In this document: piece after piece, positions 1-64,000 of the stretch
Layout of the letters: the number at the start of each line of letters is the position of its first letter
Position numbering within the stretch: position 1 is the stretch's first letter
Source: a virus
Length of the DNA: 64,000 bases
IMG/VR virus record: IMGVR_UViG_3300030430_004991
Location: 1-64,000 of that record
Strand: one strand, 5' to 3'
Notes under the pieces: model-generated
Database searches by the model: none
Seen by the model: only the letters and a program-made list of their open reading frames with translations
Told to the model about the DNA's origin: nothing
Position numbers and translations under genes: made by a program

Positions 1-249
1 GAATACACGACGAACGATTGGGAATGCAACAGCAGCGAAACCTTCAACATCGCTGCCACCCATAGTGTTGGCTTCGCGAAGAAGTTCTTTTGCTTGGTTT
101 TCGAGCAAGCGAGCCATAGTTGACTTTTCGCGCTCGGTTTGAAGACCTTCAAGTAGACCGGTTTTCCCCCACTTGGAAAGAAGAGCAGAGCCTTCCTTCT
201 TCATGTCACGGTTTACGATGCCTTCTGTAAGTGTTTCAATTATAGACAT
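1..249 (-). CDS. Major capsid protein (T4 gp23-like), 5' part; truncated by window edge
   Basis: Not in the ORF track. Manual translation from ATG at 249 gives MSIIETLTEGIVNRDMKKEGSALLSKWGKTGLLEGL...ARLLENQAKELLREA...FAAVAFPIVRRVF. KW..LLEG, LLENQ and P.VRR are gp23-family N-terminal motifs. Strong SD AAGGAGGT at 257-264. Confidence 0.92.
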   Translation of the reverse strand, partial: MSIIETLTEGIVNRDMKKEGSALLSKWGKTGLLEGLQTEREKSTMARLLENQAKELLREANTMGGSDVEGFAAVAFPIVRRVF

Positions 250-273
250 TATTTTAACCTCCTTAAATTATTG

Positions 274-1485
274 TTATTTAATGCCAGCAAGTTTTTTCAT
301 GTGTTCAGCAAATGTATGCTCAACTGTTTCGTTAACTTGCTTTCTACGTGGCAAAATTCCAGATAGATTTGATTTTCTTTGAACGGACTCGCTTAGGGTT
401 CTAGGAGATTTATTATCTCGACTAGAAGTTACCGTAGCACTCAGAGTCTCGCAAAGAGATTTTGCTTCTTCGGGACTTTTCGCCTTTGCGATGGCTTCAA
501 CAATTTTGGTTTTTTGTCGCTCATTCAGGGAGGCATCGCTTAAAGTTTTATTTGAATAAAGCAATCTAGCATTTGAGAGAAGTGTCTCGTTTACTTTTTG
601 AGATAACTTCTCAACAACATCTTTATATTGCTTATTCTTGTGTTTAAATCGTTTAATTGTTTCTTTGAGTTTTTCATTGTCTTTTTTAAGACCTTCATTC
701 TCTTCTTTAAATTGTGTAGACTGTTCGTGGGCTAGTTGCATCTCTCTTTGATACTGTAGTTTTCCCTCGTCTGTTTGGAAAGTTCCATCTTTAACAGCCT
801 TCATGTCAACAATTAATTCTTCTTCTAGAATTTCATTGTCATCTATTTCATTCATTAAATTCATAATCTCTTCAATAAGAGCATCTTCATCTTCGTCTTC
901 ACTCAAAGACTCTTGAAGATTGAGGTCTCCGAGAAGATCGTCTCCGCCTTCATCAGCAGTCTTATCATCTCCACCGAGTCCAAGATCAGCAGACAATTCA
1001 GAAGGTCCTTGTTGATCTGTTTCTGCTTCTGTTTCTAGCTTAAGATCTTCTAAGTCTAGTACATAAACAGGCTCCTCAACATCAATTGAAAACTGAACTT
1101 TTTGATCTGGGTCGTTTAGAGGAGACCCGGCAAATGGGGCCTCTATTGAAGACGATGAAGATTGGCTTCCTGCCATGTTTCCCTCTTCCTCTTGAAGAAG
1201 TTTTTCATCAATAGCTTCGGACAATTCAGATTCTGCAACTATAAAAGGCTTTTCACCTTCTCTTACAATTGTGGCTTGCCCATCTTCTACTTCATAGAGG
1301 GTATAATTTTTACCTTCATAAGAAACTTTTTGCTTTCTTGGGGTTTCTTCTCCCTCTAATAAAGTTTCAACTGCTTCTTTAATTTGAGGTGCAAACTTCT
1401 CTATAAGTGCTTGCTCAGCGTTTTTCAACGCCGCTTCACGTAGTGCCTGTGCATCTACGATTGCTTGTTCTAACATTGAAGACAT
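274..1485 (-). CDS. Putative prohead scaffold/core protein
   Basis: Very acidic, coiled-coil-like 403-aa protein directly upstream of the MCP. Many L/I/V-x-E sites (LLE, LSE, LQE, LNE) and a C-terminal MKKLAGIK. Confidence 0.7.
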   Translation of the reverse strand: MSSMLEQAIVDAQALREAALKNAEQALIEKFAPQIKEAVETLLEGEETPRKQKVSYEGKNYTLYEVEDGQATIVREGEKPFIVAESELSEAIDEKLLQEEEGNMAGSQSSSSSIEAPFAGSPLNDPDQKVQFSIDVEEPVYVLDLEDLKLETEAETDQQGPSELSADLGLGGDDKTADEGGDDLLGDLNLQESLSEDEDEDALIEEIMNLMNEIDDNEILEEELIVDMKAVKDGTFQTDEGKLQYQREMQLAHEQSTQFKEENEGLKKDNEKLKETIKRFKHKNKQYKDVVEKLSQKVNETLLSNARLLYSNKTLSDASLNERQKTKIVEAIAKAKSPEEAKSLCETLSATVTSSRDNKSPRTLSESVQRKSNLSGILPRRKQVNETVEHTFAEHMKKLAGIK

Positions 1486-1517
1486 TAAAGTTAACTCCTA
1501 ATAATACGTATCATCTC

Positions 1518-1524
1518 TAAATAG
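1518..1524 (-). promoter_or_regulatory. Putative late promoter motif CTATTTA
   Basis: 33 nt upstream of the scaffold start; recurring intergenic motif. Confidence 0.6.
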
Positions 1525-1547
1525 TGGGAAAACAAAGAAAAAGACTA

Positions 1548-2411
1548 TTAGGTTACTTTATTAATAACAACCCATGCACCCGAGCTAGCACAGATAATTG
1601 TAACAGCGCCACCAGCAGTATCTATAACGTAAGTTGAGTTTCCACTTATGTCCGCTCCACCGGATGCAACAATTCCAATGTTACTAATGTTTGCTCTTCC
1701 TGCTGCATCAAATATTGTCAAAATTCTTCCAACATCATCAGAAGAAATTGATGGTAAATTGATTGTGCGCTGTGATGTGGTGTCCACTGCTAGATAATGA
1801 TGTGCGGACGTAACTGTGAACGGAGAACTTGAAACTACGTCAAGTTGCGCGATGTATCCACCATTTGTGCTAAGATTGCCGGCAATCGATGTGTTAGAAG
1901 ATCCGTCAAAAGTTATAGCAGGATTACCAGAGTTATCACGTACATCATTTCCCCTGATACGAATGTCTCCATCAATGTCCAATAAATGGCTTGGGCTCGT
2001 AGTACCGATTCCAACTTTTCCGCTTTCTTTAATTGTTACTGCTTGAACGCTAGATCCAACAGTAGGATTGACCCAAAATTGTATATCTTTTCCGTTAGTT
2101 TCGTTTTGCATAACAAGATTCTCAGCATTTGAAATACTAATGTTAGCGGTATCAACACCATCGGTTTCAAATACAATTTCTCTATAGTCTGATCCGCCTT
2201 TAGCTAATCTAAGGCCTTGTGTCTCTGAGCCAGATATATGCACCGGGACTGTTGTTGTTATAACACTATTGGCAACATGTAGTCTTGTTGAGCCACTTGT
2301 CTGAAAGGCGATCTCATCTTCTCCAAAATCAATTTTTGTATCTCTCTGTGTATCGTCTGCTGCCTTAATATCACCTTGAACAGTTGAGCCTTTTGAAAAA
2401 TTGTAAGCCAT
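1548..2411 (-). CDS. Virion fibre/appendage protein
   Basis: Start reassigned to MAYNF (AGGAG SD). Contains a GKVGIGTTSPSHLLDI fibre-type repeat. C-terminal RTINLPS..G..LTIFD..I.G domain is shared with the two upstream genes. Confidence 0.65.
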   Translation of the reverse strand: MAYNFSKGSTVQGDIKAADDTQRDTKIDFGEDEIAFQTSGSTRLHVANSVITTTVPVHISGSETQGLRLAKGGSDYREIVFETDGVDTANISISNAENLVMQNETNGKDIQFWVNPTVGSSVQAVTIKESGKVGIGTTSPSHLLDIDGDIRIRGNDVRDNSGNPAITFDGSSNTSIAGNLSTNGGYIAQLDVVSSSPFTVTSAHHYLAVDTTSQRTINLPSISSDDVGRILTIFDAAGRANISNIGIVASGGADISGNSTYVIDTAGGAVTIICASSGAWVVINKVT

Positions 2412-2428
2412 AAAAAATCTCCTTTTTA

Positions 2429-2435
2429 TAAATAG
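2429..2435 (-). promoter_or_regulatory. Putative late promoter motif CTATTTA
   Basis: Directly follows the terminator U-tract; 18 nt upstream of ATG 2411. Confidence 0.6.
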
Positions 2436-2461
2436 AAAAAGGGCCGAGCAAAGCCCGACCC
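2436..2461 (-). terminator. Rho-independent terminator after the 2487-4151 gene
   Basis: Minus strand GGGTCGGGC-TTT-GCTCGGCCC (9-bp stem with two G-U pairs) followed by TTTTT. Confidence 0.75.
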
Positions 2462-2486
2462 CCAAGATAAAACTTGTGACTTTAGA

Positions 2487-4151
2487 TTAGAAGATTCTCC
2501 AATCATCAGCAGCTACGTAAACTAATTCAATCGCAGCATTATCAGATTCAAGAACAACTGAGGTTAGGTTTCCGTCAATTGTTTGAGAACCGGCACGCGC
2601 GATTGTAACAGCACCACTAGACACACCAGCAACTTTAACTCTTACTGAATCGCCTGCGCTCAATCCAGCAGAAGCAGGAAGAGTCAAAGTACGAGCAGCA
2701 GAAGTGTTTGCTGAAGCATAGTTAACACCTTTAGCAAGTGTAGCGTCTGCATCACCAAATGCAGTTACGGTAACAACACCAGAACCGATGTATGTCTTAA
2801 GACGAGAAAAATCAGTTCTTTTAATTGTTCCTGCATCGGAAATAATCATTTCGTCTGTGTCAGCAATAGCAGCACCGATGTCATCAAGACCAGAAACAAT
2901 GTTGTTATTAAGCATAGAGCCCTCAACAGCGTTTGCTTGAATAGTTGCAGCACCACCAGCAGCAACGGCAATATCACCAGAAACATTTCCGAAGATTGCA
3001 TCTTCAAGATTTGAGAAAGTAATTGCCTTAAGTGTACCGTCGTCAGAGAACAAGAATTCGTCTGCTTGAGCAACACCAGTGCCACCTAGATTGTCTTGTG
3101 CGGAGATAAGATCATCAGCAACCATTGAGCCTTCAACAGCGCCAGCAGCGATTGTCAAAGCACCATTGGAAGCAACAGTGGCATCACCACTAATCTTTGA
3201 GAAAGCCAATTCAGCAATCTTAACAACTTGTGTTTGCTTCATTGTACCATTATCATTGTGCAAGAAACCATCAGCGTCAGCAAGAGAATCTGTACCAACA
3301 GTAGCACCACCATCAAGCAAAGCAAATTCTGCAGCAGTAACTGCAATAGAAGCAGCAGAAGCAGCATCAGCGATAAGTGGAACATGTCCGGACAAATCAG
3401 GAAGAGTGATAGTACGATCTGCGGAAGGATCAGCAGAAGTCAATGAGATTTCATTTCCGTCTGGAGTAGCACCTTCAAACTGCACAGAAGAAGTTACAAC
3501 AAAACCTTGTTGAATTTCAACAGAAGAACCTTGAACGGTGAGGTTACCGGCAACAGTAACATCTCCAGCAAAAGTTGCATTTGCACTAGTGTTAAGAGTG
3601 ATAGCAGCGTTTGTTCCAACACTTTCACCAAGACCAATTTTAAGACTGTCGTCAGAGTCATCAAGACCAATGTAATAGTCTTGAGCATTACCGTCATAAA
3701 CAATCTTAGTATCTTCAGCACCAGCATCACCAATAACGAGAGTTGGAGTGGTACCAGCAATTACTACCCCATTAGCAGGAGCAGAGATTCGCAATTGGTC
3801 GCCTCCGTCTTCATCATATTCGATGCTAGCTTCTTGATTGTCACCGAAACCTAATGGAGTATCGTCTCCAAAAAGCATTGGCTTTGAAGCATGAATTATT
3901 TCTGAACCGTTTGAGGTTGCAAACCTCATGTAAACGTTTGACCCTTCTTTGATTTCCAAAGCGTTCGCTTGATTATCAGTAAGAACGATATCTAGTTCGT
4001 TATTGTCTGCGGAGATACTGTCGATTGCAATGTCTCCAACATTTGTAATGTTTTGATCAGCATTGCTTAGACCAGAGCTAAACGTTGCTGCTTGTTTGTG
4101 TGTAATAGAGCCGCTAAGAATTGCAGCCCCTACTTGAAATTTATAAGCCAT
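2487..4151 (-). CDS. Virion fibre/appendage protein with internal repeats
   Basis: Start reassigned to MAYKF (GGAGG SD). Ala/Gly/Asp-rich. Repeats SGD..VA..GA.TI...AVEGSM x2 and D....D.GT.K x3. C-terminal RTLTLPAS..G...TIDG domain. Confidence 0.65.
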   Translation of the reverse strand: MAYKFQVGAAILSGSITHKQAATFSSGLSNADQNITNVGDIAIDSISADNNELDIVLTDNQANALEIKEGSNVYMRFATSNGSEIIHASKPMLFGDDTPLGFGDNQEASIEYDEDGGDQLRISAPANGVVIAGTTPTLVIGDAGAEDTKIVYDGNAQDYYIGLDDSDDSLKIGLGESVGTNAAITLNTSANATFAGDVTVAGNLTVQGSSVEIQQGFVVTSSVQFEGATPDGNEISLTSADPSADRTITLPDLSGHVPLIADAASAASIAVTAAEFALLDGGATVGTDSLADADGFLHNDNGTMKQTQVVKIAELAFSKISGDATVASNGALTIAAGAVEGSMVADDLISAQDNLGGTGVAQADEFLFSDDGTLKAITFSNLEDAIFGNVSGDIAVAAGGAATIQANAVEGSMLNNNIVSGLDDIGAAIADTDEMIISDAGTIKRTDFSRLKTYIGSGVVTVTAFGDADATLAKGVNYASANTSAARTLTLPASAGLSAGDSVRVKVAGVSSGAVTIARAGSQTIDGNLTSVVLESDNAAIELVYVAADDWRIF

Positions 4152-4204
4152 AAAAAAATCCTCCAAGAAAATATAGCAAAAAAAGACCACAAGGTCTTCG
4201 TCTA

Positions 4205-4211
4205 TAAATAG
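4205..4211 (-). promoter_or_regulatory. Putative late promoter motif CTATTTA
   Basis: Intergenic, upstream of ATG 4151. Confidence 0.6.
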
Positions 4212-4233
4212 TCAATCATCTTTACAAAAGAAA

Positions 4234-5334
4234 CTAGTAAACAAAGAATTTTGAAGTACCATCTGAGTAAATATTGACAGCAGCATGTGGTGATTCTAAA
4301 ATAATAGAGGTAGAACCATCAATAGTTTCTCCTCCGGTTGTTAGTACTGTTATGTTATTTGTGTTTGCGTTCCCCGCTTCGTCCTTAATGGTAAAAAATT
4401 GACCCGCGCTATACCCAGATGCCGCTGGTAAACGTATTTCTATAGCAGAAGACGCAGAAACACCCATTATTCTAGCACTAGTTGAGGCTGTTATGGTCGT
4501 TGTCACAGCGGTTCTAGAATAATTTATACCACCGGGAATTGTTACTGTTACATTGTTACTAGAATTTGTTGCAGTTACACCTGCTCCTACAAAGTCAAAG
4601 GAAGTAACAGCAGTGGTTATGTTGGAGCCTTCGTCTTTGACAATTGTGCTGCCAACACCTTCAAGTTTTTCATCTAAGTATTTTCCAACATACAAATAAG
4701 CAGATGCTGTAACTGGAATTTTAGATGCTTGATAATCCTGTATGAAGATGATTCCAGAGTAGTAATCAAACTGCCAGTCAATTGCATCTGTGGATGAAAT
4801 TTTATTTGCTGGATTTGTTGGATCTCCAGTGTATAACTCTACAAAGTATCTGTTATTACCACTGGATCCAGGAAGACCAGCGTCTGTTGTAAATGGTGGT
4901 ACTAATTGAAGCCCACCACGAGACAAGTAAATTCTTTTATCGTTGATAAAGTTTCCACTTCCTTTATTTGGATTTGATGATGTTGTTTGGTAATTTGATG
5001 GTAGTTTTAAATAATAAGCGTGATCACCAGCACTTTGTGACTCATCCCCACCGTCTGCGTCAGCAGCATCTGCATCGTAAAAACCATCTGAAATCGCAAC
5101 ACAATCAAAATAGACCCTTTCAACTGTTGCAGGTGCACCGGCAGATGCTGAATAGAGTGTAAAAAAATCAGTACCTGGCTCTCTAGGTATTGATTCTGCA
5201 AAGACACCACCCCCTGGCACTGAGACATTTGAAGGAAATGCTTCTTCGGCATCAGTAAGAGATGGGCGAACCTGTGTTTTGCCAAGTAATTTCTTCGCAG
5301 CGAAGTTAGTAAATGTTACATTTGTTTTTGCCAT
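4234..5334 (-). CDS. Virion structural protein with fibre-type C-terminal domain
   Basis: Start MAKTN overlaps the upstream stop (TAATG). Motifs DWQFDYYSGI and YLYVGK. C-terminal IRLPAAS..G..FTIKDE.GNA..NNITV..GETIDG domain. Confidence 0.6.
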   Translation of the reverse strand: MAKTNVTFTNFAAKKLLGKTQVRPSLTDAEEAFPSNVSVPGGGVFAESIPREPGTDFFTLYSASAGAPATVERVYFDCVAISDGFYDADAADADGGDESQSAGDHAYYLKLPSNYQTTSSNPNKGSGNFINDKRIYLSRGGLQLVPPFTTDAGLPGSSGNNRYFVELYTGDPTNPANKISSTDAIDWQFDYYSGIIFIQDYQASKIPVTASAYLYVGKYLDEKLEGVGSTIVKDEGSNITTAVTSFDFVGAGVTATNSSNNVTVTIPGGINYSRTAVTTTITASTSARIMGVSASSAIEIRLPAASGYSAGQFFTIKDEAGNANTNNITVLTTGGETIDGSTSIILESPHAAVNIYSDGTSKFFVY

Positions 5335-8300
5335 TAGTACGCCACCTGTATTCTGGACAAGTATCCTGTCCAATCTTTATGAGCAGAAATTTTTACAATA
5401 AAATATTGATTTTGTTTTATTCTTCTTGTTCCTAAAGTTAAGGACACAGCTAATCCGTTGGTATCAATCGATTGATCTTCACCAGAAAAACTTCCTGCTC
5501 TAATTCCGGCACCATCATTATTTGGTTGATTACCAGAGTCAAAAATTCTTGCAACATCTGCCCATCCAGTTGATTGATCGTCTGCTCCAGAAAAGTTAGG
5601 ATCAAATGGAACTTTTAGCTCAACAAAACAATTTTTATTTGCTCCAAGAGATGCAGCATAGGTTCCAGATTTACCCACAAGATTAGCGTCTCCATACAAT
5701 GTTATTGTAAAACTAGCAACAGTTGATGCTCCGGTATATCTATACAGTCTATAGAAAGTTCTTGTATTGTTTGTTAGGGTTGAATAGTTTGGGTTTCCTG
5801 CTGGGGCTTGTAAGCCGGTAGAACCCTCGGCATTGTTTCTAGTATCTCCAGCCTTTCCAATTTGAAACGGGGAGATTGCAAACCCATTTACAGACACCAT
5901 ACCATCATCATGTGATCCACCATTATTCATGGCTGTCTGAGAGTTCCAAGTATTTCCAGCGTCGATTGCTGCAGCCTGATTGTCGTAGTTTCCAGAAACA
6001 ATTCTGTAGTCTTCTGTATTGAAATATTCATTATTAGTAAGAGTAGTACTACCAATAGATCCGGAATATTTCATAAATGATGTTTTAGAAGCAGTTGATG
6101 TAGTCTTGTTTGTTTTAAAAGGATGCTTTAATGTAGAAGCAACAGAGACATCATGATCTGTAAAAATACCTAGTCCGCCGCTTATTGATGTTAGGTTATC
6201 AAATAAAACAGTTCCTGTTACTTCTATTGTTGTTGTTTCACAATTTGCATTATTATTTAAAGCCGGCATCGATGCTTGACTAACTGCGGAATCAAATGTC
6301 GTAAGGCCACTACCGACTGCTCTTATGTTTGCAATGGAAGAATTTGTTGTTGTCCCAAAAGAAATAGCATCCGATGCATTACTGTATACATTACTATAAA
6401 AATTTGAACCAGAATATGAAAAACTAGCAGAGGGCCTTGAGGCAAAATATTTTATTCCTGATTGATAGTAAATGTCATTATGGTTAAAATCAGATAGAAC
6501 AGGAGAAGACACAGCGGTATTATCCACAGCACCAGAGGCATCAACAACCCATTCAACATAATTTGTTGTTGCGTCCGAGTTTGTTCTATGAATTAATCTC
6601 GCATAGTTCCAACCGGCTCTTTGGTTACCTGATGATACTTCGTAAGTACCGGTTCTGTATGGCTTCAAATAATCAGGTACACCATCTGATGTTGTAGAAA
6701 AGTCAACTGCCGATACACTAAGTCGCGAACTACTTCCATTAACAGTGTTAATAGCAGAGAGTGTGCTAGATAAATCGATACTGTGTACCTCTGATCCATT
6801 AACTTCTAGAATTAAAGAACCAGAATAGGCATTAAAAAATGCTTTAGCAGGAAAATCATTTCCGCCATCCGCCGCAATTGCATCGTTTATTTCGCCATCA
6901 ATTGTAGTGACCGCAGAAAAAATACCTCTTCTGTCTCCACTAACAGTATAATCACCATTTGAATTAATAGTAGACATAGAACCTACACCAGACCCAGCAA
7001 CATTACTGTAACCAGAAATCGCGTTCGAAGACCCAAAAGATAACTTAGCCGATGTACCGGTATCATTCGCATCAATGTCTGAGAGTGCCTGAGGGGTAGC
7101 CGCAGTTTCGGCGGAGGCCCCAAGTTGAAAGTCTAATTGTGAAACATACCCGGCCATGTTATTGGTTTCTATTTTTATCAAAAAATATTCATCGTCCGCA
7201 ATACTAGCGGTACCAAAAGTAATAACATGAACAGAGTTAAAGGTGTTAATTCTATTGCTATTTGCTGTTGCTGTTGAAACATAACAGCCATCACCGTCGC
7301 CTACTGAGCCATAAGCAAAATTTTCTGAAATGTTCATCCACCCGGTCTTACCTGGTATTTTTGCTAGAAAGTGTGCATCGTTAGAGTCAAAAGGAACAGA
7401 GTCTTCATTAAACTTAAATCCGTTTTTTTGAGATGTTATTTTGGCACTATAGATTGTAGCGCCTGATGTGTTTTGAATCTTTCGAAAATAAGTTCTAATC
7501 CCAGTTTGACCAGAATAGTTCGGTTGCCCACTAGCAACATTTGCTAATGTAGAAAAATTACCATTGTTTGGTACATCACCATCTCTCGGGTTATAAAGTC
7601 TTCTATTATAGATTAACATACCATCATCATGTCCAGCCTTTCCAGAAGATGTCATGTGAGCAGTTGAGTCCCATGTCCCTGATGAAACTGCTCCTTGTGT
7701 GTCATAAGACCCGGAAGAAATCCTAAAATCTTCATCTTCAAATGTCTCAGAAAGATTTGAGTTAGGGCTACTTGTATCTGCGTCGATCAACATACCTGTT
7801 ATTGTAGTAGATCCAGCAGTTGATAGATTAGATTTTAAAGGATGTGTAGCATTTAAACTCATTCCTATTGTTCCATTTAAAAGGTAGGTTCCGTTATAAT
7901 TTACACTAGCAGTGATACCTAGAGTCTTTGTGTTGTCTTCTGATCCTCCAATGTTTGGAACAGACTGTGCTGATGGAGTTGTTGAGTTTGTTGGTGTAAA
8001 AGTTATGGTATTGCTATCCGAAGGAAAAACATTTTTATACATGTTTAGGATATCTGCTTTGTAATTTGCTGTTAAATCAGTGTTGTATTTAACACCAGAA
8101 ACATATTTTGATCCAACAAGAGAAACATCTTCTATTCTATTGTTTGTAACAGACAGTGCTGCGGCTGCGCCGGCCGGATCATTAATCCATACAATTCCAT
8201 TGACATAATTATAGGTTGAACCAATTTGATGGTATACAATGGCAATGTTACTACCAGATGCTTGATCTGCAACAGCCACCTTAAAGCCTGCGGTACGATG

Positions 8301-9617
8301 CTTAAAAATGTACCATTCTGAATTGTTTCCATCAAACGAAGAGGCTGTTACTGAAAGATTTATAAACCCAGACCCAGACGAATTTAGGCTAGTGGCTGAT
8401 CCGGTGGCAGGGTTTCCTGTGCCAACGTTTGTTGATAAATCCAAAGAATGTATAGTCGCACCATTAAGTGTCAGCACCAATGATCCTGTTTCGGCATTTC
8501 CAAAAGCACCAGAGGCAAAAGCTACATATCCATTAGTTATACTTGGGCCAACATCATAATTAAGTGTTCCTGTTATTTCTTGATTATTGTATATCCCTAG
8601 TTGAAAATGTGTACCGTTTCCAAAAACATTTGTTTTTGCGTTAGTGATCTCCGCAGATGTGGCCGGCTGAAAAGTAGAGTTTTGCGAGACACCTGAAAAA
8701 ATAGTTGCCAAGGCATTCGATTCATTAGTGTATGTTAAGCCTGCTGAATAGTGAGTATAGCCGCTTATAGCATTGCTGCTATCAAAAGAAAGTTTCGCAG
8801 AAACACCATTAGTTTCATCCGCCCGTGCTGATCTTAGACTTGGAGCAGGACTTGGAGCTAAAATCTTAAGTACTTCATTAAAGCGATCAACAGCAGTTCC
8901 AACAGGAGTATTGCTGGCAAAATCTGTGAAGAGACCGTCAGTATAGCTTCCATCTTCTGGGTCTCCAATGTTACCATCACTTGAGCCGGCTGCTGCAATT
9001 TGAGATGTTTGCGTTGATGTCAACGATGAAGTTAAAATAATTCTACCGGAAGAGTCCAAAGCCAAATAACTGTTTGCGTCTAGTCTGTCTCCTGCTTGCA
9101 AGCCTGATAGATATAGAGGATGGGTTGAAGCACTAACAAACAAACTACCTGTTATCAAAGCACCACCAGTAGACGCAGTTAAAGCAGCAACAGAAATTTG
9201 ATTTGTTGTTGTATTGCCGTTTGTTGTAACCTCTGCTAGTGTTGAAGAGAGGCCACTTAGGTTTGATCCGTCTCCATAAAAAGCAGAGGCTGAGATGTTC
9301 AACGAAGAACTTAGGGCACCTGCAACATTTACAGTTCCTGTGAAGGAATGAATGTCATCAGCAGTATCTCCGATTTGTGTTGATCCTGTAGATGAAAGAT
9401 TAATAACATTTTTGTTTGTAACGTTTGTTGTGAATTCGTTTACAAATAAAGTTCCGGAGATCTGCATGTTTCCGGAAAGTATTAATTCATTGGTGCTAAC
9501 GTCGTATGTGAAATTAGAATTACCATTAAATTCATCACCATTTTTAACTTGTACTGATTTATTAGGACCTTGCGGTAAATTAGATCCGCTTACATATGCC
9601 CATCCAAATTCCGCCAT
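5334..9617 (-). CDS. Large Ser/Thr/Gly-rich virion protein with internal tandem duplication
   Basis: 1427-aa ORF with two ~580-aa homologous halves (SAKLSF.SSNAISGY; E.F..ED.RI.SG.YD; HDDGM; PNYS...RT..R). Confidence 0.65.
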   Translation of the reverse strand: MAEFGWAYVSGSNLPQGPNKSVQVKNGDEFNGNSNFTYDVSTNELILSGNMQISGTLFVNEFTTNVTNKNVINLSSTGSTQIGDTADDIHSFTGTVNVAGALSSSLNISASAFYGDGSNLSGLSSTLAEVTTNGNTTTNQISVAALTASTGGALITGSLFVSASTHPLYLSGLQAGDRLDANSYLALDSSGRIILTSSLTSTQTSQIAAAGSSDGNIGDPEDGSYTDGLFTDFASNTPVGTAVDRFNEVLKILAPSPAPSLRSARADETNGVSAKLSFDSSNAISGYTHYSAGLTYTNESNALATIFSGVSQNSTFQPATSAEITNAKTNVFGNGTHFQLGIYNNQEITGTLNYDVGPSITNGYVAFASGAFGNAETGSLVLTLNGATIHSLDLSTNVGTGNPATGSATSLNSSGSGFINLSVTASSFDGNNSEWYIFKHRTAGFKVAVADQASGSNIAIVYHQIGSTYNYVNGIVWINDPAGAAAALSVTNNRIEDVSLVGSKYVSGVKYNTDLTANYKADILNMYKNVFPSDSNTITFTPTNSTTPSAQSVPNIGGSEDNTKTLGITASVNYNGTYLLNGTIGMSLNATHPLKSNLSTAGSTTITGMLIDADTSSPNSNLSETFEDEDFRISSGSYDTQGAVSSGTWDSTAHMTSSGKAGHDDGMLIYNRRLYNPRDGDVPNNGNFSTLANVASGQPNYSGQTGIRTYFRKIQNTSGATIYSAKITSQKNGFKFNEDSVPFDSNDAHFLAKIPGKTGWMNISENFAYGSVGDGDGCYVSTATANSNRINTFNSVHVITFGTASIADDEYFLIKIETNNMAGYVSQLDFQLGASAETAATPQALSDIDANDTGTSAKLSFGSSNAISGYSNVAGSGVGSMSTINSNGDYTVSGDRRGIFSAVTTIDGEINDAIAADGGNDFPAKAFFNAYSGSLILEVNGSEVHSIDLSSTLSAINTVNGSSSRLSVSAVDFSTTSDGVPDYLKPYRTGTYEVSSGNQRAGWNYARLIHRTNSDATTNYVEWVVDASGAVDNTAVSSPVLSDFNHNDIYYQSGIKYFASRPSASFSYSGSNFYSNVYSNASDAISFGTTTNSSIANIRAVGSGLTTFDSAVSQASMPALNNNANCETTTIEVTGTVLFDNLTSISGGLGIFTDHDVSVASTLKHPFKTNKTTSTASKTSFMKYSGSIGSTTLTNNEYFNTEDYRIVSGNYDNQAAAIDAGNTWNSQTAMNNGGSHDDGMVSVNGFAISPFQIGKAGDTRNNAEGSTGLQAPAGNPNYSTLTNNTRTFYRLYRYTGASTVASFTITLYGDANLVGKSGTYAASLGANKNCFVELKVPFDPNFSGADDQSTGWADVARIFDSGNQPNNDGAGIRAGSFSGEDQSIDTNGLAVSLTLGTRRIKQNQYFIVKISAHKDWTGYLSRIQVAY

Positions 9618-10756
9618 TATTCATCTACTCCCGACCCTGTATGCTCATACATTCTTGCTGCTGGAATGTTCGTTAGATCTGCATGAATGGAAAAATCACA
9701 ATCTCCATTCACAGCAGATAAATAAATTTCTTTTGTTTTCACATTCATTTTAATCTCTTCATTTTGGTCATCGAGTGTCCAATAGTGTTTTTTGTTTGCA
9801 ACATTTGGAAGAGAACCGGTTGATCGATAGTGAATCCGCAGTTCTCCACCGGAGCCAGCCTGGCCAGCGAATGGAGAGTCAGAAGAAATCTCTATGATTT
9901 CACCCGAACCAGAACCATCGAGTGTCCATGGGCCAAATACTGTTCCATGGTTTGTAAGTGTGTCTATTGCAGGGGAACGCAATCCGGCGCTTTCGGTTGG
10001 CTTCATCCACGCTAATTTGGAAATACCTGCTGGACTAAATCTCGGGTCATCGTATGATGCACTGGCTTGGTAGAGATCATTAACTTGTGAGTCGCTGAGT
10101 GCGTTATCCCAAATAATTGCATCTCTGAATTTGTATTCCCCTTCGACATTCTGTGAGCCACCCAATTGAAAAGGCGCAGCCATGTGATCACCTTCTGTGG
10201 TAAAAGGACCAGTGTCTGTGCCGACAGACACACCATTTATAAATAATTCCAATCGATTGTTAGCCAAAACACCAGCAATGTGTATCCAGCCATCAGTTGG
10301 AAAAATCACAGCAGATAATCTAGATTGAGCAGTTCCAGAATTGTCTTTTGTAACGATTTGTATTTTTTTATCTTTTTCGCGCAAAGAAAACTTAGCAGTA
10401 TCAGCAGGATTACTAGCGTGGCCAAAAACCATACCATTATCAGATGCAGTTGTTTGCCCAGAACCACTAATCCAGACAGATAAAGTAATAGAATCTCCAT
10501 CGGTTGGATTCCATGCACTTGAGGTATCATTGATAAGATAACTTAGGTCTCCGTTTGAAGCAGACAAATGAAGACTGTTTAAGTTTTCCCCAGCAGCAGA
10601 GTCTAATTTAACTGTTACATTGTTTGTAACTCTTGGAAAAGTAATTTGTTTCTCAGTATCTTCTTCTACTGCTGAAGATGTAACATACGGAGACCCCGCG
10701 ACTAAGTACGAGCCAACATTGTGAAGACCGGCTGTATATTTAAACTTATCACTCAT
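9617..10756 (-). CDS. Virion protein with inserted LamG/concanavalin-like domain; paralog of the next two genes
   Basis: LamG-like motifs TLSVWI, GWIHIAGV, LELFING and IWDNALSDSQVNDLY, flanked by termini matching the 10759 and 11130 proteins. Confidence 0.7.
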   Translation of the reverse strand: MSDKFKYTAGLHNVGSYLVAGSPYVTSSAVEEDTEKQITFPRVTNNVTVKLDSAAGENLNSLHLSASNGDLSYLINDTSSAWNPTDGDSITLSVWISGSGQTTASDNGMVFGHASNPADTAKFSLREKDKKIQIVTKDNSGTAQSRLSAVIFPTDGWIHIAGVLANNRLELFINGVSVGTDTGPFTTEGDHMAAPFQLGGSQNVEGEYKFRDAIIWDNALSDSQVNDLYQASASYDDPRFSPAGISKLAWMKPTESAGLRSPAIDTLTNHGTVFGPWTLDGSGSGEIIEISSDSPFAGQAGSGGELRIHYRSTGSLPNVANKKHYWTLDDQNEEIKMNVKTKEIYLSAVNGDCDFSIHADLTNIPAARMYEHTGSGVDE

Positions 10757-10758
10757 TA

Positions 10759-11130
10759 TTACTCCGTTACGCCTGAACCTGTCAAGCTATACATGTAACT
10801 TGAGGTAATTCCTGTTAGTGAAGCGTAAAGTGTATAAGTAGCAGTCACTCCTTGAGATGCACTTAGAATTATTTTATCGGACTTAACAGGAAATGTTTGT
10901 TGGTTCCCTGCTGTTATTAAGAATTTATTTGATGTAGCGCTCCCAGTATGAAAATAAACATAAAGAGAACCAGCGCCATGTCTATTTAGCACTGTCACTT
11001 CTTTTGTTACATGCGGAAAAGTAATAATCTCAGACTCACTGGTTAAAGAACCTGTTGCTCCGAAAGGTCTACCGGAGGCAATGTATGCTCCGGCGTGATA
11101 CAACCCTGGATTGTAAATATTATTAGCCAT
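10759..11130 (-). CDS. Small virion protein, paralog family (GL..G.Y..G.P / FP.VTK)
   Basis: 123 aa. Shares the N- and C-terminal (M.SLTGSGV.E) motifs with both neighbours. Confidence 0.6.
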   Translation of the reverse strand: MANNIYNPGLYHAGAYIASGRPFGATGSLTSESEIITFPHVTKEVTVLNRHGAGSLYVYFHTGSATSNKFLITAGNQQTFPVKSDKIILSASQGVTATYTLYASLTGITSSYMYSLTGSGVTE

Positions 11131-11486
11131 TATACTCCCTCCAAGCCAGTCAATGAAAACATTCTAGCAGCCGGAATGTTTGTTAGTTCCGCAAACAACT
11201 GAAACCCTGTTTGTGTTGAGGCAGAAACATAAAGTTCTTTACATTTGACATCCATGCTTAATTTTTTATCTGCCGGAAGTATCAATTTTACACTTGGCGA
11301 GGAAAGAAAATAAAAATGTAGATCGTTTGAAGACCCTGTGTTGTGTATTATAATGTTTTTTGTTACGTTTGGAAAACTTACTGTTTTAACTTCTTCTGTT
11401 ACTGTTGATGCTGTAAGATAAGGTTTTCCTGCAACTTGATAGGATCCGACATTATTTAAACCTACTGTATATTGAAAACTTGACAT
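11130..11486 (-). CDS. Small virion protein, paralog family
   Basis: 118 aa. Motifs YTVGLNNVGSYQVAGKPY, FPNVTK and LTNIPAARM. GGAG SD. Confidence 0.6.
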   Translation of the reverse strand: MSSFQYTVGLNNVGSYQVAGKPYLTASTVTEEVKTVSFPNVTKNIIIHNTGSSNDLHFYFLSSPSVKLILPADKKLSMDVKCKELYVSASTQTGFQLFAELTNIPAARMFSLTGLEGV

Positions 11487-11506
11487 ATTTTCTCCAAAAA
11501 ACTAAA

Positions 11507-11722
11507 TTAACTAGTTGAATTCTTCTCTTTTTGTTCTTTTTTCTTTCGTCGAGCGATTGCACGTTGCTTTGCTCTACGCCGAACATCAGAAGGCTTCTTG
11601 TGGTGCCTTCTATCTTTGACCTCTTCTAGGAGTCCAAGTTTCTTTATTTTTCTTGTAAAACGCCTGATTAGTCTTTCTCCACTCTCATTTCTGCGGGGCT
11701 TGACCTTGTGATTTGTAGCCAT
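11507..11722 (-). CDS. rpsU: Phage-encoded 30S ribosomal protein bS21
   Basis: 71-aa basic protein MATNHKVKPRRNESGERLIRRFTRKIKKLGLLEEVKDRRHHKKPSDVRRR..., matching the bS21 pattern (NES.E..LRRF.R....G...E...R....KPS..RR). Start couples to the upstream stop (TGATG). Confidence 0.88.
   Translation of the reverse strand: MATNHKVKPRRNESGERLIRRFTRKIKKLGLLEEVKDRRHHKKPSDVRRRAKQRAIARRKKKEQKEKNSTS
11508..11514 (-). promoter_or_regulatory. Putative late promoter motif CTAGTTA
   Basis: Overlaps the bS21 stop; 22 nt upstream of ATG 11486. Confidence 0.45.
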
Positions 11723-12138
11723 CAATTCTTTCCTGATAATTTTTGCCAAATCTTTGCTGAGTGTCCGGAAAAAATAGAAGAAATATCAACACCGGGATCA
11801 CTCGGAGCGACACCGGACAGAGGGTCTTGCCCTTGGCCTGATGTTGGTGCTGGCGCGGGCGATGTCCCCTCAAAAAGATTAACACCATTATAAGCGTCTT
11901 TTCCAATAGAATCTAATAGTTTTTTCTTTCTTTGTTTTACTTCTTTCAATTTTTTCTCTTGTATAGCAAAGTCTTGCTTGGGTTGTTGTGTTTGCGTCTC
12001 AAAAATTTGCTGAGACCCTGAGGTCCCTTTCATAACTTCACTAATGATAGTAGAGAGAGCACCTTCTTCAAAGATTACTTCTTTAACGCACTCTTTAATT
12101 AGCGGCTTTAAAATTTTCTTTAGTTCGTTTTTTTTCAT
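11722..12138 (-). CDS. Hypothetical protein of the head module (basic/Glu leader)
   Basis: MKKNELKKILKPLIKECVKEVIFEE leader; NLFEGT and DPGVDIS motifs. Translationally coupled with its neighbours. Confidence 0.6.
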   Translation of the reverse strand: MKKNELKKILKPLIKECVKEVIFEEGALSTIISEVMKGTSGSQQIFETQTQQPKQDFAIQEKKLKEVKQRKKKLLDSIGKDAYNGVNLFEGTSPAPAPTSGQGQDPLSGVAPSDPGVDISSIFSGHSAKIWQKLSGKN

Positions 12139-12704
12139 TTAATCCTCAAATAAATATTATTTTTTTCTGGCGGGTAAGTGTAGATTTTTTGGTCTCCGTC
12201 TAGAATAGCTAGTTCTTTAAACTGTGGTTTTTCTTTTTGATCAACTTCCACGGTTTTATATTCTTGTCCAGTTTTTACATCCACAGCTACTACTCTACCC
12301 TTGTATCTTCTTGCTAAACTTGCCCATAATCCACGAGCAGCCCCTGTCTGACTATCGCCAGAATATAGTGGACCATGATTTGATATCAGGTAATCATAGA
12401 ATTTTTTACTAAAACCTTGCCTTTCTTTTTCTTGTTTTATTGAAAGCGTTGACACTTTATGACCATCTTCAAATTTAACTAAAGATACATACCCAATAGC
12501 ATCTCCCTCAGAATAAAAAATAATTTTTGTATGATCTCCACTGGGAGCAACTTTTACCATCATATCTTGAAATGGTTTTTTTTCATCCGTCACTTTATCT
12601 GCTTCACCAGCAGCCCAATTAACATCTACCCTGCCGCTGCCGACATCTCCTCTCGCTTCAATTTCATTGACAAATCTATTCCAGTTTTCAAATATCTTAT
12701 CCAT
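12135..12704 (-). CDS. Putative GNAT-fold acetyltransferase with ENW-type leader
   Basis: IGYVSL..KVSTLSIKQEKERQGFSKKFYDYL resembles the acetyl-CoA-binding motif A, followed by LYSGDSQT..A..LW. N-terminus MDKIFENWNRFVNE. Confidence 0.5.
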   Translation of the reverse strand: MDKIFENWNRFVNEIEARGDVGSGRVDVNWAAGEADKVTDEKKPFQDMMVKVAPSGDHTKIIFYSEGDAIGYVSLVKFEDGHKVSTLSIKQEKERQGFSKKFYDYLISNHGPLYSGDSQTGAARGLWASLARRYKGRVVAVDVKTGQEYKTVEVDQKEKPQFKELAILDGDQKIYTYPPEKNNIYLRIK

Positions 12705-13318
12705 CAGTCTTCCAAGATTTTTTTAAATAAATCATCAACGATGTTTTGCTTGGCTTCGTTAATTTTATTCTCGTACATCTTACCTTGTTGCTTAGGATAA
12801 ACATAAGCGTTTGGCGTAGAGGGCTCTGAGACAATGTCAAAGCAAATAAGTTCAAAGTCTTCTTGTACAACAATTCCTCCGCCCATTGATTCTTTAACGG
12901 AGCCAAGTCCACGAGAAGAGATGCCTAATTTGACACCAGCGTTAATCAGGTCCTTAAGAATACGACCAGAAGGAGTGTCAAGAACTTTAATTTTGCCCAT
13001 GACATCTTTGCCTTCCCACCAACAATCTGTGACAATGTGAGACACATTTTTTAAATTAATAACAGAATCATCAGGATGGTCAAGTTCTCCGCATGCACGA
13101 TTATCAGCAACTAATTTTTTGTAGTTGTCCATCTCTCTTTTCAAAACTTCATACGGATAAGATCTTCCATTACCATTCTTTTTATCAGCGGTTTGAATAC
13201 GGCCTGATAGATAAATAACACCATTATCCATCTCTCTTTTTTCTCGTTCGTTAAGAAGGTCTCGACAGATACCGTCTTTACACAGTTCATTAAACTCAGT
13301 TAGCAGAATTTTTTTCAT
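12704..13318 (-). CDS. Prohead core protease (T4 gp21-like)
   Basis: Motifs NGNGRSYP, GELDHP, LDTPSG, GISSRGLGS and DIVSEPSTPNA. Confidence 0.93.
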   Translation of the reverse strand: MKKILLTEFNELCKDGICRDLLNEREKREMDNGVIYLSGRIQTADKKNGNGRSYPYEVLKREMDNYKKLVADNRACGELDHPDDSVINLKNVSHIVTDCWWEGKDVMGKIKVLDTPSGRILKDLINAGVKLGISSRGLGSVKESMGGGIVVQEDFELICFDIVSEPSTPNAYVYPKQQGKMYENKINEAKQNIVDDLFKKILED

Positions 13319-13502
13319 TGTGTTTCCTTACCTCTTCTAAAAGTTTATCTATCATAGAATTTAATTTTACATCCGATGTTTTTTCGGCAGCATTTTCTAG
13401 TGCTCTTTCTAAATCAAATAGCGGATCTGATGCTGGTATGTCTTGCATTTCATCATATTCTTCTTTGATTAATTGTTTGAGTCTTTTCGCAGTTAATCTC
13501 AT
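13296..13502 (-). CDS. Small hypothetical protein with MRLT..LKQLIKEE leader
   Basis: 68 aa with GGAG SD. Leader is nearly the same as that of the 20907-21257 protein. Confidence 0.6.
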   Translation of the reverse strand: MRLTAKRLKQLIKEEYDEMQDIPASDPLFDLERALENAAEKTSDVKLNSMIDKLLEEVRKHNEKNSAN

Positions 13503-13539
13503 TTTTTTTCTCCAATTGTGCGGTCTCTCTCCGCTCGCG

Positions 13540-13593
13540 TCAGGAACCTGAACAGCAACGACGAACAGGTTGTAACATCCATTTTTTAGTCAT
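13540..13593 (-). CDS. Unannotated 17-aa peptide MTKKWMLQPVRRCCSGS
   Basis: ATG at 13593 with a GGAG SD ~7 nt upstream, overlapping the stop of the preceding gene. Fills an otherwise empty gap in a fully packed operon. TGA stop is followed by a GCGG-N7-CCGC hairpin. Confidence 0.55.
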   Translation of the reverse strand: MTKKWMLQPVRRCCSGS

Positions 13594-13897
13594 TTTTATC
13601 TCCAGTTCTAAATCCAAAATCATCAACAATCATTGATAGAATGTAACTTGTACCCGCTGAGATACAGCCGCAAACAAATGCATTGATAAATGAATATTCA
13701 AATGTAAATAGTTCCGTAAAACCATTTATCGCCCACATAAACACGCCGGTCCAAAACCCCATACAAAGTGGGCAATGAAATAACGTGTTCCATTTTTTTG
13801 TGTAATCTTTCTTTGGTCTCAAATCCTCAAAAATTTTTCCATAAACGAGAATAAAAGTCATACCGTAACATGCTAAAATAAAATATAATAAATTCAC
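13586..13897 (-). CDS. Small membrane protein with HCPxC motif (DUF1360-like)
   Basis: Three hydrophobic segments and LFHCPLCMGFW. Start placed at GTG 13897, after a GAGGTG SD. Confidence 0.6.
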   Translation of the reverse strand: MNLLYFILACYGMTFILVYGKIFEDLRPKKDYTKKWNTLFHCPLCMGFWTGVFMWAINGFTELFTFEYSFINAFVCGCISAGTSYILSMIVDDFGFRTGDKND

Positions 13898-13905
13898 TAT
13901 CACCT

Positions 13906-14514
13906 CTAGTAAGTGTAACGACCATAAAGGTAAGGCGCAAACATGTTGTTGGTAACAATAGAACCTTTATCGGCCGCCTGCGGGACTTCGCCAAGTTCAG
14001 TAGAGTGCTCTCTGTCCGGTTGTAGTAATGTGTCATCCATCATTTGATCATATGCTTCCATACCTTTCATCATTGGAGTTTCTTCTTTGAACCACTGTGC
14101 GATGTTAACCAAAGCACTTTTTACAGGGTTAAATTTTTTTGACTCTAAAATTTGCGCTTCCATGGAGCCGTAAATGTTACCACCTTGAATTGAGTCATAC
14201 GCTACAATTCCCTTTTTTTTAAGAAATTCAAACATTCTAGACTCTGCGCCGTACACATTATCTGTTAACATTTCTTTAGCAAATGCTACAATTTTTTTCT
14301 TTTCTTGCATTAATACTATGTCAATGTCTTTATGATCAAAAATCATAATGTTTCCATCTAATGATTCCCTAGCATTCAATTCAAAAACATGAGTTTTTAC
14401 GTTGGACTGCATTACTTTTATTGAAACTGTTGGTTTTACATCAACTGATACATCTTTGTCGTCTGATGTTATCACTTCTGTTTCACCTGCCTTTACTAAA
14501 TTAATTCGAACCAT
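13906..14514 (-). CDS. Hypothetical protein of the head module
   Basis: 202-aa ORF abutting its neighbours. Motifs DHKDIDIV, SIQGGNIYGSME and STELGEVP. Confidence 0.65.
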   Translation of the reverse strand: MVRINLVKAGETEVITSDDKDVSVDVKPTVSIKVMQSNVKTHVFELNARESLDGNIMIFDHKDIDIVLMQEKKKIVAFAKEMLTDNVYGAESRMFEFLKKKGIVAYDSIQGGNIYGSMEAQILESKKFNPVKSALVNIAQWFKEETPMMKGMEAYDQMMDDTLLQPDREHSTELGEVPQAADKGSIVTNNMFAPYLYGRYTY

Positions 14515-15321
14515 CTAAACTTCCTCCAATAAATCTTGTATGTAGAAAAGTTTTTTAACCATTTTTTCAGTCAATGGTTGTTCCTTGAAACTTTTCAATA
14601 CCCCCAATACTTCTGTGAGTTTTTTATGATTATTATCTGTTTGATTTTTGCTAATTAGCTTTTCTTGTATTGTTTCTTTTAGGTGGCTTAGTTCTTCATT
14701 GACAAAAACTTTTAGCCCCATGCCATTATCAGAAAAAGATGTAATGTATTTTGTTAGAAGAAGTTTTTGATTTTCTTTGAGGCAGTTTTTGTATGTGTCG
14801 TTAAACTTACTTACAAAAGTTTTATATGTCAAATTGTCAATGTGCTTCATTTGTTTTTTGCTGGTTTCTGATGGAATTAGCAGTGCTTTAACTTTTGTTT
14901 CTACTATCAATCGATTTTTAGCAGTAGATTTGTTGTCTTGAAACCATGAGCCAACTGTTGCAATATCTTTGTAATTTGAAACAAAATTATTAAAAACATC
15001 ACTGCCCAATTGTTGATTAATTTGAGAAATTAATTTGGTCTGGGCGTTAAAAATAGACTTACGATCCAAAGAGTTATAATCTTTTTTTGTTTCAAACAAA
15101 AAACGATCAGTAAAATCTTTTGTCATTTTATCCTTATTTTCTAAAATTGATTTGTACAAACTAAGGTCTTTATACAGTGGAGACCCCTTGCAGAAGTTTT
15201 CTTTAATAATCTTTGTAATTTTTTGTTTTCTATCGCCAAGTTGTCTTACAACGGCTTTTGTTAATTCTTTTACTAAAGATTCGTAAAGAAAAGCGGTATT
15301 TCTTTTCTTATTGTGTTTCAT
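14515..15321 (-). CDS. Portal-adjacent hypothetical protein (MKHNKKRNT type)
   Basis: 268-aa helical protein immediately downstream of the portal. Confidence 0.65.
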   Translation of the reverse strand: MKHNKKRNTAFLYESLVKELTKAVVRQLGDRKQKITKIIKENFCKGSPLYKDLSLYKSILENKDKMTKDFTDRFLFETKKDYNSLDRKSIFNAQTKLISQINQQLGSDVFNNFVSNYKDIATVGSWFQDNKSTAKNRLIVETKVKALLIPSETSKKQMKHIDNLTYKTFVSKFNDTYKNCLKENQKLLLTKYITSFSDNGMGLKVFVNEELSHLKETIQEKLISKNQTDNNHKKLTEVLGVLKSFKEQPLTEKMVKKLFYIQDLLEEV

Positions 15322-17272
15322 CTTCTTTCACCTTTTTTAATAAACTTTCAATTAAGGTATCAACCTGCTTTGATGTATTAAATAGTTTCTGTTCTTCGTT
15401 ATCGTTTATACTTTCTGTTACACCACGAGCGAGAGAGTCTAGTCCACCAAACCCTGATTTTCCATGGAATGTAGTTCTGTACGTGTTTCCATATTCACCT
15501 GTGGCTTGATTTTTTATGTTTTTGCTTCTTCCGCCTTTAGAATAAGAGGTCTGGTGTCTTTTGTATTTTCCTCTTTTATATTTTGGCTCATCGTCTTTTT
15601 TAGCCGGTGGCTCAGCCAGAATGACATCATCTTTTTCATCACCCCCTTCGGCACCAGGGCTCTTGTCCCCAGCAGCCTTGTCTCCGGCATCACCACCTAA
15701 ATCTAATCCTCCACCAGCATCACCACCAGCGCCTAAGTCTCCAAGGCCTCCAGCGTCACCACCTGTGCCTAGGTCTCCAAGACCACCACCGCCACCTCCA
15801 GCATCGGCTCCACCTTGAGCAGCGGCCTCTAGGTTAGCAGAGAATTTTTTATCGTAGAACATTTCTCGCTGCATGCGTATGAACTCTTCTTCGGATAATC
15901 CAAATAAATGTTCTGCTACCCAGCGTTTTGAGAAATAACCATCTGTTGCATTTCCAGCAACAGAGAATTTTTTATCCCAATGTTCGAGTTCTTGTAATTC
16001 TGCAATTTTTGAAGGATTGTTCAGCCCTAAGTCAAAAGACAATAAATCTTCATTTCGAAAGCCCATTGTAAAAAGATGGATGATACCAATCTTTTCAAGT
16101 TCGGCAATAACAACCCTTTGTAGTCTTTGAATTGTTCTAGCAAATCTAATGTCTTTTTGTGCCAACGTTGTTTTATCTTCTGTGGCACCATCACCCATTG
16201 TAAGGTAGGATTGTGGTATCTTAAGAGCAGAAAATAATTTGTCCCTCAAATATTTAACATCTTCAATTGTTGCAGTCATAGCACCACCGGGTAGGTTTAC
16301 AATATCAGTGTTTGACGTACCACGAATAGGAATGTAATAATCTTCTTCAATTGACAGAGGATTGTAACGAAGATCAAGTCGTCCTGTTTTAGGATCGGTA
16401 ACTTGATGTCGCTTCATTTGTGTCATTACTTTTTGCATGTATTGCTCCACATCTTGTGGTGGAATGTTTCCAACATCAATTTTGAATACACGCCTCTCAG
16501 GTGCTCGAACAATACGATAGGCCATCATAGCATCTTCTAGAAGTGTAAGTTGTCTCCAGATTCTGCGTGCCGGTTCTAGAACAGAAGTTCCGTATGGGGC
16601 ATGCTTATCGTTGCCAAGAATGCGAAAATGAGCCATTTGCCAATTTTCCAATGTCATACCAGCAGAGTTCCACTGATATTGCACATAATTTGGATTTGAA
16701 TCATCTTCGCCTTCCAATCTTTCAATCTCTTGCGGAGGAAGACCAATACATGCTCTAATACCAGTGGCCTCTTCGATATCTAAGTAAAGAAATAAATCTC
16801 CGTATTTACACATAGTTCGGCACCACCCAAAAAGATTGTGATTAATGTTGAGAACATTATGGTACAAATCATTTAGAATAGTTTTTATTTCGTCGTTCGG
16901 ACACTTAATTCTTAACATCGGCTGTAGTGCGGAGTGCGTTGTCATTTCGTCTGCGTAAATATCTAACGATGACGCGCATTCCGGTGTATATTCCATTTGA
17001 TCAAAATCAATATAGCGCTCTGCTCTATTTCTATTAGAGATCATGTTAATAGCCATGATGTTCATGGGGTTGTATTCTTGTTTTTTAAATTGTTTACCAC
17101 TAGCAGATGTAAATCTAGAGGAATACATGTCTAGTTGTCGTCTTCTAAGTTGACGACCTTGTTGTGTCCTTCTTTGTGTTATAGGTCCTGAAAATAATCT
17201 TGTTAAAGATCTAAAAAGACTATTCTCTGGATTATAGGGATTCTTTCCCAAATTTCTTTTTTTCTTAGCCAT
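15308..17272 (-). CDS. Portal protein (T4 gp20-like)
   Basis: Motifs LDIYADE, QLTLLEDAMMAYRIVRAPERRVFKIDVGN, EDYYIP.RG, IEDVKY and DIRFARTIQRLQ. Confidence 0.95.
   Translation of the reverse strand: MAKKKRNLGKNPYNPENSLFRSLTRLFSGPITQRRTQQGRQLRRRQLDMYSSRFTSASGKQFKKQEYNPMNIMAINMISNRNRAERYIDFDQMEYTPECASSLDIYADEMTTHSALQPMLRIKCPNDEIKTILNDLYHNVLNINHNLFGWCRTMCKYGDLFLYLDIEEATGIRACIGLPPQEIERLEGEDDSNPNYVQYQWNSAGMTLENWQMAHFRILGNDKHAPYGTSVLEPARRIWRQLTLLEDAMMAYRIVRAPERRVFKIDVGNIPPQDVEQYMQKVMTQMKRHQVTDPKTGRLDLRYNPLSIEEDYYIPIRGTSNTDIVNLPGGAMTATIEDVKYLRDKLFSALKIPQSYLTMGDGATEDKTTLAQKDIRFARTIQRLQRVVIAELEKIGIIHLFTMGFRNEDLLSFDLGLNNPSKIAELQELEHWDKKFSVAGNATDGYFSKRWVAEHLFGLSEEEFIRMQREMFYDKKFSANLEAAAQGGADAGGGGGGLGDLGTGGDAGGLGDLGAGGDAGGGLDLGGDAGDKAAGDKSPGAEGGDEKDDVILAEPPAKKDDEPKYKRGKYKRHQTSYSKGGRSKNIKNQATGEYGNTYRTTFHGKSGFGGLDSLARGVTESINDNEEQKLFNTSKQVDTLIESLLKKVKEDETQ
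15690..15815 (-). repeat. Gly/Asp-rich low-complexity repeat in the portal C-terminal tail
   Basis: GGLGDLGTGGDA-GGLGDLGAGGDA-GGGLDLGGDAG. Confidence 0.8.
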
Positions 17273-17275
17273 TTA

Positions 17276-18859
17276 TTATCCTTTGAAAATCCAAGCAAAG
17301 TTTCTAGCAATTTTTAACTCTTCTTTATATTTAGTTTCGAAATCAGCATTATACCCATCTTGACCTTTTATGGTAGTGTTCAAAACATTTTTTTTCATGT
17401 ACATACCATCAATCATTGCTTTTCTGTATTGTAAGTCTTTTTCTGACACTTCAAGTGCTGTATCTCTTACCCAGCACATAATAGATAAACACATGACGAT
17501 GTCATCATGATAAGATCTCATTGCTTGTGGTTTTCCGTTGTTCCAAATAAAAGTCCTAAACTCATCAAATGCTCTTGCTGAAGGTATTTTTATTATTCTG
17601 TTGCGAATAAATTCTTCTAGTTTTGCTACAATTAAAGGCCTAGTTTTTGTTGATGTTGTAAACCCACCAATAGCATTATTCATAAACTCGCCTTGTGCTG
17701 GATCTACAAATTCATGCGTTCCCTTCGCAGAATAATAAAGGTTGTCATATCCTAAATCTTTTAGCTTTTCAAATACAGAAATACCAATTCCATTATTTTC
17801 AACAACAAGAAGACATTTTCCATATTCCATTCCAGCAGAATGTAACATTTGAGCATACATATCTAAGGAAGGCTTACCTTGATACTCTGCTACGATTTCC
17901 ATTCTATTCACATTGAGTACATGAAAAACAGAGTTGTCAGCGCCATCGCCTCTAGCAACATCGGCAACAAGTAAATAAGAAGTTCCCTCCTGGTACTTTT
18001 CCCATATCCAAAAATTTCTATCATATCCTGTCCTATACGTTGGTTCTTTGATTTGTTCTTGAAGCCAAGCAATATCATCTGGATGAATAACAGTATCACC
18101 TGAGGTGTTAAAATTGCACTCAAGTTCTTGCGCTATTTGTCTTCGAGACATGTTCTTAGTTTCTTTTTCAAACCACTGTTGATCTCTTTCGGGATGAACA
18201 TCCCACGGTAAATTAACCGGTTTAAAGTCTGATTCTCCATTTGCAGCCGCTATGTATGTTTTGTGAAACCAGTTTCCCACACCATTTGGAGTAGATAGTG
18301 CAATACAGCGACCACCAGTGGATAGTGTAGGATAGAGACCTGTCCATAGATCATCAAGTCCGTCAATGTGAGCGGCCTCATCTATAATCAACAAAGACAG
18401 TGCTTCCGAACGACCAGCATCTCCAGATGTTGATGCTGCTTTGATTTGTGATCCATTGGAGAGTTCAAAAGAGGTTCTATTATCAACTTTAATTTTTGCA
18501 ACTCTCATCCATTCTGGCAGATACTGCATTATGTTTTTTACTTTCTTTACAAGGTTTGCTGCGGTTTGAAATTTTGTGGCGATCACAAGTATGTTTTTAT
18601 CTCTGTGAAACAACATAAACCAAACAGCATAAGCGGCTGAGATCGTAGAAATACCTAGCTGCCTTGCTTTAAGAATCACAGTAAAACGAAAATCATTAAA
18701 ATCATTTATCAAATCATCTTGATAAGGATAGGTTTTAAACGGTATCAACCCATGCATGGGGTGGGAAATCCGACAATAATTATTTATAAAGTATTGTGGG
18801 TTTTTACCAGATTTAACAATTTCTTTTACAATTTCTTTCTTAGAAAGAGAGAAAGCCAT
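17276..18859 (-). CDS. Terminase large subunit (T4 gp17-like)
   Basis: Walker A KARQLGIST, Walker B LLIIDEAA, STPNG, and nuclease motifs ADVARG, ENN and HDDIVM. Confidence 0.95.
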   Translation of the reverse strand: MAFSLSKKEIVKEIVKSGKNPQYFINNYCRISHPMHGLIPFKTYPYQDDLINDFNDFRFTVILKARQLGISTISAAYAVWFMLFHRDKNILVIATKFQTAANLVKKVKNIMQYLPEWMRVAKIKVDNRTSFELSNGSQIKAASTSGDAGRSEALSLLIIDEAAHIDGLDDLWTGLYPTLSTGGRCIALSTPNGVGNWFHKTYIAAANGESDFKPVNLPWDVHPERDQQWFEKETKNMSRRQIAQELECNFNTSGDTVIHPDDIAWLQEQIKEPTYRTGYDRNFWIWEKYQEGTSYLLVADVARGDGADNSVFHVLNVNRMEIVAEYQGKPSLDMYAQMLHSAGMEYGKCLLVVENNGIGISVFEKLKDLGYDNLYYSAKGTHEFVDPAQGEFMNNAIGGFTTSTKTRPLIVAKLEEFIRNRIIKIPSARAFDEFRTFIWNNGKPQAMRSYHDDIVMCLSIMCWVRDTALEVSEKDLQYRKAMIDGMYMKKNVLNTTIKGQDGYNADFETKYKEELKIARNFAWIFKG

Positions 18860-19422
18860 TATTTTTTCTCGTTGTCACCTTTCTTGATGAACTCATTTTG
18901 TGGTCGCTTTGCTGCTTTAACTTGCTCTAAAAATTTTCTAGTAATAGCACGACTGCTTTCAACAGCAGGGTCCATAATCGGCTCTTCTTTTACTTTGCTA
19001 ATTTTATAATGCTGGTATGCCTGCACAAACGACCTGACTCTGGAGACAGATTGTACTAGAATTTTTGGCTCTCCGCTAGCGGTAAGAGTAATTGAGTTGC
19101 CGGTTACTGCCTTGTATTCTTTTTGAAGAAATTTTTTAATTTGATTAAGTTGACGCACCATTTCGCCCTCGAAATCTTTTGATTGATGTACATCACGCAG
19201 CCTGATGTCGGATTGATAATTAATGCAAATTTTGTTTCCATAAAATTTAACAGAGAAGCCATCATTAACTCTGCTATCCATAATTGGACACCCTTCTTCT
19301 CTTTTAAGACCAACTTTACGAACTTGACCATCTAGAGAAAACCTCTCATCATGTCCACCATCGTAAGCGTTTGCTGCCGCTTGTGACAGCCCTTGTATAA
19401 TTTGTAATGTTGTTTCAGCCAT
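18859..19422 (-). CDS. Hypothetical protein
   Basis: 187-aa ORF coupled to the terminase start; GGAG SD. Confidence 0.65.
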   Translation of the reverse strand: MAETTLQIIQGLSQAAANAYDGGHDERFSLDGQVRKVGLKREEGCPIMDSRVNDGFSVKFYGNKICINYQSDIRLRDVHQSKDFEGEMVRQLNQIKKFLQKEYKAVTGNSITLTASGEPKILVQSVSRVRSFVQAYQHYKISKVKEEPIMDPAVESSRAITRKFLEQVKAAKRPQNEFIKKGDNEKK

Positions 19423-19792
19423 TTTTAGGTCTCCATCCTTTTTTCCATCGTTCTTCGCGTCCTTCTACATATTGAATGTAACATTTTTCACAACAGTCAA
19501 ACTTTGACATATAAACATCATCATTGGACTTGAAAGAGTAAACATTGCATACAGGACAAGAACGTTTAGAATTCTTCGTAATTAGTTTCTTTGGGATAAA
19601 AACTCCATTTATCTCTTCCTCATCGTTTACACCAGATTCTTCGTATTTGTAGAATCCTTTGAGTTCTTCTAAATATTCTTTTTCTTTTTCATCGTTCCAA
19701 CCCTTTTTTGGGTGCTGGATTGTTTCTGCGCCGTATTTTTCTGTTATGGCTTTCTCAACCTTTACGGCATAATTTGGATCTTTACTTTTCAT
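19415..19792 (-). CDS. Hypothetical zinc-finger protein
   Basis: CPVC...CCEKC motif. Confidence 0.6.
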   Translation of the reverse strand: MKSKDPNYAVKVEKAITEKYGAETIQHPKKGWNDEKEKEYLEELKGFYKYEESGVNDEEEINGVFIPKKLITKNSKRSCPVCNVYSFKSNDDVYMSKFDCCEKCYIQYVEGREERWKKGWRPKNG

Positions 19793-20195
19793 ATTTTCTT
19801 TGCCATTCTTTTGAAATTTTGTCCTCTTTTATTGGCCCACCCTTAGCCCAAGTTCTACATGCTCTGGCGGAGTGGCACTTAAAATGATGCATCCAACAAT
19901 AACCTAATCTTCCTTCTCCATCAGAAGTAGGTCCAGGCATACACTCATCCATTCTAGGTGATATGTCAAACGCCGTACAGTTTCCACACAGAGATTTTTT
20001 TGCAGCCTCTTCTGTTGTGTTCCAATACTCCGCAATGTCTTTCCAGTAATCACCGGGCTCATCAACATTAAGTGGGCCGTACTGAATGTGTTCTGCTTTT
20101 ATAGAGGCGTCACGATTTTTTGTATTTAATTTTAAATCTTGTGTCGCCTCAGGGCAAATCATTTTTTTAAGTCTTTTTAAAATTCTTATTTTCAT
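19782..20195 (-). CDS. Cys-rich protein, possibly HiPIP-like metal/Fe-S binding, with MKIRILK leader
   Basis: CGNCTAF...GYC...CHSARACRTW. Confidence 0.5.
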   Translation of the reverse strand: MKIRILKRLKKMICPEATQDLKLNTKNRDASIKAEHIQYGPLNVDEPGDYWKDIAEYWNTTEEAAKKSLCGNCTAFDISPRMDECMPGPTSDGEGRLGYCWMHHFKCHSARACRTWAKGGPIKEDKISKEWQRKYEK

Positions 20196-20584
20196 TGAGT
20201 TAATCCCGGCTTGACAGCATACATGATCCCAACTGAAATTCCCGCACCGGCAATAAATCCACCAATGAGCGGCCAGATGTTATTCTGGGGCCTCAGTTCA
20301 TCTATGTGTTCATCTTGTAATCTAATTAGTTCGTTAAGTTTCTCAATCTCCGCGTCTGTTTTGGACTTCAAGACATCATAGCGATATTTCTCTAAAATTT
20401 TGTTCTCATTAACTTTAAACTCAACAAGCGCATCACATGTTAAATCTTTTGTTACACTATCTTCAACAAGGATTCTCATCGCTGCTTCGTTCAATAGGCG
20501 ACCATTCCATGGAACAGTTTCACCTGTTTTCATATCTTTGTATTTTGGCTCTTCCGCAAACAGAAGAGAAATTAAAAATATCAT
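20192..20584 (-). CDS. Membrane-anchored coiled-coil protein
   Basis: Hydrophobic N-terminus, central heptad-like region and C-terminal TM segment (IWPLIGGFIAGAGISVGIMYAV). Confidence 0.55.
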   Translation of the reverse strand: MIFLISLLFAEEPKYKDMKTGETVPWNGRLLNEAAMRILVEDSVTKDLTCDALVEFKVNENKILEKYRYDVLKSKTDAEIEKLNELIRLQDEHIDELRPQNNIWPLIGGFIAGAGISVGIMYAVKPGLTQ

Positions 20585-20910
20585 TCTTCCCTCTCAATGC
20601 CTTTTGATTTTAAGAAATCCTCGGTCTTAACCTTCTTCGAGTCTCTTAAAAACTTATGCTTTTTTTCCTCGAAATTTAGAACGTTTTCAGCAATAGAAGC
20701 GTCTTTGGTTTCCACGAGGTCTTCCAAGTCCTCCACAAGTTCTTCGCGTTGTTTTTCTTCTAAATCTTTCCATTTTTCATAAAATTTTACTTTCTGTTTC
20801 TTTGCGTCTTTTGAGCGTCCAAGCAAATAGAAAGCAATGACAGTAATGATCATTAAGATCCACTGCCAATACTTTATTACAAAATTTACGGTTTTTGCCC
20901 ACCAAGTCAT
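20581..20910 (-). CDS. N-terminal TM plus coiled-coil protein (possibly spanin-like)
   Basis: YWQWILMIITVIAFYLLG followed by a charged helical tail. Confidence 0.5.
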   Translation of the reverse strand: MTWWAKTVNFVIKYWQWILMIITVIAFYLLGRSKDAKKQKVKFYEKWKDLEEKQREELVEDLEDLVETKDASIAENVLNFEEKKHKFLRDSKKVKTEDFLKSKGIEREE

Positions 20911-21257
20911 TGGTTTTCCGCATTCTCAATTTTCTGCAGAACCATAGCTTTAACGTCTTCGTCAAAATCACTTAAATTATCGCTGACATCCTCGACACTA
21001 GAAATGTCCCTTAAATCGATTTCTGCGATCGAGCCCCCGGCTTCTATGTATAGGATACCGTAGTCACCATAAACGTCCGCGAGATTTTCCAAACTGGCGA
21101 CACCAGTTTCACTCTTGGTATATTTTAATGCTGCTTCAATACTGTCCTCGTCTTGTTCGTCTTGTGAAATCACATCAACATGGACACCATCCGATTCTGT
21201 TAGTCTTGTCAATTCTTCTTTGATTAATTTTTTTAATAATTTTGTTGTTAATTTCAT
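20907..21257 (-). CDS. Acidic hypothetical protein with MKLTTKLLKKLIKEE leader
   Basis: Start reassigned to ATG 21257 (AGGA SD) just after the upstream stop. Basic leader followed by a very acidic body. Confidence 0.6.
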   Translation of the reverse strand: MKLTTKLLKKLIKEELTRLTESDGVHVDVISQDEQDEDSIEAALKYTKSETGVASLENLADVYGDYGILYIEAGGSIAEIDLRDISSVEDVSDNLSDFDEDVKAMVLQKIENAENQ

Positions 21258-21261
21258 TTTT

Positions 21262-21525
21262 TTATCCTTTCCAAACTTTAGCAACGTCAATAACTGACTG
21301 TCCACCAATGTACATGGCAGCAATCATCGCCCAAGTGTCAGGATCGAGTCCGGACCAGATGAGCAAAGCAGTTGCACTAGCAAAAACAAGAAGTTTACGA
21401 GATACGGCTTTTCCAAGAGCCTCATCAACTACTCCTAGCTTTTGTTCTTTGCAACATTCGCAATGTTCGCAGCAATCACACTTGTGGTCATGCTCGCAAT
21501 TTTCCTCACAATTTTCATTATGCAT
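21262..21525 (-). CDS. Two-TM holin-like protein with Cys/His-rich N-terminus
   Basis: SRKLLVFASATALLIWSG and WAMIAAMYIGGQSVID hydrophobic segments. 8 Cys and 4 His in the first 25 aa. Confidence 0.5.
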   Translation of the reverse strand: MHNENCEENCEHDHKCDCCEHCECCKEQKLGVVDEALGKAVSRKLLVFASATALLIWSGLDPDTWAMIAAMYIGGQSVIDVAKVWKG

Positions 21526-23593
21526 TTCTGTTCTCCTTTAAAATTTTAATTTTTATTCTTTTTCTATTTTCTTGAACACTAAAGCTATTGCCTGGTGTTC
21601 CTATATTGGTTTGATACCAATTTATAACATCTTGTTCCGTGAAGTTTAAAAACTTGTAAAATTTATTGATCTTCTCAGGAGTAGCTACAGTACCTTCTAA
21701 GTTTTCTTTTTCCTTTAAAGCAGCGTCTATAAGTTTTTTTGCTGCTTCTTTATCAATGTTATTCTGTCTAAGATAGTTAAATTCTAAATCTTGCACGAAT
21801 TTGTCGACTATTTTTTTTCTAATTTCTCCAGCGCCCTTTGTCTTTTCAAACCCTATGGCCGCAGGAGTTCCAATACCAGCGTGTGTTTTTAGACTTTTTG
21901 TCTTTTTGCCAAGAAATACAGGGCTATTTTTAACAATTCTGTACGTGCGAATAATTTGTTTGTTGTCCATCATTTCAACAAAGTCATAAGTTTTTTCATA
22001 GATTTCATAAAATTTTTGCATTGCCGGTATAAAAACAGCGGCTAATTTTTCACAATCATCATCTGCTGTGTGTGTTTGTTTTGGAGCATTTTCGATAAAT
22101 GCTTTCATCAGAGTCTCTAGTTTTCCTTTTGATTTTCCAGATTTTTTTAAATTTTTTAAAATTACCCTTACTTCATCAATTTGAGGCTTGATCTTTATAG
22201 TGTTGTGTTCACCGATCTCTATAAAATCTTCTATAGCTTTTTTTAGTTTTTTTGTTCTCTCTTCATCTGGTTGTTGTGTATCTAGTATTTCTTGCATCTC
22301 TTTAATTCGAAAATGTGTACGATATGCTAATCCATAAAAATACACTAGTGTTTTAAAATATTTTATCATCAATGAGAATAAAAATCTCGTATCATACACA
22401 TAAGAGTTACGAAAATTTTGTGTATTGTTAATCCCGTGAAACTCACATCTTGCAATTACAAAAGGATTGTCAAAAGAAATTATGTTTTGACCAACTAATA
22501 CATAGTCACCATTTGGTTGTGATTGATTCGTTGATGGCGCTCCTTGTTGATCAATAAACTTCATCATGCCCTCAAGCGCTTCTTTCTCTGAGACAGTGCC
22601 TTCGTAACCTTTATTACGATATTTTTTTAACGGAAATTCATCATAATTTGTAAATACTTTATTTTCTTCTGTGGTTTGTTTGAGAAAAAGAATAATTTTT
22701 TCAACAGTACTTTTTACAAAGTCATTCCCTCTATTGTTATAGTATGTTGAAATGCCGCCATCAACAGTATCCTCATTGAAAATATTGTGATAAAAAAAGA
22801 TCAAATCTTCTTTAGATGGATTTGTGTTCTCAATTATTTTTTTTAATCTTTCTTTCGGAAGGAGAGGTCCTTCTTCGCCTTGTCCGTCTTTATCTTTTTC
22901 AATCTTTTCGCTTTCTTCTTCGTCTTTATCTTTTTCAATCTTTTCGCTTTCTTCTTCGTCTTTATCTTTTTCAATCTTTTCGCTTTCTTCTTCTTCAAAA
23001 TCAATTACTGATATATATTTCTCTACGAATTTTTTAAACGCACTAGCAGTGCCTTTTTTGCCAAGTAGAGCCTTTTTTTTGTTTTTTAGGTTATAGTGAA
23101 GAAAAATATGAAAAAATAATCCTAAAATTGATTTTACATCATCTCTATTTTTAGCGGGTATTTCAAGTTGATCGTCTCGTATAAATTCTTTAAATTCGGT
23201 ATATTCATTTTCTGGTGTTTGGTCTAAAATTTTAGCTCTTTTTTCTTTGGCTTTTTTGGATCTATCACTATATTCATCTGTTATGTCGGCCTTTGCGACA
23301 TAGTAATCATTTGGGTTTTCTGCGCTAATTGTGCTTGGGTCACCGTTTGGAGAATATTTTAAAATAGCGATTTGGTGAATCATGTCTGAAATTTGTCCGA
23401 ATTCTCCTCTTTTTCTTCGAAGACCTGTTGTTTCAAGGTCGTAAAACAAAAGATCTTTGTTAAATAAACTCTCTAATACTTCTTTTTCTTTAATTAAAAG
23501 ACCTAAGTTTCCAAAAAGTTCTTCTACTGGTAGAAGACTTGTCGGAGATTTTCCGGTCCTCTCTGATAATTGTTTTTTGATTCTAATTTTCAT
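21518..23593 (-). CDS. DnaQ-like (DEDDh) 3'-5' exonuclease with large insertions
   Basis: ExoI FYDLETTGL, ExoII VGQNIISFDNPF and ExoIII THTADDDC, spread over 691 aa. Confidence 0.75.
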   Translation of the reverse strand: MKIRIKKQLSERTGKSPTSLLPVEELFGNLGLLIKEKEVLESLFNKDLLFYDLETTGLRRKRGEFGQISDMIHQIAILKYSPNGDPSTISAENPNDYYVAKADITDEYSDRSKKAKEKRAKILDQTPENEYTEFKEFIRDDQLEIPAKNRDDVKSILGLFFHIFLHYNLKNKKKALLGKKGTASAFKKFVEKYISVIDFEEEESEKIEKDKDEEESEKIEKDKDEEESEKIEKDKDGQGEEGPLLPKERLKKIIENTNPSKEDLIFFYHNIFNEDTVDGGISTYYNNRGNDFVKSTVEKIILFLKQTTEENKVFTNYDEFPLKKYRNKGYEGTVSEKEALEGMMKFIDQQGAPSTNQSQPNGDYVLVGQNIISFDNPFVIARCEFHGINNTQNFRNSYVYDTRFLFSLMIKYFKTLVYFYGLAYRTHFRIKEMQEILDTQQPDEERTKKLKKAIEDFIEIGEHNTIKIKPQIDEVRVILKNLKKSGKSKGKLETLMKAFIENAPKQTHTADDDCEKLAAVFIPAMQKFYEIYEKTYDFVEMMDNKQIIRTYRIVKNSPVFLGKKTKSLKTHAGIGTPAAIGFEKTKGAGEIRKKIVDKFVQDLEFNYLRQNNIDKEAAKKLIDAALKEKENLEGTVATPEKINKFYKFLNFTEQDVINWYQTNIGTPGNSFSVQENRKRIKIKILKENRNA
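22886..22993 (-). repeat. Perfect 36-bp tandem repeat x3 (EEESEKIEKDKD) inside the exonuclease
   Basis: Plus-strand unit gtctttatctttttcaatcttttcgctttcttcttc at 22886, 22922 and 22958. Confidence 0.95.
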
Positions 23594-23630
23594 AATAAAA
23601 AATCCTATTTAGCTTTTACACTAAATAGGA
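23594..23630 (-). promoter_or_regulatory. Hairpin combining a putative late promoter, a terminator-like structure and a sequestered RBS
   Basis: Minus strand TCCTATTTAG-TGTAAAAG-CTAAATAGGA-TTTTTTATT-ATG, a perfect 10-bp stem. Confidence 0.7.
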
Positions 23631-23639
23631 CGTTATTTG

Positions 23640-26600
23640 TTAAATGTTTACCTTGGCATAGCCATCAATTTTATCAATGTCTATCGTCATGTCCACCACA
23701 TCTTTTAGATGATCAAGGTGAGAGATAATCAAAACTGTTTTGAATTGGTTCTTTATCATCTGCAATAGTCTTGTGAACCCTTCCATGTGTTCTTGATCTA
23801 ATGCCGTTGCCGGTTCGTCAAGAATAAACAGTTCGGACTTTGGAAGATTGGTTATCGCAATCATCGCAAGACGTATGGCCATCGAAGCAATTGTCTTTTC
23901 TGCTCCTGATCCCATGGACAACGGACGAGCCGCATAGTTGGGATGTTTGATGGAGAGTTCAAGTTTGTTGTCATGATTCTCAAAGAACACTTCAAAGTCA
24001 ACAATGTTGGCTAAGATCTTTGCGATCTCTTGATTGATAATCGGTAGCTTTTGCTGAATGATCTCGTATGAAATACCATTAGCATGCATGCAAGTCGTGT
24101 AGATGTCGAAAGCACGATACTCGTTCATAACATCTTTGTATTCATTCTTCTCGTTGTAAAGACCACGAATAACTTCTTTCATTGCCGCTTCTTCCACAAG
24201 ATACTCTTGAGAAAGTTTATTGCATTCCTTCAGTGTTACCTTGTTCTCTTTAATTTTCTTTATAAGAGCCTTTTGGTCTCCGTACAAAGATTCCTTATTC
24301 TCGATAGCTTCACGATTATCTTCATATTCTTTAGCTTTCGCTTCGAGAGCATCAATCTCGTTAGTTAACAAAGCAATGGTTGCTTCGTTTTTCTGAATAG
24401 ACATTTTTTGTCTTTCCATGTTAATCTCACAAGAGTCAATCTCAGATCTAAGATCATTAAACTTTTGGATGTTATTTTGAATTGTTTTAATGTCATACTC
24501 TTCAAGTTTAACTGTCGCTTGATGGAGAGACTCGGCGAGATCATCTAACAAATTCATGTTATAGGGCAGATCTGCTTTTGCTTTCTCTGCTTGTTTCACA
24601 AACTCATTGTCACAACAGAACTCACAGTTTGGATCATACTTGTGATTATGAAGCATCGCTGCTGTTTTGTCTAAGTTTTTTAACACGGTCTTCTGGTGCT
24701 TCACTTGTTGCTCAAAGGCTTTGACAAGTTCTTCTTGGTGCTTTGCTTCTTTTAGCAGAGACATTAGGCGATCATATTGTTTACTGTCGACCTGTTCACA
24801 TGTTTGTTCATAAAACTTTTCTAGTCTCTCAACATGTTCTTGTGAATGTAAATTCTGTGAGAGCAGTTTAGTTTTCTTTGTTTTCTTAAACGCTATCTCT
24901 TTGGAAACTTGATTGATGTCAATAATCTCCGCAGGAATTGCGTCGATTGTTTTCTTAACCTCCGCAAGTTCAAGTTCAAACTTTTCTATAGAACAAGTCA
25001 GTTTTTCACATTTATTAACCTGCTCGTCGATGTCCATTCGAATGTCCTCTAGTGTTTCTGTTTTTTTGCGTATTTGTTCGTCAAACTTCTTGCTCTCCAT
25101 GCGCTTAATTACACCACGAAGATCAGCAGCATCCTTACGAGCCAATTTATACTTTTGATCAAAGATCTGCAGGTCTAGAAATTTAGCGATAATTTCTTTT
25201 CGTTTAGTAGAGCCCTCTCGCAAGAAAGACATAGAGTCTAGTTGAGATGCCATTGACGTTAAAAAGAAGTCATCAATTGTACCGAAGTGCTTACGAATGT
25301 TAGCATCGGTTTCGTTTCTGGTTGTACCATTCTTTGACTCAAAGATACCAGCAGTTGTTTTAGAAAAATCTAGATCTACTTTGGATTCTATTGTTTCTTT
25401 CCCTTTTAGTTTCTTTGTGTACTTATTAAGGTTTCGAGTAATCTCGAAAGCGTCATGACCTGCTTCAAGTTTTATTTTACACTTGGCATACTGTTTGTTT
25501 TGGTTGATGATGTGAACATTCTTTCGCTCTCCTTTCGAAGTTGTATTATAAATGTTAAATAACACACTGTCGATAATAGAAGACTTTCCTGAATAATTTT
25601 TACCAAAGATTCCGACAAGTCCGGATAATTTTTCAAAATTAATCTTATTCTTCTCGCCGTAGTTGAAGAGGTTATCCCACTCAATCTCTTTAATTTTCCA
25701 AACAACATTACGTGATACCTCCTCTGATTCTTCAACAATTTGATTGTATTTTTTATTTAACTCTAAAATCTTATCCATAACGCCATCGTCCATGTCAAGT
25801 TCGCTGCAATACTGTTTTATGTATTTTTCTTGAACAGAAAGATCTCGCAGGTTCTCATTCAAAACTGCTTTACCTATCAAAGATGTAGACGAAGAGTTGG
25901 TGGTGCCATTGTTAATAAAAGAAACAGAATAGGGTTGCCATTTCTTTTGGCAATAATCACACGCTGCTCTTAATTTCATAGGCGAAATGTTAGAAGAGGC
26001 ACGTATTCTAAGACGACAGCCCTTTGGCACTATTGTGTTGGGTACTTGTCCTTCCGGTGTTAAGTCTATTGTCACGAACGGTCTGGGGTTTAGTACTGAG
26101 ACATGCTGACAATCCCAATCGTATTTATCTCGTATGTTCCACATGAGAAAACCTTTGTTAATTGACTCGCCAAAGTTTTGTTGAATCGTAGAGCCAGCAT
26201 ATCTTACTCGTCCTTTGAGATCCATTTTCTGTTGCTTGTGAATGTCACCCAGCATGCTAAAGTCAAAATCGCTGAAAATATCAATAGAATCTTCGCCTTC
26301 TTCAATAGTGTAACCTTGTGAGGTTTGGCATCCGTGAATAGACCCGTGATACAAGCCGATATTAATACACTCTCTGTTAGTCGGTTTAACCCAGTTTTCT
26401 CTATCAAAGACCGATAGAACGTTGAGAGTGATCTTTTCATTTATTTTTGTTTCTCCGGAATTTTTAAGAAGATGAATATTTTTGTGACCCAATGCATCTA
26501 CAATCGGAGAAATTGCATCCTGCCTAGTGTCGTTCTTAAGATTACCATCATGGTTTCCTAGTATAATATAAGTAGGAGCAATGTCTCCCAAGTTATGCAA

Positions 26601-26789
26601 AAAACTTGCACACATTTGGAAAAATTCCGGTGATAATTGCGTTTTAGTGTGTGCGATGTCACCGGTGTGTACGATAATGTCGGGAGACATTTGCCGCAGT
26701 TTTTTATAAAGATCTTCGAACGCTAGTTTGTATTCGTAGTGATACTTTAAATTTCTAATGTGTGTATCTGATATATGTGCTATTTTCAT
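23640..26789 (-). CDS. Fused Mre11/SbcD nuclease - Rad50/SbcC ATPase (T4 gp47-gp46-like)
   Basis: N-terminal metallophosphoesterase motifs SDTH, TGD, GNHD, LGDIH and YAGS. Then Walker A GKNYSGKS, coiled coil with Zn-hook-like CEFC, signature SMGSGAE, Walker B FILDEP and ISH. Confidence 0.9.
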   Translation of the reverse strand: MKIAHISDTHIRNLKYHYEYKLAFEDLYKKLRQMSPDIIVHTGDIAHTKTQLSPEFFQMCASFLHNLGDIAPTYIILGNHDGNLKNDTRQDAISPIVDALGHKNIHLLKNSGETKINEKITLNVLSVFDRENWVKPTNRECINIGLYHGSIHGCQTSQGYTIEEGEDSIDIFSDFDFSMLGDIHKQQKMDLKGRVRYAGSTIQQNFGESINKGFLMWNIRDKYDWDCQHVSVLNPRPFVTIDLTPEGQVPNTIVPKGCRLRIRASSNISPMKLRAACDYCQKKWQPYSVSFINNGTTNSSSTSLIGKAVLNENLRDLSVQEKYIKQYCSELDMDDGVMDKILELNKKYNQIVEESEEVSRNVVWKIKEIEWDNLFNYGEKNKINFEKLSGLVGIFGKNYSGKSSIIDSVLFNIYNTTSKGERKNVHIINQNKQYAKCKIKLEAGHDAFEITRNLNKYTKKLKGKETIESKVDLDFSKTTAGIFESKNGTTRNETDANIRKHFGTIDDFFLTSMASQLDSMSFLREGSTKRKEIIAKFLDLQIFDQKYKLARKDAADLRGVIKRMESKKFDEQIRKKTETLEDIRMDIDEQVNKCEKLTCSIEKFELELAEVKKTIDAIPAEIIDINQVSKEIAFKKTKKTKLLSQNLHSQEHVERLEKFYEQTCEQVDSKQYDRLMSLLKEAKHQEELVKAFEQQVKHQKTVLKNLDKTAAMLHNHKYDPNCEFCCDNEFVKQAEKAKADLPYNMNLLDDLAESLHQATVKLEEYDIKTIQNNIQKFNDLRSEIDSCEINMERQKMSIQKNEATIALLTNEIDALEAKAKEYEDNREAIENKESLYGDQKALIKKIKENKVTLKECNKLSQEYLVEEAAMKEVIRGLYNEKNEYKDVMNEYRAFDIYTTCMHANGISYEIIQQKLPIINQEIAKILANIVDFEVFFENHDNKLELSIKHPNYAARPLSMGSGAEKTIASMAIRLAMIAITNLPKSELFILDEPATALDQEHMEGFTRLLQMIKNQFKTVLIISHLDHLKDVVDMTIDIDKIDGYAKVNI

Positions 26790-26797
26790 GTTACCTC

Positions 26798-27148
26798 CTA
26801 ATAGTTTCTAGTTTTATAGCGACCACGGCCACTGTGGATTTTGCCAACAAAGCCAACTCGCTTCATTTCTTCTTTCCACTCTTTGCCGTGGTTGTGATAA
26901 GGTCTTTCCTCATAAAAAACTTCAACAGCGTGATGGCACATCTCGTGCAACAAAATGTTGAGTTTTTGGTAGTGCGTCAGTTTTTTGTCTATTTCTATGT
27001 AAGACTCTGTCCCTTCTTCTTCATCAGGGTAATGATAAAGACCTTCCGCACGCTCAGCGCTTAAGTCTCTTATTTTTACAGGGATCTTTGTTAGTTTTCC
27101 ATCCCAATATTTTTTATTAAATTCATTAAACTTATTTGTCCAGTACAT
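26798..27148 (-). CDS. SprT-like zinc metalloprotease
   Basis: FNKKYWDGKL, LLHEMCH (HExxH) and HGKEWK motifs. Confidence 0.8.
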   Translation of the reverse strand: MYWTNKFNEFNKKYWDGKLTKIPVKIRDLSAERAEGLYHYPDEEEGTESYIEIDKKLTHYQKLNILLHEMCHHAVEVFYEERPYHNHGKEWKEEMKRVGFVGKIHSGRGRYKTRNY

Positions 27149-27177
27149 GTTTCCTCCTCAAGAATCTGTATACATAT

Positions 27178-27206
27178 ATAATATCACGTTATCTTCGACT
27201 TGTCAA
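27178..27206 (-). promoter_or_regulatory. Sigma70-type promoter for the SprT / Mre11-Rad50 operon
   Basis: TTGACA-17 nt-TATTAT with extended -10 (CGTGA). Confidence 0.8.
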
Positions 27207-27216
27207 GTATTTTTTT

Positions 27217-27223
27217 CTATTTA
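27217..27223 (+). promoter_or_regulatory. Putative late promoter motif CTATTTA (plus strand)
   Basis: 29 nt upstream of the lone plus-strand gene; orientation follows the gene. Confidence 0.5.
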
Positions 27224-27251
27224 TTTATAACAAGACTTGGGAGGGTTAGAT

Positions 27252-27428
27252 GTGGAATATGTCGTTTTTGGTATTATTGTTATTGTTGCTGGTGGTCTTG
27301 CCGGTTATGAATTGATAGAGGGTATTATTGCGGGTATTAAGTTAGATGGAGATGATGAAGAAATTTTTGCTCCAATTGCAGTCTTCTCTTTGTTAGTTTT
27401 TTTTGCCGGCTTATCATATTTTGGCTAA
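27252..27428 (+). CDS. Small two-TM membrane protein; only plausible plus-strand gene
   Basis: GGGAGGG SD, then GTG at 27252 giving (M)EYVVFGIIVIVAGG...IAVFSLLVFFAGLSYFG. Lies mostly in an intergenic gap, with CTATTTA upstream at 27217. Confidence 0.55.
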   Translation: MEYVVFGIIVIVAGGLAGYELIEGIIAGIKLDGDDEEIFAPIAVFSLLVFFAGLSYFG

Positions 27429-28349
27429 TTGGTTGTAAAAATTAATTTCATCTAAATCTGGCTCTATCGCTTGAGACATTCTAGATAGAAACTGTTTGCG
27501 TGTCATAGACCCTACATCTTCAACATTCGAAGTATCAATAATCTTGACATCGACATCGTATTTGAATAGGGACTTTATCATGTAGTCTTGCTTCTTCTTA
27601 GCATCTTCATCTAAAGCAAGATACACTGGGGAATCATTAAGAACAATCGCTTGAAATAGCTTACTCTCTTCGCGCAATGTTGAGCCAAGAATAGGAATTG
27701 CATTTTGTCCGGCGATAATTGCATCGAACAAACCTTCCACCAAGACAACCGGTTCATCCCAATCTACAAACAATTCATTAAACACAACGTTTTTACTTAT
27801 TGGAGGATTCAAGTACTTCATTCTGTGTCCTACATAAGAACGAGCAATAAAATAGTTGAGATTACCTGAGTTATTAAATGACGGCACAATTATTCTTCCG
27901 CGATAGCGTCCCTCAGGACAATACCCAATCTTCCACATAAGTATTTCTTTCTTGGTGATTCCTCTTTCGTATAGGTATTCCAAAGGCGCCTTAGAAGTCT
28001 TTGGCAGTCTTTTGTTACACAAAGACACGAAATGCGGTGGTAGTTCCGTAACTTGTTCGATTTCTTCATCATTCATCTCCATAAACATTTGGTCAAATTC
28101 AGAAAGATCTAGACGGCCATCGAGTTCTAGCCATTTTTGTTTTTGTTGATAAGTACCAAACTTTCGTACAAGTCTGTAAATATTTTTACCGCGCGTATCA
28201 CAAACCCAACATTTAAATGCATTAACACCAAAATTGATTGACATTTTCTTTTTATGATGTCCACAAAATGGACATTCAAATAAAAATTCACTTGATGATT
28301 GCCTATAGCCACCAAGAATGTCTCGTATAATTCTTAATTTTTCTTCCAT
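27414..28349 (-). CDS. DNA primase (DnaG/TOPRIM type)
   Basis: Zn finger CPFC..HH...CWVC, YLYERGI, RIIVPS, ARSY, KYLNP, and TOPRIM VLVEGLFD and ALDEDA. Confidence 0.88.
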   Translation of the reverse strand: MEEKLRIIRDILGGYRQSSSEFLFECPFCGHHKKKMSINFGVNAFKCWVCDTRGKNIYRLVRKFGTYQQKQKWLELDGRLDLSEFDQMFMEMNDEEIEQVTELPPHFVSLCNKRLPKTSKAPLEYLYERGITKKEILMWKIGYCPEGRYRGRIIVPSFNNSGNLNYFIARSYVGHRMKYLNPPISKNVVFNELFVDWDEPVVLVEGLFDAIIAGQNAIPILGSTLREESKLFQAIVLNDSPVYLALDEDAKKKQDYMIKSLFKYDVDVKIIDTSNVEDVGSMTRKQFLSRMSQAIEPDLDEINFYNQLAKI

Positions 28350-28369
28350 GTTTCCTCCGTCTCAAATAC

Positions 28370-28398
28370 ATATTATCACGGAGTCTAAAAATTGTCAA
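28370..28398 (-). promoter_or_regulatory. Sigma70-type promoter for the primase
   Basis: TTGACA-17 nt-TAATAT with extended -10 (CGTGA). The -35 overlaps the stop of the RuvC-like gene. Confidence 0.7.
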
Positions 28399-28910
28399 AT
28401 ATTTATTTTGGAAAATCCAGCCAATGCCACAACAATCGCATCTGCCATGTCATCTGTCCCGGGTTTAGGGTTTCCATGCCTAGTTAACTCTACTATAAAA
28501 TGTTTTGGATATTTATTTTCAACCCATTCAATAATTTTCTTTTTAGTATCTTCGCCACGCTTAATTTTGAGACCAACAAGGCCCCTAGCTTTATTCGCCG
28601 CGATAAGTTCTGGGTTACGGCCAAATACTCTACGAACTGCAAAAGAACACATGCCATTAAATCTCTGGAGTTTTGCCATGGTACCAGCAGTTGTTTTACC
28701 ACCACCAAACATTGTGAAAGGTTCTTCTACGAAAACGTTTTTAATTTTATACTCTTTACTAATACCTTTTAAGAATTGGAAAAAAATTTCTGCTCTGTCT
28801 TCTAACTGCAGGGGCTTAAACTTCATTACATTGTGTTCAATTAAATTCTTATCATAATCTAAAATACAATAACCTATTTTACTTGTGCTAACATCTAAAC
28901 CTAAAATCAT
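28395..28910 (-). CDS. RuvC-like Holliday junction resolvase
   Basis: ILGLDVSTSKIG, FVEEP and DDMADAIVVA: RNase H-fold acidic residues. Confidence 0.8.
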   Translation of the reverse strand: MILGLDVSTSKIGYCILDYDKNLIEHNVMKFKPLQLEDRAEIFFQFLKGISKEYKIKNVFVEEPFTMFGGGKTTAGTMAKLQRFNGMCSFAVRRVFGRNPELIAANKARGLVGLKIKRGEDTKKKIIEWVENKYPKHFIVELTRHGNPKPGTDDMADAIVVALAGFSKINI

Positions 28911-28926
28911 AAAAAACCTCTAATTT

Positions 28927-28955
28927 ATTATAACACGTTTTTATAGATTTGTCAA
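28927..28955 (-). promoter_or_regulatory. Consensus sigma70 promoter for the RuvC-like gene
   Basis: Perfect TTGACA-17 nt-TATAAT with extended -10 (CGTGT). Confidence 0.88.
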
Positions 28956-28958
28956 GTA

Positions 28959-29369
28959 TTATTTTGGGGGAACGTAAGGTTTTTCTTTCTGCACTAAACT
29001 TTCGGCCCATTTTAAATCCTCTGGTGATGCTTTTTTAAGAAAATCATCAATTGCCTTCAATAAATTTTGGGCATCTAAGTTTAATCTATCGGGTTTTTCA
29101 TTCTCAGGTGTTTTTGACACGATTTCCAAATCTTCTAGGGCCTTTGAGTATCCTATCGCTTTATCAATGTCTTTGGTTTTTTTTACTCTATTTTTTGCAA
29201 AAGCGTGTGCTACTTCAACTGTTTTAGCGTCATACCCCTCAACTCCGGCTTGTGCTGGTCTCCCAAGCATTCCGCCCATAGCCAAGCCACCAGCCAAAGC
29301 AATGTCTTTTAAGGACTCTTCTATTTTTTTTATAGTTTCCTTGTTTTCCTTTAAAATTCTTATTTTCAT
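28959..29369 (-). CDS. Hypothetical protein with MKIRILKE leader and hydrophobic segment
   Basis: MKIRILKENKETIKKIEESLKDIALAGGLAMGGMLG; AGGAG SD. Confidence 0.6.
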   Translation of the reverse strand: MKIRILKENKETIKKIEESLKDIALAGGLAMGGMLGRPAQAGVEGYDAKTVEVAHAFAKNRVKKTKDIDKAIGYSKALEDLEIVSKTPENEKPDRLNLDAQNLLKAIDDFLKKASPEDLKWAESLVQKEKPYVPPK

Positions 29370-29384
29370 TTTTTCTCCTACTAA

Positions 29385-30530
29385 CTAAATATCAAGTTTT
29401 AATTTAAAAGTATATTGCTTTTCCTCTGTCTTCCTAACGGGTGTTGCAACTTTTGCAATCCCAATAAGATTTTTGTCTGCGTCGTAAAGAGCAATTTTTG
29501 AAATATAAGTGGTCTTAATAAAATCAGGCTCTTTGTCTAAAAATTGAGAGTGTACAATATTTTTAATTTTCTTAGGTTGTTCAATGTATTGGACAGAGCC
29601 GGAAGTAACCCCTTGAACTTCTGAGGAGTCCAAGTACGTTGGGTTATTGGAATGATTCAATTGTCCATAGGGTGCCGTTGCTAACATTGTTAAGACTTGT
29701 GTGTGTGTCGTACCCTTATAATCGATAGCATAAGAAGCCGAAAGAGTTGTTGTTGCAATTGTGTTACCGTCATTTGCTCCATAGTTAAAGTGAATCCACT
29801 TAGAGTTTCCATTTGCATCTGTTTGAATTGTATTGCTATCTAGTGACCAAGAACCCGTAAGAACAAAAAATCCCTCTCTGTACAGACAAACACCCGCAAC
29901 AGAACCAGAACCAGTTGAGCCTTCGGGACCAACTTGAACCAACTCTCCGTTATAGTTTTTATCCTGTAGTTCTCCGACTAATGTACCAGTTACGTAATAT
30001 TTCAAAGAAATCGATCCTTTTTTAATTTTTGATCCATAAGTAATCGATGGAATTGAAATTAAGTTAACAATTTGAGAATTTTTGTCTCCTAAACTTGATG
30101 AGTATTGGTAGTGTGCCGAGTGTATACTATACTCATCTAAAGTGTTTTTTAATGCTAAAAGTTTTGATCTTGTAGCGGTATTATAATAGTATCTGGAGAT
30201 GCTGGCAGATAGATTGTAGGCGCCTGTGTCTGTCTCTCCAAAGAGGAGTGATGTGTTATACGAAGACTTACTTCTTGTTTTAAACGTTACTCTTTCGCCA
30301 TTTTTTACAATAAAAGGGTGAATTAAGTTACCTGTTGGGCGATCAATGTTATATTCATAAAGAGAGACAAAGCCTTTAGGGACACCAATTATGTTATCGG
30401 TGTTTGCACCAGATAGATGTGGCGTGCTGTTTATGTAAATCGAACCACTTTGTGTATAGAATCTATACTCTGGATATGCTTCTACCGTATTGATAAATAA
30501 ATCGTCTTCTTCAAATTTATAATAAGACAT
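29385..30530 (-). CDS. Tail/baseplate structural protein
   Basis: C-terminal ISKIALYD..NLIGIAK..P.RK..F.LKLD motif shared with the next gene; IKKGS and N.SNNPT motifs. Confidence 0.6.
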   Translation of the reverse strand: MSYYKFEEDDLFINTVEAYPEYRFYTQSGSIYINSTPHLSGANTDNIIGVPKGFVSLYEYNIDRPTGNLIHPFIVKNGERVTFKTRSKSSYNTSLLFGETDTGAYNLSASISRYYYNTATRSKLLALKNTLDEYSIHSAHYQYSSSLGDKNSQIVNLISIPSITYGSKIKKGSISLKYYVTGTLVGELQDKNYNGELVQVGPEGSTGSGSVAGVCLYREGFFVLTGSWSLDSNTIQTDANGNSKWIHFNYGANDGNTIATTTLSASYAIDYKGTTHTQVLTMLATAPYGQLNHSNNPTYLDSSEVQGVTSGSVQYIEQPKKIKNIVHSQFLDKEPDFIKTTYISKIALYDADKNLIGIAKVATPVRKTEEKQYTFKLKLDI

Positions 30531-30538
30531 GAGGCCCC

Positions 30539-31639
30539 CTAGTAGTCGAGGCGCACTCTGACTGTGAACTCTGTGTCTGATGACTTTTTAAGTGGCTCAC
30601 TGAGTTTAGCAGTTGCCAAAAGTTCGTTGTTATCATTGTAAAGCCCAACTGTTGTAATGTACGATACTGGAAGGTCAGAAGATTGAGTTTTCACTCTAAT
30701 CTTGCTTCCGGAAAGGTAAGTTGGATTTGTTGAATAGTTGTATTCATTGTGATTAATACGGCAGAAATATACTGTAGAGTTTAATTCCACTGTATTGTTG
30801 AACTGAAGGTTGTAGATTCTAGTCCTTAGATTGTCAGCAAAGCTATCGATTGTTGAGCCGGTTAGTACAGCGTTCAACGGCTCTGATGTTGATGAAGGTC
30901 CACTCATAGAAACATTGTGGAACGAATTATTTAGAATTCCACCAGCGGACGCTTGGTTAAAAATTGAACCAGAAATTACCGCGACACCGGCTTGATAAAA
31001 CAAGAGACCAACAGGATAGCGTTGATTGGCGGTAAGCATAGCACTAGATCCAGCAGATGCTGTGGCGTAAAGAATTCCATACTCACCAACTGGGGAGTTC
31101 ACAAAATAGCCGTCTGATCCACTAAAATCTGTTATTTTAATTCTATCAGTAAAAACTGCTCCATTCTCAGCATACGCTGGGGTAACCCCGAGTTCCAGTT
31201 CAAAAGTTCCTTTTTTGATTTCATCTTTCGAAAGAAGTCGGGAGTAGTTCATAAAGAAAACATTATCAAGTTTTGTGCCACCTACTATGATGTCACCGTC
31301 TTCATCAAATCGCTGAATAGATCCAGTGTGATCGTAACCAACAAGAACTTGAGCCATTTGATTATAAATGTTTAATTTTTTGGATGCTTGGTTTGCTACC
31401 GTCAGACTTGATTCGGCACCGATACCAACTGTGATGTCAAAAATGTGGTTTGCGGAAGAACTTAGGTAGGGATAGTCGTATACCGATTGAAACATACCAT
31501 GAGCATAATTCTTGATGTTCTCGGTACCATAGGTTCCAGAAACAATCGTACCAGTTAAAGGAATTGCTTCGTGAAGAAGTGTCCTTGTGTTTGCGACATC
31601 TTTTCCGATGTCTAATGATTTGTAAAAACTTTCAGCCAT
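30539..31639 (-). CDS. Tail/baseplate structural protein, paralog of 29385-30530
   Basis: IKKGT, NYSTNPTY and ITTVGLYND.NELLATAKLSEPLKK..VRLDY motifs. Confidence 0.6.
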   Translation of the reverse strand: MAESFYKSLDIGKDVANTRTLLHEAIPLTGTIVSGTYGTENIKNYAHGMFQSVYDYPYLSSSANHIFDITVGIGAESSLTVANQASKKLNIYNQMAQVLVGYDHTGSIQRFDEDGDIIVGGTKLDNVFFMNYSRLLSKDEIKKGTFELELGVTPAYAENGAVFTDRIKITDFSGSDGYFVNSPVGEYGILYATASAGSSAMLTANQRYPVGLLFYQAGVAVISGSIFNQASAGGILNNSFHNVSMSGPSSTSEPLNAVLTGSTIDSFADNLRTRIYNLQFNNTVELNSTVYFCRINHNEYNYSTNPTYLSGSKIRVKTQSSDLPVSYITTVGLYNDNNELLATAKLSEPLKKSSDTEFTVRVRLDY

Positions 31640-31649
31640 TATTTTCTCT

Positions 31650-32567
31650 CTATGAAATTATTGATTTAACGAAACGAACAGGGATGTCAACAGAATATCC
31701 AGTTTTCATCCCTGTGACTCTCACAACGGAGTCGATGTGCCTAACAGATTTGCCCTCTAAAGTTGATGTTCCACCCAATTCTGTGAAAAGGAAAGTGCTG
31801 GTGTTCAGATCAATCGAGGATCCAATTTTAAACTCTAGCCGAGTTCCGCGAGGACCGGCAATTGTTTGACTTTCTGCATTTCTGTCGTTTGTAATTTGTG
31901 TTACAAGTCCTACATCGACAGTATAAAAAGCTATGTTGTCATCGTCGATGTAATCCTCAGGCACCATCTCACCATCTTTAGTTGCTATCTTACCTAGACG
32001 GTTATCGATTTGTATAATATAAGAATCTTCAATCAAATCCGGATCTAAAGTTTGTTTTGGAGACACTTCTACTGAATCAACTCCTTGATCCAAGCGAATG
32101 TAATTATCTCCATCTAGAGACTCCCCAAAGATTACACCAATAACAGGTTCTCCGTTATTGTATCCTACCGCGTATAAATTTGCATTATTAGTTGATCCCT
32201 CTGTTTCTGCGTCGACAGCGACCACGAAGGTGCCCAAACTGTGCATTTTAGTATTGGTTCCCAATTGATTAATCTTAACCACAGGTAGGTACAGCAAATT
32301 TGTTGAAGAATATGAAACTAGTTTTGATTTCACAGACCCAGCATTGTCAGTAAATGCCTCTAAAACAGGAGTTTGAAGTATTTCAACATCATAGTAAGCA
32401 GACCCACTAGGATGCGTTGGATTGTATAATGTATAATTGATTTCATCATCTGCTAGTGCAAATTTTGTAATCTGAAAAGATCCATCTCCTTTAGCCAGAA
32501 GTTTTCTTCCGTGATCTGTTAGAACAGCGTCTAAAATAATATCACCGCTATTGTCTAGAAAGCCCAT
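31650..32567 (-). CDS. Tail/baseplate structural protein
   Basis: MGFLDNSGDIILDAVLTDHGRKLLAKG..ITKFALADDEINY N-terminus; AGGAG SD. Confidence 0.6.
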   Translation of the reverse strand: MGFLDNSGDIILDAVLTDHGRKLLAKGDGSFQITKFALADDEINYTLYNPTHPSGSAYYDVEILQTPVLEAFTDNAGSVKSKLVSYSSTNLLYLPVVKINQLGTNTKMHSLGTFVVAVDAETEGSTNNANLYAVGYNNGEPVIGVIFGESLDGDNYIRLDQGVDSVEVSPKQTLDPDLIEDSYIIQIDNRLGKIATKDGEMVPEDYIDDDNIAFYTVDVGLVTQITNDRNAESQTIAGPRGTRLEFKIGSSIDLNTSTFLFTELGGTSTLEGKSVRHIDSVVRVTGMKTGYSVDIPVRFVKSIIS

Positions 32568-32592
32568 GTATTTCTCCTATTATTATTCATAG

Positions 32593-32599
32593 TAAATAG
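32593..32599 (-). promoter_or_regulatory. Putative late promoter motif CTATTTA
   Basis: 26 nt upstream of ATG 32567. Confidence 0.6.
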
Positions 32600-32605
32600 T
32601 TTGTC

Positions 32606-34501
32606 TTAAATATTGTCCTTAATTAAATTAAACTTTACATTTAAATCAACGATTTTTCCTGTGTCTTTCGATTTAACTCTTATTTTAAATTTTTTGCCCC
32701 ACACTTTATCTGTTGCTGTCCCCAGAGTTAGATCATTTATTTTTTTCTTAAATGTTTGCATGTTCTCGATAGCTTCAGTTCTATCATTAAAAACTCTCTG
32801 CTGAAATGCTGGTTGAATTTGGAGCAAATTTTTAAATTTTTTATCATGTAGCATGTTTTCTGTTTCCAAAGCAATAACTTTGGAAATTACTTTAGATTTC
32901 TGTGCGTCTTTTATCAACTCAACTTCGTAGATTGGGGTTGGATTAGAAGGGACGCCCACGACATTTAATGCTCTAAAAATATAATAATACTTTTTATTTG
33001 GAATCACATTGTCTTTGAACACTATGGATGTTGAATTGATCTTGTTTTTAACATCCAAAGTTTTCATGTTTGCGAAATCTTCATATGATTTTGGCTTTTC
33101 TGGTGATCGAAATACTTCGAAAAGCCCATGTTGCATTTCGTATTCGAAGTCTATGTTCCCATCCAAGTCAGTTTTTACATCCGCTATCAAAGAAGCATCT
33201 TCTTCGGTTATTGGTATAAATTTAGCATTCATAGAAGAGTTATCTAGATCTAGATAAATTTTTACATAATTTTGTGCATTTGATTCGTTCATAAATTGTA
33301 CAAAAGGAGGAAGTTGAACTTTAGGCATGACTTTTATAAACTCTTCACCAAAATTGGCCAATGCTATTTTATAAGAGGGCCTAGATACAAAAGTAGCATG
33401 AACAGCGTCGTCTTTTTCTACTACTTCTGCCACTTCTGTCTGAATACCGTAGATTATGGTGTAAGCGACAAACTGGTAGCGATAGATGCTACCGTGTTTT
33501 ATTTGGTAATCAAAGTACTCTTTTAAATCCGTATCGAACATCCAAAAACTTTGTATCGGGGTTGTGCTACTTCCCAAAAACTTGTCGACCCTAAAAAAGA
33601 TAAATTCAGTATGACACTCTTCGTTTTGCAACACTTGAGCGAACGTTTTAATTAATTTTTTATTGTTTTTATGAAAAAAATTCTTAAGCAACACTCGATT
33701 GAAATTAGTGGAGATCTGATTTTGTGTTTTTTTATTTGGCCCTAAAATAATTTTATTATCAGTATTTGTTTCCAAGCGACCACTATCAATAATACCTAAA
33801 AGATCATGTAGTGTAAAAGTCGTTTGGTCATCTGAATTATTGACATTAAAATTTACGTCAATTGTATCAGTGTCAGAAATTATTCCGCCAAAAATCTCTT
33901 GTAAAAAATTTAGACGTCTCAAAACATCTCTAAGAAAATTTACAGATCCCTGCGTGTTTATTTGAAAATTATTATAGTAGCAAAATTCATTCAAAAACTT
34001 TTTTGACCGACTGGTCTCATATTGATCTCCAAACAAAATGTTTCTCATTTTTGCTTCTTCTCTTGTGGTTTTTAAATTTATAGATTGTTGCATGTTTGCA
34101 ACATCCATAATATACTTTTTTGTTATAGTGTCAGTCTTTAAACTTTTTAAAAAGTTAAACTGTTCATTTTCTGGATTGGTGTTCTCAATGTAATAAAGAG
34201 GCAAAGATAACTCTCCAACTTCTCTTATTAAATTTTCATACTGATTTGATGAATAATTATAAGTATTGTTTATTGTATAGCCTAAATGTAAAGTTGTATT
34301 ATGGTAATTTTTCAAACCATAGTTCTGTAAAAGCGCCACTACTTGAGTTTTTTGTTGTTTGCTTTGAGGTGAAAAACTTACTAATTCCACAACACTATCT
34401 CGATCTAAGATTTTTTTCTCAGATTTGTAGCTGATCTTTGTTTCTTTTACAAAGTTGAAAAAATCATTCTCTGCGGTATTTTTTAAATTAATTTTTGACA
34501 T
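32606..34501 (-). CDS. Hypothetical virion-cluster protein (possible Fn3-like C-terminal part)
   Basis: 631 aa. Y.YQ and DNVIPNKKYYYIFRA..PSNPT motifs. Confidence 0.55.
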   Translation of the reverse strand: MSKINLKNTAENDFFNFVKETKISYKSEKKILDRDSVVELVSFSPQSKQQKTQVVALLQNYGLKNYHNTTLHLGYTINNTYNYSSNQYENLIREVGELSLPLYYIENTNPENEQFNFLKSLKTDTITKKYIMDVANMQQSINLKTTREEAKMRNILFGDQYETSRSKKFLNEFCYYNNFQINTQGSVNFLRDVLRRLNFLQEIFGGIISDTDTIDVNFNVNNSDDQTTFTLHDLLGIIDSGRLETNTDNKIILGPNKKTQNQISTNFNRVLLKNFFHKNNKKLIKTFAQVLQNEECHTEFIFFRVDKFLGSSTTPIQSFWMFDTDLKEYFDYQIKHGSIYRYQFVAYTIIYGIQTEVAEVVEKDDAVHATFVSRPSYKIALANFGEEFIKVMPKVQLPPFVQFMNESNAQNYVKIYLDLDNSSMNAKFIPITEEDASLIADVKTDLDGNIDFEYEMQHGLFEVFRSPEKPKSYEDFANMKTLDVKNKINSTSIVFKDNVIPNKKYYYIFRALNVVGVPSNPTPIYEVELIKDAQKSKVISKVIALETENMLHDKKFKNLLQIQPAFQQRVFNDRTEAIENMQTFKKKINDLTLGTATDKVWGKKFKIRVKSKDTGKIVDLNVKFNLIKDNI

Positions 34502-37299
34502 CAGTAAGATCCTGGTGAAGTGTTTTGTCTGGATCCTCGATTAGGAGGACTTGAAGTAATTTGTTCAGTGGTTGCTTCATTATTCATTACCTGTGCTTGT
34601 TGTATCATTGGGTTGTTTTTTTGCACCACAGTATTTGAGTTCATAAACTCAAACGAAATTTCTTGTATAATATAAATAGGCAGTTCTTGTGGTGCTGCTG
34701 TAGTGTCCGTTCTAACACTTATGTCTTTATCGGACATTATAAAAAACGAATCAACAACAGAAACCTTTTTTTCGTCTGTTATTTTGAATATGTTATTTGT
34801 ATACGCCTGTAGAAAGCAAACAACCGGCTTAGATAAGGTCTCGAAATTGTTTAGCGACATCTCCTTGTAAATTGGCTTATTTAAGAGAACATTTTTCTGA
34901 CTATCCATTAAGAACCCATCGATATAAATTAATTTTTGAACCGAAAAATTATTCATTTCGTAGTAGTTTTTTGTTTTAGGGTTAGCCAATAAATCAGTAC
35001 CAGAAGAAATATAATTCGTTTTTGCGGCTGCTGATTGGCCATGTATCACAGCCTTCAGTTGATTGGGTAATTTTTGAGCCTCTGGGCCGGAAAGTTTTTT
35101 GGTATCTCCTAAGACAGCGGTAAAAGTTCTATTGTTTTGAAAACCAGAGAAAAAATCATGAAATTTTTCACTTGCAGCGGACTCGGTTTCAATGACATTG
35201 TAAGAGTCCGCCACTTCTGCGTAGGTTACAAATTGTTGATTTTCGCCTATTATCTCAGACGAATCTATAAATTGTGTATCTGATGTCTGCTGTTCAGTCG
35301 TAGCTTGTTCTACAGTGACACCTGTTTCCTCAGTTGTTGACGCACCAGAAGAAGTATCTCCCATTGGACGGATACCGAGTATTGTATTGTACAAACCATA
35401 CGGGGCTGTTGAATCAAGTCCAATTTTAAACAATTTTCTAGAGGTTTTTACATTAATTGGTGACCAATAAGTTGTCATGTAAGTGCTGGTATCGTTTAAT
35501 CCAAGATTTGTACTTTCGTCTAAATCAGGACTATCTATGCTTGGCTGTTGACTGAAGTTTTTATTCATTTGTTTAACGGCTTTTTCTCTTAAAAAACTTT
35601 TGCTGATGATTTTCATTTCTGCTAAAGTCGTAGAGTCCATGTAGCCAAAACCAATAGCATTCGAAGATGGCTGTACTATCCTGCTAAAGGTTTTAGAAAT
35701 TAAAATTCTAGCTGTTGTTTCACTTTTTGATGTGATGCTAACTTTTTGCCCGCCGGAAAAAGATTTGTAAGGATTATATTCCAAGAAAAATAAAAACTCT
35801 GAAAGTAAATCTTCATAATTTTTTTCAAATTGTTTCATGGATAGCATGGTGGCTGTTACGGGATTGATTAAAGTAAACATTTGCTCTGAAAGTTTTTGTT
35901 TTTCTGTATCTGAAATATCGTAAATGTAAGAATAATTTTCAACATACGTATCTATTACATCTTGTACGCCCTCAGTGTCTTCTACGGTGTATTTGCCTCT
36001 AGAAAATAAACCAACTAGTATTTTTAAATTTGATCTTGTTTGTTTTAAAACTGCAATAGTCTCAACTAAAAATTTGTAAGTTGGATCAGTAAATTGAAAA
36101 TCTACTTTGTATTGATAATCTCCAGGCGTAGTATCTGTTAATTCATAATCATTAAATTGAAATGTTCTAATTTCATTGCCGTATTCAAAAAATAACTCTT
36201 TAATCATAGCTATTTTTTTGTAATCACTTAATTCTTCTAAAAAAATCTCACCTTCTCTACGTGTTACATTATCCCTATTTGAACGAAGTTCCGGAACTAT
36301 CAAGTCAAATGGGCCGTTTCTTTCAAACCTTGTTGTATTGCGAAGAATAACACTATCACCTGTTTTTATAATGTTTTTTTTAGAAAAAACAGTTTGAGTT
36401 TGTTGTCTATTGTTGCGCTTAATTATTTTTACTCTTTGTCTTTGCACTGTCATCAAGTTAATCTTAAACGCCCCCAACAATCTTTGAAAAATTGACTTAC
36501 TTGCTCTATTTAAAAAGGAGCCAAATTTTGTATTACTTAGTAAAACTGTTTTGGTGTTCAACATAAAAAGTGCATTTATGTCAGTGTTTGAATTGTAGGA
36601 CACTAATAAATCACTAATAAAATTTTTTGTTTCTTGGTTTTTGTGTCTTCTTCTATTGTCAATAGCCCTATAATCTTTTAATTTAGTGTTTTGCACAGTT
36701 ATCTTATCCAGAGGCGAGTGGGCTTCATCAGTATGATAAGAGCCCACCATAAAATTGCCATTATGTGCATGCACAGGGCCAGGCCAAAATTCACCATTTG
36801 GTAAGAGAAAAGCCATTGTAGTATTTACAAGTTTAAAGTCTTTAAAAACTCTTTCTGATTTTATCGGTCCACTGTATGGTTTATCCAACGGAAGACCGTA
36901 ATTTTCTCCTAGTTTTTGTTTTTCAATAACACAAAAACAGTACAAATTTAAATGTTTAGTGTCTTTAGGTATGATTTTTTCAAAATGTAACTTAAAAACA
37001 AAATTATCATGCGACATCGATGGTCCGGGTAGAGATTTTGAATCATAATTAAGGTCACTTAGAGCAATGTTACCTATGTTTATTTCTTCACTAACACTCT
37101 CATCTAATGAAAAAAATAAGCCAACTTTCATCATTTTTGTTAACATCTCTGATGTATCATACCACATTGGGTTTTCTTTAGAATCATACACACACACTTT
37201 TACTGTTATTTTCATAGTTTTTGCATCATGATCAAAAACCTCTATTTCTTTAATAAATGCATTTGGTAAATTTTCAAATCCTACTAAATCTCTAGACAT
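34501..37299 (-). CDS. Large hypothetical virion-cluster protein
   Basis: ~932 aa, coupled to the upstream gene by TAATG. W.GPVH.H...M.G..H...H motif. Confidence 0.55.
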   Translation of the reverse strand: MSRDLVGFENLPNAFIKEIEVFDHDAKTMKITVKVCVYDSKENPMWYDTSEMLTKMMKVGLFFSLDESVSEEINIGNIALSDLNYDSKSLPGPSMSHDNFVFKLHFEKIIPKDTKHLNLYCFCVIEKQKLGENYGLPLDKPYSGPIKSERVFKDFKLVNTTMAFLLPNGEFWPGPVHAHNGNFMVGSYHTDEAHSPLDKITVQNTKLKDYRAIDNRRRHKNQETKNFISDLLVSYNSNTDINALFMLNTKTVLLSNTKFGSFLNRASKSIFQRLLGAFKINLMTVQRQRVKIIKRNNRQQTQTVFSKKNIIKTGDSVILRNTTRFERNGPFDLIVPELRSNRDNVTRREGEIFLEELSDYKKIAMIKELFFEYGNEIRTFQFNDYELTDTTPGDYQYKVDFQFTDPTYKFLVETIAVLKQTRSNLKILVGLFSRGKYTVEDTEGVQDVIDTYVENYSYIYDISDTEKQKLSEQMFTLINPVTATMLSMKQFEKNYEDLLSEFLFFLEYNPYKSFSGGQKVSITSKSETTARILISKTFSRIVQPSSNAIGFGYMDSTTLAEMKIISKSFLREKAVKQMNKNFSQQPSIDSPDLDESTNLGLNDTSTYMTTYWSPINVKTSRKLFKIGLDSTAPYGLYNTILGIRPMGDTSSGASTTEETGVTVEQATTEQQTSDTQFIDSSEIIGENQQFVTYAEVADSYNVIETESAASEKFHDFFSGFQNNRTFTAVLGDTKKLSGPEAQKLPNQLKAVIHGQSAAAKTNYISSGTDLLANPKTKNYYEMNNFSVQKLIYIDGFLMDSQKNVLLNKPIYKEMSLNNFETLSKPVVCFLQAYTNNIFKITDEKKVSVVDSFFIMSDKDISVRTDTTAAPQELPIYIIQEISFEFMNSNTVVQKNNPMIQQAQVMNNEATTEQITSSPPNRGSRQNTSPGSY

Positions 37300-38243
37300 T
37301 AACATTCCTCCAGGTCATCTTGAGAAACACGAGACCCATAAATATTGATGTCTAGACCATCGCGATCAGGGCACCTAACCTCTAAGTCCAAAAAGATATC
37401 TTTAGCTTTTAGTCTCCTAAGGCCAGTGCAAATATCTTCTTCTGGTACTTTTTTGTCTGTGTTTAAGTTTAAATAGTACTCTACGTTATGTTGTGAAACT
37501 GGTGTTGTTGTGACTTGTGGTGTATCAATGTCATCTACAACCAGCATGTTGTTGATAACTTGTGTTTCTTGTGTGTGGAAAGTAAGTTTTCTATCTATTT
37601 GTATTTCGTCCTGTTCAAACAAATAAACTTCAAGTTCGTATGAATCTTTATGAAAAAACCCGTTCCTTTCAAAGATGTTGAGCAAAACTTGTTCTTTTTC
37701 TATCTTTACGAAAGATCCATCTGCTTTTATAACTGAAGGTAGTTCGGTGTTAAACAAAAGACCAGTGTTGCTGAAATCTAAATCGCTTTGATTCCCAACT
37801 GACATCGTATAGTTAATTTCTAATTCAAGTTGCGGAATTTGTTGCGCTGTCGTTGTTGATCCTGTTAGTGATTTTGATGAACTTTCGATTTCTCCCAAGA
37901 GAGCCGTGATGTTCCAACCAGAGGCTCTAGTCTCCGAGGTGTTGTTAGAGCCGATTGTTTGTTGCAAAAAAGTGACTTGTTCAACTTTATTATCTTCATT
38001 TCTTAAACTACTTTCAACTCCTTTGTAATTTGTTTGTGGCTTCATGTAAGGAGTTTCAGATAAAATTCTACTTTTAGTTTGTGAATTGTTTTCACTAACA
38101 CCCCCTTGAGCACTATCATAAAGAATGTCATCATCTAAAAAAGTATAATATACTGGCTTTAGTTTCCCTTTGGAAAGCATTTTTCTTCCGTGTGGTGTTA
38201 ATTCAATTTTTAACACATCTTCTTTTTTATTAAAAAATGTCAT
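37299..38243 (-). CDS. Tail/baseplate structural protein, N-terminus related to 31650-32567
   Basis: IELTPHGRKMLSKG...FLDDDILYD motif. Confidence 0.55.
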   Translation of the reverse strand: MTFFNKKEDVLKIELTPHGRKMLSKGKLKPVYYTFLDDDILYDSAQGGVSENNSQTKSRILSETPYMKPQTNYKGVESSLRNEDNKVEQVTFLQQTIGSNNTSETRASGWNITALLGEIESSSKSLTGSTTTAQQIPQLELEINYTMSVGNQSDLDFSNTGLLFNTELPSVIKADGSFVKIEKEQVLLNIFERNGFFHKDSYELEVYLFEQDEIQIDRKLTFHTQETQVINNMLVVDDIDTPQVTTTPVSQHNVEYYLNLNTDKKVPEEDICTGLRRLKAKDIFLDLEVRCPDRDGLDINIYGSRVSQDDLEEC

Positions 38244-41200
38244 TTAGTAGCCTCCGGTATTTTCTGTATCTGTGCTAGATGCTTGTGTCGTTGCCGGAGT
38301 ATTAGGAGATGTTCCTATTTGAGTTGACGCCGGATCAAGCCTTCCTGATCTGATGGCTTCGTTTGTTGTTCTGAGTCTTGCTGTGACGTCGCCAATTGGC
38401 TCTGGTTTGTTAGAGCGAACTATTGGAGTTCTCACAACAGACTTTTCTGCTCTTTCTGAAAATTCAACTTCGCTTTCAATCTTTGCTAATTCAACTAGAG
38501 AAAAGAAGTCGTAAGGCCAATTATAAGAAAGATCCGTGTTAAGGCCTTCAGAGGTAACTTGTGGTTGGTTTTGCTGCTGTTGGTCCCTAGCTATCTCGGC
38601 AACATTTGGGTAAGGATTCTGGTAAGTACCGGCACTGTTATCAACACTCATCAATGCTGGTCCAAAATCATCAACTTGTCGTCCTATTAATTTATTATAG
38701 TAGTTAGTCTCGGCTCTTTGCTTGACTTTAAACACCATCCATTGGACTCTGTCTGGTAGTTCGTTGCCGATTGCGTTAACATTTAATGTTACATTCGTAC
38801 CATCATTGCCCAAAACAGCCCCGCCACCAAGAAGTTCATGGGCCAATAATTCATGAGAAATCGTTGATTCGGCAGTTTCAAATGTTTGTCCTATTTGCGG
38901 ATACAGATTTTGCCAAATGTTTGCCAAATCTTGTTTTTTAAGAACATGAGAAAACTCAAAAATGTACATTGCAAACGGATCAATCGAATTATATTTTACA
39001 AAATCCATAGATGGAGGGAACACGTATTTTTTCATTCTGGCCACCATTCTTTCGATTGTTGCACCAACAAGGGCTCTTTCTTGCGAGGTTCTTTGTGCTC
39101 TTTCTATGTCTTCTCTTTTTAGTCTAAAGAACTTTCTTTCTCCGTCTTGTTCCACAAAAGGAACAGCAACAACCGCTTCGCTGATTGTTTTTTCACTAGC
39201 AACTTGCCCTAATTTCACTGCTTCTGTTGAAAAGCCGCATAAATTAACGAGCGAACCAGTTGTTTCGGAGTCTTGACTCAACCAGTTATCAATCCAATCA
39301 GGAGGTACATCATCGACCTGTAGAAAGACACCTTTTGTTGGATCTTCTTCAATGTTTCCGTATTGGTGCCACATTCCGCGCGGTACTGATTGTGACGCAT
39401 TACTGGGCAACGTAACACTGTCGGATGCCGATAAATGATTAAAATTTAACATTGGGGTTTCAAATTTTGTTTGAATTACCCACTGAGAGGGTACATCGCT
39501 TGGATCAGAGCCGGCATCTCCTGCTGTTGTCTGCCTAAACATGTTGACAGATGCATTTAGGTGCATCGCTAGACCCATTTTCAACGTATTGTAAAAATCA
39601 TCCGGCCTATAGCTGTACGACGCTGTCACAATTGGAAAAATACCACCATTAAGTAGAACTGATTTGGCATAAGTATCAACATCAGTCGCCTCTGCATATC
39701 TCCATTGCTTTATGGTGGATTGCTGTATTATTTCTGAGATACTGTGTTTTTTCGTGTCTGAGGCGGTGAACATAACATCACACCAGGCCTCACCATAATA
39801 GTATGGCGGAGTAAAAAGATAATTTTCTCCATTTTCTGACCATCCTGCGCTGCCACCAGAGCCGCTGCTTGCTCGGGCAGGAGGCCCAAAAGCAGTTGGG
39901 CGAGAGTACATTGTAAATGTTTCTGTGCTTGCAGATGGATACTGTGGCGGATTATAAAATCCAGAAGATCCAGATATTATTGGTAGTTTAGCGGTGTTTT
40001 TGCTTTTGTACATTTTGATTCTCATCATGTATGTTTTTCCAGCCTCCGCGTAGCCAACGTTTGGATCGTTAGAAGGCTTTGAGATAATTGTCGACATATT
40101 TTTTGATTTCATAAAAAATTCAGTTGTTTCTGCTATAAAGTTATGGGCCATTAATTTATATAAATTATTTCCATTACCATCCCACACAACAGACCCAGAA
40201 TTATTGGCATAACGATGAGGTTCGTTGCAATAAAATTCACGAAGCGCTAAATATCTTTCCGGTTCGAGTAGTGCTTCAAACGGAATTCTTCTATGAAAGA
40301 AGCCATTTGCGTTTATATAAAAATTTCCATCGCTTGAAGTAATATTATTCGCAGCGAATGATAAGTTTTCATCTTTTAGTGGGTAATCACATGCAATACC
40401 GGATTTTATTGTATTAAATAAAACACCAGGTGCAAACATTGGTACCATAAGATTTTGAAAAAGAGCAGGGGATGAAGAAGCACTTCCATATACGTCTTCG
40501 GAACCCGAGACTGCTACAAAGTCTTTATATGAACTATAAAACTGCTTTGCAAGTTCCACAGATCGTTGTGCCGGATAAAAACCGTCGTACGGTAACAACT
40601 TTTTAATCGCTTTACACTTAAGAGTTATTGACGTTGGCGGCACAAAACCATCATGATCTTTTTTAATAACTTCAAAATGTTTCATGAATTCAGAGTTTGA
40701 GTAAATTTTGTAAAAATCTGTTTTTGATGAGTCTGTTGTGTCGGATAGAGCACCAGTTAAGGAGAACAAGTTTGTTATTTCCTCTGTTATTCCTTTTGAT
40801 TGGTATGTCTCAACGTGGTCGCTAATTCTAAATTCCGGAATGATTGAATAATCTTTACCGTATTGACGAACACCTTGTATATAATTGTCGTATGTATCGT
40901 AAAATGGATTGAGACCGGATTGAGAGCCGGCCTCCCATTTTGCTTCTCCCCCGGGGATACCGACACCGTCTTTACTATCTGAACCCATGTTGCCCATTGT
41001 GGTGCCCGTGTTGATGCCCTCAATGTTCATTCCATTCGGAGAAACAACTGAGGAGGAGATTGTAATTGTATGCTTTCTGTTGTACACCGGTGCTACTCTC
41101 ACGAGACCATCAAGTGCACCATATCTTAGATTGAGAGCCATCGAATCCTCGCCAAAAGAGTACTGGTTTTGTAGAATTCCATAGTCAACTTGATCTCTTC

Positions 41201-42128
41201 GGGGTAGAGAATCATTTCTATTGTAACCATACACGTTGCCCCACCGATTGGCGGTCGACGTGCCCGTATCCCATTTACTGTATGCGTCTAATGGCCATAC
41301 GCTTTGAGTGACATGGGATCCGAATCCATTATCATCTACTTCTTCTGTTCTGTTTTGTCTATCGTCTCTCCACGGAAAGGAAAATGTTGTTCTTTGTCTG
41401 ACATAGTTTTTGTAGGCATAAATCTTCGATGGGTAAACACACTCTCTATACTTGAAATACTCAAAAGAATCAATTGGAGATCCGTCTTGATTAAGACCGC
41501 CATTCAAATAAAAGCCGGAGATTGTTGAATATTGTCTAGATCTTCGAAGCCTCTTGTTATAGTACTTGTTGACCTCTTCGTTATTAAAGAAGTTTGTCTC
41601 ACTACCATAAGCACCAACAACTTCAAACCTTTGAAGTGTGCCTGTTACATCAAAAGTTCCGGCTCCAACAAGAAATGGTTTACTATGTGAGTATACGGGA
41701 GTTTCTGTGAATTTTTGAATTGCTCCGTATCTTCCTCTAATCGTATTTTGTCTTCCCTTATTATTGATAACAATTTCTGGGCCTGGTTCTGTTACGAAAG
41801 TAAAAACATTGTTTTGAATTTGTTTTCTTGTTAAAGGGTTCTGTCCTATTCTTATCTGTTTGAACGAATTATAACCGTATGGGCCATTTCTACGAAGCAT
41901 GAGAGCAGGAAAGAATGATGCTGTATTTGGAAGGTTATGAGAAAAAAGATAGTTTTTTAAATATGCCATTTGAAATGGTTGTAAGAAATTAATTGTATTT
42001 TGAGAAACACTAATGCTATCACCACCGCCTTGCGATACAATTTCAAACCCCCCTTGTTCTTCAGCATCCCAACCAACGGGTTCATAAATAAATGTGTTTA
42101 ATCCAACAAAGTCTACATAATACGCCAT
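38244..42128 (-). CDS. Large virion structural protein
   Basis: ~1294 aa. Start reassigned to MAYYV. Lies in the baseplate block. Confidence 0.6.
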   Translation of the reverse strand: MAYYVDFVGLNTFIYEPVGWDAEEQGGFEIVSQGGGDSISVSQNTINFLQPFQMAYLKNYLFSHNLPNTASFFPALMLRRNGPYGYNSFKQIRIGQNPLTRKQIQNNVFTFVTEPGPEIVINNKGRQNTIRGRYGAIQKFTETPVYSHSKPFLVGAGTFDVTGTLQRFEVVGAYGSETNFFNNEEVNKYYNKRLRRSRQYSTISGFYLNGGLNQDGSPIDSFEYFKYRECVYPSKIYAYKNYVRQRTTFSFPWRDDRQNRTEEVDDNGFGSHVTQSVWPLDAYSKWDTGTSTANRWGNVYGYNRNDSLPRRDQVDYGILQNQYSFGEDSMALNLRYGALDGLVRVAPVYNRKHTITISSSVVSPNGMNIEGINTGTTMGNMGSDSKDGVGIPGGEAKWEAGSQSGLNPFYDTYDNYIQGVRQYGKDYSIIPEFRISDHVETYQSKGITEEITNLFSLTGALSDTTDSSKTDFYKIYSNSEFMKHFEVIKKDHDGFVPPTSITLKCKAIKKLLPYDGFYPAQRSVELAKQFYSSYKDFVAVSGSEDVYGSASSSPALFQNLMVPMFAPGVLFNTIKSGIACDYPLKDENLSFAANNITSSDGNFYINANGFFHRRIPFEALLEPERYLALREFYCNEPHRYANNSGSVVWDGNGNNLYKLMAHNFIAETTEFFMKSKNMSTIISKPSNDPNVGYAEAGKTYMMRIKMYKSKNTAKLPIISGSSGFYNPPQYPSASTETFTMYSRPTAFGPPARASSGSGGSAGWSENGENYLFTPPYYYGEAWCDVMFTASDTKKHSISEIIQQSTIKQWRYAEATDVDTYAKSVLLNGGIFPIVTASYSYRPDDFYNTLKMGLAMHLNASVNMFRQTTAGDAGSDPSDVPSQWVIQTKFETPMLNFNHLSASDSVTLPSNASQSVPRGMWHQYGNIEEDPTKGVFLQVDDVPPDWIDNWLSQDSETTGSLVNLCGFSTEAVKLGQVASEKTISEAVVAVPFVEQDGERKFFRLKREDIERAQRTSQERALVGATIERMVARMKKYVFPPSMDFVKYNSIDPFAMYIFEFSHVLKKQDLANIWQNLYPQIGQTFETAESTISHELLAHELLGGGAVLGNDGTNVTLNVNAIGNELPDRVQWMVFKVKQRAETNYYNKLIGRQVDDFGPALMSVDNSAGTYQNPYPNVAEIARDQQQQNQPQVTSEGLNTDLSYNWPYDFFSLVELAKIESEVEFSERAEKSVVRTPIVRSNKPEPIGDVTARLRTTNEAIRSGRLDPASTQIGTSPNTPATTQASSTDTENTGGY

Positions 42129-42129
42129 T

Positions 42130-45100
42130 CTATACTCCAAAAATCTCTGAGGCTGTTGGGAAAGTTATTGCTGGAACAAATCCGCTATCGCCGTCTATAA
42201 CGACTGAGGAACTTAAAATCCCTGTTGGGTCTGCGTATCCGTACATTCTTTGCTTTCCGCTTGTTATACTATAATTACTTCCTAATGTAGAAGTTATCCA
42301 CTTATATTGAAAGTCTGATCTTGGTATGGGAGAACTAATGTACATGTTGTCGTATCTCTTAACAAAAACAGGTGCTAGTACTGTTGAAGTATCACTTGGT
42401 CTTTTACTTTCATTTCTCTGTTGCTTATGGAATGAGGGATCTGGGTTTGCTTGCTCCAACGGCTCTGAGCCTAGTTCGGAGGCGTATCGAGGATCAATTC
42501 CAAATTTTCCGGAATGACGAGATAGAAGCGCTTTAAGACCATCTCTAGCGCTTCTATGATCGTTGACTCGGATTGTACCGGCTTCTCCTGAGCCTCCAAA
42601 ATTGTAGAAGTCAGAGCCATCTGCGGATGCAGATACTCGAACAGCAATTCCTCGAACTGACATATTTCTGTAGTTAAGATTATTGTAAACAGAAAATTCT
42701 TGTGAGTATGCGTCTAGGAAACCATAGCTTAATGTATCTATTGAACCTGGTGCAGAAAAGCGAGAAGATATAATGGTTTTAGTTACGCTGCTTGTGATTT
42801 TAGTTGTTGTATTTAAATATCCAGTTTCAAACTGATCTGGAGTAAATGGTGTAACTATTAAATTACTAAAATCAGTTCTGGTTTCTGTTGCTGCGACAGT
42901 GACATTACTTCCTGTATATTGAACTAAGGAAAAGAATCCTAGTGTAGTTGATGGTGGGAATGGAACCTCTCTATACGATACCTGCCAACTAGTGAAAGAA
43001 GATGACAACGAAGAAGACAGTTCATTGAAAAATACCGTATTTGATTTGGCGGGACCAAAGGGATTATTGCCTGTAGTAAAGAAAAAATCTTGATCATAAT
43101 TGGAGTCAATTTGTAGGTCGTTATTTCCAGTCCCAAAACTAGAAGAAATAGTATAAGTAGGGGAACCATGTGTTGTTAGAGCATTACCACTAGAATAACT
43201 CCCCAAAGTCGCCCAATAATCTTCATATCCATATTTATACCAATCGATTATCTGCGAGGAACTTGGATGTGTTTTTGGATTATTCCAATTTCCGTTTGCA
43301 TACAATATGTTTATATCTTCTTGTGTAAGTAGTTTGTTCCATACCACAACATCTTGAAAGCCCATTTCTTGATCTAACCGCAGATGTAATCTATCAATAC
43401 TGGGTGCCGTTCCGCCCGGGGCACCATAGCCGGTTCCGGAAATCTCGGTACCATTTTTCCAAACTCTGGGAACGAAAGAAGGTTTTGTTAAGTCTTGAGT
43501 GTTAAAGTGAATTACAAAATGCTGCCACTGATCCGACTCCGATCCGATGTCCGTGGAAAATGTAGCGGTGCCAAAACCACCACCAGTATTAAAATAAATT
43601 ACTTGAATTTTTGTTTGAGTAAATAATACCCTATGTCTATCATTTGCACCAGCCATCCACAAAATTTTTGACTCACAGCCGGCGCCAACATCACCAGTAT
43701 ACAGCCAAAATGATAACGAAACTGTATTGGTAAAGCCGCTGTAGGCGTTATTATTAGCTCTATTTGAATTAGTAAAAGTAGGATTTTGTGGTGCACGGAA
43801 TGCTAGTCCTAAAGATCCTGTTCTAAGAATCAAATTGGCGGTTGGAAAAGCTATTGCATTGTGTGGATCGTTTACTTCAGTAAGATGTGTTACGCCTCCG
43901 CCTGTTATTTCTAGACTTGTTCCTGAGTCTGCGGTTATATCTGATACTTCGTCTAGAAAAAACTTTATAGAGGCATTGGTTTCCGGAAACAGGACTTCTG
44001 GTCTGTCGTTTAGAATGTTTGAATCACCGATTCCAAATACATTTCCAGATGGTGTGTTTGTTATGCCAATCAAAGTTTGATAGTTAGTTGTTGCTGGTAA
44101 TATCTCTCCGATCTCAGAAGGAACAAACGTATGAGTGTTAACATACTTTCTAAAGAATAAATTATTTTGCTGCTTATTGGTTCCAGCGCTTATAATTTCG
44201 TAATTTTTGTAGTAATTTCCATGATTAATACTTGATGTAGTAGTTTGTATGTTAGAGATGTTAAACGCGCGTTTTGTTCGGCCATCTCTATACAATACAG
44301 CAGATTTTTTGGCAGCATCGGGGTACTTATTGGTTGCTCTTGTTACGCCGTATTGCGGATCGACAATACCAAAAGCACCGTCAGAATCGCCACCATCATT
44401 TTCAACAAACCTCAGGAGCCACCCTTCTGCTCTCGTATATTGATTGTGAAGGTTGTTTGGAGTTGGGCCACCAATGTCATCATCATTTAATGTTGGATCA
44501 AACCGGTTTAGGTCAATGTGTCTAGATTGGTGACCGCCGACCCATTGATTAGTAAACGGACCTTGTAATGGTACATCATTTGAAAAATCGGTCGTGTCAG
44601 AATGAATATTTGTAACATAAGCACCTGATCTGTATCCGCTAGCGAAACTAGAATTGTAACCACCGATAGTGCCTGAGAAGATATCAAAAGGTAAATTGTG
44701 TGCACCCTTGAGCGCATAGTTGTAAGACGCACTATCATTTATGGGAGCAAAAGTGCCTCCGTTTCCACCACCAGCGAATTTACCAACAAACACTGTTGTA
44801 TTAAATTTTTTCTTTTCATTGGGTACCTCAACATCACTACATGTATTTGCTGGTAGTTCTATCCCCTGTCCTGGTCCGGCACCCACTATAAGAACATTAA
44901 CAGGGATACCCAAGGATGTTAGTCTGGAGCCACGATTTACAGCGTTCCAAATGTAGTCTCTGTTTTTTTGAAGATTATAGTTGATACCGGGATGTATAGT
45001 TTGACTGATTGTAGAGCCAACTCGATAAGTGTTTGTAAATCTTCTTATAGCATAAGTTGAGCCAAAATAAGATGTTCTATCTTGATTACCTAAAACTGTA

Positions 45101-48100
45101 GGTTGAGCATTGTTGTCATTAACAATAACTTTTCTTATACTTTCTCGGGCTTCTTGCGTTCTTTCTTTTCTTTCTTTTTGCCAAACACAATTGTTGTTGT
45201 CACCACCTTCTATTGGTGCATGTCCAAATTGCCATTTATATTTAAGTTCCCCAACGCCTTTTACTCTACCCTCTGTAGCAGTATGTATTGACGTCAGCGG
45301 AAATTTACTTTGATATTTGTTTCTTTCAAAAATGTGCGACTCAACGACATCTGAGATACCTTTTGAAAATCTTACACTCACTGGAAAAAGTTGGGACACC
45401 ATAAAAGAAACTGATGAATCAATCCACTTAAAATACTCACTAAATCTGTCGAAATCAGGATCTGCTTCGACATCTTCAAAGAATAGTCTTCTAACTAGAT
45501 CAAGTTTTTTATAGTTAATTCTGTACCTGTCAATCGCCTCGCCCATAAGATTTGACATTTCTTGAATTGTTGAAAGGCTTCTTAGCATCTCTTCTGAGAT
45601 CACTTGATACATGCTTTTTTCTAGAGAGTAGAAATTATCTGAGACATCCTCGTCTTCGATAAAGAATTCTTGCTCTTCGCCCTCGATGGTAACTCTATCA
45701 GAAGAGTAAGAAATTTCCGGTAATTCTTTCTTGGAAGAATAAACAATTTCATTATCTACCACACTCGTGCTAGAATTTGGAAACCCAAAGCCCTTAGCTC
45801 GATGCTCTCTTCTGATAATCTTATCCATCCACCCGTATCTATTGTCTAAAGATCCACTAGACGCATCAATCACAATGAATTCACCGGAACCATCTGATGT
45901 CGTTACGGTTTCAAAGTCCCAATCCGCTGTTAATAGTTCGTATGACGGAACTTCAACTTGAGACAAGTCTTTACCAAAAATAGTTGATGCCCTAGAGGCT
46001 TTTTTATTTCCTTTTCCTCCAACATCCAAGTTATGAAGTTTTATTGTTTCATCAGAGAGATAATCGTACCAAAGATTAAAGCGTCCTATTTTCAAGTCGG
46101 TTTGCTCTAAAACACTTCCTGTGAAGTTTGTTCTGTGTGCGCCAATGAAAAATCTTTTTGCATTTGACAAGTAAGATGAACCATTTGCGTAGTTTAAACT
46201 TTGCGTTAAAGAAAACTCATTTTTAACAGTATCAAAAGCATGATTTACTCCATAGAATTCCAACTGATAGGTTCTGTTTGATGCTGTAATTACATTACCA
46301 GCGATTGGATAATCAACCGGTTTTACACTAACTGCTAAATTCCAGAGTTCATTCGAATAGATTTCTTTGTAAAATGGTGTCTCAAGACTAAAAGTTCCAG
46401 CGTAATCCTTTAAAACAAATTTAGCAGTTGAAGATTCTAGCTCATCTCTAACCAAATAAACTTGAAAATTTGCTGTATCTGGGGAGGCCCAGGTGTAGTC
46501 AGCACTACTTTCTAGTGCTTGATGCATTCCGAAAACAGAAGCAGATTGAAACGGTGTAACAAAATAACCATCAGCAGGAAATTTAATTTTACTTGGTATC
46601 ATAATTGACACTTCGCTAGTGAATGCATTATATTGTTCTAGTTTTTCTGCGCCGGAACCTGAGATGTAAGTTAAGGAATGATTCGTGGAAGATGTTTGAA
46701 ATAATGTAGCATCTAAATGTGTTTCTCTATTAAAGTTTATAAACTTTTTATTGCTTACTGTATGTTTAAATGCATCGGTAAAATAGTGTTTACCATGGTC
46801 TGTGTAGATGTTTAATTTTACAATTTCATCATCTATACCAAAACACCTTAGCATGTTTCTTATAGAACTCTCCGTTCCTTTTTGTTTAAAAATATCTTCT
46901 AAATTGTTGTATATGTTCGTGTAGATCTGATTTTTTATATCTACAATTTTCTCTTCGTATTGTACTTGGTTTAAGTCTCTATCCCCAAAAGCCTCTAGTA
47001 CATTTGCATCTATAAAAAGATCCGGCACCACTAATCCTTTTTCTTCTAGAAGACGATCTGCGAAAGGAAGTGGTTTATAGCTAGAACTAGGATAGACTTT
47101 GTTTTTTAAACTTGGTAGAGCAGTAATTTGTGAGTGTAATGTATCAAAATAACTCGCTATTATTTGAAATAAGTACTTTGTTGCCTTCCCGGAAACTTGG
47201 TCTTCTTCTCTTATCCATTGCGGGATTTTAGTGTAAAGTAAAGCGGGGTTTTCAACATCATGTTTTTTACCCGCGCTAGCCAGTTCTGTTTTTAAAGCAG
47301 CAACATCCGGGTGGGCACTATAAATAATTGGATCTTTTGGTTCACTTGCAAGAAGACCAGACTCTACAAAAGCAGAGCTAGTTAATCTTGCGCCGTCACT
47401 ATAGCCAGTCCAAGTTCCATTTGCGAGACGACCTGAGTAATCTAGGACGACGGAATCAATCGCAGTATTCCCTACGATGCCTTCATTAAATTTGTAATAA
47501 ATGCCCAAAAGAGTATTGGCATCATCGGTATTTGTGCCACCACCAACATGTCGATACCAATTGTTGTAAATTTCTTCTGAGGATCTTCGTGTCTTCCAGT
47601 ATCGAAAATCATCTAAACTTGCACTTAACGTGCCGGCAGCAACAAGATTGACACCATGAAAAACATTTCCTGATGGCGCTGTTTGTAGAGCGCCGATGTA
47701 ACCATTAATTAATCCTCGAATTTCATCAATGCCTGCAGATCCTAGGGATTTGCTTTCATTTAAATCTCCATCTATGTAAAGTCTTGATGTGGTTCCCGTT
47801 GAAGCCGATACAAATGATAAGGCATAGTGATGCCAATCCGCTAACGATGAAGTTGTAACTGTTGCTGTTCCGATTGCTTCCTCATAGAAACCAGTTGTCC
47901 CAGATTGCATTGTTACGATAAAAGTATCAGTCCCTGTTGCTGTACCAGAAAGAGCCAAAGTAAAACGACCATAGTTTGCTGATGATGATAGTTCACCATT
48001 CCACAAGTCTACAATAATTTCTTTTTCTGTTCTAGAGTTGTCAAATGCTTCTTTTTTTAACCAAAATTCTGTCGTTAGTCCTTGTGGTATGTTCATCCTT

Positions 48101-48606
48101 AGGCTACTAACTCTTCGCTTAGCTGCATCATAAACAACAGATTTATCAAATGTTTGCTGCAATGGTTTTGTTGTCATGTTGTCTGCTACATGAAGACCGC
48201 CTCGCACGTAAATGTACTCTGGGGTGGGGTTGGTACCAAAGCCTTGCGTCTTTGTTCCGCCTGCTGAAGGTCCAGAAATTTTGATGTGACCATTTGTCTT
48301 AGGGTATCTTTGCTCAAAAATGTATTTATCTAGATAAGATGATGACAATTCAAATTGAAGTTTTTCATTTTCTGATCCATCGTACGGATAGTTGTCATAA
48401 ATTCTTTCGATCGAATTGTTATAATATTCTTCTGCGGATCCAAACTTCGCAAAATTTGAGGCACTAGAAAAATCAATGAAAGGATAGAATGTTTCATTAC
48501 GCTTGTTTGTAGTAAGTGCTAGATCTTTCGACTCTATGTGCTTACTACCAGAAATTGCACTTTCAAACGTTTTTGTTTTGTTGTTAAATAAACTTTTAAT
48601 ACTCAT
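42130..48606 (-). CDS. Giant virion protein with several LamG-like domains
   Basis: 2158 aa. TEFWLK..WHHYAL..LYIDG..DDFRYW and SLSFWL..WQHFVI..VWKNG..VVWNKLLT motifs; KQKGT..IR..LRCFGI baseplate-wedge-like motif. Confidence 0.65.
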   Translation of the reverse strand: MSIKSLFNNKTKTFESAISGSKHIESKDLALTTNKRNETFYPFIDFSSASNFAKFGSAEEYYNNSIERIYDNYPYDGSENEKLQFELSSSYLDKYIFEQRYPKTNGHIKISGPSAGGTKTQGFGTNPTPEYIYVRGGLHVADNMTTKPLQQTFDKSVVYDAAKRRVSSLRMNIPQGLTTEFWLKKEAFDNSRTEKEIIVDLWNGELSSSANYGRFTLALSGTATGTDTFIVTMQSGTTGFYEEAIGTATVTTSSLADWHHYALSFVSASTGTTSRLYIDGDLNESKSLGSAGIDEIRGLINGYIGALQTAPSGNVFHGVNLVAAGTLSASLDDFRYWKTRRSSEEIYNNWYRHVGGGTNTDDANTLLGIYYKFNEGIVGNTAIDSVVLDYSGRLANGTWTGYSDGARLTSSAFVESGLLASEPKDPIIYSAHPDVAALKTELASAGKKHDVENPALLYTKIPQWIREEDQVSGKATKYLFQIIASYFDTLHSQITALPSLKNKVYPSSSYKPLPFADRLLEEKGLVVPDLFIDANVLEAFGDRDLNQVQYEEKIVDIKNQIYTNIYNNLEDIFKQKGTESSIRNMLRCFGIDDEIVKLNIYTDHGKHYFTDAFKHTVSNKKFINFNRETHLDATLFQTSSTNHSLTYISGSGAEKLEQYNAFTSEVSIMIPSKIKFPADGYFVTPFQSASVFGMHQALESSADYTWASPDTANFQVYLVRDELESSTAKFVLKDYAGTFSLETPFYKEIYSNELWNLAVSVKPVDYPIAGNVITASNRTYQLEFYGVNHAFDTVKNEFSLTQSLNYANGSSYLSNAKRFFIGAHRTNFTGSVLEQTDLKIGRFNLWYDYLSDETIKLHNLDVGGKGNKKASRASTIFGKDLSQVEVPSYELLTADWDFETVTTSDGSGEFIVIDASSGSLDNRYGWMDKIIRREHRAKGFGFPNSSTSVVDNEIVYSSKKELPEISYSSDRVTIEGEEQEFFIEDEDVSDNFYSLEKSMYQVISEEMLRSLSTIQEMSNLMGEAIDRYRINYKKLDLVRRLFFEDVEADPDFDRFSEYFKWIDSSVSFMVSQLFPVSVRFSKGISDVVESHIFERNKYQSKFPLTSIHTATEGRVKGVGELKYKWQFGHAPIEGGDNNNCVWQKERKERTQEARESIRKVIVNDNNAQPTVLGNQDRTSYFGSTYAIRRFTNTYRVGSTISQTIHPGINYNLQKNRDYIWNAVNRGSRLTSLGIPVNVLIVGAGPGQGIELPANTCSDVEVPNEKKKFNTTVFVGKFAGGGNGGTFAPINDSASYNYALKGAHNLPFDIFSGTIGGYNSSFASGYRSGAYVTNIHSDTTDFSNDVPLQGPFTNQWVGGHQSRHIDLNRFDPTLNDDDIGGPTPNNLHNQYTRAEGWLLRFVENDGGDSDGAFGIVDPQYGVTRATNKYPDAAKKSAVLYRDGRTKRAFNISNIQTTTSSINHGNYYKNYEIISAGTNKQQNNLFFRKYVNTHTFVPSEIGEILPATTNYQTLIGITNTPSGNVFGIGDSNILNDRPEVLFPETNASIKFFLDEVSDITADSGTSLEITGGGVTHLTEVNDPHNAIAFPTANLILRTGSLGLAFRAPQNPTFTNSNRANNNAYSGFTNTVSLSFWLYTGDVGAGCESKILWMAGANDRHRVLFTQTKIQVIYFNTGGGFGTATFSTDIGSESDQWQHFVIHFNTQDLTKPSFVPRVWKNGTEISGTGYGAPGGTAPSIDRLHLRLDQEMGFQDVVVWNKLLTQEDINILYANGNWNNPKTHPSSSQIIDWYKYGYEDYWATLGSYSSGNALTTHGSPTYTISSSFGTGNNDLQIDSNYDQDFFFTTGNNPFGPAKSNTVFFNELSSSLSSSFTSWQVSYREVPFPPSTTLGFFSLVQYTGSNVTVAATETRTDFSNLIVTPFTPDQFETGYLNTTTKITSSVTKTIISSRFSAPGSIDTLSYGFLDAYSQEFSVYNNLNYRNMSVRGIAVRVSASADGSDFYNFGGSGEAGTIRVNDHRSARDGLKALLSRHSGKFGIDPRYASELGSEPLEQANPDPSFHKQQRNESKRPSDTSTVLAPVFVKRYDNMYISSPIPRSDFQYKWITSTLGSNYSITSGKQRMYGYADPTGILSSSVVIDGDSGFVPAITFPTASEIFGV

Positions 48607-50110
48607 CTTGCTCTACTCTGATTTTGAATGTATACGGCTGTTCTCTATAAGAAGAAAGCGAGTCTTCATAAAAAGAAAGTTTCATTTCGTATGTATATCC
48701 TTCTTCTAATAAATCCATATCTAAATCAAAGTAATTACCATCAGAATCATAAGATAGCATTGTTTCTGCTGTTGAGCCAGTTCCATAGGGAATAACGATT
48801 TTTTTATCTGATGCTCTTGTGATTTGATAAGACGCACTTTCTATCAGTAGATTTTCTGGTGCTGTTTTCGCCGTAGTATAAACATTAGGCGACCAATTTT
48901 TTTCTCTCACAAAAAGTCTGAACCTTTCAGTTTGACCTCTACTGTATTTTGGCTTAAGATTTTTAATGCTTACAACATATTTTGTGTTTGGATTGTAGTT
49001 TGAAAATGAGTGCTCTTTTGGTATTATTACTGATCCTGTGTGTAATTCGCTCCCACTCATGGTCCAAACGTCAACTAGATAGGGGTATGTCGCCGTTACT
49101 GCGCTTGCTGTCACAGAAAAAGTTGCTTTATAAATACCCCTGGACTCTCGTGAAGCGCTTAGAAAATTCACCGCAGTGTTAGAAGAATCTCGAAAATAAC
49201 GCGCAGTACCTTCGGGCACAGACCCTGAGGAGTAATAAAGATTTAAAACCGGTATTGCGCTGGAATCTCCTGAAATGTCGCGAAGATTTCCACGAATGTA
49301 GTTATACAAGTAAAGTGTATTTAAGTTTTCAACTGCTGGTGCCAAAGAAGAACTGAGATAAAAATTTGCCCTATTATCTTTCCTAGTCGAATCCCAACGA
49401 GCCTCCAACACAGGACGGCTAAAGTAAAACTCTGATGATCTTGCGAAAAACTTCTTTGTGTAGTAAGAAAATTGGGCCCCCTCTGGGTTTGAAGACGACG
49501 AGGCTTCGTATGATGCTGAAAGGTGCACTCCGAAGCCATAGTTTTCTTTTGTACCAAGTATCCATTGTTCGACCAAAGTTGTTACATTTACTTCTAAATC
49601 TTCATCTCCCTCGTCAAAAGAAGCAGAATAAATTGGAGAATCATGGTAATCACCACCAGCGCTTGTCCAACGACCATCATCAGCACTAGAAGATTGTCTT
49701 GCTTGGATCCAGTTTGATCCTATTCCGTTATAAGTTATGTCAGAGTAGTTTTCCATGTCTAAGCCGTTACCTTCTTGCCATGAAGATGATACTGCCAACA
49801 CGTCTAATTTGTAATTTTTTGGAAGAGTGTGAGGGTGCCTAGCATTAAACATTTTGAGGAAAAACGAGACTTTTCCAGATTGTGGTATTAACTCTGCTTC
49901 TCTGTCTGCTTTAATCTCTTCAATTACAGGGAATTGAAGTATAATTCTTGCCAACTCGGTTGAAGTTGCGCTTTCTTGTGCGTAAATTGAAAAAGTTTCC
50001 AATATGTCGGCTTGACCCATGTTGGAGCCAGTTGCACGAACTACTAAGTTGTCTTGGAATGCATTGGTGATTGTATTATCAGCATTCGCGAAATATCTTT
50101 TTATGGCCAT
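48596..50110 (-). CDS. Virion structural protein
   Basis: 504 aa, Ser-rich. SW.EG.G, NYGF and RPVLEARWD motifs. Directly downstream of the gp6-like gene. Confidence 0.55.
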   Translation of the reverse strand: MAIKRYFANADNTITNAFQDNLVVRATGSNMGQADILETFSIYAQESATSTELARIILQFPVIEEIKADREAELIPQSGKVSFFLKMFNARHPHTLPKNYKLDVLAVSSSWQEGNGLDMENYSDITYNGIGSNWIQARQSSSADDGRWTSAGGDYHDSPIYSASFDEGDEDLEVNVTTLVEQWILGTKENYGFGVHLSASYEASSSSNPEGAQFSYYTKKFFARSSEFYFSRPVLEARWDSTRKDNRANFYLSSSLAPAVENLNTLYLYNYIRGNLRDISGDSSAIPVLNLYYSSGSVPEGTARYFRDSSNTAVNFLSASRESRGIYKATFSVTASAVTATYPYLVDVWTMSGSELHTGSVIIPKEHSFSNYNPNTKYVVSIKNLKPKYSRGQTERFRLFVREKNWSPNVYTTAKTAPENLLIESASYQITRASDKKIVIPYGTGSTAETMLSYDSDGNYFDLDMDLLEEGYTYEMKLSFYEDSLSSYREQPYTFKIRVEQDEY

Positions 50111-51909
50111 TACTTTGCTATTCCTTTAATGTCGTTGTCTGGAAATTTTAGTTCCAAGATTGAATTATTTGGTGTATGATAAAAAGTACCATCTTTAGAT
50201 AAAATTTTATCCATATCTAGAGAAACGTCCGAGTATACGCCACCTGTTTTGTTTTCAATTTTTACTTTTCTAACATCTAGAACGCCATCAACTCTATTCA
50301 AAATAGAATAAATTCTGGTTATATATAATGGCTCTCCGATATAAAATTTGTCAGCATATAGCTGCTTTACCTCTTCTATACACTCAACCAATACAGCATC
50401 TTTAGAAAACTTTTTATCTACCATGACAGTAAATTCAATCTGTAAATTTATTACTTTTGGATCATAAATTTCAATTTGATCATTTAAAGACCTGTACTGA
50501 TTAAGATAATTTTTTATGTTATTTTTTGTAACAGAATTAGTTTTAGTTAAGTTTCCTTCATTATCTTGAGAAATTAAATATAGAGAAATTTTTCTGTTGC
50601 TCGATGAAGGATCATTAACTATATTTGCGCGCGATACCGCACCAAATTTTCGAGGCATGCTGTAGACTAGAGACTCATAGTCTTGTTTAGTAACTGCTCT
50701 GCCTTGAGATGCATAGTTGGATTTTGCTCTCTGCTTTAATTCTTCTACCGATATGTCGACATCTATAGATGTTATTGGGTCTTCATTGTTTACCTCTAAA
50801 GAGTTTTCTACAAAACTCCTTTGTGAATCTGTTAAAACAGAGATGTCTTTAAAGATCATGTTGCGCGCATTTACTTGGTTAATAGAATTAGCTGGTACAT
50901 TTGTAGTCTCTGGTGCATTTGATCTATAGATTATTGTAAGTTCTGTGTTGTGCGGAGAAATTCCTAGCTTATTTGTTGTTATTAGCTTAGATGGATCAAA
51001 TGATTTTTTACTGATGTAATCTTTACCTTGCATTTTTAGTGCGACACGAGATGGGTCAGTTATTCCGTCATTGTCAGTGTTCTCTGATCCAAATCCGAAT
51101 TGTAAAAATGTACCGGTGTCATCTTGTTCTAAAACAAATCTTCGAGCAGTTGCAAATGGCTTAAGTATTGATCTTACACCATCGACTGCGGCATTTTGAT
51201 TTGTTGTATCTACAAAAACTACTTCTTGTGACAAATGTTCTACTTCATAGTAACGATTACCTTCACTGTCATAAACAGAAATGATTTCTGATATGTTGGG
51301 CGCACCGACACGGATTTTTTTAAATTTTTCAAATACTGAATTTGTTAGGTCGACAGTGGCCAATTGAAGTATTCCTGATTGGACTTGTCCGTAATTTCTA
51401 ACAGCAAAATAAGTTGTTGCACCTGTCGTGGAATTAAAACGTGCCGCCACAATGTCCGATGTCGCATCAGAAAAATTTACATCTTCAGATAGTATAAAAC
51501 TACCTCCGTCGGATGTTGTAAATGTTGCCCCCTCTTTTAAAATTGGCAAATAAGAATCATCAGGCGCTGTTCCTTCAGAATTTGCTGGGCATAGTATGAA
51601 CAGCGAAACAATGCCATAAGAAGAAGGTGTTCCAGCAAATTTATAGCCCATAGCTCTAGCATGCTTACGAACATTTTCAAACTCTAGACTGGTGTCTAGA
51701 AAACTTTCATTGACATGATAATCCAGATAATAAGATAAAATATCTCCGGAATAGGCAACTGTGTCCAAAACTAGAGATCCAAAAGAGGCCTCAGAAAAAT
51801 CTCGGTATGCATTTGGATAATACCTTTTTGCATATTGCACCAAATCTTCTTTGATGCTTTCAAACTCTCTACTTGTGTATTTTATGGCAACATTTTTATT
51901 TTTTGGCAT
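50110..51909 (-). CDS. Baseplate wedge protein (T4 gp6-like)
   Basis: Motifs REFESIKEDL, DFSEAS.G..LD..AY..D.LSYY, ESFLDT, LQFGFG and RAVTKQDY. Confidence 0.85.
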   Translation of the reverse strand: MPKNKNVAIKYTSREFESIKEDLVQYAKRYYPNAYRDFSEASFGSLVLDTVAYSGDILSYYLDYHVNESFLDTSLEFENVRKHARAMGYKFAGTPSSYGIVSLFILCPANSEGTAPDDSYLPILKEGATFTTSDGGSFILSEDVNFSDATSDIVAARFNSTTGATTYFAVRNYGQVQSGILQLATVDLTNSVFEKFKKIRVGAPNISEIISVYDSEGNRYYEVEHLSQEVVFVDTTNQNAAVDGVRSILKPFATARRFVLEQDDTGTFLQFGFGSENTDNDGITDPSRVALKMQGKDYISKKSFDPSKLITTNKLGISPHNTELTIIYRSNAPETTNVPANSINQVNARNMIFKDISVLTDSQRSFVENSLEVNNEDPITSIDVDISVEELKQRAKSNYASQGRAVTKQDYESLVYSMPRKFGAVSRANIVNDPSSSNRKISLYLISQDNEGNLTKTNSVTKNNIKNYLNQYRSLNDQIEIYDPKVINLQIEFTVMVDKKFSKDAVLVECIEEVKQLYADKFYIGEPLYITRIYSILNRVDGVLDVRKVKIENKTGGVYSDVSLDMDKILSKDGTFYHTPNNSILELKFPDNDIKGIAK

Positions 51910-51930
51910 TTTTAATCCTCACAACTACAG

Positions 51931-51937
51931 TAAGTAG
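51931..51937 (-). promoter_or_regulatory. Putative late promoter motif CTACTTA
   Basis: 22 nt upstream of the gp6-like start. Confidence 0.5.
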
Positions 51938-51957
51938 TTTTCTTTCTGAATTTGAGT

Positions 51958-52380
51958 TTATACCGGTAAATTCTCTAATGTCTCAGACAATGTTAAATCA
52001 AAAGTAGACGCGATAGCAGAATCATTGATAAAATAACTTATTTTAATTTGCATAACAGACTCATCTTTACTAAAATTAATTTCTAAATTACTAATCGTTA
52101 TGTAGCGCAAAAACGTAGATATCTGAGAAATAATGTTTTCTCTTATTGGCGGCAAAGTCGATGTTCCTAGTTGTATTTGCGATTTCAACTCAAATAAATA
52201 TCTGGATAATCCGACACCAAAATCAGGCAAAGTTATTCTTTCCCCCGGTCTTGTCAACAAAATCATTTTAAGATTTTGATCTACAACTTTTGTTATATCT
52301 GCTACAGCATGAATTCGATAAGAGCCTGTCTCTTCGTCTATCTCTAATGGAATAATTGGTGCTATTACTTCTGTTGGCAT
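51958..52380 (-). CDS. Baseplate wedge subunit (gp25/GPW-like)
   Basis: QNLKMILLTRPGERITLPDFGVGLSRYLFE. Start reassigned to MPTEV (GGAGG SD). Confidence 0.88.
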   Translation of the reverse strand: MPTEVIAPIIPLEIDEETGSYRIHAVADITKVVDQNLKMILLTRPGERITLPDFGVGLSRYLFELKSQIQLGTSTLPPIRENIISQISTFLRYITISNLEINFSKDESVMQIKISYFINDSAIASTFDLTLSETLENLPV

Positions 52381-52381
52381 T

Positions 52382-55300
52382 TTACTTTCCTCCTGTATTA
52401 AATAACTTGCCAAAATTATTTGTACACTCATTGCCATCTTTATCGAAAGGATTTTGTCTAACGATTCTTCTTCTCAGGCCCCACGAAAACTCTCCAAAAT
52501 TTATAAACGAAATTGCATTTAGTGCTCTTCTCTGTAATGCTTTGAGTATGTCTTCGTTACCAGATTCTTCATTTGGCGGGTCTCTGTCATCATTTCTATA
52601 AAAAGAAACAAAAAGGCTTCTGGATTGTGCTTTAGAGTCAGCAAAGATTTTTGAAATTTCATTTGAAGGAAAATCTGTTTCGCCTGGGGTTTCTCTCTCA
52701 TCCGGAAAAGACCCTAGAGACGGTATAAGATTTATATAAGAATAGATCATGTACAAAGATGGTATTTTTTTTATCTGGAGTACATTGTCCATCAAATGTA
52801 CAAAATTTTCTGTTTTTGTCATTTTATCAACATAGCATTTTAATTCTTGGTCTAAATTGTTATTAGAATTAAGTAATTCTTCAATTGTTACATCTAGTAT
52901 GTCTTCTTCGAAAGAACAAATAGGAAAGCTAAACTTAGAACTTTGCAAAACTTTTGTACCAGATTCTGTTTCAAAAGCCGCAGGAAGTTGAATAAAAGAT
53001 CTTTTTTCCATTGGGATGTTACTTGTTCCCACAGGTAAAGTAAAACCCTTCGGAGGAATAAAACACAAACGAACACCAAATTTTATACCTATGCTTCCTT
53101 CGTAAGATAATTCATCCTCCGTTAGAACAGCATCGCCGAAATAGTCTGAGATGTTTTTGTCAATGTTTAAAAGAAATCGATTATCATTCAGAAAACTTTT
53201 TAACTCACTAATGCTGACTAGTCCGTTGACTTTTGCTACGTTTATTAAATTATTATCTTTTTTAGGGCTACATACTACAAATTTTTCCAAATAAAAACCG
53301 CCATGTTCAGATAATCGATCGAATCTTTTATCCGAGATCTCAGTTCCGTTTAGTGCATGATTCATGTCAGCCTTCGCGCATTCTACAAGGTCTCCATAGG
53401 GTAATGAACCCACACCACCACCTATTGGCACCTCGGCATCGTAAACACCGGCGTTTATTTGCTTGCCCAACATCATATAAGAACCACCAATAAAAAACTT
53501 TTTAATGTCATAAATCCATGGACGCGGTTCTAATTCATCTCTCATTTTTTTGGTGTAAACGTCTAGTTCTTCTTTTACTACATATTTTAACAACTTTTTG
53601 ATGCTAGATTTTATAGAGTTTAAAGCATCAATTTTTACTGCAAATCTAGCTTGCTCTAGACTGATTGGGATTATTGAAAATACCACACTTTCTAGAACAT
53701 TAAGCAAATCAAAACCTCCAGACCCTATTATAGTTGTGCCTCTCTGGATAGCGGCAAATTTATCCAAATCTGATTGGGAAAACTTAATTATTGCACCAAA
53801 CCCTCTTGTGTATAAATTGTAATTAAAAACATCACGTCCGTATAATAAAGGGTATGATTCTTGCAACATGTTGCACTCATCAAGTATTTGCTCTATTTCT
53901 AAATTACTTTCCATTTGATTATTTTTGACTCTCCGGCTTACTGTCTGGACCACTTGCTCTAGGAACAGCAGCGCATAGACAGTTCCCTCATAAGTTGATG
54001 CAAAAAGAGAAGTTTCGTTTGAAATACCTCTATACACTTTTTCTGTTATGTAATTCAGCAGCAAATTGTCATAATTTCTATCAACATCTAAATGTACGTT
54101 TGCAAAAATAGGAAATGATCGTATCAAAAAATCAGATAAGTAAACTCGTATTGTAGCCCGTACGATACCCTCTAAAGTAGCTAAAGTATCGGGGCTTGAT
54201 ATTTTATCGAACGGTAATTCTACTGTGCATGTTGGACTGTACGGTAACAATTCGTGCGGTTGAATACTTTGTTTATTTCTGTCGATCTCCTTTAACAGTG
54301 TATCTAGCATTAAAAAATTAGAATTTTTAGGATCACAGCCAGTAGGATTTGGCACTACTATTTTAGAAAAAGCCATCCAGCCCGTGTGCTTTGGTTCTGC
54401 TATATAAATTTTTGGTTCCAAAAACGTACCACCGTGTCTAGTAGGATCTAGAAAGTGCACTCTAGGGTTATTAGTTTTACTTCTTCCTAAAACCCCATCT
54501 TCTTCATCATAAAAATCTTCGTAAGGTTCCTCGCCGTTCGGGCCAACATAAACCAAATCAGAATCCTGCTCTACTGGGATGTTGGCGTTACCAAACAAAA
54601 ATCCTTCTGAGGGCACGCCTACTTGCCTCTCGGTGAATCTTTTAGGCAATCTATTGTAAATTTCTGTATTCATACCCTCAAAAAATGATGTAAAAGTTTC
54701 TGGTTGAAATTCTACATCAAACTCTGACCATATTGACTCTACCATCTTGCCTAATGTTGCTGGGCCGAACGCTAAAGAACTATCCTCAACTTGATAATCT
54801 TGTGGTATTTGTAAAAAGTTATTATTTGTAAAGTTTATGTGATCCCACAAATCTTGAAATAAAGTTTGCCCATCGGGTAAAAGAGTTTCATTAAGAATAA
54901 TTGTGCTGGTAAAATTATTTATAATTTTTCTACCAAATCTTGTCGTGTTAAATTTTTCATTATCATATGATAATACTGTGGGAAATCCGACCTTATAGCT
55001 TATTTCTTGAGATTCTATAAATTGTTTTAGCTGTATTGCGACTGTCGTAGGGAGTTCTAGCTCTACTCCCAACTGGCCAAAAATTAAACGAAAGAAGAAA
55101 TTGTTCTCAATTAACATATGCTTGGTTAGATTGAAGAATTTTTTATTAGACAAAATTTCTAACAATACACCCGGTGGATTGAATGGATTAAAAAAATTGT
55201 CTTCTACAGTATCATCAATAAATGCTTTTTCTAGACGCTTAAAGATACCAGTTATTGCATTTGAAATTACTATTTGTTTATTTTCTGGGTAGTCGTCAAA

Positions 55301-58300
55301 ACTCGGTATAATGCGTTGATCCTTACAATCTGGATCTTTGGGACCAAAAGCATCATTAATAGCTTTATCTAAACCAGGACCATTTAAAAGCAAATTAGCT
55401 GCGTCTGCTAGATTAGTTTTATTTCTCTCGTCTTGTTTTCTAACAAATTCTCTCCCAATCTCTGGATCTGAGAAGGCAGCAATTCTGTTTTGATCCCACA
55501 AATCTTTTGCTTCTTTTGTCAAACAAATACTTAGGTCAACCGGAAAATCATCTAATGGACTATCCAGTTCATCTATAATGTTGTTTCTCTGTTCTGCGGT
55601 TAAAAAGTTGCCCATTGTTTGAAAAAACTGATCGGTAGACTCTGTGTCTGAAAAAAGTTCAGAAAATTCGGGTAAGGTGTTTTTAACTAAAAAAGAAATG
55701 TTACCTAAAAAAGCAGGGCTTGGTGAACCTACCATGGCTTGTTTAATCTCTTTTTGTGTGGCACTAACTGACAATAGATTTGCTAAATCTCTATAGCTGG
55801 CGTCACTTTTGCCTCGTGCGCCACCCGCTTGCAAAACATTTCTATTGACTTTATCCCTGTCGTCATCTGCTTTTGCATCTGGACAGAGGAGATTAGAAAC
55901 AAAAGCGTCGAAACCACCATCTTGTATCGCTGCAATACCAGCCCGTGTGACATTGCCAATTGCTTGACATAGATCTACATTTAACAATTCTGTTGTTTTA
56001 ATTATAAGAGCAACTATTACTCTAGAAGCCAGTTCTCTTAGTGCTACGTACATCGCGTCACCTAGTTGTTCAAGCCAATTAAAGTTGAGTTCCAGTTCTC
56101 TAAGTTCTGGCATAGCGATTCTGGTTTCTTCACTACCACATGGATCGGCTGTTAAGGTGGAAAGAAAAGAGTCTATGGGCGGATAGACTAACGGATCTTT
56201 TCCACATTCAAATCTTGAAATAATTTTTCCTAATAAATTTGCTCCCGGTATGTTCTCAATTGCTCTTTGCAACTCTACAACCGATGCGGTTTTCATTATT
56301 TCATCAATGTAGGCTTGAGTTAGCGCGCTTTGTACATTCCCTAGCGCTTTTCCTAGGGTGCCAGGCCTGATTTCGTCTTCAGGTGTAATACTGACAATTG
56401 CGGTTTTTCTTTTTTGTCGGTCGATGACCTCTTGTTGTTCAGTGGGTGTTAAATTTTTAAAATTTTGATACTGCTGTATTTCATCTGCTGTTGCGTCTGC
56501 TTCAAATTTCTTTTTTTCAAGTTTCCTCAGTTCTATGATTAGCTTGCTAACTTCTTGTTCTACTGTTTTAGAAAAACTATCTGTTCCAGCATCTAGGTCT
56601 GCTAAAGATTTTTTTTCGTTATTTATAGATTGTTGAAACGTTACATTATTATCCCTAGCTCTTTCGATTTGGAAAGATGTATCTTCAATTGACTCTTTGA
56701 CATTTCTAAGTTGCGTTTCCACGGTATTAATTTGTTCGCCCAATTCCCTACCTTGTCTTTCAATTATTTCATTAACTGCTGTTTCGTCGTCACTTATGTT
56801 GTCTGCTTGTTGAACGTAAAAATCAAACTGCCTTTGTAAATCAACTAGTTGTGAAGTTAAAGTCATTTGTGAAGAAAATAAAGATCTTTTTTTCTGTTCT
56901 TCACTGATTATAAAATCTAAATTAGTTTGAAGATCTGCTTCTAGCACGGCTATCTTATCTAATAGTTTTTTTCTGTATGCTAGCTTAAACTCTCCACTTT
57001 TCAATTCTTGTATTCTTTTTTTGATTTCTTCTATTTTTGCTTCAGTTGACATCGATGTGAACTCTGCTGATAGTCTGTCTCCCATAGTTCCCGGACTGTC
57101 TTTGTTCTGTTCAATGTTTTTAACTGTTTGTCTGTCTACTGCTTCTCCCAAAGAACCAGAATCCCATCCAGCCTCCCATGGATAAGGCATGTCTTTAAAT
57201 TCACTTCTTACTTTTGCTTCTATTTCTTGTCTCTTGTTTGCTGGTAGTGTTTCTAGGATTATCTCCAGCGCTGCTTCTCCGCTAGAAGTGATGATTTGCT
57301 TTATAAGTGTGTAATACACTTCGTCCAAAGTCAAAGCAGCAGATAAACACTTAATTGCTCCTTCCAAATTAGCTTGCAGATCACAGGGGTTGAAATTTTT
57401 TATAAACTCAGCTATAGCATTTGGTGCAGAGGTTAACCCTTTTTGTAAATTAGTTCCCATTTTCTTTAAAGAACCAATAGGATCATCCCAAACTTTTTTG
57501 CCGTTTTCCATGGCGTTACCAAATCCATTCACAACTGTTTCTGTTGCTTTTTCTGCTTGTCTTTCTCTAGTATTCCAAGCGTCTATTAATTCATCTAATT
57601 GTTGTACATTTTCACCAGTAAAGAAATCTTTTATTTCTTTATTTTCTTTTATCATTTGTTCTTTGGTTTTACATGCGTTACTATTGTATCGATATTCTAT
57701 GGACTTAAATAGACTCATCGCTTCGTTCAAAATAAAATCTGCGATGTCATTAAAGTTAACGCTTAAGCAACTATCTTCTTGAAAGTTACGAGAACTACCA
57801 TAGTTAACTGCTAGTTTCGGAAATGTTTTGCCTACAATAAAATCTAGCCATGGTGGTGTTTTATTACTCTCTAAGGCTGTTCTTATGTTGTTTATATCAG
57901 AAAAATAACCCATCATTGTTTGATTATTTCTGGCGTATTGCTTGAAAGAATCTAGTCCTTTTTTACAACTAACATACGGACAATTATTTTTTCTAGCTCT
58001 TACACTTTTCACTGCGAATGGTTTATTTTCATCACTTTTATCAAAAGAAACTTCTACTTCAAAAGCAATATTGTGTGATTTTGTTCCTGTGTCTAGAAAG
58101 CCTCGCAAATCAAAATCGTTCTTATTTAATAGCGCATCAAGTTGTCGCACAAATTTTTCAATTCTTTCTTCTGCGTAAAATTTTATATAAAAAGGATTAC
58201 CAGATTTTTCAAAATAAATAGAACCGTTTTCTTCTCTGTAGAAATACGATTGGAACGTTTTAAATGAATTCATCGCAGATTGAAATCTTTGTATTGCATC

Positions 58301-59053
58301 CATAAACTCAGGAGGTTTTATAACGATTTTGTCTTTTGAAGTATCCATAGAGCCTAGATCTGGTGCATTGGGCACTTCGTTGAATTTATTTGCAGGTATC
58401 CCTACATGCACGATCATAATCTTAGAAGGCGTTATAAACGTATAATCTTTAACTCTAGCAAATAGCTCTAATGCCTTTGCGTTTTTTATGTCAGGCAACA
58501 TGGTTAAAATCTCTTCATCCACCTCGTCAGTATTAAAGGATTGCGGGATTGCAGCCTCAGTTAATTGATCTTGTCTTTTAACGTACTGTTCGTAGTCCAA
58601 ACCAAAAATACCTTTACATGTTTGTCCTGCGGATCGTGGAGGAGAGGCGCAGACTATTTCATCTGTATCTAACTTATCATAAAATCGTAGTATTTTACGA
58701 ACTGCTGGTCTTATGTAAGACTTTAATAGTGTTTTAAAAGGATAAGGAGAGTCGGATAAATTAACAAAACTGTTTCTTTTTGTGCCTTCTGGTACCACGG
58801 TAGAAGCCACCAATCTCTGTGTGTCGTCATAGTACACATCAGCGTCGATGTTTATCATTACTTTTACTTGATATTCGCACTGCTTTTCATTTAAATATGG
58901 GTCTTCTGATTGAGTCCAATCTGGTTCGATGTAGTTTGGATTTGGTATACACGTAGGACAAATCTTATCTGGTTCTTTTAATTCTTCTAAGATTTCTTCT
59001 GGTGTTTTAAAACAAGCATCTTCTTGTAATTGTTTAAATTTTGATTCTGACAT
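52382..59053 (-). CDS. Giant hypothetical virion protein with long coiled coil
   Basis: 2223 aa, with an extended Glu/Gln/Lys heptad region near aa 660-880. Lies between the hub-like and gp25-like genes. Confidence 0.55.
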   Translation of the reverse strand: MSESKFKQLQEDACFKTPEEILEELKEPDKICPTCIPNPNYIEPDWTQSEDPYLNEKQCEYQVKVMINIDADVYYDDTQRLVASTVVPEGTKRNSFVNLSDSPYPFKTLLKSYIRPAVRKILRFYDKLDTDEIVCASPPRSAGQTCKGIFGLDYEQYVKRQDQLTEAAIPQSFNTDEVDEEILTMLPDIKNAKALELFARVKDYTFITPSKIMIVHVGIPANKFNEVPNAPDLGSMDTSKDKIVIKPPEFMDAIQRFQSAMNSFKTFQSYFYREENGSIYFEKSGNPFYIKFYAEERIEKFVRQLDALLNKNDFDLRGFLDTGTKSHNIAFEVEVSFDKSDENKPFAVKSVRARKNNCPYVSCKKGLDSFKQYARNNQTMMGYFSDINNIRTALESNKTPPWLDFIVGKTFPKLAVNYGSSRNFQEDSCLSVNFNDIADFILNEAMSLFKSIEYRYNSNACKTKEQMIKENKEIKDFFTGENVQQLDELIDAWNTRERQAEKATETVVNGFGNAMENGKKVWDDPIGSLKKMGTNLQKGLTSAPNAIAEFIKNFNPCDLQANLEGAIKCLSAALTLDEVYYTLIKQIITSSGEAALEIILETLPANKRQEIEAKVRSEFKDMPYPWEAGWDSGSLGEAVDRQTVKNIEQNKDSPGTMGDRLSAEFTSMSTEAKIEEIKKRIQELKSGEFKLAYRKKLLDKIAVLEADLQTNLDFIISEEQKKRSLFSSQMTLTSQLVDLQRQFDFYVQQADNISDDETAVNEIIERQGRELGEQINTVETQLRNVKESIEDTSFQIERARDNNVTFQQSINNEKKSLADLDAGTDSFSKTVEQEVSKLIIELRKLEKKKFEADATADEIQQYQNFKNLTPTEQQEVIDRQKRKTAIVSITPEDEIRPGTLGKALGNVQSALTQAYIDEIMKTASVVELQRAIENIPGANLLGKIISRFECGKDPLVYPPIDSFLSTLTADPCGSEETRIAMPELRELELNFNWLEQLGDAMYVALRELASRVIVALIIKTTELLNVDLCQAIGNVTRAGIAAIQDGGFDAFVSNLLCPDAKADDDRDKVNRNVLQAGGARGKSDASYRDLANLLSVSATQKEIKQAMVGSPSPAFLGNISFLVKNTLPEFSELFSDTESTDQFFQTMGNFLTAEQRNNIIDELDSPLDDFPVDLSICLTKEAKDLWDQNRIAAFSDPEIGREFVRKQDERNKTNLADAANLLLNGPGLDKAINDAFGPKDPDCKDQRIIPSFDDYPENKQIVISNAITGIFKRLEKAFIDDTVEDNFFNPFNPPGVLLEILSNKKFFNLTKHMLIENNFFFRLIFGQLGVELELPTTVAIQLKQFIESQEISYKVGFPTVLSYDNEKFNTTRFGRKIINNFTSTIILNETLLPDGQTLFQDLWDHINFTNNNFLQIPQDYQVEDSSLAFGPATLGKMVESIWSEFDVEFQPETFTSFFEGMNTEIYNRLPKRFTERQVGVPSEGFLFGNANIPVEQDSDLVYVGPNGEEPYEDFYDEEDGVLGRSKTNNPRVHFLDPTRHGGTFLEPKIYIAEPKHTGWMAFSKIVVPNPTGCDPKNSNFLMLDTLLKEIDRNKQSIQPHELLPYSPTCTVELPFDKISSPDTLATLEGIVRATIRVYLSDFLIRSFPIFANVHLDVDRNYDNLLLNYITEKVYRGISNETSLFASTYEGTVYALLFLEQVVQTVSRRVKNNQMESNLEIEQILDECNMLQESYPLLYGRDVFNYNLYTRGFGAIIKFSQSDLDKFAAIQRGTTIIGSGGFDLLNVLESVVFSIIPISLEQARFAVKIDALNSIKSSIKKLLKYVVKEELDVYTKKMRDELEPRPWIYDIKKFFIGGSYMMLGKQINAGVYDAEVPIGGGVGSLPYGDLVECAKADMNHALNGTEISDKRFDRLSEHGGFYLEKFVVCSPKKDNNLINVAKVNGLVSISELKSFLNDNRFLLNIDKNISDYFGDAVLTEDELSYEGSIGIKFGVRLCFIPPKGFTLPVGTSNIPMEKRSFIQLPAAFETESGTKVLQSSKFSFPICSFEEDILDVTIEELLNSNNNLDQELKCYVDKMTKTENFVHLMDNVLQIKKIPSLYMIYSYINLIPSLGSFPDERETPGETDFPSNEISKIFADSKAQSRSLFVSFYRNDDRDPPNEESGNEDILKALQRRALNAISFINFGEFSWGLRRRIVRQNPFDKDGNECTNNFGKLFNTGGK

Positions 59054-59061
59054 TTTTTACC

Positions 59062-59985
59062 TCACGTTGTAAATACAGAGTCGCTTAAAATATGGTTTGC
59101 GCCAGGCACAAGATCACTATCTAATGCATTTATATCATCAAAAAAAGTGTTCAAAGTTTCGTTTATTGTATTCGCCATTTCTTCTATGTTCTGTTTCATT
59201 ATTGGAGTAGTTCCAATTGCTGCTCCGGGTAACACAGAAACTATTCCACTTAATATTAACATGTTTGTGTTTAGCCCGTTTAGCATGTTAAATATTTTTC
59301 TTTGTGTTTTATTTTTTTTCTTTAAATAATCAGTAAGTTTGTAGCCCAGCACTAATGGATGTAATTTTTGATTTCCGACTTGCAGTTCTATTACTTGTCC
59401 TTTCAAACGTTGTCCGAGACAATTTGTCTCTCCAATTGATGCATCAAAGCCGTCAAAATTTCCTCGCCCTGCGTAGATTCTAACTTTTTCTCTACCTACT
59501 ATTCTTACTTGATCTGCCTTTAAAGCAACAGCAGATTTACGAGAAGAATCCGGTCCGCCAGATGGCTTTAGTCCAAAATATCTATCAATATTTTCACATC
59601 TTTGTGTTATGTAAATTCTCGCAGCATCAGAATGAAACATAGGTCCAACTAATTCAATCCCCTTTAATGGATCGACATTGTTTTTTTTATTGTGTTCTAT
59701 AATAATTTGACCTCGACCAACTACCAAATCAATCATTCCGCATTGAAGGCCCCCTTTGCCGCCAATTCCAGAGACCCATGTTGCATTTCTGTCTCTGCCT
59801 AGAATGATAGATGAGTTATGATTGCCATCAATTTTTGTTTCGCAAGGCGCTTTATTAAATTCAGGTGTTCTTTCTTCAACATTGGCACAAAAAAAAGACG
59901 ATACGCCATTTTCAACTTGTCGCCTTGTATATTCATCTGTTACGTTTGCAATATTAAAAAGTTTTTTTGTAGATTCTATGCTCAT
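59062..59985 (-). CDS. Putative baseplate hub/spike protein (gp5 C-terminal-like)
   Basis: Beta-strand-rich SSIILGRD, IDLVVGR, ARIYITQ and VALKADQVRIVGRE; position in the baseplate cluster. Confidence 0.45.
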   Translation of the reverse strand: MSIESTKKLFNIANVTDEYTRRQVENGVSSFFCANVEERTPEFNKAPCETKIDGNHNSSIILGRDRNATWVSGIGGKGGLQCGMIDLVVGRGQIIIEHNKKNNVDPLKGIELVGPMFHSDAARIYITQRCENIDRYFGLKPSGGPDSSRKSAVALKADQVRIVGREKVRIYAGRGNFDGFDASIGETNCLGQRLKGQVIELQVGNQKLHPLVLGYKLTDYLKKKNKTQRKIFNMLNGLNTNMLILSGIVSVLPGAAIGTTPIMKQNIEEMANTINETLNTFFDDINALDSDLVPGANHILSDSVFTT

Positions 59986-60004
59986 TTTTTCCTCAAGTTA
60001 TTTT

Positions 60005-61315
60005 TTATACTTTTTTATAAATCTTCCAGGTGTCTATCCACTCAAAGTGCCACCACTCTTCTAGTCCTTTCCCATCTCTCGCCCAAGGTGGAGAATGAAA
60101 TCCGTATTTTGGACCATTAACCATAATCCAATTGAAAGTTTCAGAAGCATATCCTGATTTTCCATTGTACCTTGTATTAAAATCAAACGCCAATGCCCAG
60201 CCATGAGGCGAGCGACCAGGTGTTGCAGCCTCTATTTTTTTGAGTCTTGCTTTTTCCCTTATTTCTGCTTTTTGTTTGTCTGTCATTCCGGGCTTAATAG
60301 TTGCTAAAATCTCCCTACTGGCTGCGATTCTTTTATTTTTTGTGCCTATTTGTCTATTGAAAGTTCTGTACGAATCAGTTAGGTCCATTTTAAATTTAAA
60401 ATGACTTTCAAAAGCCATGGCCATTCTCTGAAAATCTCTGGCTGTGTCTATTATAAAAATGCCTCTTTCAAAATTCACTCCGGGGTGGAGTATATCAGAC
60501 GGGATTTGACCTAGAATTTCTTTTGGGAGCAAGCCATTTTTAATTACCTTGCCTTTAAAAGCCTCTACCATTCCATTGTAAACTCTCGTTATAGGGCTGT
60601 TTATTTTTCCATCGATTGTTTTATATGTCTTGATGTTTTCCTCTATAGATTTTTCAACATATTCGGTTACTTGAGTATCTAAATCAAATGGCCCAAGTTG
60701 AATTCCAGGTGGTGGTGGTTCATAGGGTTGGTATTTGTCTCTTTTAAACGCTTTTTGGGCCGCAGAGGCTTTTGTTGCATTTGAGGAAGCATAGCTTGCT
60801 AAACTTCCGCCACCGCCGGTCTCTACCTCAACACCCAAACAGCCTATGTTAAAATCTCGTGCCAAACCAATAGTGCTCGGCCTATATGTTAACCCTCTAA
60901 GTCTTCCATCGGATTGTGGGCCCGATCTATAGAAACACTCTACAATGTGTCCATAACCAATAGGATCAACTCCTTCTAGATTTCCACCTAAAAAAGGATA
61001 ACTGGAATCTGGATAGGCAACAGGGTGAAGCGCAAGACATGTCTTGATCTGATTAGAATCCGTGAAGCTACACGGCTCAGGTATCATAAAATCATGTAAA
61101 TCCAAAGGTCTCACTCTTATAATTTTTGACTCAGGTTTATTACTGCTAACAGAGAGTGTTTCTGGCAATACAACTGCTCGGAAAGAAGACTTTCCAGCAA
61201 ATTTATTAAATAAAGTTTGCTCTACGGCTTTAGAATCCAATTCTTTTTGGAATGAAGAATAAGCAGCAGGAGAAGAAATTCTGTTTCTGATTCTATCGAA
61301 AAGATTTCTGTACAC
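60005..61315 (-). CDS. Virion-associated M15 family peptidoglycan peptidase
   Basis: C-terminal DSYRT..RQ, AATPGRSPHGWALAFD and EEWWHFEW (SxHxxGxAxD / ExWH, VanY-like Zn ligands). Confidence 0.82.
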   Translation of the reverse strand: MYRNLFDRIRNRISSPAAYSSFQKELDSKAVEQTLFNKFAGKSSFRAVVLPETLSVSSNKPESKIIRVRPLDLHDFMIPEPCSFTDSNQIKTCLALHPVAYPDSSYPFLGGNLEGVDPIGYGHIVECFYRSGPQSDGRLRGLTYRPSTIGLARDFNIGCLGVEVETGGGGSLASYASSNATKASAAQKAFKRDKYQPYEPPPPGIQLGPFDLDTQVTEYVEKSIEENIKTYKTIDGKINSPITRVYNGMVEAFKGKVIKNGLLPKEILGQIPSDILHPGVNFERGIFIIDTARDFQRMAMAFESHFKFKMDLTDSYRTFNRQIGTKNKRIAASREILATIKPGMTDKQKAEIREKARLKKIEAATPGRSPHGWALAFDFNTRYNGKSGYASETFNWIMVNGPKYGFHSPPWARDGKGLEEWWHFEWIDTWKIYKKV

Positions 61316-61603
61316 TTAGTCGTCCTCTTTTTTTATCATAGAGTAAATGTCTTCCATGTCATTTTCTGTCAAACCATCAGACTTTTCATTCTTTGACATG
61401 AGAGCGGCGATTTTTACAATTTGCTCGTTTGATCTCTGTAGTGTTTCGACATACTTTGCCAAAGTTAGCCCTATTTGTTGATGCCTAGCTTCATCTTTTG
61501 CAACGAACTTAATAGCATCATCTAGAAGTTCGCGTGTTATTTTGCGGTCTTCTCTAATGTTATCTAGTGCTTCTTTGAGGTGTTCTTCTACTTTTTTACT
61601 CAT
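61316..61603 (-). CDS. Hypothetical helical protein
   Basis: 95 aa; AKYVETLQRSNEQIVK. Confidence 0.6.
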   Translation of the reverse strand: MSKKVEEHLKEALDNIREDRKITRELLDDAIKFVAKDEARHQQIGLTLAKYVETLQRSNEQIVKIAALMSKNEKSDGLTENDMEDIYSMIKKEDD

Positions 61604-61607
61604 ACTA

Positions 61608-61614
61608 TAATTAG
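61608..61614 (-). promoter_or_regulatory. Putative late promoter motif CTAATTA
   Basis: 4 nt before ATG 61603, at the head of the baseplate block and just after the sigma-like gene. Confidence 0.5.
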
Positions 61615-61620
61615 ATTTAT

Positions 61621-62310
61621 TTAGATTTTTGCATTATACCAGTCATCTCTAAATAATTTGTATTTTTTTCTAAACTTATTTAATTGAGTGACAATCTGCT
61701 TGGTGTTCATACCGGTTATCTCACGAAGATAAAGATAGATAGCTTTTTTATTAAAAATTTCAATCTCTTCAACAGAGTTTAACACTATTCTAATTGCTTC
61801 ATAAACTTTTTTTTCGTTTTCATTCATGTCATTTGTGCCCCATCCGTCCATCTCTGTTGTAAGATGTTGCCAGAATTCTTTCTTCTCTCTGTCTTTGTGA
61901 TAAGGATTGTAATACACAATTTGCTCGAAACTTAGTTCTTTCAATGCATCTTCATAATCTACTTCTCTTTTTGCCCTCTTGGTTCTTTGTTTTACTTTGT
62001 GTATAAACCAGTTCTTAGTTATCACACTAAAATAGGAAAAGGCTTTTGATCCCTTATTGGGATCGTATTTTGCTAGTATAGTAGTAAGCCAAATTTTGCA
62101 ATCTTCTCTGAGTTCGTCAATGTTGGGCAAAGTTGTAAATTTGTATGTAAAAACAATCTTATCAACCATTTCACTAAAAGCAGGTTGAATTAATTTTATG
62201 TAAAGGTCTGTTTTTTCTTTTCGGCACTCTGATGTCGCGTACTTAACTATCGCGTCTTCGTGTACCTGCGTAAAATACATCCTTTTGTTGGGGTTCCGGC
62301 GTCTCGGCAT
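61621..62310 (-). CDS. Phage sigma-factor-like protein (candidate late sigma, gp55-like)
   Basis: YFT...AI..Y, and DELREDC..L..KYDPNKGSKAFSYFSVITKN resembling sigma region 2. Start reassigned to MPRRR (GAGG SD). Confidence 0.65.
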   Translation of the reverse strand: MPRRRNPNKRMYFTQVHEDAIVKYATSECRKEKTDLYIKLIQPAFSEMVDKIVFTYKFTTLPNIDELREDCKIWLTTILAKYDPNKGSKAFSYFSVITKNWFIHKVKQRTKRAKREVDYEDALKELSFEQIVYYNPYHKDREKKEFWQHLTTEMDGWGTNDMNENEKKVYEAIRIVLNSVEEIEIFNKKAIYLYLREITGMNTKQIVTQLNKFRKKYKLFRDDWYNAKI

Positions 62311-62632
62311 TTGTGTTTTCCTCTTGTTGTGGCACATCTTCTTCTTCAAATTCTTCTAGAAAAAATTCTGGATCTTCATAATCCTCTAAAATGTTACCAA
62401 TAGACACGGTGTGGTCTATCAGAAACTTTAAAGTTTCATCTCCGTAAAACATTTCCATGGAATAAACAGATTTTAAATGCGCTCGATAATTAGCAATGAT
62501 TTCAGACACATCCCCTATATTATCGTATATAAAAGCAAGTTTTGTTGTGAGTTGACGAGAATACCAATACATAAGTCCGTTAAAAATTAACGAAATTGCT
62601 AATGCTATTGATATTATTACTATACTACTCAT
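62243..62632 (-). CDS. N-terminal TM hypothetical protein
   Basis: Hydrophobic N-terminus and an EMFYGDETL motif. Overlaps the start of the sigma-like gene. Confidence 0.55.
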   Translation of the reverse strand: MSSIVIISIALAISLIFNGLMYWYSRQLTTKLAFIYDNIGDVSEIIANYRAHLKSVYSMEMFYGDETLKFLIDHTVSIGNILEDYEDPEFFLEEFEEEDVPQQEENTNAETPEPQQKDVFYAGTRRRDS

Positions 62633-62879
62633 CGTATTCAATCCTTGTTTTTTTCTCTTGTCTTAAGATTTCTTTGTTTTCTTCGATGTATTCTTTCACC
62701 AAAGAACCAGTTTCCCTTTCGCCTTGTTCTTGTTTTCTCACAATAGTAGTGAGTTGAGGTATTCGGGTCAAAACTCCCTCACTACCGCAAACTTTACAGT
62801 CTTCAAGGCGTTCTGTCATACCGTGCCTTACCTCATACTCGTTCGCACAAACAGAGCATTTATAACAGTATTTTGGCAC
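62625..62879 (-). CDS. FmdB-family zinc-ribbon protein
   Basis: MP.Y.YKC..C...E.......C..CGS pattern. Confidence 0.75.
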   Translation of the reverse strand: MPKYCYKCSVCANEYEVRHGMTERLEDCKVCGSEGVLTRIPQLTTIVRKQEQGERETGSLVKEYIEENKEILRQEKKTRIEYDE

Positions 62880-63085
62880 TATAGTGGCCCTTCTAGAACA
62901 GGACCCTTCACACTATTTTTTACTTCCACTTTTGGAGGATTCATTACAACCAATTGTCCGGAATCGTCAACTTGAATTTGAAATTCCTGGAGAACGGGCA
63001 CAATGTCGGTTTGCTCCATAAGTGATTTTTGTAATGCCATCATGATTGCTCCAACGGCTTGATTTGATAATTTATGATCTTTCAT
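62879..63085 (-). CDS. Hypothetical protein
   Basis: 68 aa, coupled to both neighbours; GGAG SD. Confidence 0.6.
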   Translation of the reverse strand: MKDHKLSNQAVGAIMMALQKSLMEQTDIVPVLQEFQIQVDDSGQLVVMNPPKVEVKNSVKGPVLEGPL

Positions 63086-63309
63086 TTTTTGTCTCCTGTT
63101 TTTAAATCAAAATTCTTTAAGTATCCTAACATAGCACAATCTCTAGAGATTCTTGTTGCCAACTCAAACACACTAGTGTTAATTGAATAATTACCGGTGA
63201 CACCTTTCTTGTCAATTGTCTCGGAGATACTATCACATTCTTCTCTTATTTTTTCTATGTTTAATTGTAAATCTTTCAATAAATACATTTGCAGGTCTAT
63301 TTTTTTCAT
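63082..63309 (-). CDS. Hypothetical protein
   Basis: 75 aa, ATGA overlaps with both neighbours. Confidence 0.55.
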   Translation of the reverse strand: MKKIDLQMYLLKDLQLNIEKIREECDSISETIDKKGVTGNYSINTSVFELATRISRDCAMLGYLKNFDLKTGDKK

Positions 63310-64000
63310 TTGTCGCCACTCTTCTTGGAAGTAGCACCTTCAATTTCATTCCAGTCTAGATTTTTTCGTACTTCTAGGTTTTTTTCCCATGCTGCCCTCA
63401 TTACTTTCGGATCTACACCAAGATTTAAACTTTTTTTAATTAATGCATTTAAATCTTTAGGGAAGCATTTACCTCCGAAACCCATGTTTCCATCATGACC
63501 CGGAACATCAATGTGTGAATTACCTATTCTTCCATCTGATATAAAACCATCGAGGGCTGTGTTCCAGTCCGTTTCAAGAGCATCGCAAATCTGTTTCATC
63601 TCGTTCATGAATGAAATTTTTGTTGCAAAAAAACAATTACACATATACTTTATAAGTTCTGCTGTTTTTGAATCGGTTTTTATAATTTTAGTGTAGGGAA
63701 ACCTATTTCTATAGAGTGTCTCCAAAATTTTAAGATTCTCTTCTTTTCCTCCTAAAATTATTCTAGAAGTATTTATAAAATCTAGGCGAGACCTTCTTTG
63801 TGTAAGAAATTCCGGATTAAACACAAAACGTAATGACGGAAATTTATTTTCTAGTGAAACAGTTGTACCAGGTACAACTGTGGATTTTATAACAAAAACC
63901 TTGCTTTTCAAATTCAATTGAAGAGATAAAATCTCTTCAAAACATCCATAAATAATTGAAAGATCGCACTCTCCGTTTTCTTGCATTGGAGTTGGCAAAC
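63306..64000 (-). CDS. UDP-glucose/GDP-mannose dehydrogenase family protein (5' end outside window)
   Basis: PTP, KSTVVPGTT, FNPEFL, AELIKY..N.F.A.KISF.NE, D.RIG and GFGGKCFPKD (catalytic Cys). Confidence 0.88.
   Translation of the reverse strand, partial: LPTPMQENGECDLSIIYGCFEEILSLQLNLKSKVFVIKSTVVPGTTVSLENKFPSLRFVFNPEFLTQRRSRLDFINTSRIILGGKEENLKILETLYRNRFPYTKIIKTDSKTAELIKYMCNCFFATKISFMNEMKQICDALETDWNTALDGFISDGRIGNSHIDVPGHDGNMGFGGKCFPKDLNALIKKSLNLGVDPKVMRAAWEKNLEVRKNLDWNEIEGATSKKSGDK

Follow-up and report, generated by a model that had tools for sequence, protein, structure and literature searches.

Short N-terminal leaders on unrelated small proteins of an uncultured marine T4-like phage: candidate prohead-targeting propeptides

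The locus studied here raises the question of why phage genes that are otherwise unrelated should begin with the same few residues. The window, that is, the whole analysed stretch of 64,000 nucleotides from IMG/VR record IMGVR_UViG_3300030430_004991, had been interpreted in a sequence-only reading as encoding portable tags of three types, linked to a gp21-like protease. The leader strings listed there are all present on the minus strand, each at the start codon given for it, and the protease is encoded (Table 1). Types 2 and 3 proved to be real families, far more general than claimed, and several computational lines connect them with the protease, while the case for type 1, including the copy at the C-terminus of the exonuclease, is weak. 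The explanation favoured here, with moderate confidence, is that type-2 and type-3 leaders are prohead-core targeting propeptides of the T4 kind.

Table 1. Head-module genes and leader-bearing genes of the window
Position (nt)	Strand	Product	Leader or N-terminus	Evidence
1..249	-	gp23-like major capsid protein, N-terminal 83 aa, cut by contig end
274..1485	-	403-aa acidic scaffold-like protein w1485 (gp22 analogue)
11722..12138	-	c138, conserved head-module core protein	type-2-like, ..LKKILKPLIKECIKEVIFEE
12135..12704	-	189-aa GNAT-like protein (weakly predicted)	type 3, MDKIFENWNRFVNE	type-3 family member
12704..13318	-	prohead protease, T4 gp21 family, 204 aa		Pfam PF03420 Peptidase_S77, 112 bits, E 3e-32
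13296..13502	-	68-aa accessory protein	type 2, MRLTAKRLKQLIKEE	leader HMM E 5.5e-9
14515..15321	-	c268, after portal gene, [LI]xE-rich		in 75/80 loci
15308..17272	-	portal protein, T4 gp20 family		phrog_213, E 3e-73
17276..18859	-	terminase large subunit		phrog_2, E 3e-51
19782..20195	-	137-aa Cys-rich protein	type 1, MKIRILKRLKK	sequence confirmed
20907..21257	-	116-aa accessory protein, ATG at 21257	type 2, MKLTTKLLKKLIKEE	leader HMM E 2.3e-7
21518..23593	-	691-aa DnaQ/RNase T-like exonuclease	MKIRIKKQLSE	Pfam RNase_T, E 2.8e-8
28959..29369	-	136-aa protein	type 1, MKIRILKEN	sequence confirmed

Leader families and their extent

The type-2 leader has a 16-residue consensus, M-K-[IL]-T-K-x-Q-L-K-Q-I-I-K-E-E-[LI]. 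A leader HMM gave 378 matches in 205 related loci and the studied genome, and in a database search the tag matched at least 6,697 clusters of proteins; hundreds of unrelated small proteins carry it in this uncultured marine T4-like phage and its relatives. Two genes of the window have it (starts at 13502 and 21257), and a six-frame scan of the 79-kb genome scored no other stretch. In a first, oriented set of 80 loci, all 118 matches were on the coding strand, 108 began with Met, and 97 had no in-frame Met upstream. The N-terminal placement was repeated in 80 further loci, and about 94% of matches in the pooled set began with Met. Among 353 unique leaders, Glu14 was invariant (100%), with Ile12 at 97%, Lys13 at 84% and Glu15 at 95%, and conservation dropped sharply beyond position 16. 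The I12-K13-E14 triplet fits the gp21 motif [LI]-x-E, and in about 60% of type-2 leaders [LIVM]-x-E occurs again at position 21 or 22. The type-3 leader, K-L-I-M-E-N-W-R-R-F-L-x-E, likewise ends in F-[LV]-x-E; 54 instances were found on at least 24 unrelated body clusters, the window's member starting at 12704.

No cultured carrier of the tag emerged: a tblastn search gave no match in 50,697 deposited phage genomes, and no description of the tag was found in the searchable literature. Only 31 stretches matched the type-2 tag in 596 Gb of cellular genomes. Loci labelled as Clostridia gave no leader HMM match at E < 1; the cellular matches came from other MAG contigs, several of which hold tandem arrays of tagged genes and are, for that reason, probably mis-binned phage DNA.

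Head genes, cargo bodies and the proposed loading mechanism

The protease was also assigned to phrog_207 (head maturation protease, E 9e-60) and shares 35% identity with T4 gp21 over 173 aa. The best deposited relatives of the portal protein are from Flavobacterium phage immuto and Microcystis phage Mel-JY01 (38-41% identity). Homologs of c268 occur in phage immuto and in jumbo relatives, and w1485, which had no Pfam or PHROG match, resembles at its N-terminus the protein encoded ahead of the gp23-like capsid gene of phage immuto. The truncated capsid protein carries a predicted maturation site, ..ELLRE/A (slash, cut). A full-length relative in locus L049 matches T4 gp23 (E 4e-28), with the start of mature gp23* aligning about 16 residues before a conserved SGDVEGF block, and the LL[RK]E[AS] motif conserved in this capsid family fits [LI]-x-E; T4 gp23 itself is cut at FLTE/A. 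An S77 protease was present in 18 of 30 tagged contigs, all fragments of large genomes, and in 7 of the 7 that were at least 64% complete, a co-occurrence counted among tagged contigs only; big contigs from marine phages often come from T4-like genomes in any case.

The gene starting at 12138, which the sequence-only reading had counted as type-2 cargo, is instead a core gene of the head module, c138. It is conserved in 72 of 80 related loci, where it immediately follows the protease gene, and jumbo relatives have it too. Its residues 4-30 align with the leader profile (hhalign probability 77.5%, E 1.9e-5), and its structural model is extended and helical (pTM 0.25). The type-2 leader genes of related loci occupy fixed slots among the head genes, such as those between c105 and the protease (18 loci), where the window has its 68-aa protein, and between c187 and the terminase gene (22 loci); none was found downstream of c138. 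In jumbo relatives, the tagged genes are strung together in long tandem arrays.

The bodies that follow the leaders are highly diverse. The 68-aa protein has one ortholog among 80 loci, and the 116-aa protein has none in 80 related loci and no Pfam or PHROG family. For the type-3 protein, the top Foldseek matches of an AlphaFold2 model (pLDDT 68, below 50 at residues 1-24, with an alpha/beta body) were all GNAT acetyltransferases but weak (E 3e-3 or worse, TM 0.35-0.47); one ortholog has PF13673, and the window protein itself has no Pfam match. The model thus hints, weakly, at a GNAT-like product. The exonuclease has a homolog in related locus L005 (358 aa, E 8e-8), likewise an exonuclease, which has a canonical type-2 leader and an N-terminus that aligns in register; DnaQ-like exonucleases are found with different leaders. 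More generally, 328 complete type-2 bodies (median length 111 aa) fell into 261 BLAST clusters, of which 223 were singletons, and among the 100 largest representatives only about 7 had any Pfam domain. Although small, like the cargo of T4, they are not basic DNA-binding proteins but mostly acidic (median pI 5.05; 80% below 7, 7% above 9).

A distinctive pattern was seen in the occurrence of candidate cleavage sites. In 254 non-homologous cargo bodies, the observed/expected ratio of [LI]xE was 0.73 (z = -5.8), whereas control motifs in the same bodies gave 1.33 ([LI]xD), 1.33 (Ex[LI]), 1.25 ([LI]xK) and 1.17 (VxE). The resulting E/D ratio was 0.55 (bootstrap 95% CI 0.47-0.65), and 129 of the 254 bodies had no [LI]xE site at all. 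As a baseline, 54 other proteins of the studied genome gave 1.18 for [LI]xE vs 1.17 for [LI]xD, and the depletion was replicated in 113 clusters from a public protein collection (0.79 vs 1.56). The same motif was enriched in the family of the scaffold-like protein (1.99; w1485 itself has 19 sites), in c138 (4.0) and in c268 (3.0), the z-scores of the latter two having been computed from non-independent orthologs. That cargo is depleted of cleavage sites while core proteins are enriched implies selection for survival of the body, and because [LI]-x-E is depleted but E-x-[LI] and [LI]-x-D are not, the pattern points to a Glu-specific protease.

In the proposed mechanism, the leader would form a short amphipathic helix at the N-terminus, one shared with the start of c138 or copied from it, that docks an unrelated accessory protein into the scaffolding core during prohead assembly. 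The gp21-type S77 protease would then cut after Glu in [LI]-x-E, with I12-K13-E14 as the prime candidate site, and so free the cargo inside the head, to be retained in the virion. The cargo body would survive this cleavage because [LI]-x-E sites have been purged from it, while the [LI]-x-E-rich w1485, c138 and c268 would be degraded. In 95% of type-2 leaders the candidate cut is followed by Glu, whereas at the scaffold-like protein's own [LI]xE sites the next residue is mostly Ala or Ser, so that E14 may serve binding and the real cut may be further downstream.

The helix might, however, serve assembly or interaction only, guiding accessory proteins to the prohead core, the portal or some other hub at which the protease encounters them, with no retention or delivery; this seems unlikely. 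Such proteins would act during assembly, for instance as auxiliary scaffold, size-determination or chaperone-like factors, or would leave the head before DNA fills it. The leader's resemblance to the start of c138, a scaffold-like core protein, the interleaving of tagged genes with head-assembly genes, and the acidity of the cargo, which recalls T4 gp67, gp68 and scaffolds rather than the basic internal proteins, are all consistent with such a role. Of the window's head proteins, only the protease had a significant BLASTP match, to gp21, in comparisons that also covered T4 gp67, gp68 and gp22. Against a structural role, 261 unrelated and mostly singleton bodies appear ill-suited to it, their turnover being typical of arms-race effectors, and they are depleted of cleavage sites, in which true core proteins are rich.

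Leader-guided modification, too, is marked by a single short N-terminal sequence that heads many small, unrelated proteins, and the leader could be a recognition sequence, like those of RiPPs, for some other multi-substrate phage enzyme. This is very improbable, since Radical_SAM (PF04055) is absent from the studied genome and, of 5 tagged genomes with 79-96% completeness, all encoding the S77 protease, only 1 has it; the directional nature of the [LI]-x-E depletion also points to a Glu-specific protease. Prohead targeting followed by gp21-type cleavage is retained as the preferred explanation.

Leader DNA and the type-1 N-termini

Several observations suggest that the leaders matter as DNA, as recombination linkers for gene cassettes. 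Leader pairs have higher nucleotide identity within a locus than between loci (0.758 vs 0.682), runs of at least 20 nt are common to 39 of 337 within-locus pairs, and many ORFs of relatives consist of two or three leader-cargo modules fused in frame. In the window, positions 20176-20196 are identical to 29350-29370 (21 nt), just as had been reported. That this is the main role, with a functionless peptide, is nevertheless given very little credence, as 348 of 353 type-2 leaders are distinct at the DNA level. All six Leu codons are in use at position 8, identity is lower at third codon positions (0.54) than at positions 1 and 2 (0.75), and an ordinary GGAG ribosome-binding site lies upstream; a CTANTTA motif was visible in only 1 of 7 start regions inspected. 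Free synonymous variation beside near-invariant amino acids argues for selection on the peptide, with recombination at most a by-product, although the leader-coding DNA probably also provides microhomology for shuffling, duplicating and fusing cargo cassettes.

Chance, in the form of AT-rich 5' codon bias or a translation ramp that yields Lys/Ile-rich N-termini, is scarcely credible and perhaps concerns type 1 only: it was rejected for types 2 and 3, for type 2 on HMM E-values (down to 1e-9 within single loci), strand, start position and scarcity in cellular genomes, whereas type 1 is near chance.

The type-1 leader (MKIRILKE/MKIRILK) is common to three genes of the genome, in register at the start codon. 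The ortholog of the 136-aa protein in the closest relative (L270) retains MKIRILKEN, and orthologs of the Cys-rich protein, which has no Pfam or PHROG family match, retain a basic-hydrophobic N-terminus in related loci L033 and L049. The MKIRILK-like motif noticed at the C-terminus of the exonuclease is indeed present (..KRIKIKILKENRNA, ..KIKILKENRNA). A degenerate type-1 DNA pattern occurs in 58 stretches of the whole IMG/VR against about 36 estimated for chance, only 23 of them at starts of ORFs of at least 60 aa, and in mixed contexts. With counts so near chance and so few at ORF starts, type 1 is not established as a leader family; its N-termini suggest one weakly, and may reflect chance or composition.

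Comparison with known loading systems

The closest parallel is the capsid-targeting sequence (CTS) of T4, a 10-residue tag that is removed at L/I-x-E and can load foreign proteins (PMC9026906, PMC3012670). As in the propeptides of IPI, IPII, IPIII and Alt, cleaved by gp21, a short N-terminal tag stands on unrelated small proteins and ends in [LI]-x-E, and both phages have a gp21-family (S77) protease, a gp20-like portal and a gp23-like capsid protein. Cargo genes are hypervariable among related phages in both (PMC9026906, PMC3012670). By eye, however, the type-2 consensus MK[IL]TKxQLKQIIKEE does not resemble the T4 CTS, MKTYQEFIAE, and the tag, known here from sequence alone, is longer (14-22 residues vs 10). 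The cargo comprises hundreds to thousands of families rather than a handful, and is acidic, while T4 internal proteins are basic and DNA-binding (PMC9026906). Also unlike T4, relatives have 14 or more tagged genes lined up in tandem and ORFs fused from several modules.

Ejection or inner-body proteins of phiKZ, 201phi2-1 and SPN3US also have propeptides cut by gp21-like proteases (phiKZ gp175, SPN3US gp245). In these phages a diverged homolog of gp21 cuts many proteins of the head interior after Glu, and redundant propeptide sites are possible (PMC9026906). The cut motif reported for them has very few determinants beyond Glu, whereas Leu or Ile stands third before the candidate cut in the tags described here. 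We know of no report of one conserved leader common to their propeptides. Encapsulin cargo-loading peptides, in turn, are short terminal peptides that bring diverse cargo into an HK97-fold shell; they mostly stand at the C-terminus and are not known to be cleaved off by a protease or to serve delivery into another cell. The Dar antirestriction proteins of P1 are anti-defence cargo that enters the capsid during head morphogenesis and is delivered along with the DNA (PMC9024508, PMC12810830), but they belong to another capsid lineage and loading hierarchy and are not known to have a common short leader across many cargo families.

Ejection of the tagged cargo into the next host is the least certain step of the proposed mechanism, and can be put forward only tentatively. 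The type-2 tag is probably an enlarged version of the T4 capsid-loading signal.

Head module and its genomic setting

The contig is 79.3 kb long, its first 64 kb forming the window, and all of its genes lie on the minus strand. CheckV places its completeness at 38%, so the phage genome is probably about 200 kb in size. The head module is T4-like, with a large terminase subunit (TerL), portal, prohead protease, scaffold-like protein and major capsid protein (Table). The portal shares only 38-41% identity with those of the nearest deposited phages, Flavobacterium phage immuto and Microcystis phage Mel-JY01. The predicted maturation site of the capsid protein, LL[RK]E/[AS] (slash, cut), corresponds in position to the T4 gp23 cut, FLTE/A. 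Two conserved head-module proteins, c138 and c268, and the scaffold-like protein showed no significant similarity to T4 gp67, gp68 and gp22 by BLASTP.

Table. Head-module genes and other features of the window
Feature	Position	Strand	Remarks
gp23-like capsid protein, first 83 residues	1-249	-	rest beyond contig end
Acidic scaffold-like protein	274-1485	-
Three tandem paralogs	9617-11486	-	118, 123 and 379 aa
Ribosomal protein S21 homolog	11507-11749	-	phrog_21469, E 2e-10
c138	11722-12138	-
Type-3 tagged protein	12135-12704	-	GNAT-like, weakly supported
Peptidase_S77 (gp21) protease	12704-13318	-	112 bits
c268	14515-15321	-
gp20-like portal	15308-17272	-
TerL	17276-18859	-
c130, c109, c87	20192-20910, 21262-21525	-	predicted membrane segments
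Structural-looking paralogs, one set	29385-31639, 48596-50110	-	no family match
Structural-looking paralogs, other set	31650-32567, 37299-38243	-	no family match

Several other features of the region were recorded. The C-termini of the protease (..FKKILED), portal (..LLKKVKEDETQ) and c268 (..YIQDLLEEV) each carry [LIV]-x-E a few residues from the end, which recalls how T4 gp21 and Alt are reported to be processed at their C-termini. The S21 homolog, a translation gene inside the head module, directly follows c138 and is kept in 67 of 80 related loci. The small conserved proteins c130, c109 and c87 lie between the recombination and head genes, border slots that receive tagged genes, and could together make up a lysis or membrane module. 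The three tandem paralogs share an N-terminal block, ..Y[TN]xGLxNVGSYxxxGxP, and a C-terminal ..TGSGVxE, and vary in copy number among relatives; the longest has a Laminin_G_3/ConA-like insert (E 1.6e-15). Both sets of structural-looking paralogs are placed among giant ORFs of 1298, 2158 and 2223 aa, one set having the C-termini ..YTFKLKLDI, ..FTVRVRLDY and ..YTFKIRVEQDEY, and the other the N-termini ..L[TE].HGRK[LM]L[AS]KG.

A widespread N-terminal tag

The sequence-only reading had pointed to three types of short leader shared by otherwise unrelated proteins of the window, and its quoted leaders, a 21-nt identity between two starts and the exonuclease C-terminus ..KIKILKEN were all found as described. 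When 80 of more than 592 related loci were fetched with the protease as anchor, many ORFs that are not orthologous to one another and are inserted among the conserved head genes were seen to open with the type-2 leader, MK[LI]TK..LKQIIKEEL. The 118 matches to a type-2 profile were confined to the coding strand, with Met at the start in 108 and no upstream in-frame Met in 97. A degenerate DNA pattern recovered more than 120 further stretches among the matches listed from IMG/VR, and the pooled profile matches numbered 378. The logo of 353 unique leaders reads M-K-[IL]-T-K-x-Q-L-K-Q-I-I-K-E-E-[LI], with E14 invariant and I12 present in 97%, and conservation falls off sharply beyond position 16. 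Selection acts on the peptide, since every synonymous codon is in use for the conserved residues and the GGAG site upstream is an ordinary one; an explanation of types 2 and 3 by codon bias or an mRNA-level signal was rejected. A role as a radical-SAM recognition tag was also rejected, as PF04055 is missing from this genome and occurs in one of five tagged genomes with completeness of 79-96%. Type 2 is a real and very widespread N-terminal tag.

Another alternative is that the leaders serve purely at the DNA level, in recombination. Leaders within one locus are somewhat more alike than those of different loci, and runs of at least 20 nt are common to 39 of 337 pairs; with selection acting on the peptide, such a role would be at most a by-product.

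Type 3, ..KLIMENWRRFLxE, behaves like type 2, with 54 instances on 24 body clusters. Type 1, MKIRILKE, is indeed common to three genes here and to a few genes in relatives, but as a general leader family it is unproven, because the 58 stretches found in IMG/VR are close to the chance estimate. The window exonuclease is homologous to one at another locus (L005) that carries a canonical type-2 tag, and their N-termini align in register. In the closest cultured relative, Flavobacterium phage vB_FspM_immuto_2-6A (L081, 11952-13842), the 75-aa gene after the protease starts with the type-3-like MENNFDIHKWQAKFLKE, and the 360-aa gene on the other side, before the protease, holds ..KEHFIAEA, reminiscent of the ending of the T4 capsid targeting sequence (CTS).

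Across 596 Gb of cellular genomes only 31 stretches matched the tag DNA pattern. Those that matched the profile all came from MAG contigs, several of which look like mis-binned phage DNA, and the stretches labelled Clostridia gave no type-2 profile match. Two MAG contigs of 101 kb and 306 kb (L226, PBIO01000025.1; L232, NHDW01000006.1), binned as Halobacteriovorax and Methylococcaceae, hold arrays of 14-15 tagged genes within 8 kb, with an S77 protease in the same MAG assemblies, and are probably mis-binned phage contigs. Among 50,697 deposited phage genomes, tblastn with a 24-aa query (E <= 1) found no tag, and a two-tag protein query (E <= 10) gave only spurious alignments of 25-29%; within the limits of short-query sensitivity and the low-complexity filter, no cultured carrier was identified. 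No Pfam family models the type-2 tag, and no description of it or its motif string was found in the literature, where topical matches concerned only T4, SPN3US and P1.

Cargo proteins and the prohead protease

The proteins behind the tag are diverse. The 328 complete bodies (median 111 aa) fell into 261 BLAST clusters, 223 of them singletons, and are mostly acidic, with a median pI of 5.05. Pfam domains were found in only about 7 of the 100 largest representatives (AAA_33, GNAT, RNase_T, FliG_C and others), and Pfam and PHROGs left most of the window's tagged proteins and of 110 cargo representatives without a match. When 5.8 billion proteins were searched with the profile, the 8,000 candidates scored yielded at least 6,697 clusters (90% identity). 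Two tag-cargo modules occurred in one ORF in 116 of the best 120 database matches. In many database proteins (P0001, P0002, P0004, P0016, P0039 and others) and at L232, two or three complete modules are joined in-frame and the internal tags keep their Met; such ORFs have the appearance of adjacent cassettes fused recently, or of natural polyproteins for the protease to split.

Tagged genes are found at fixed places within the head module. They occupy slots between c187 and TerL (22 cases), c105 and the protease (18), c125 and c187 (15), portal and c268 (14), and protease and c138 (9), where c187, c105 and c125 are other conserved genes; none lies downstream of c138. All 30 tagged contigs are fragments of large genomes, and within this set, the only one counted, the S77 protease was present in 18, including all seven with completeness of at least 64%; at one copy per genome their summed completeness predicts about 14 matches.

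The gene right after the protease, c138, had been listed as a third type-2 gene. It is a conserved head-core gene, kept throughout the family and also by jumbo relatives, and its product is predicted to be an extended helical protein. Because hhalign matches the N-terminus of this protein to the tag profile (probability 77.5%, E 1.9e-5), c138 is likely the model for the tag and not cargo. TerL N-termini (window, L044 and L060) read M(K)LTKxEIVKE[IL]VK.., loosely tag-like and without a significant leader profile match; this may reflect a more general docking helix motif, or may be coincidence. The T4 prohead core protein gp67 (gene 67, L239) contains ..IDLIKEEK.., and so has the LIKEE core of the marine tag.

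Among 254 cargo bodies not homologous to one another, the gp21 cleavage motif, [LI]-x-E, is rarer than expected (observed/expected 0.73, z = -5.8), and half of the bodies lack any site, while none of the control motifs is depleted ([LI]-x-D 1.33, E-x-[LI] 1.33, [LI]-x-K 1.25, V-x-E 1.17). The E/D ratio in cargo is 0.55 (bootstrap 95% CI 0.47-0.65). The genome's other 54 proteins, with values of 1.18 ([LI]-x-E) and 1.17 ([LI]-x-D), were used as the baseline in place of untagged accessory ORFs, which were discarded as they comprised only 39 clusters and were contaminated by diverged tags. An independent protein-database set gave 0.79 versus 1.56, and type-3 cargo followed the same trend (0.88 versus 1.30). 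Such directional, Glu-specific avoidance is what would be expected of proteins that survive a gp21-type protease. The motif is enriched 2-4 fold in the scaffold-like protein, c138 and c268, statistics drawn from non-independent orthologs, as would be expected of core proteins degraded by the protease. In 95% of type-2 leaders E14 is followed by another Glu, and about 60% have a second [LIVM]-x-E at position 21 or 22; the residue preference after the cut in scaffold-like sites does not discriminate which leader Glu would be cut.

Relationship to T4 internal proteins and implications

The T4 CTS, 10 residues long, directs internal proteins into the scaffolding core and is then cut off at L/I-x-E; it can also be used to load foreign proteins, and the internal-protein genes are highly variable among T-even phages (PMC9026906, PMC3012670). 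The present tag system, known here from sequences alone, appears to resemble the T4 CTS on every computationally testable count, but differs in sequence, length, scale, tandem arrays, in-frame fusions and the acidity of its cargo.

Our joint reading, which is possible but which we hold only tentatively, is that the tagged proteins form a hyper-diverse library spread across the ocean. Its thousands of families, mostly acidic ORFans and among them nucleases, acetyltransferases and P-loop kinases, would be loaded in advance into the heads of large T4-like phages not yet cultured, where the protease would trim them, and would be injected together with the DNA to disable host defences; evolution would have purged their bodies of the protease cut site. 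In the main live alternative, the tag recruits proteins to the prohead but they are neither retained nor injected.

If the joint reading is true, viral dark matter can be searched directly with the 16-residue tag for anti-defence proteins that strike first, and the tag is also a loading signal that can be moved between proteins. As tools, it offers a sequence key for candidate injected effectors and a candidate loading tag for capsid engineering, and, for any phage that has a gp21-type protease, directional depletion of [LI]-x-E is a statistical signature by which proteins exposed to the protease can be recognized. Should the reading hold, a large proportion of the small uncharacterized proteins of marine T4-like phages could be placed inside the head and timed as the first to enter the cell, and the principle behind the T4 internal proteins, which are few and basic, would be enormously scaled up in nature and extended to acidic cargo.
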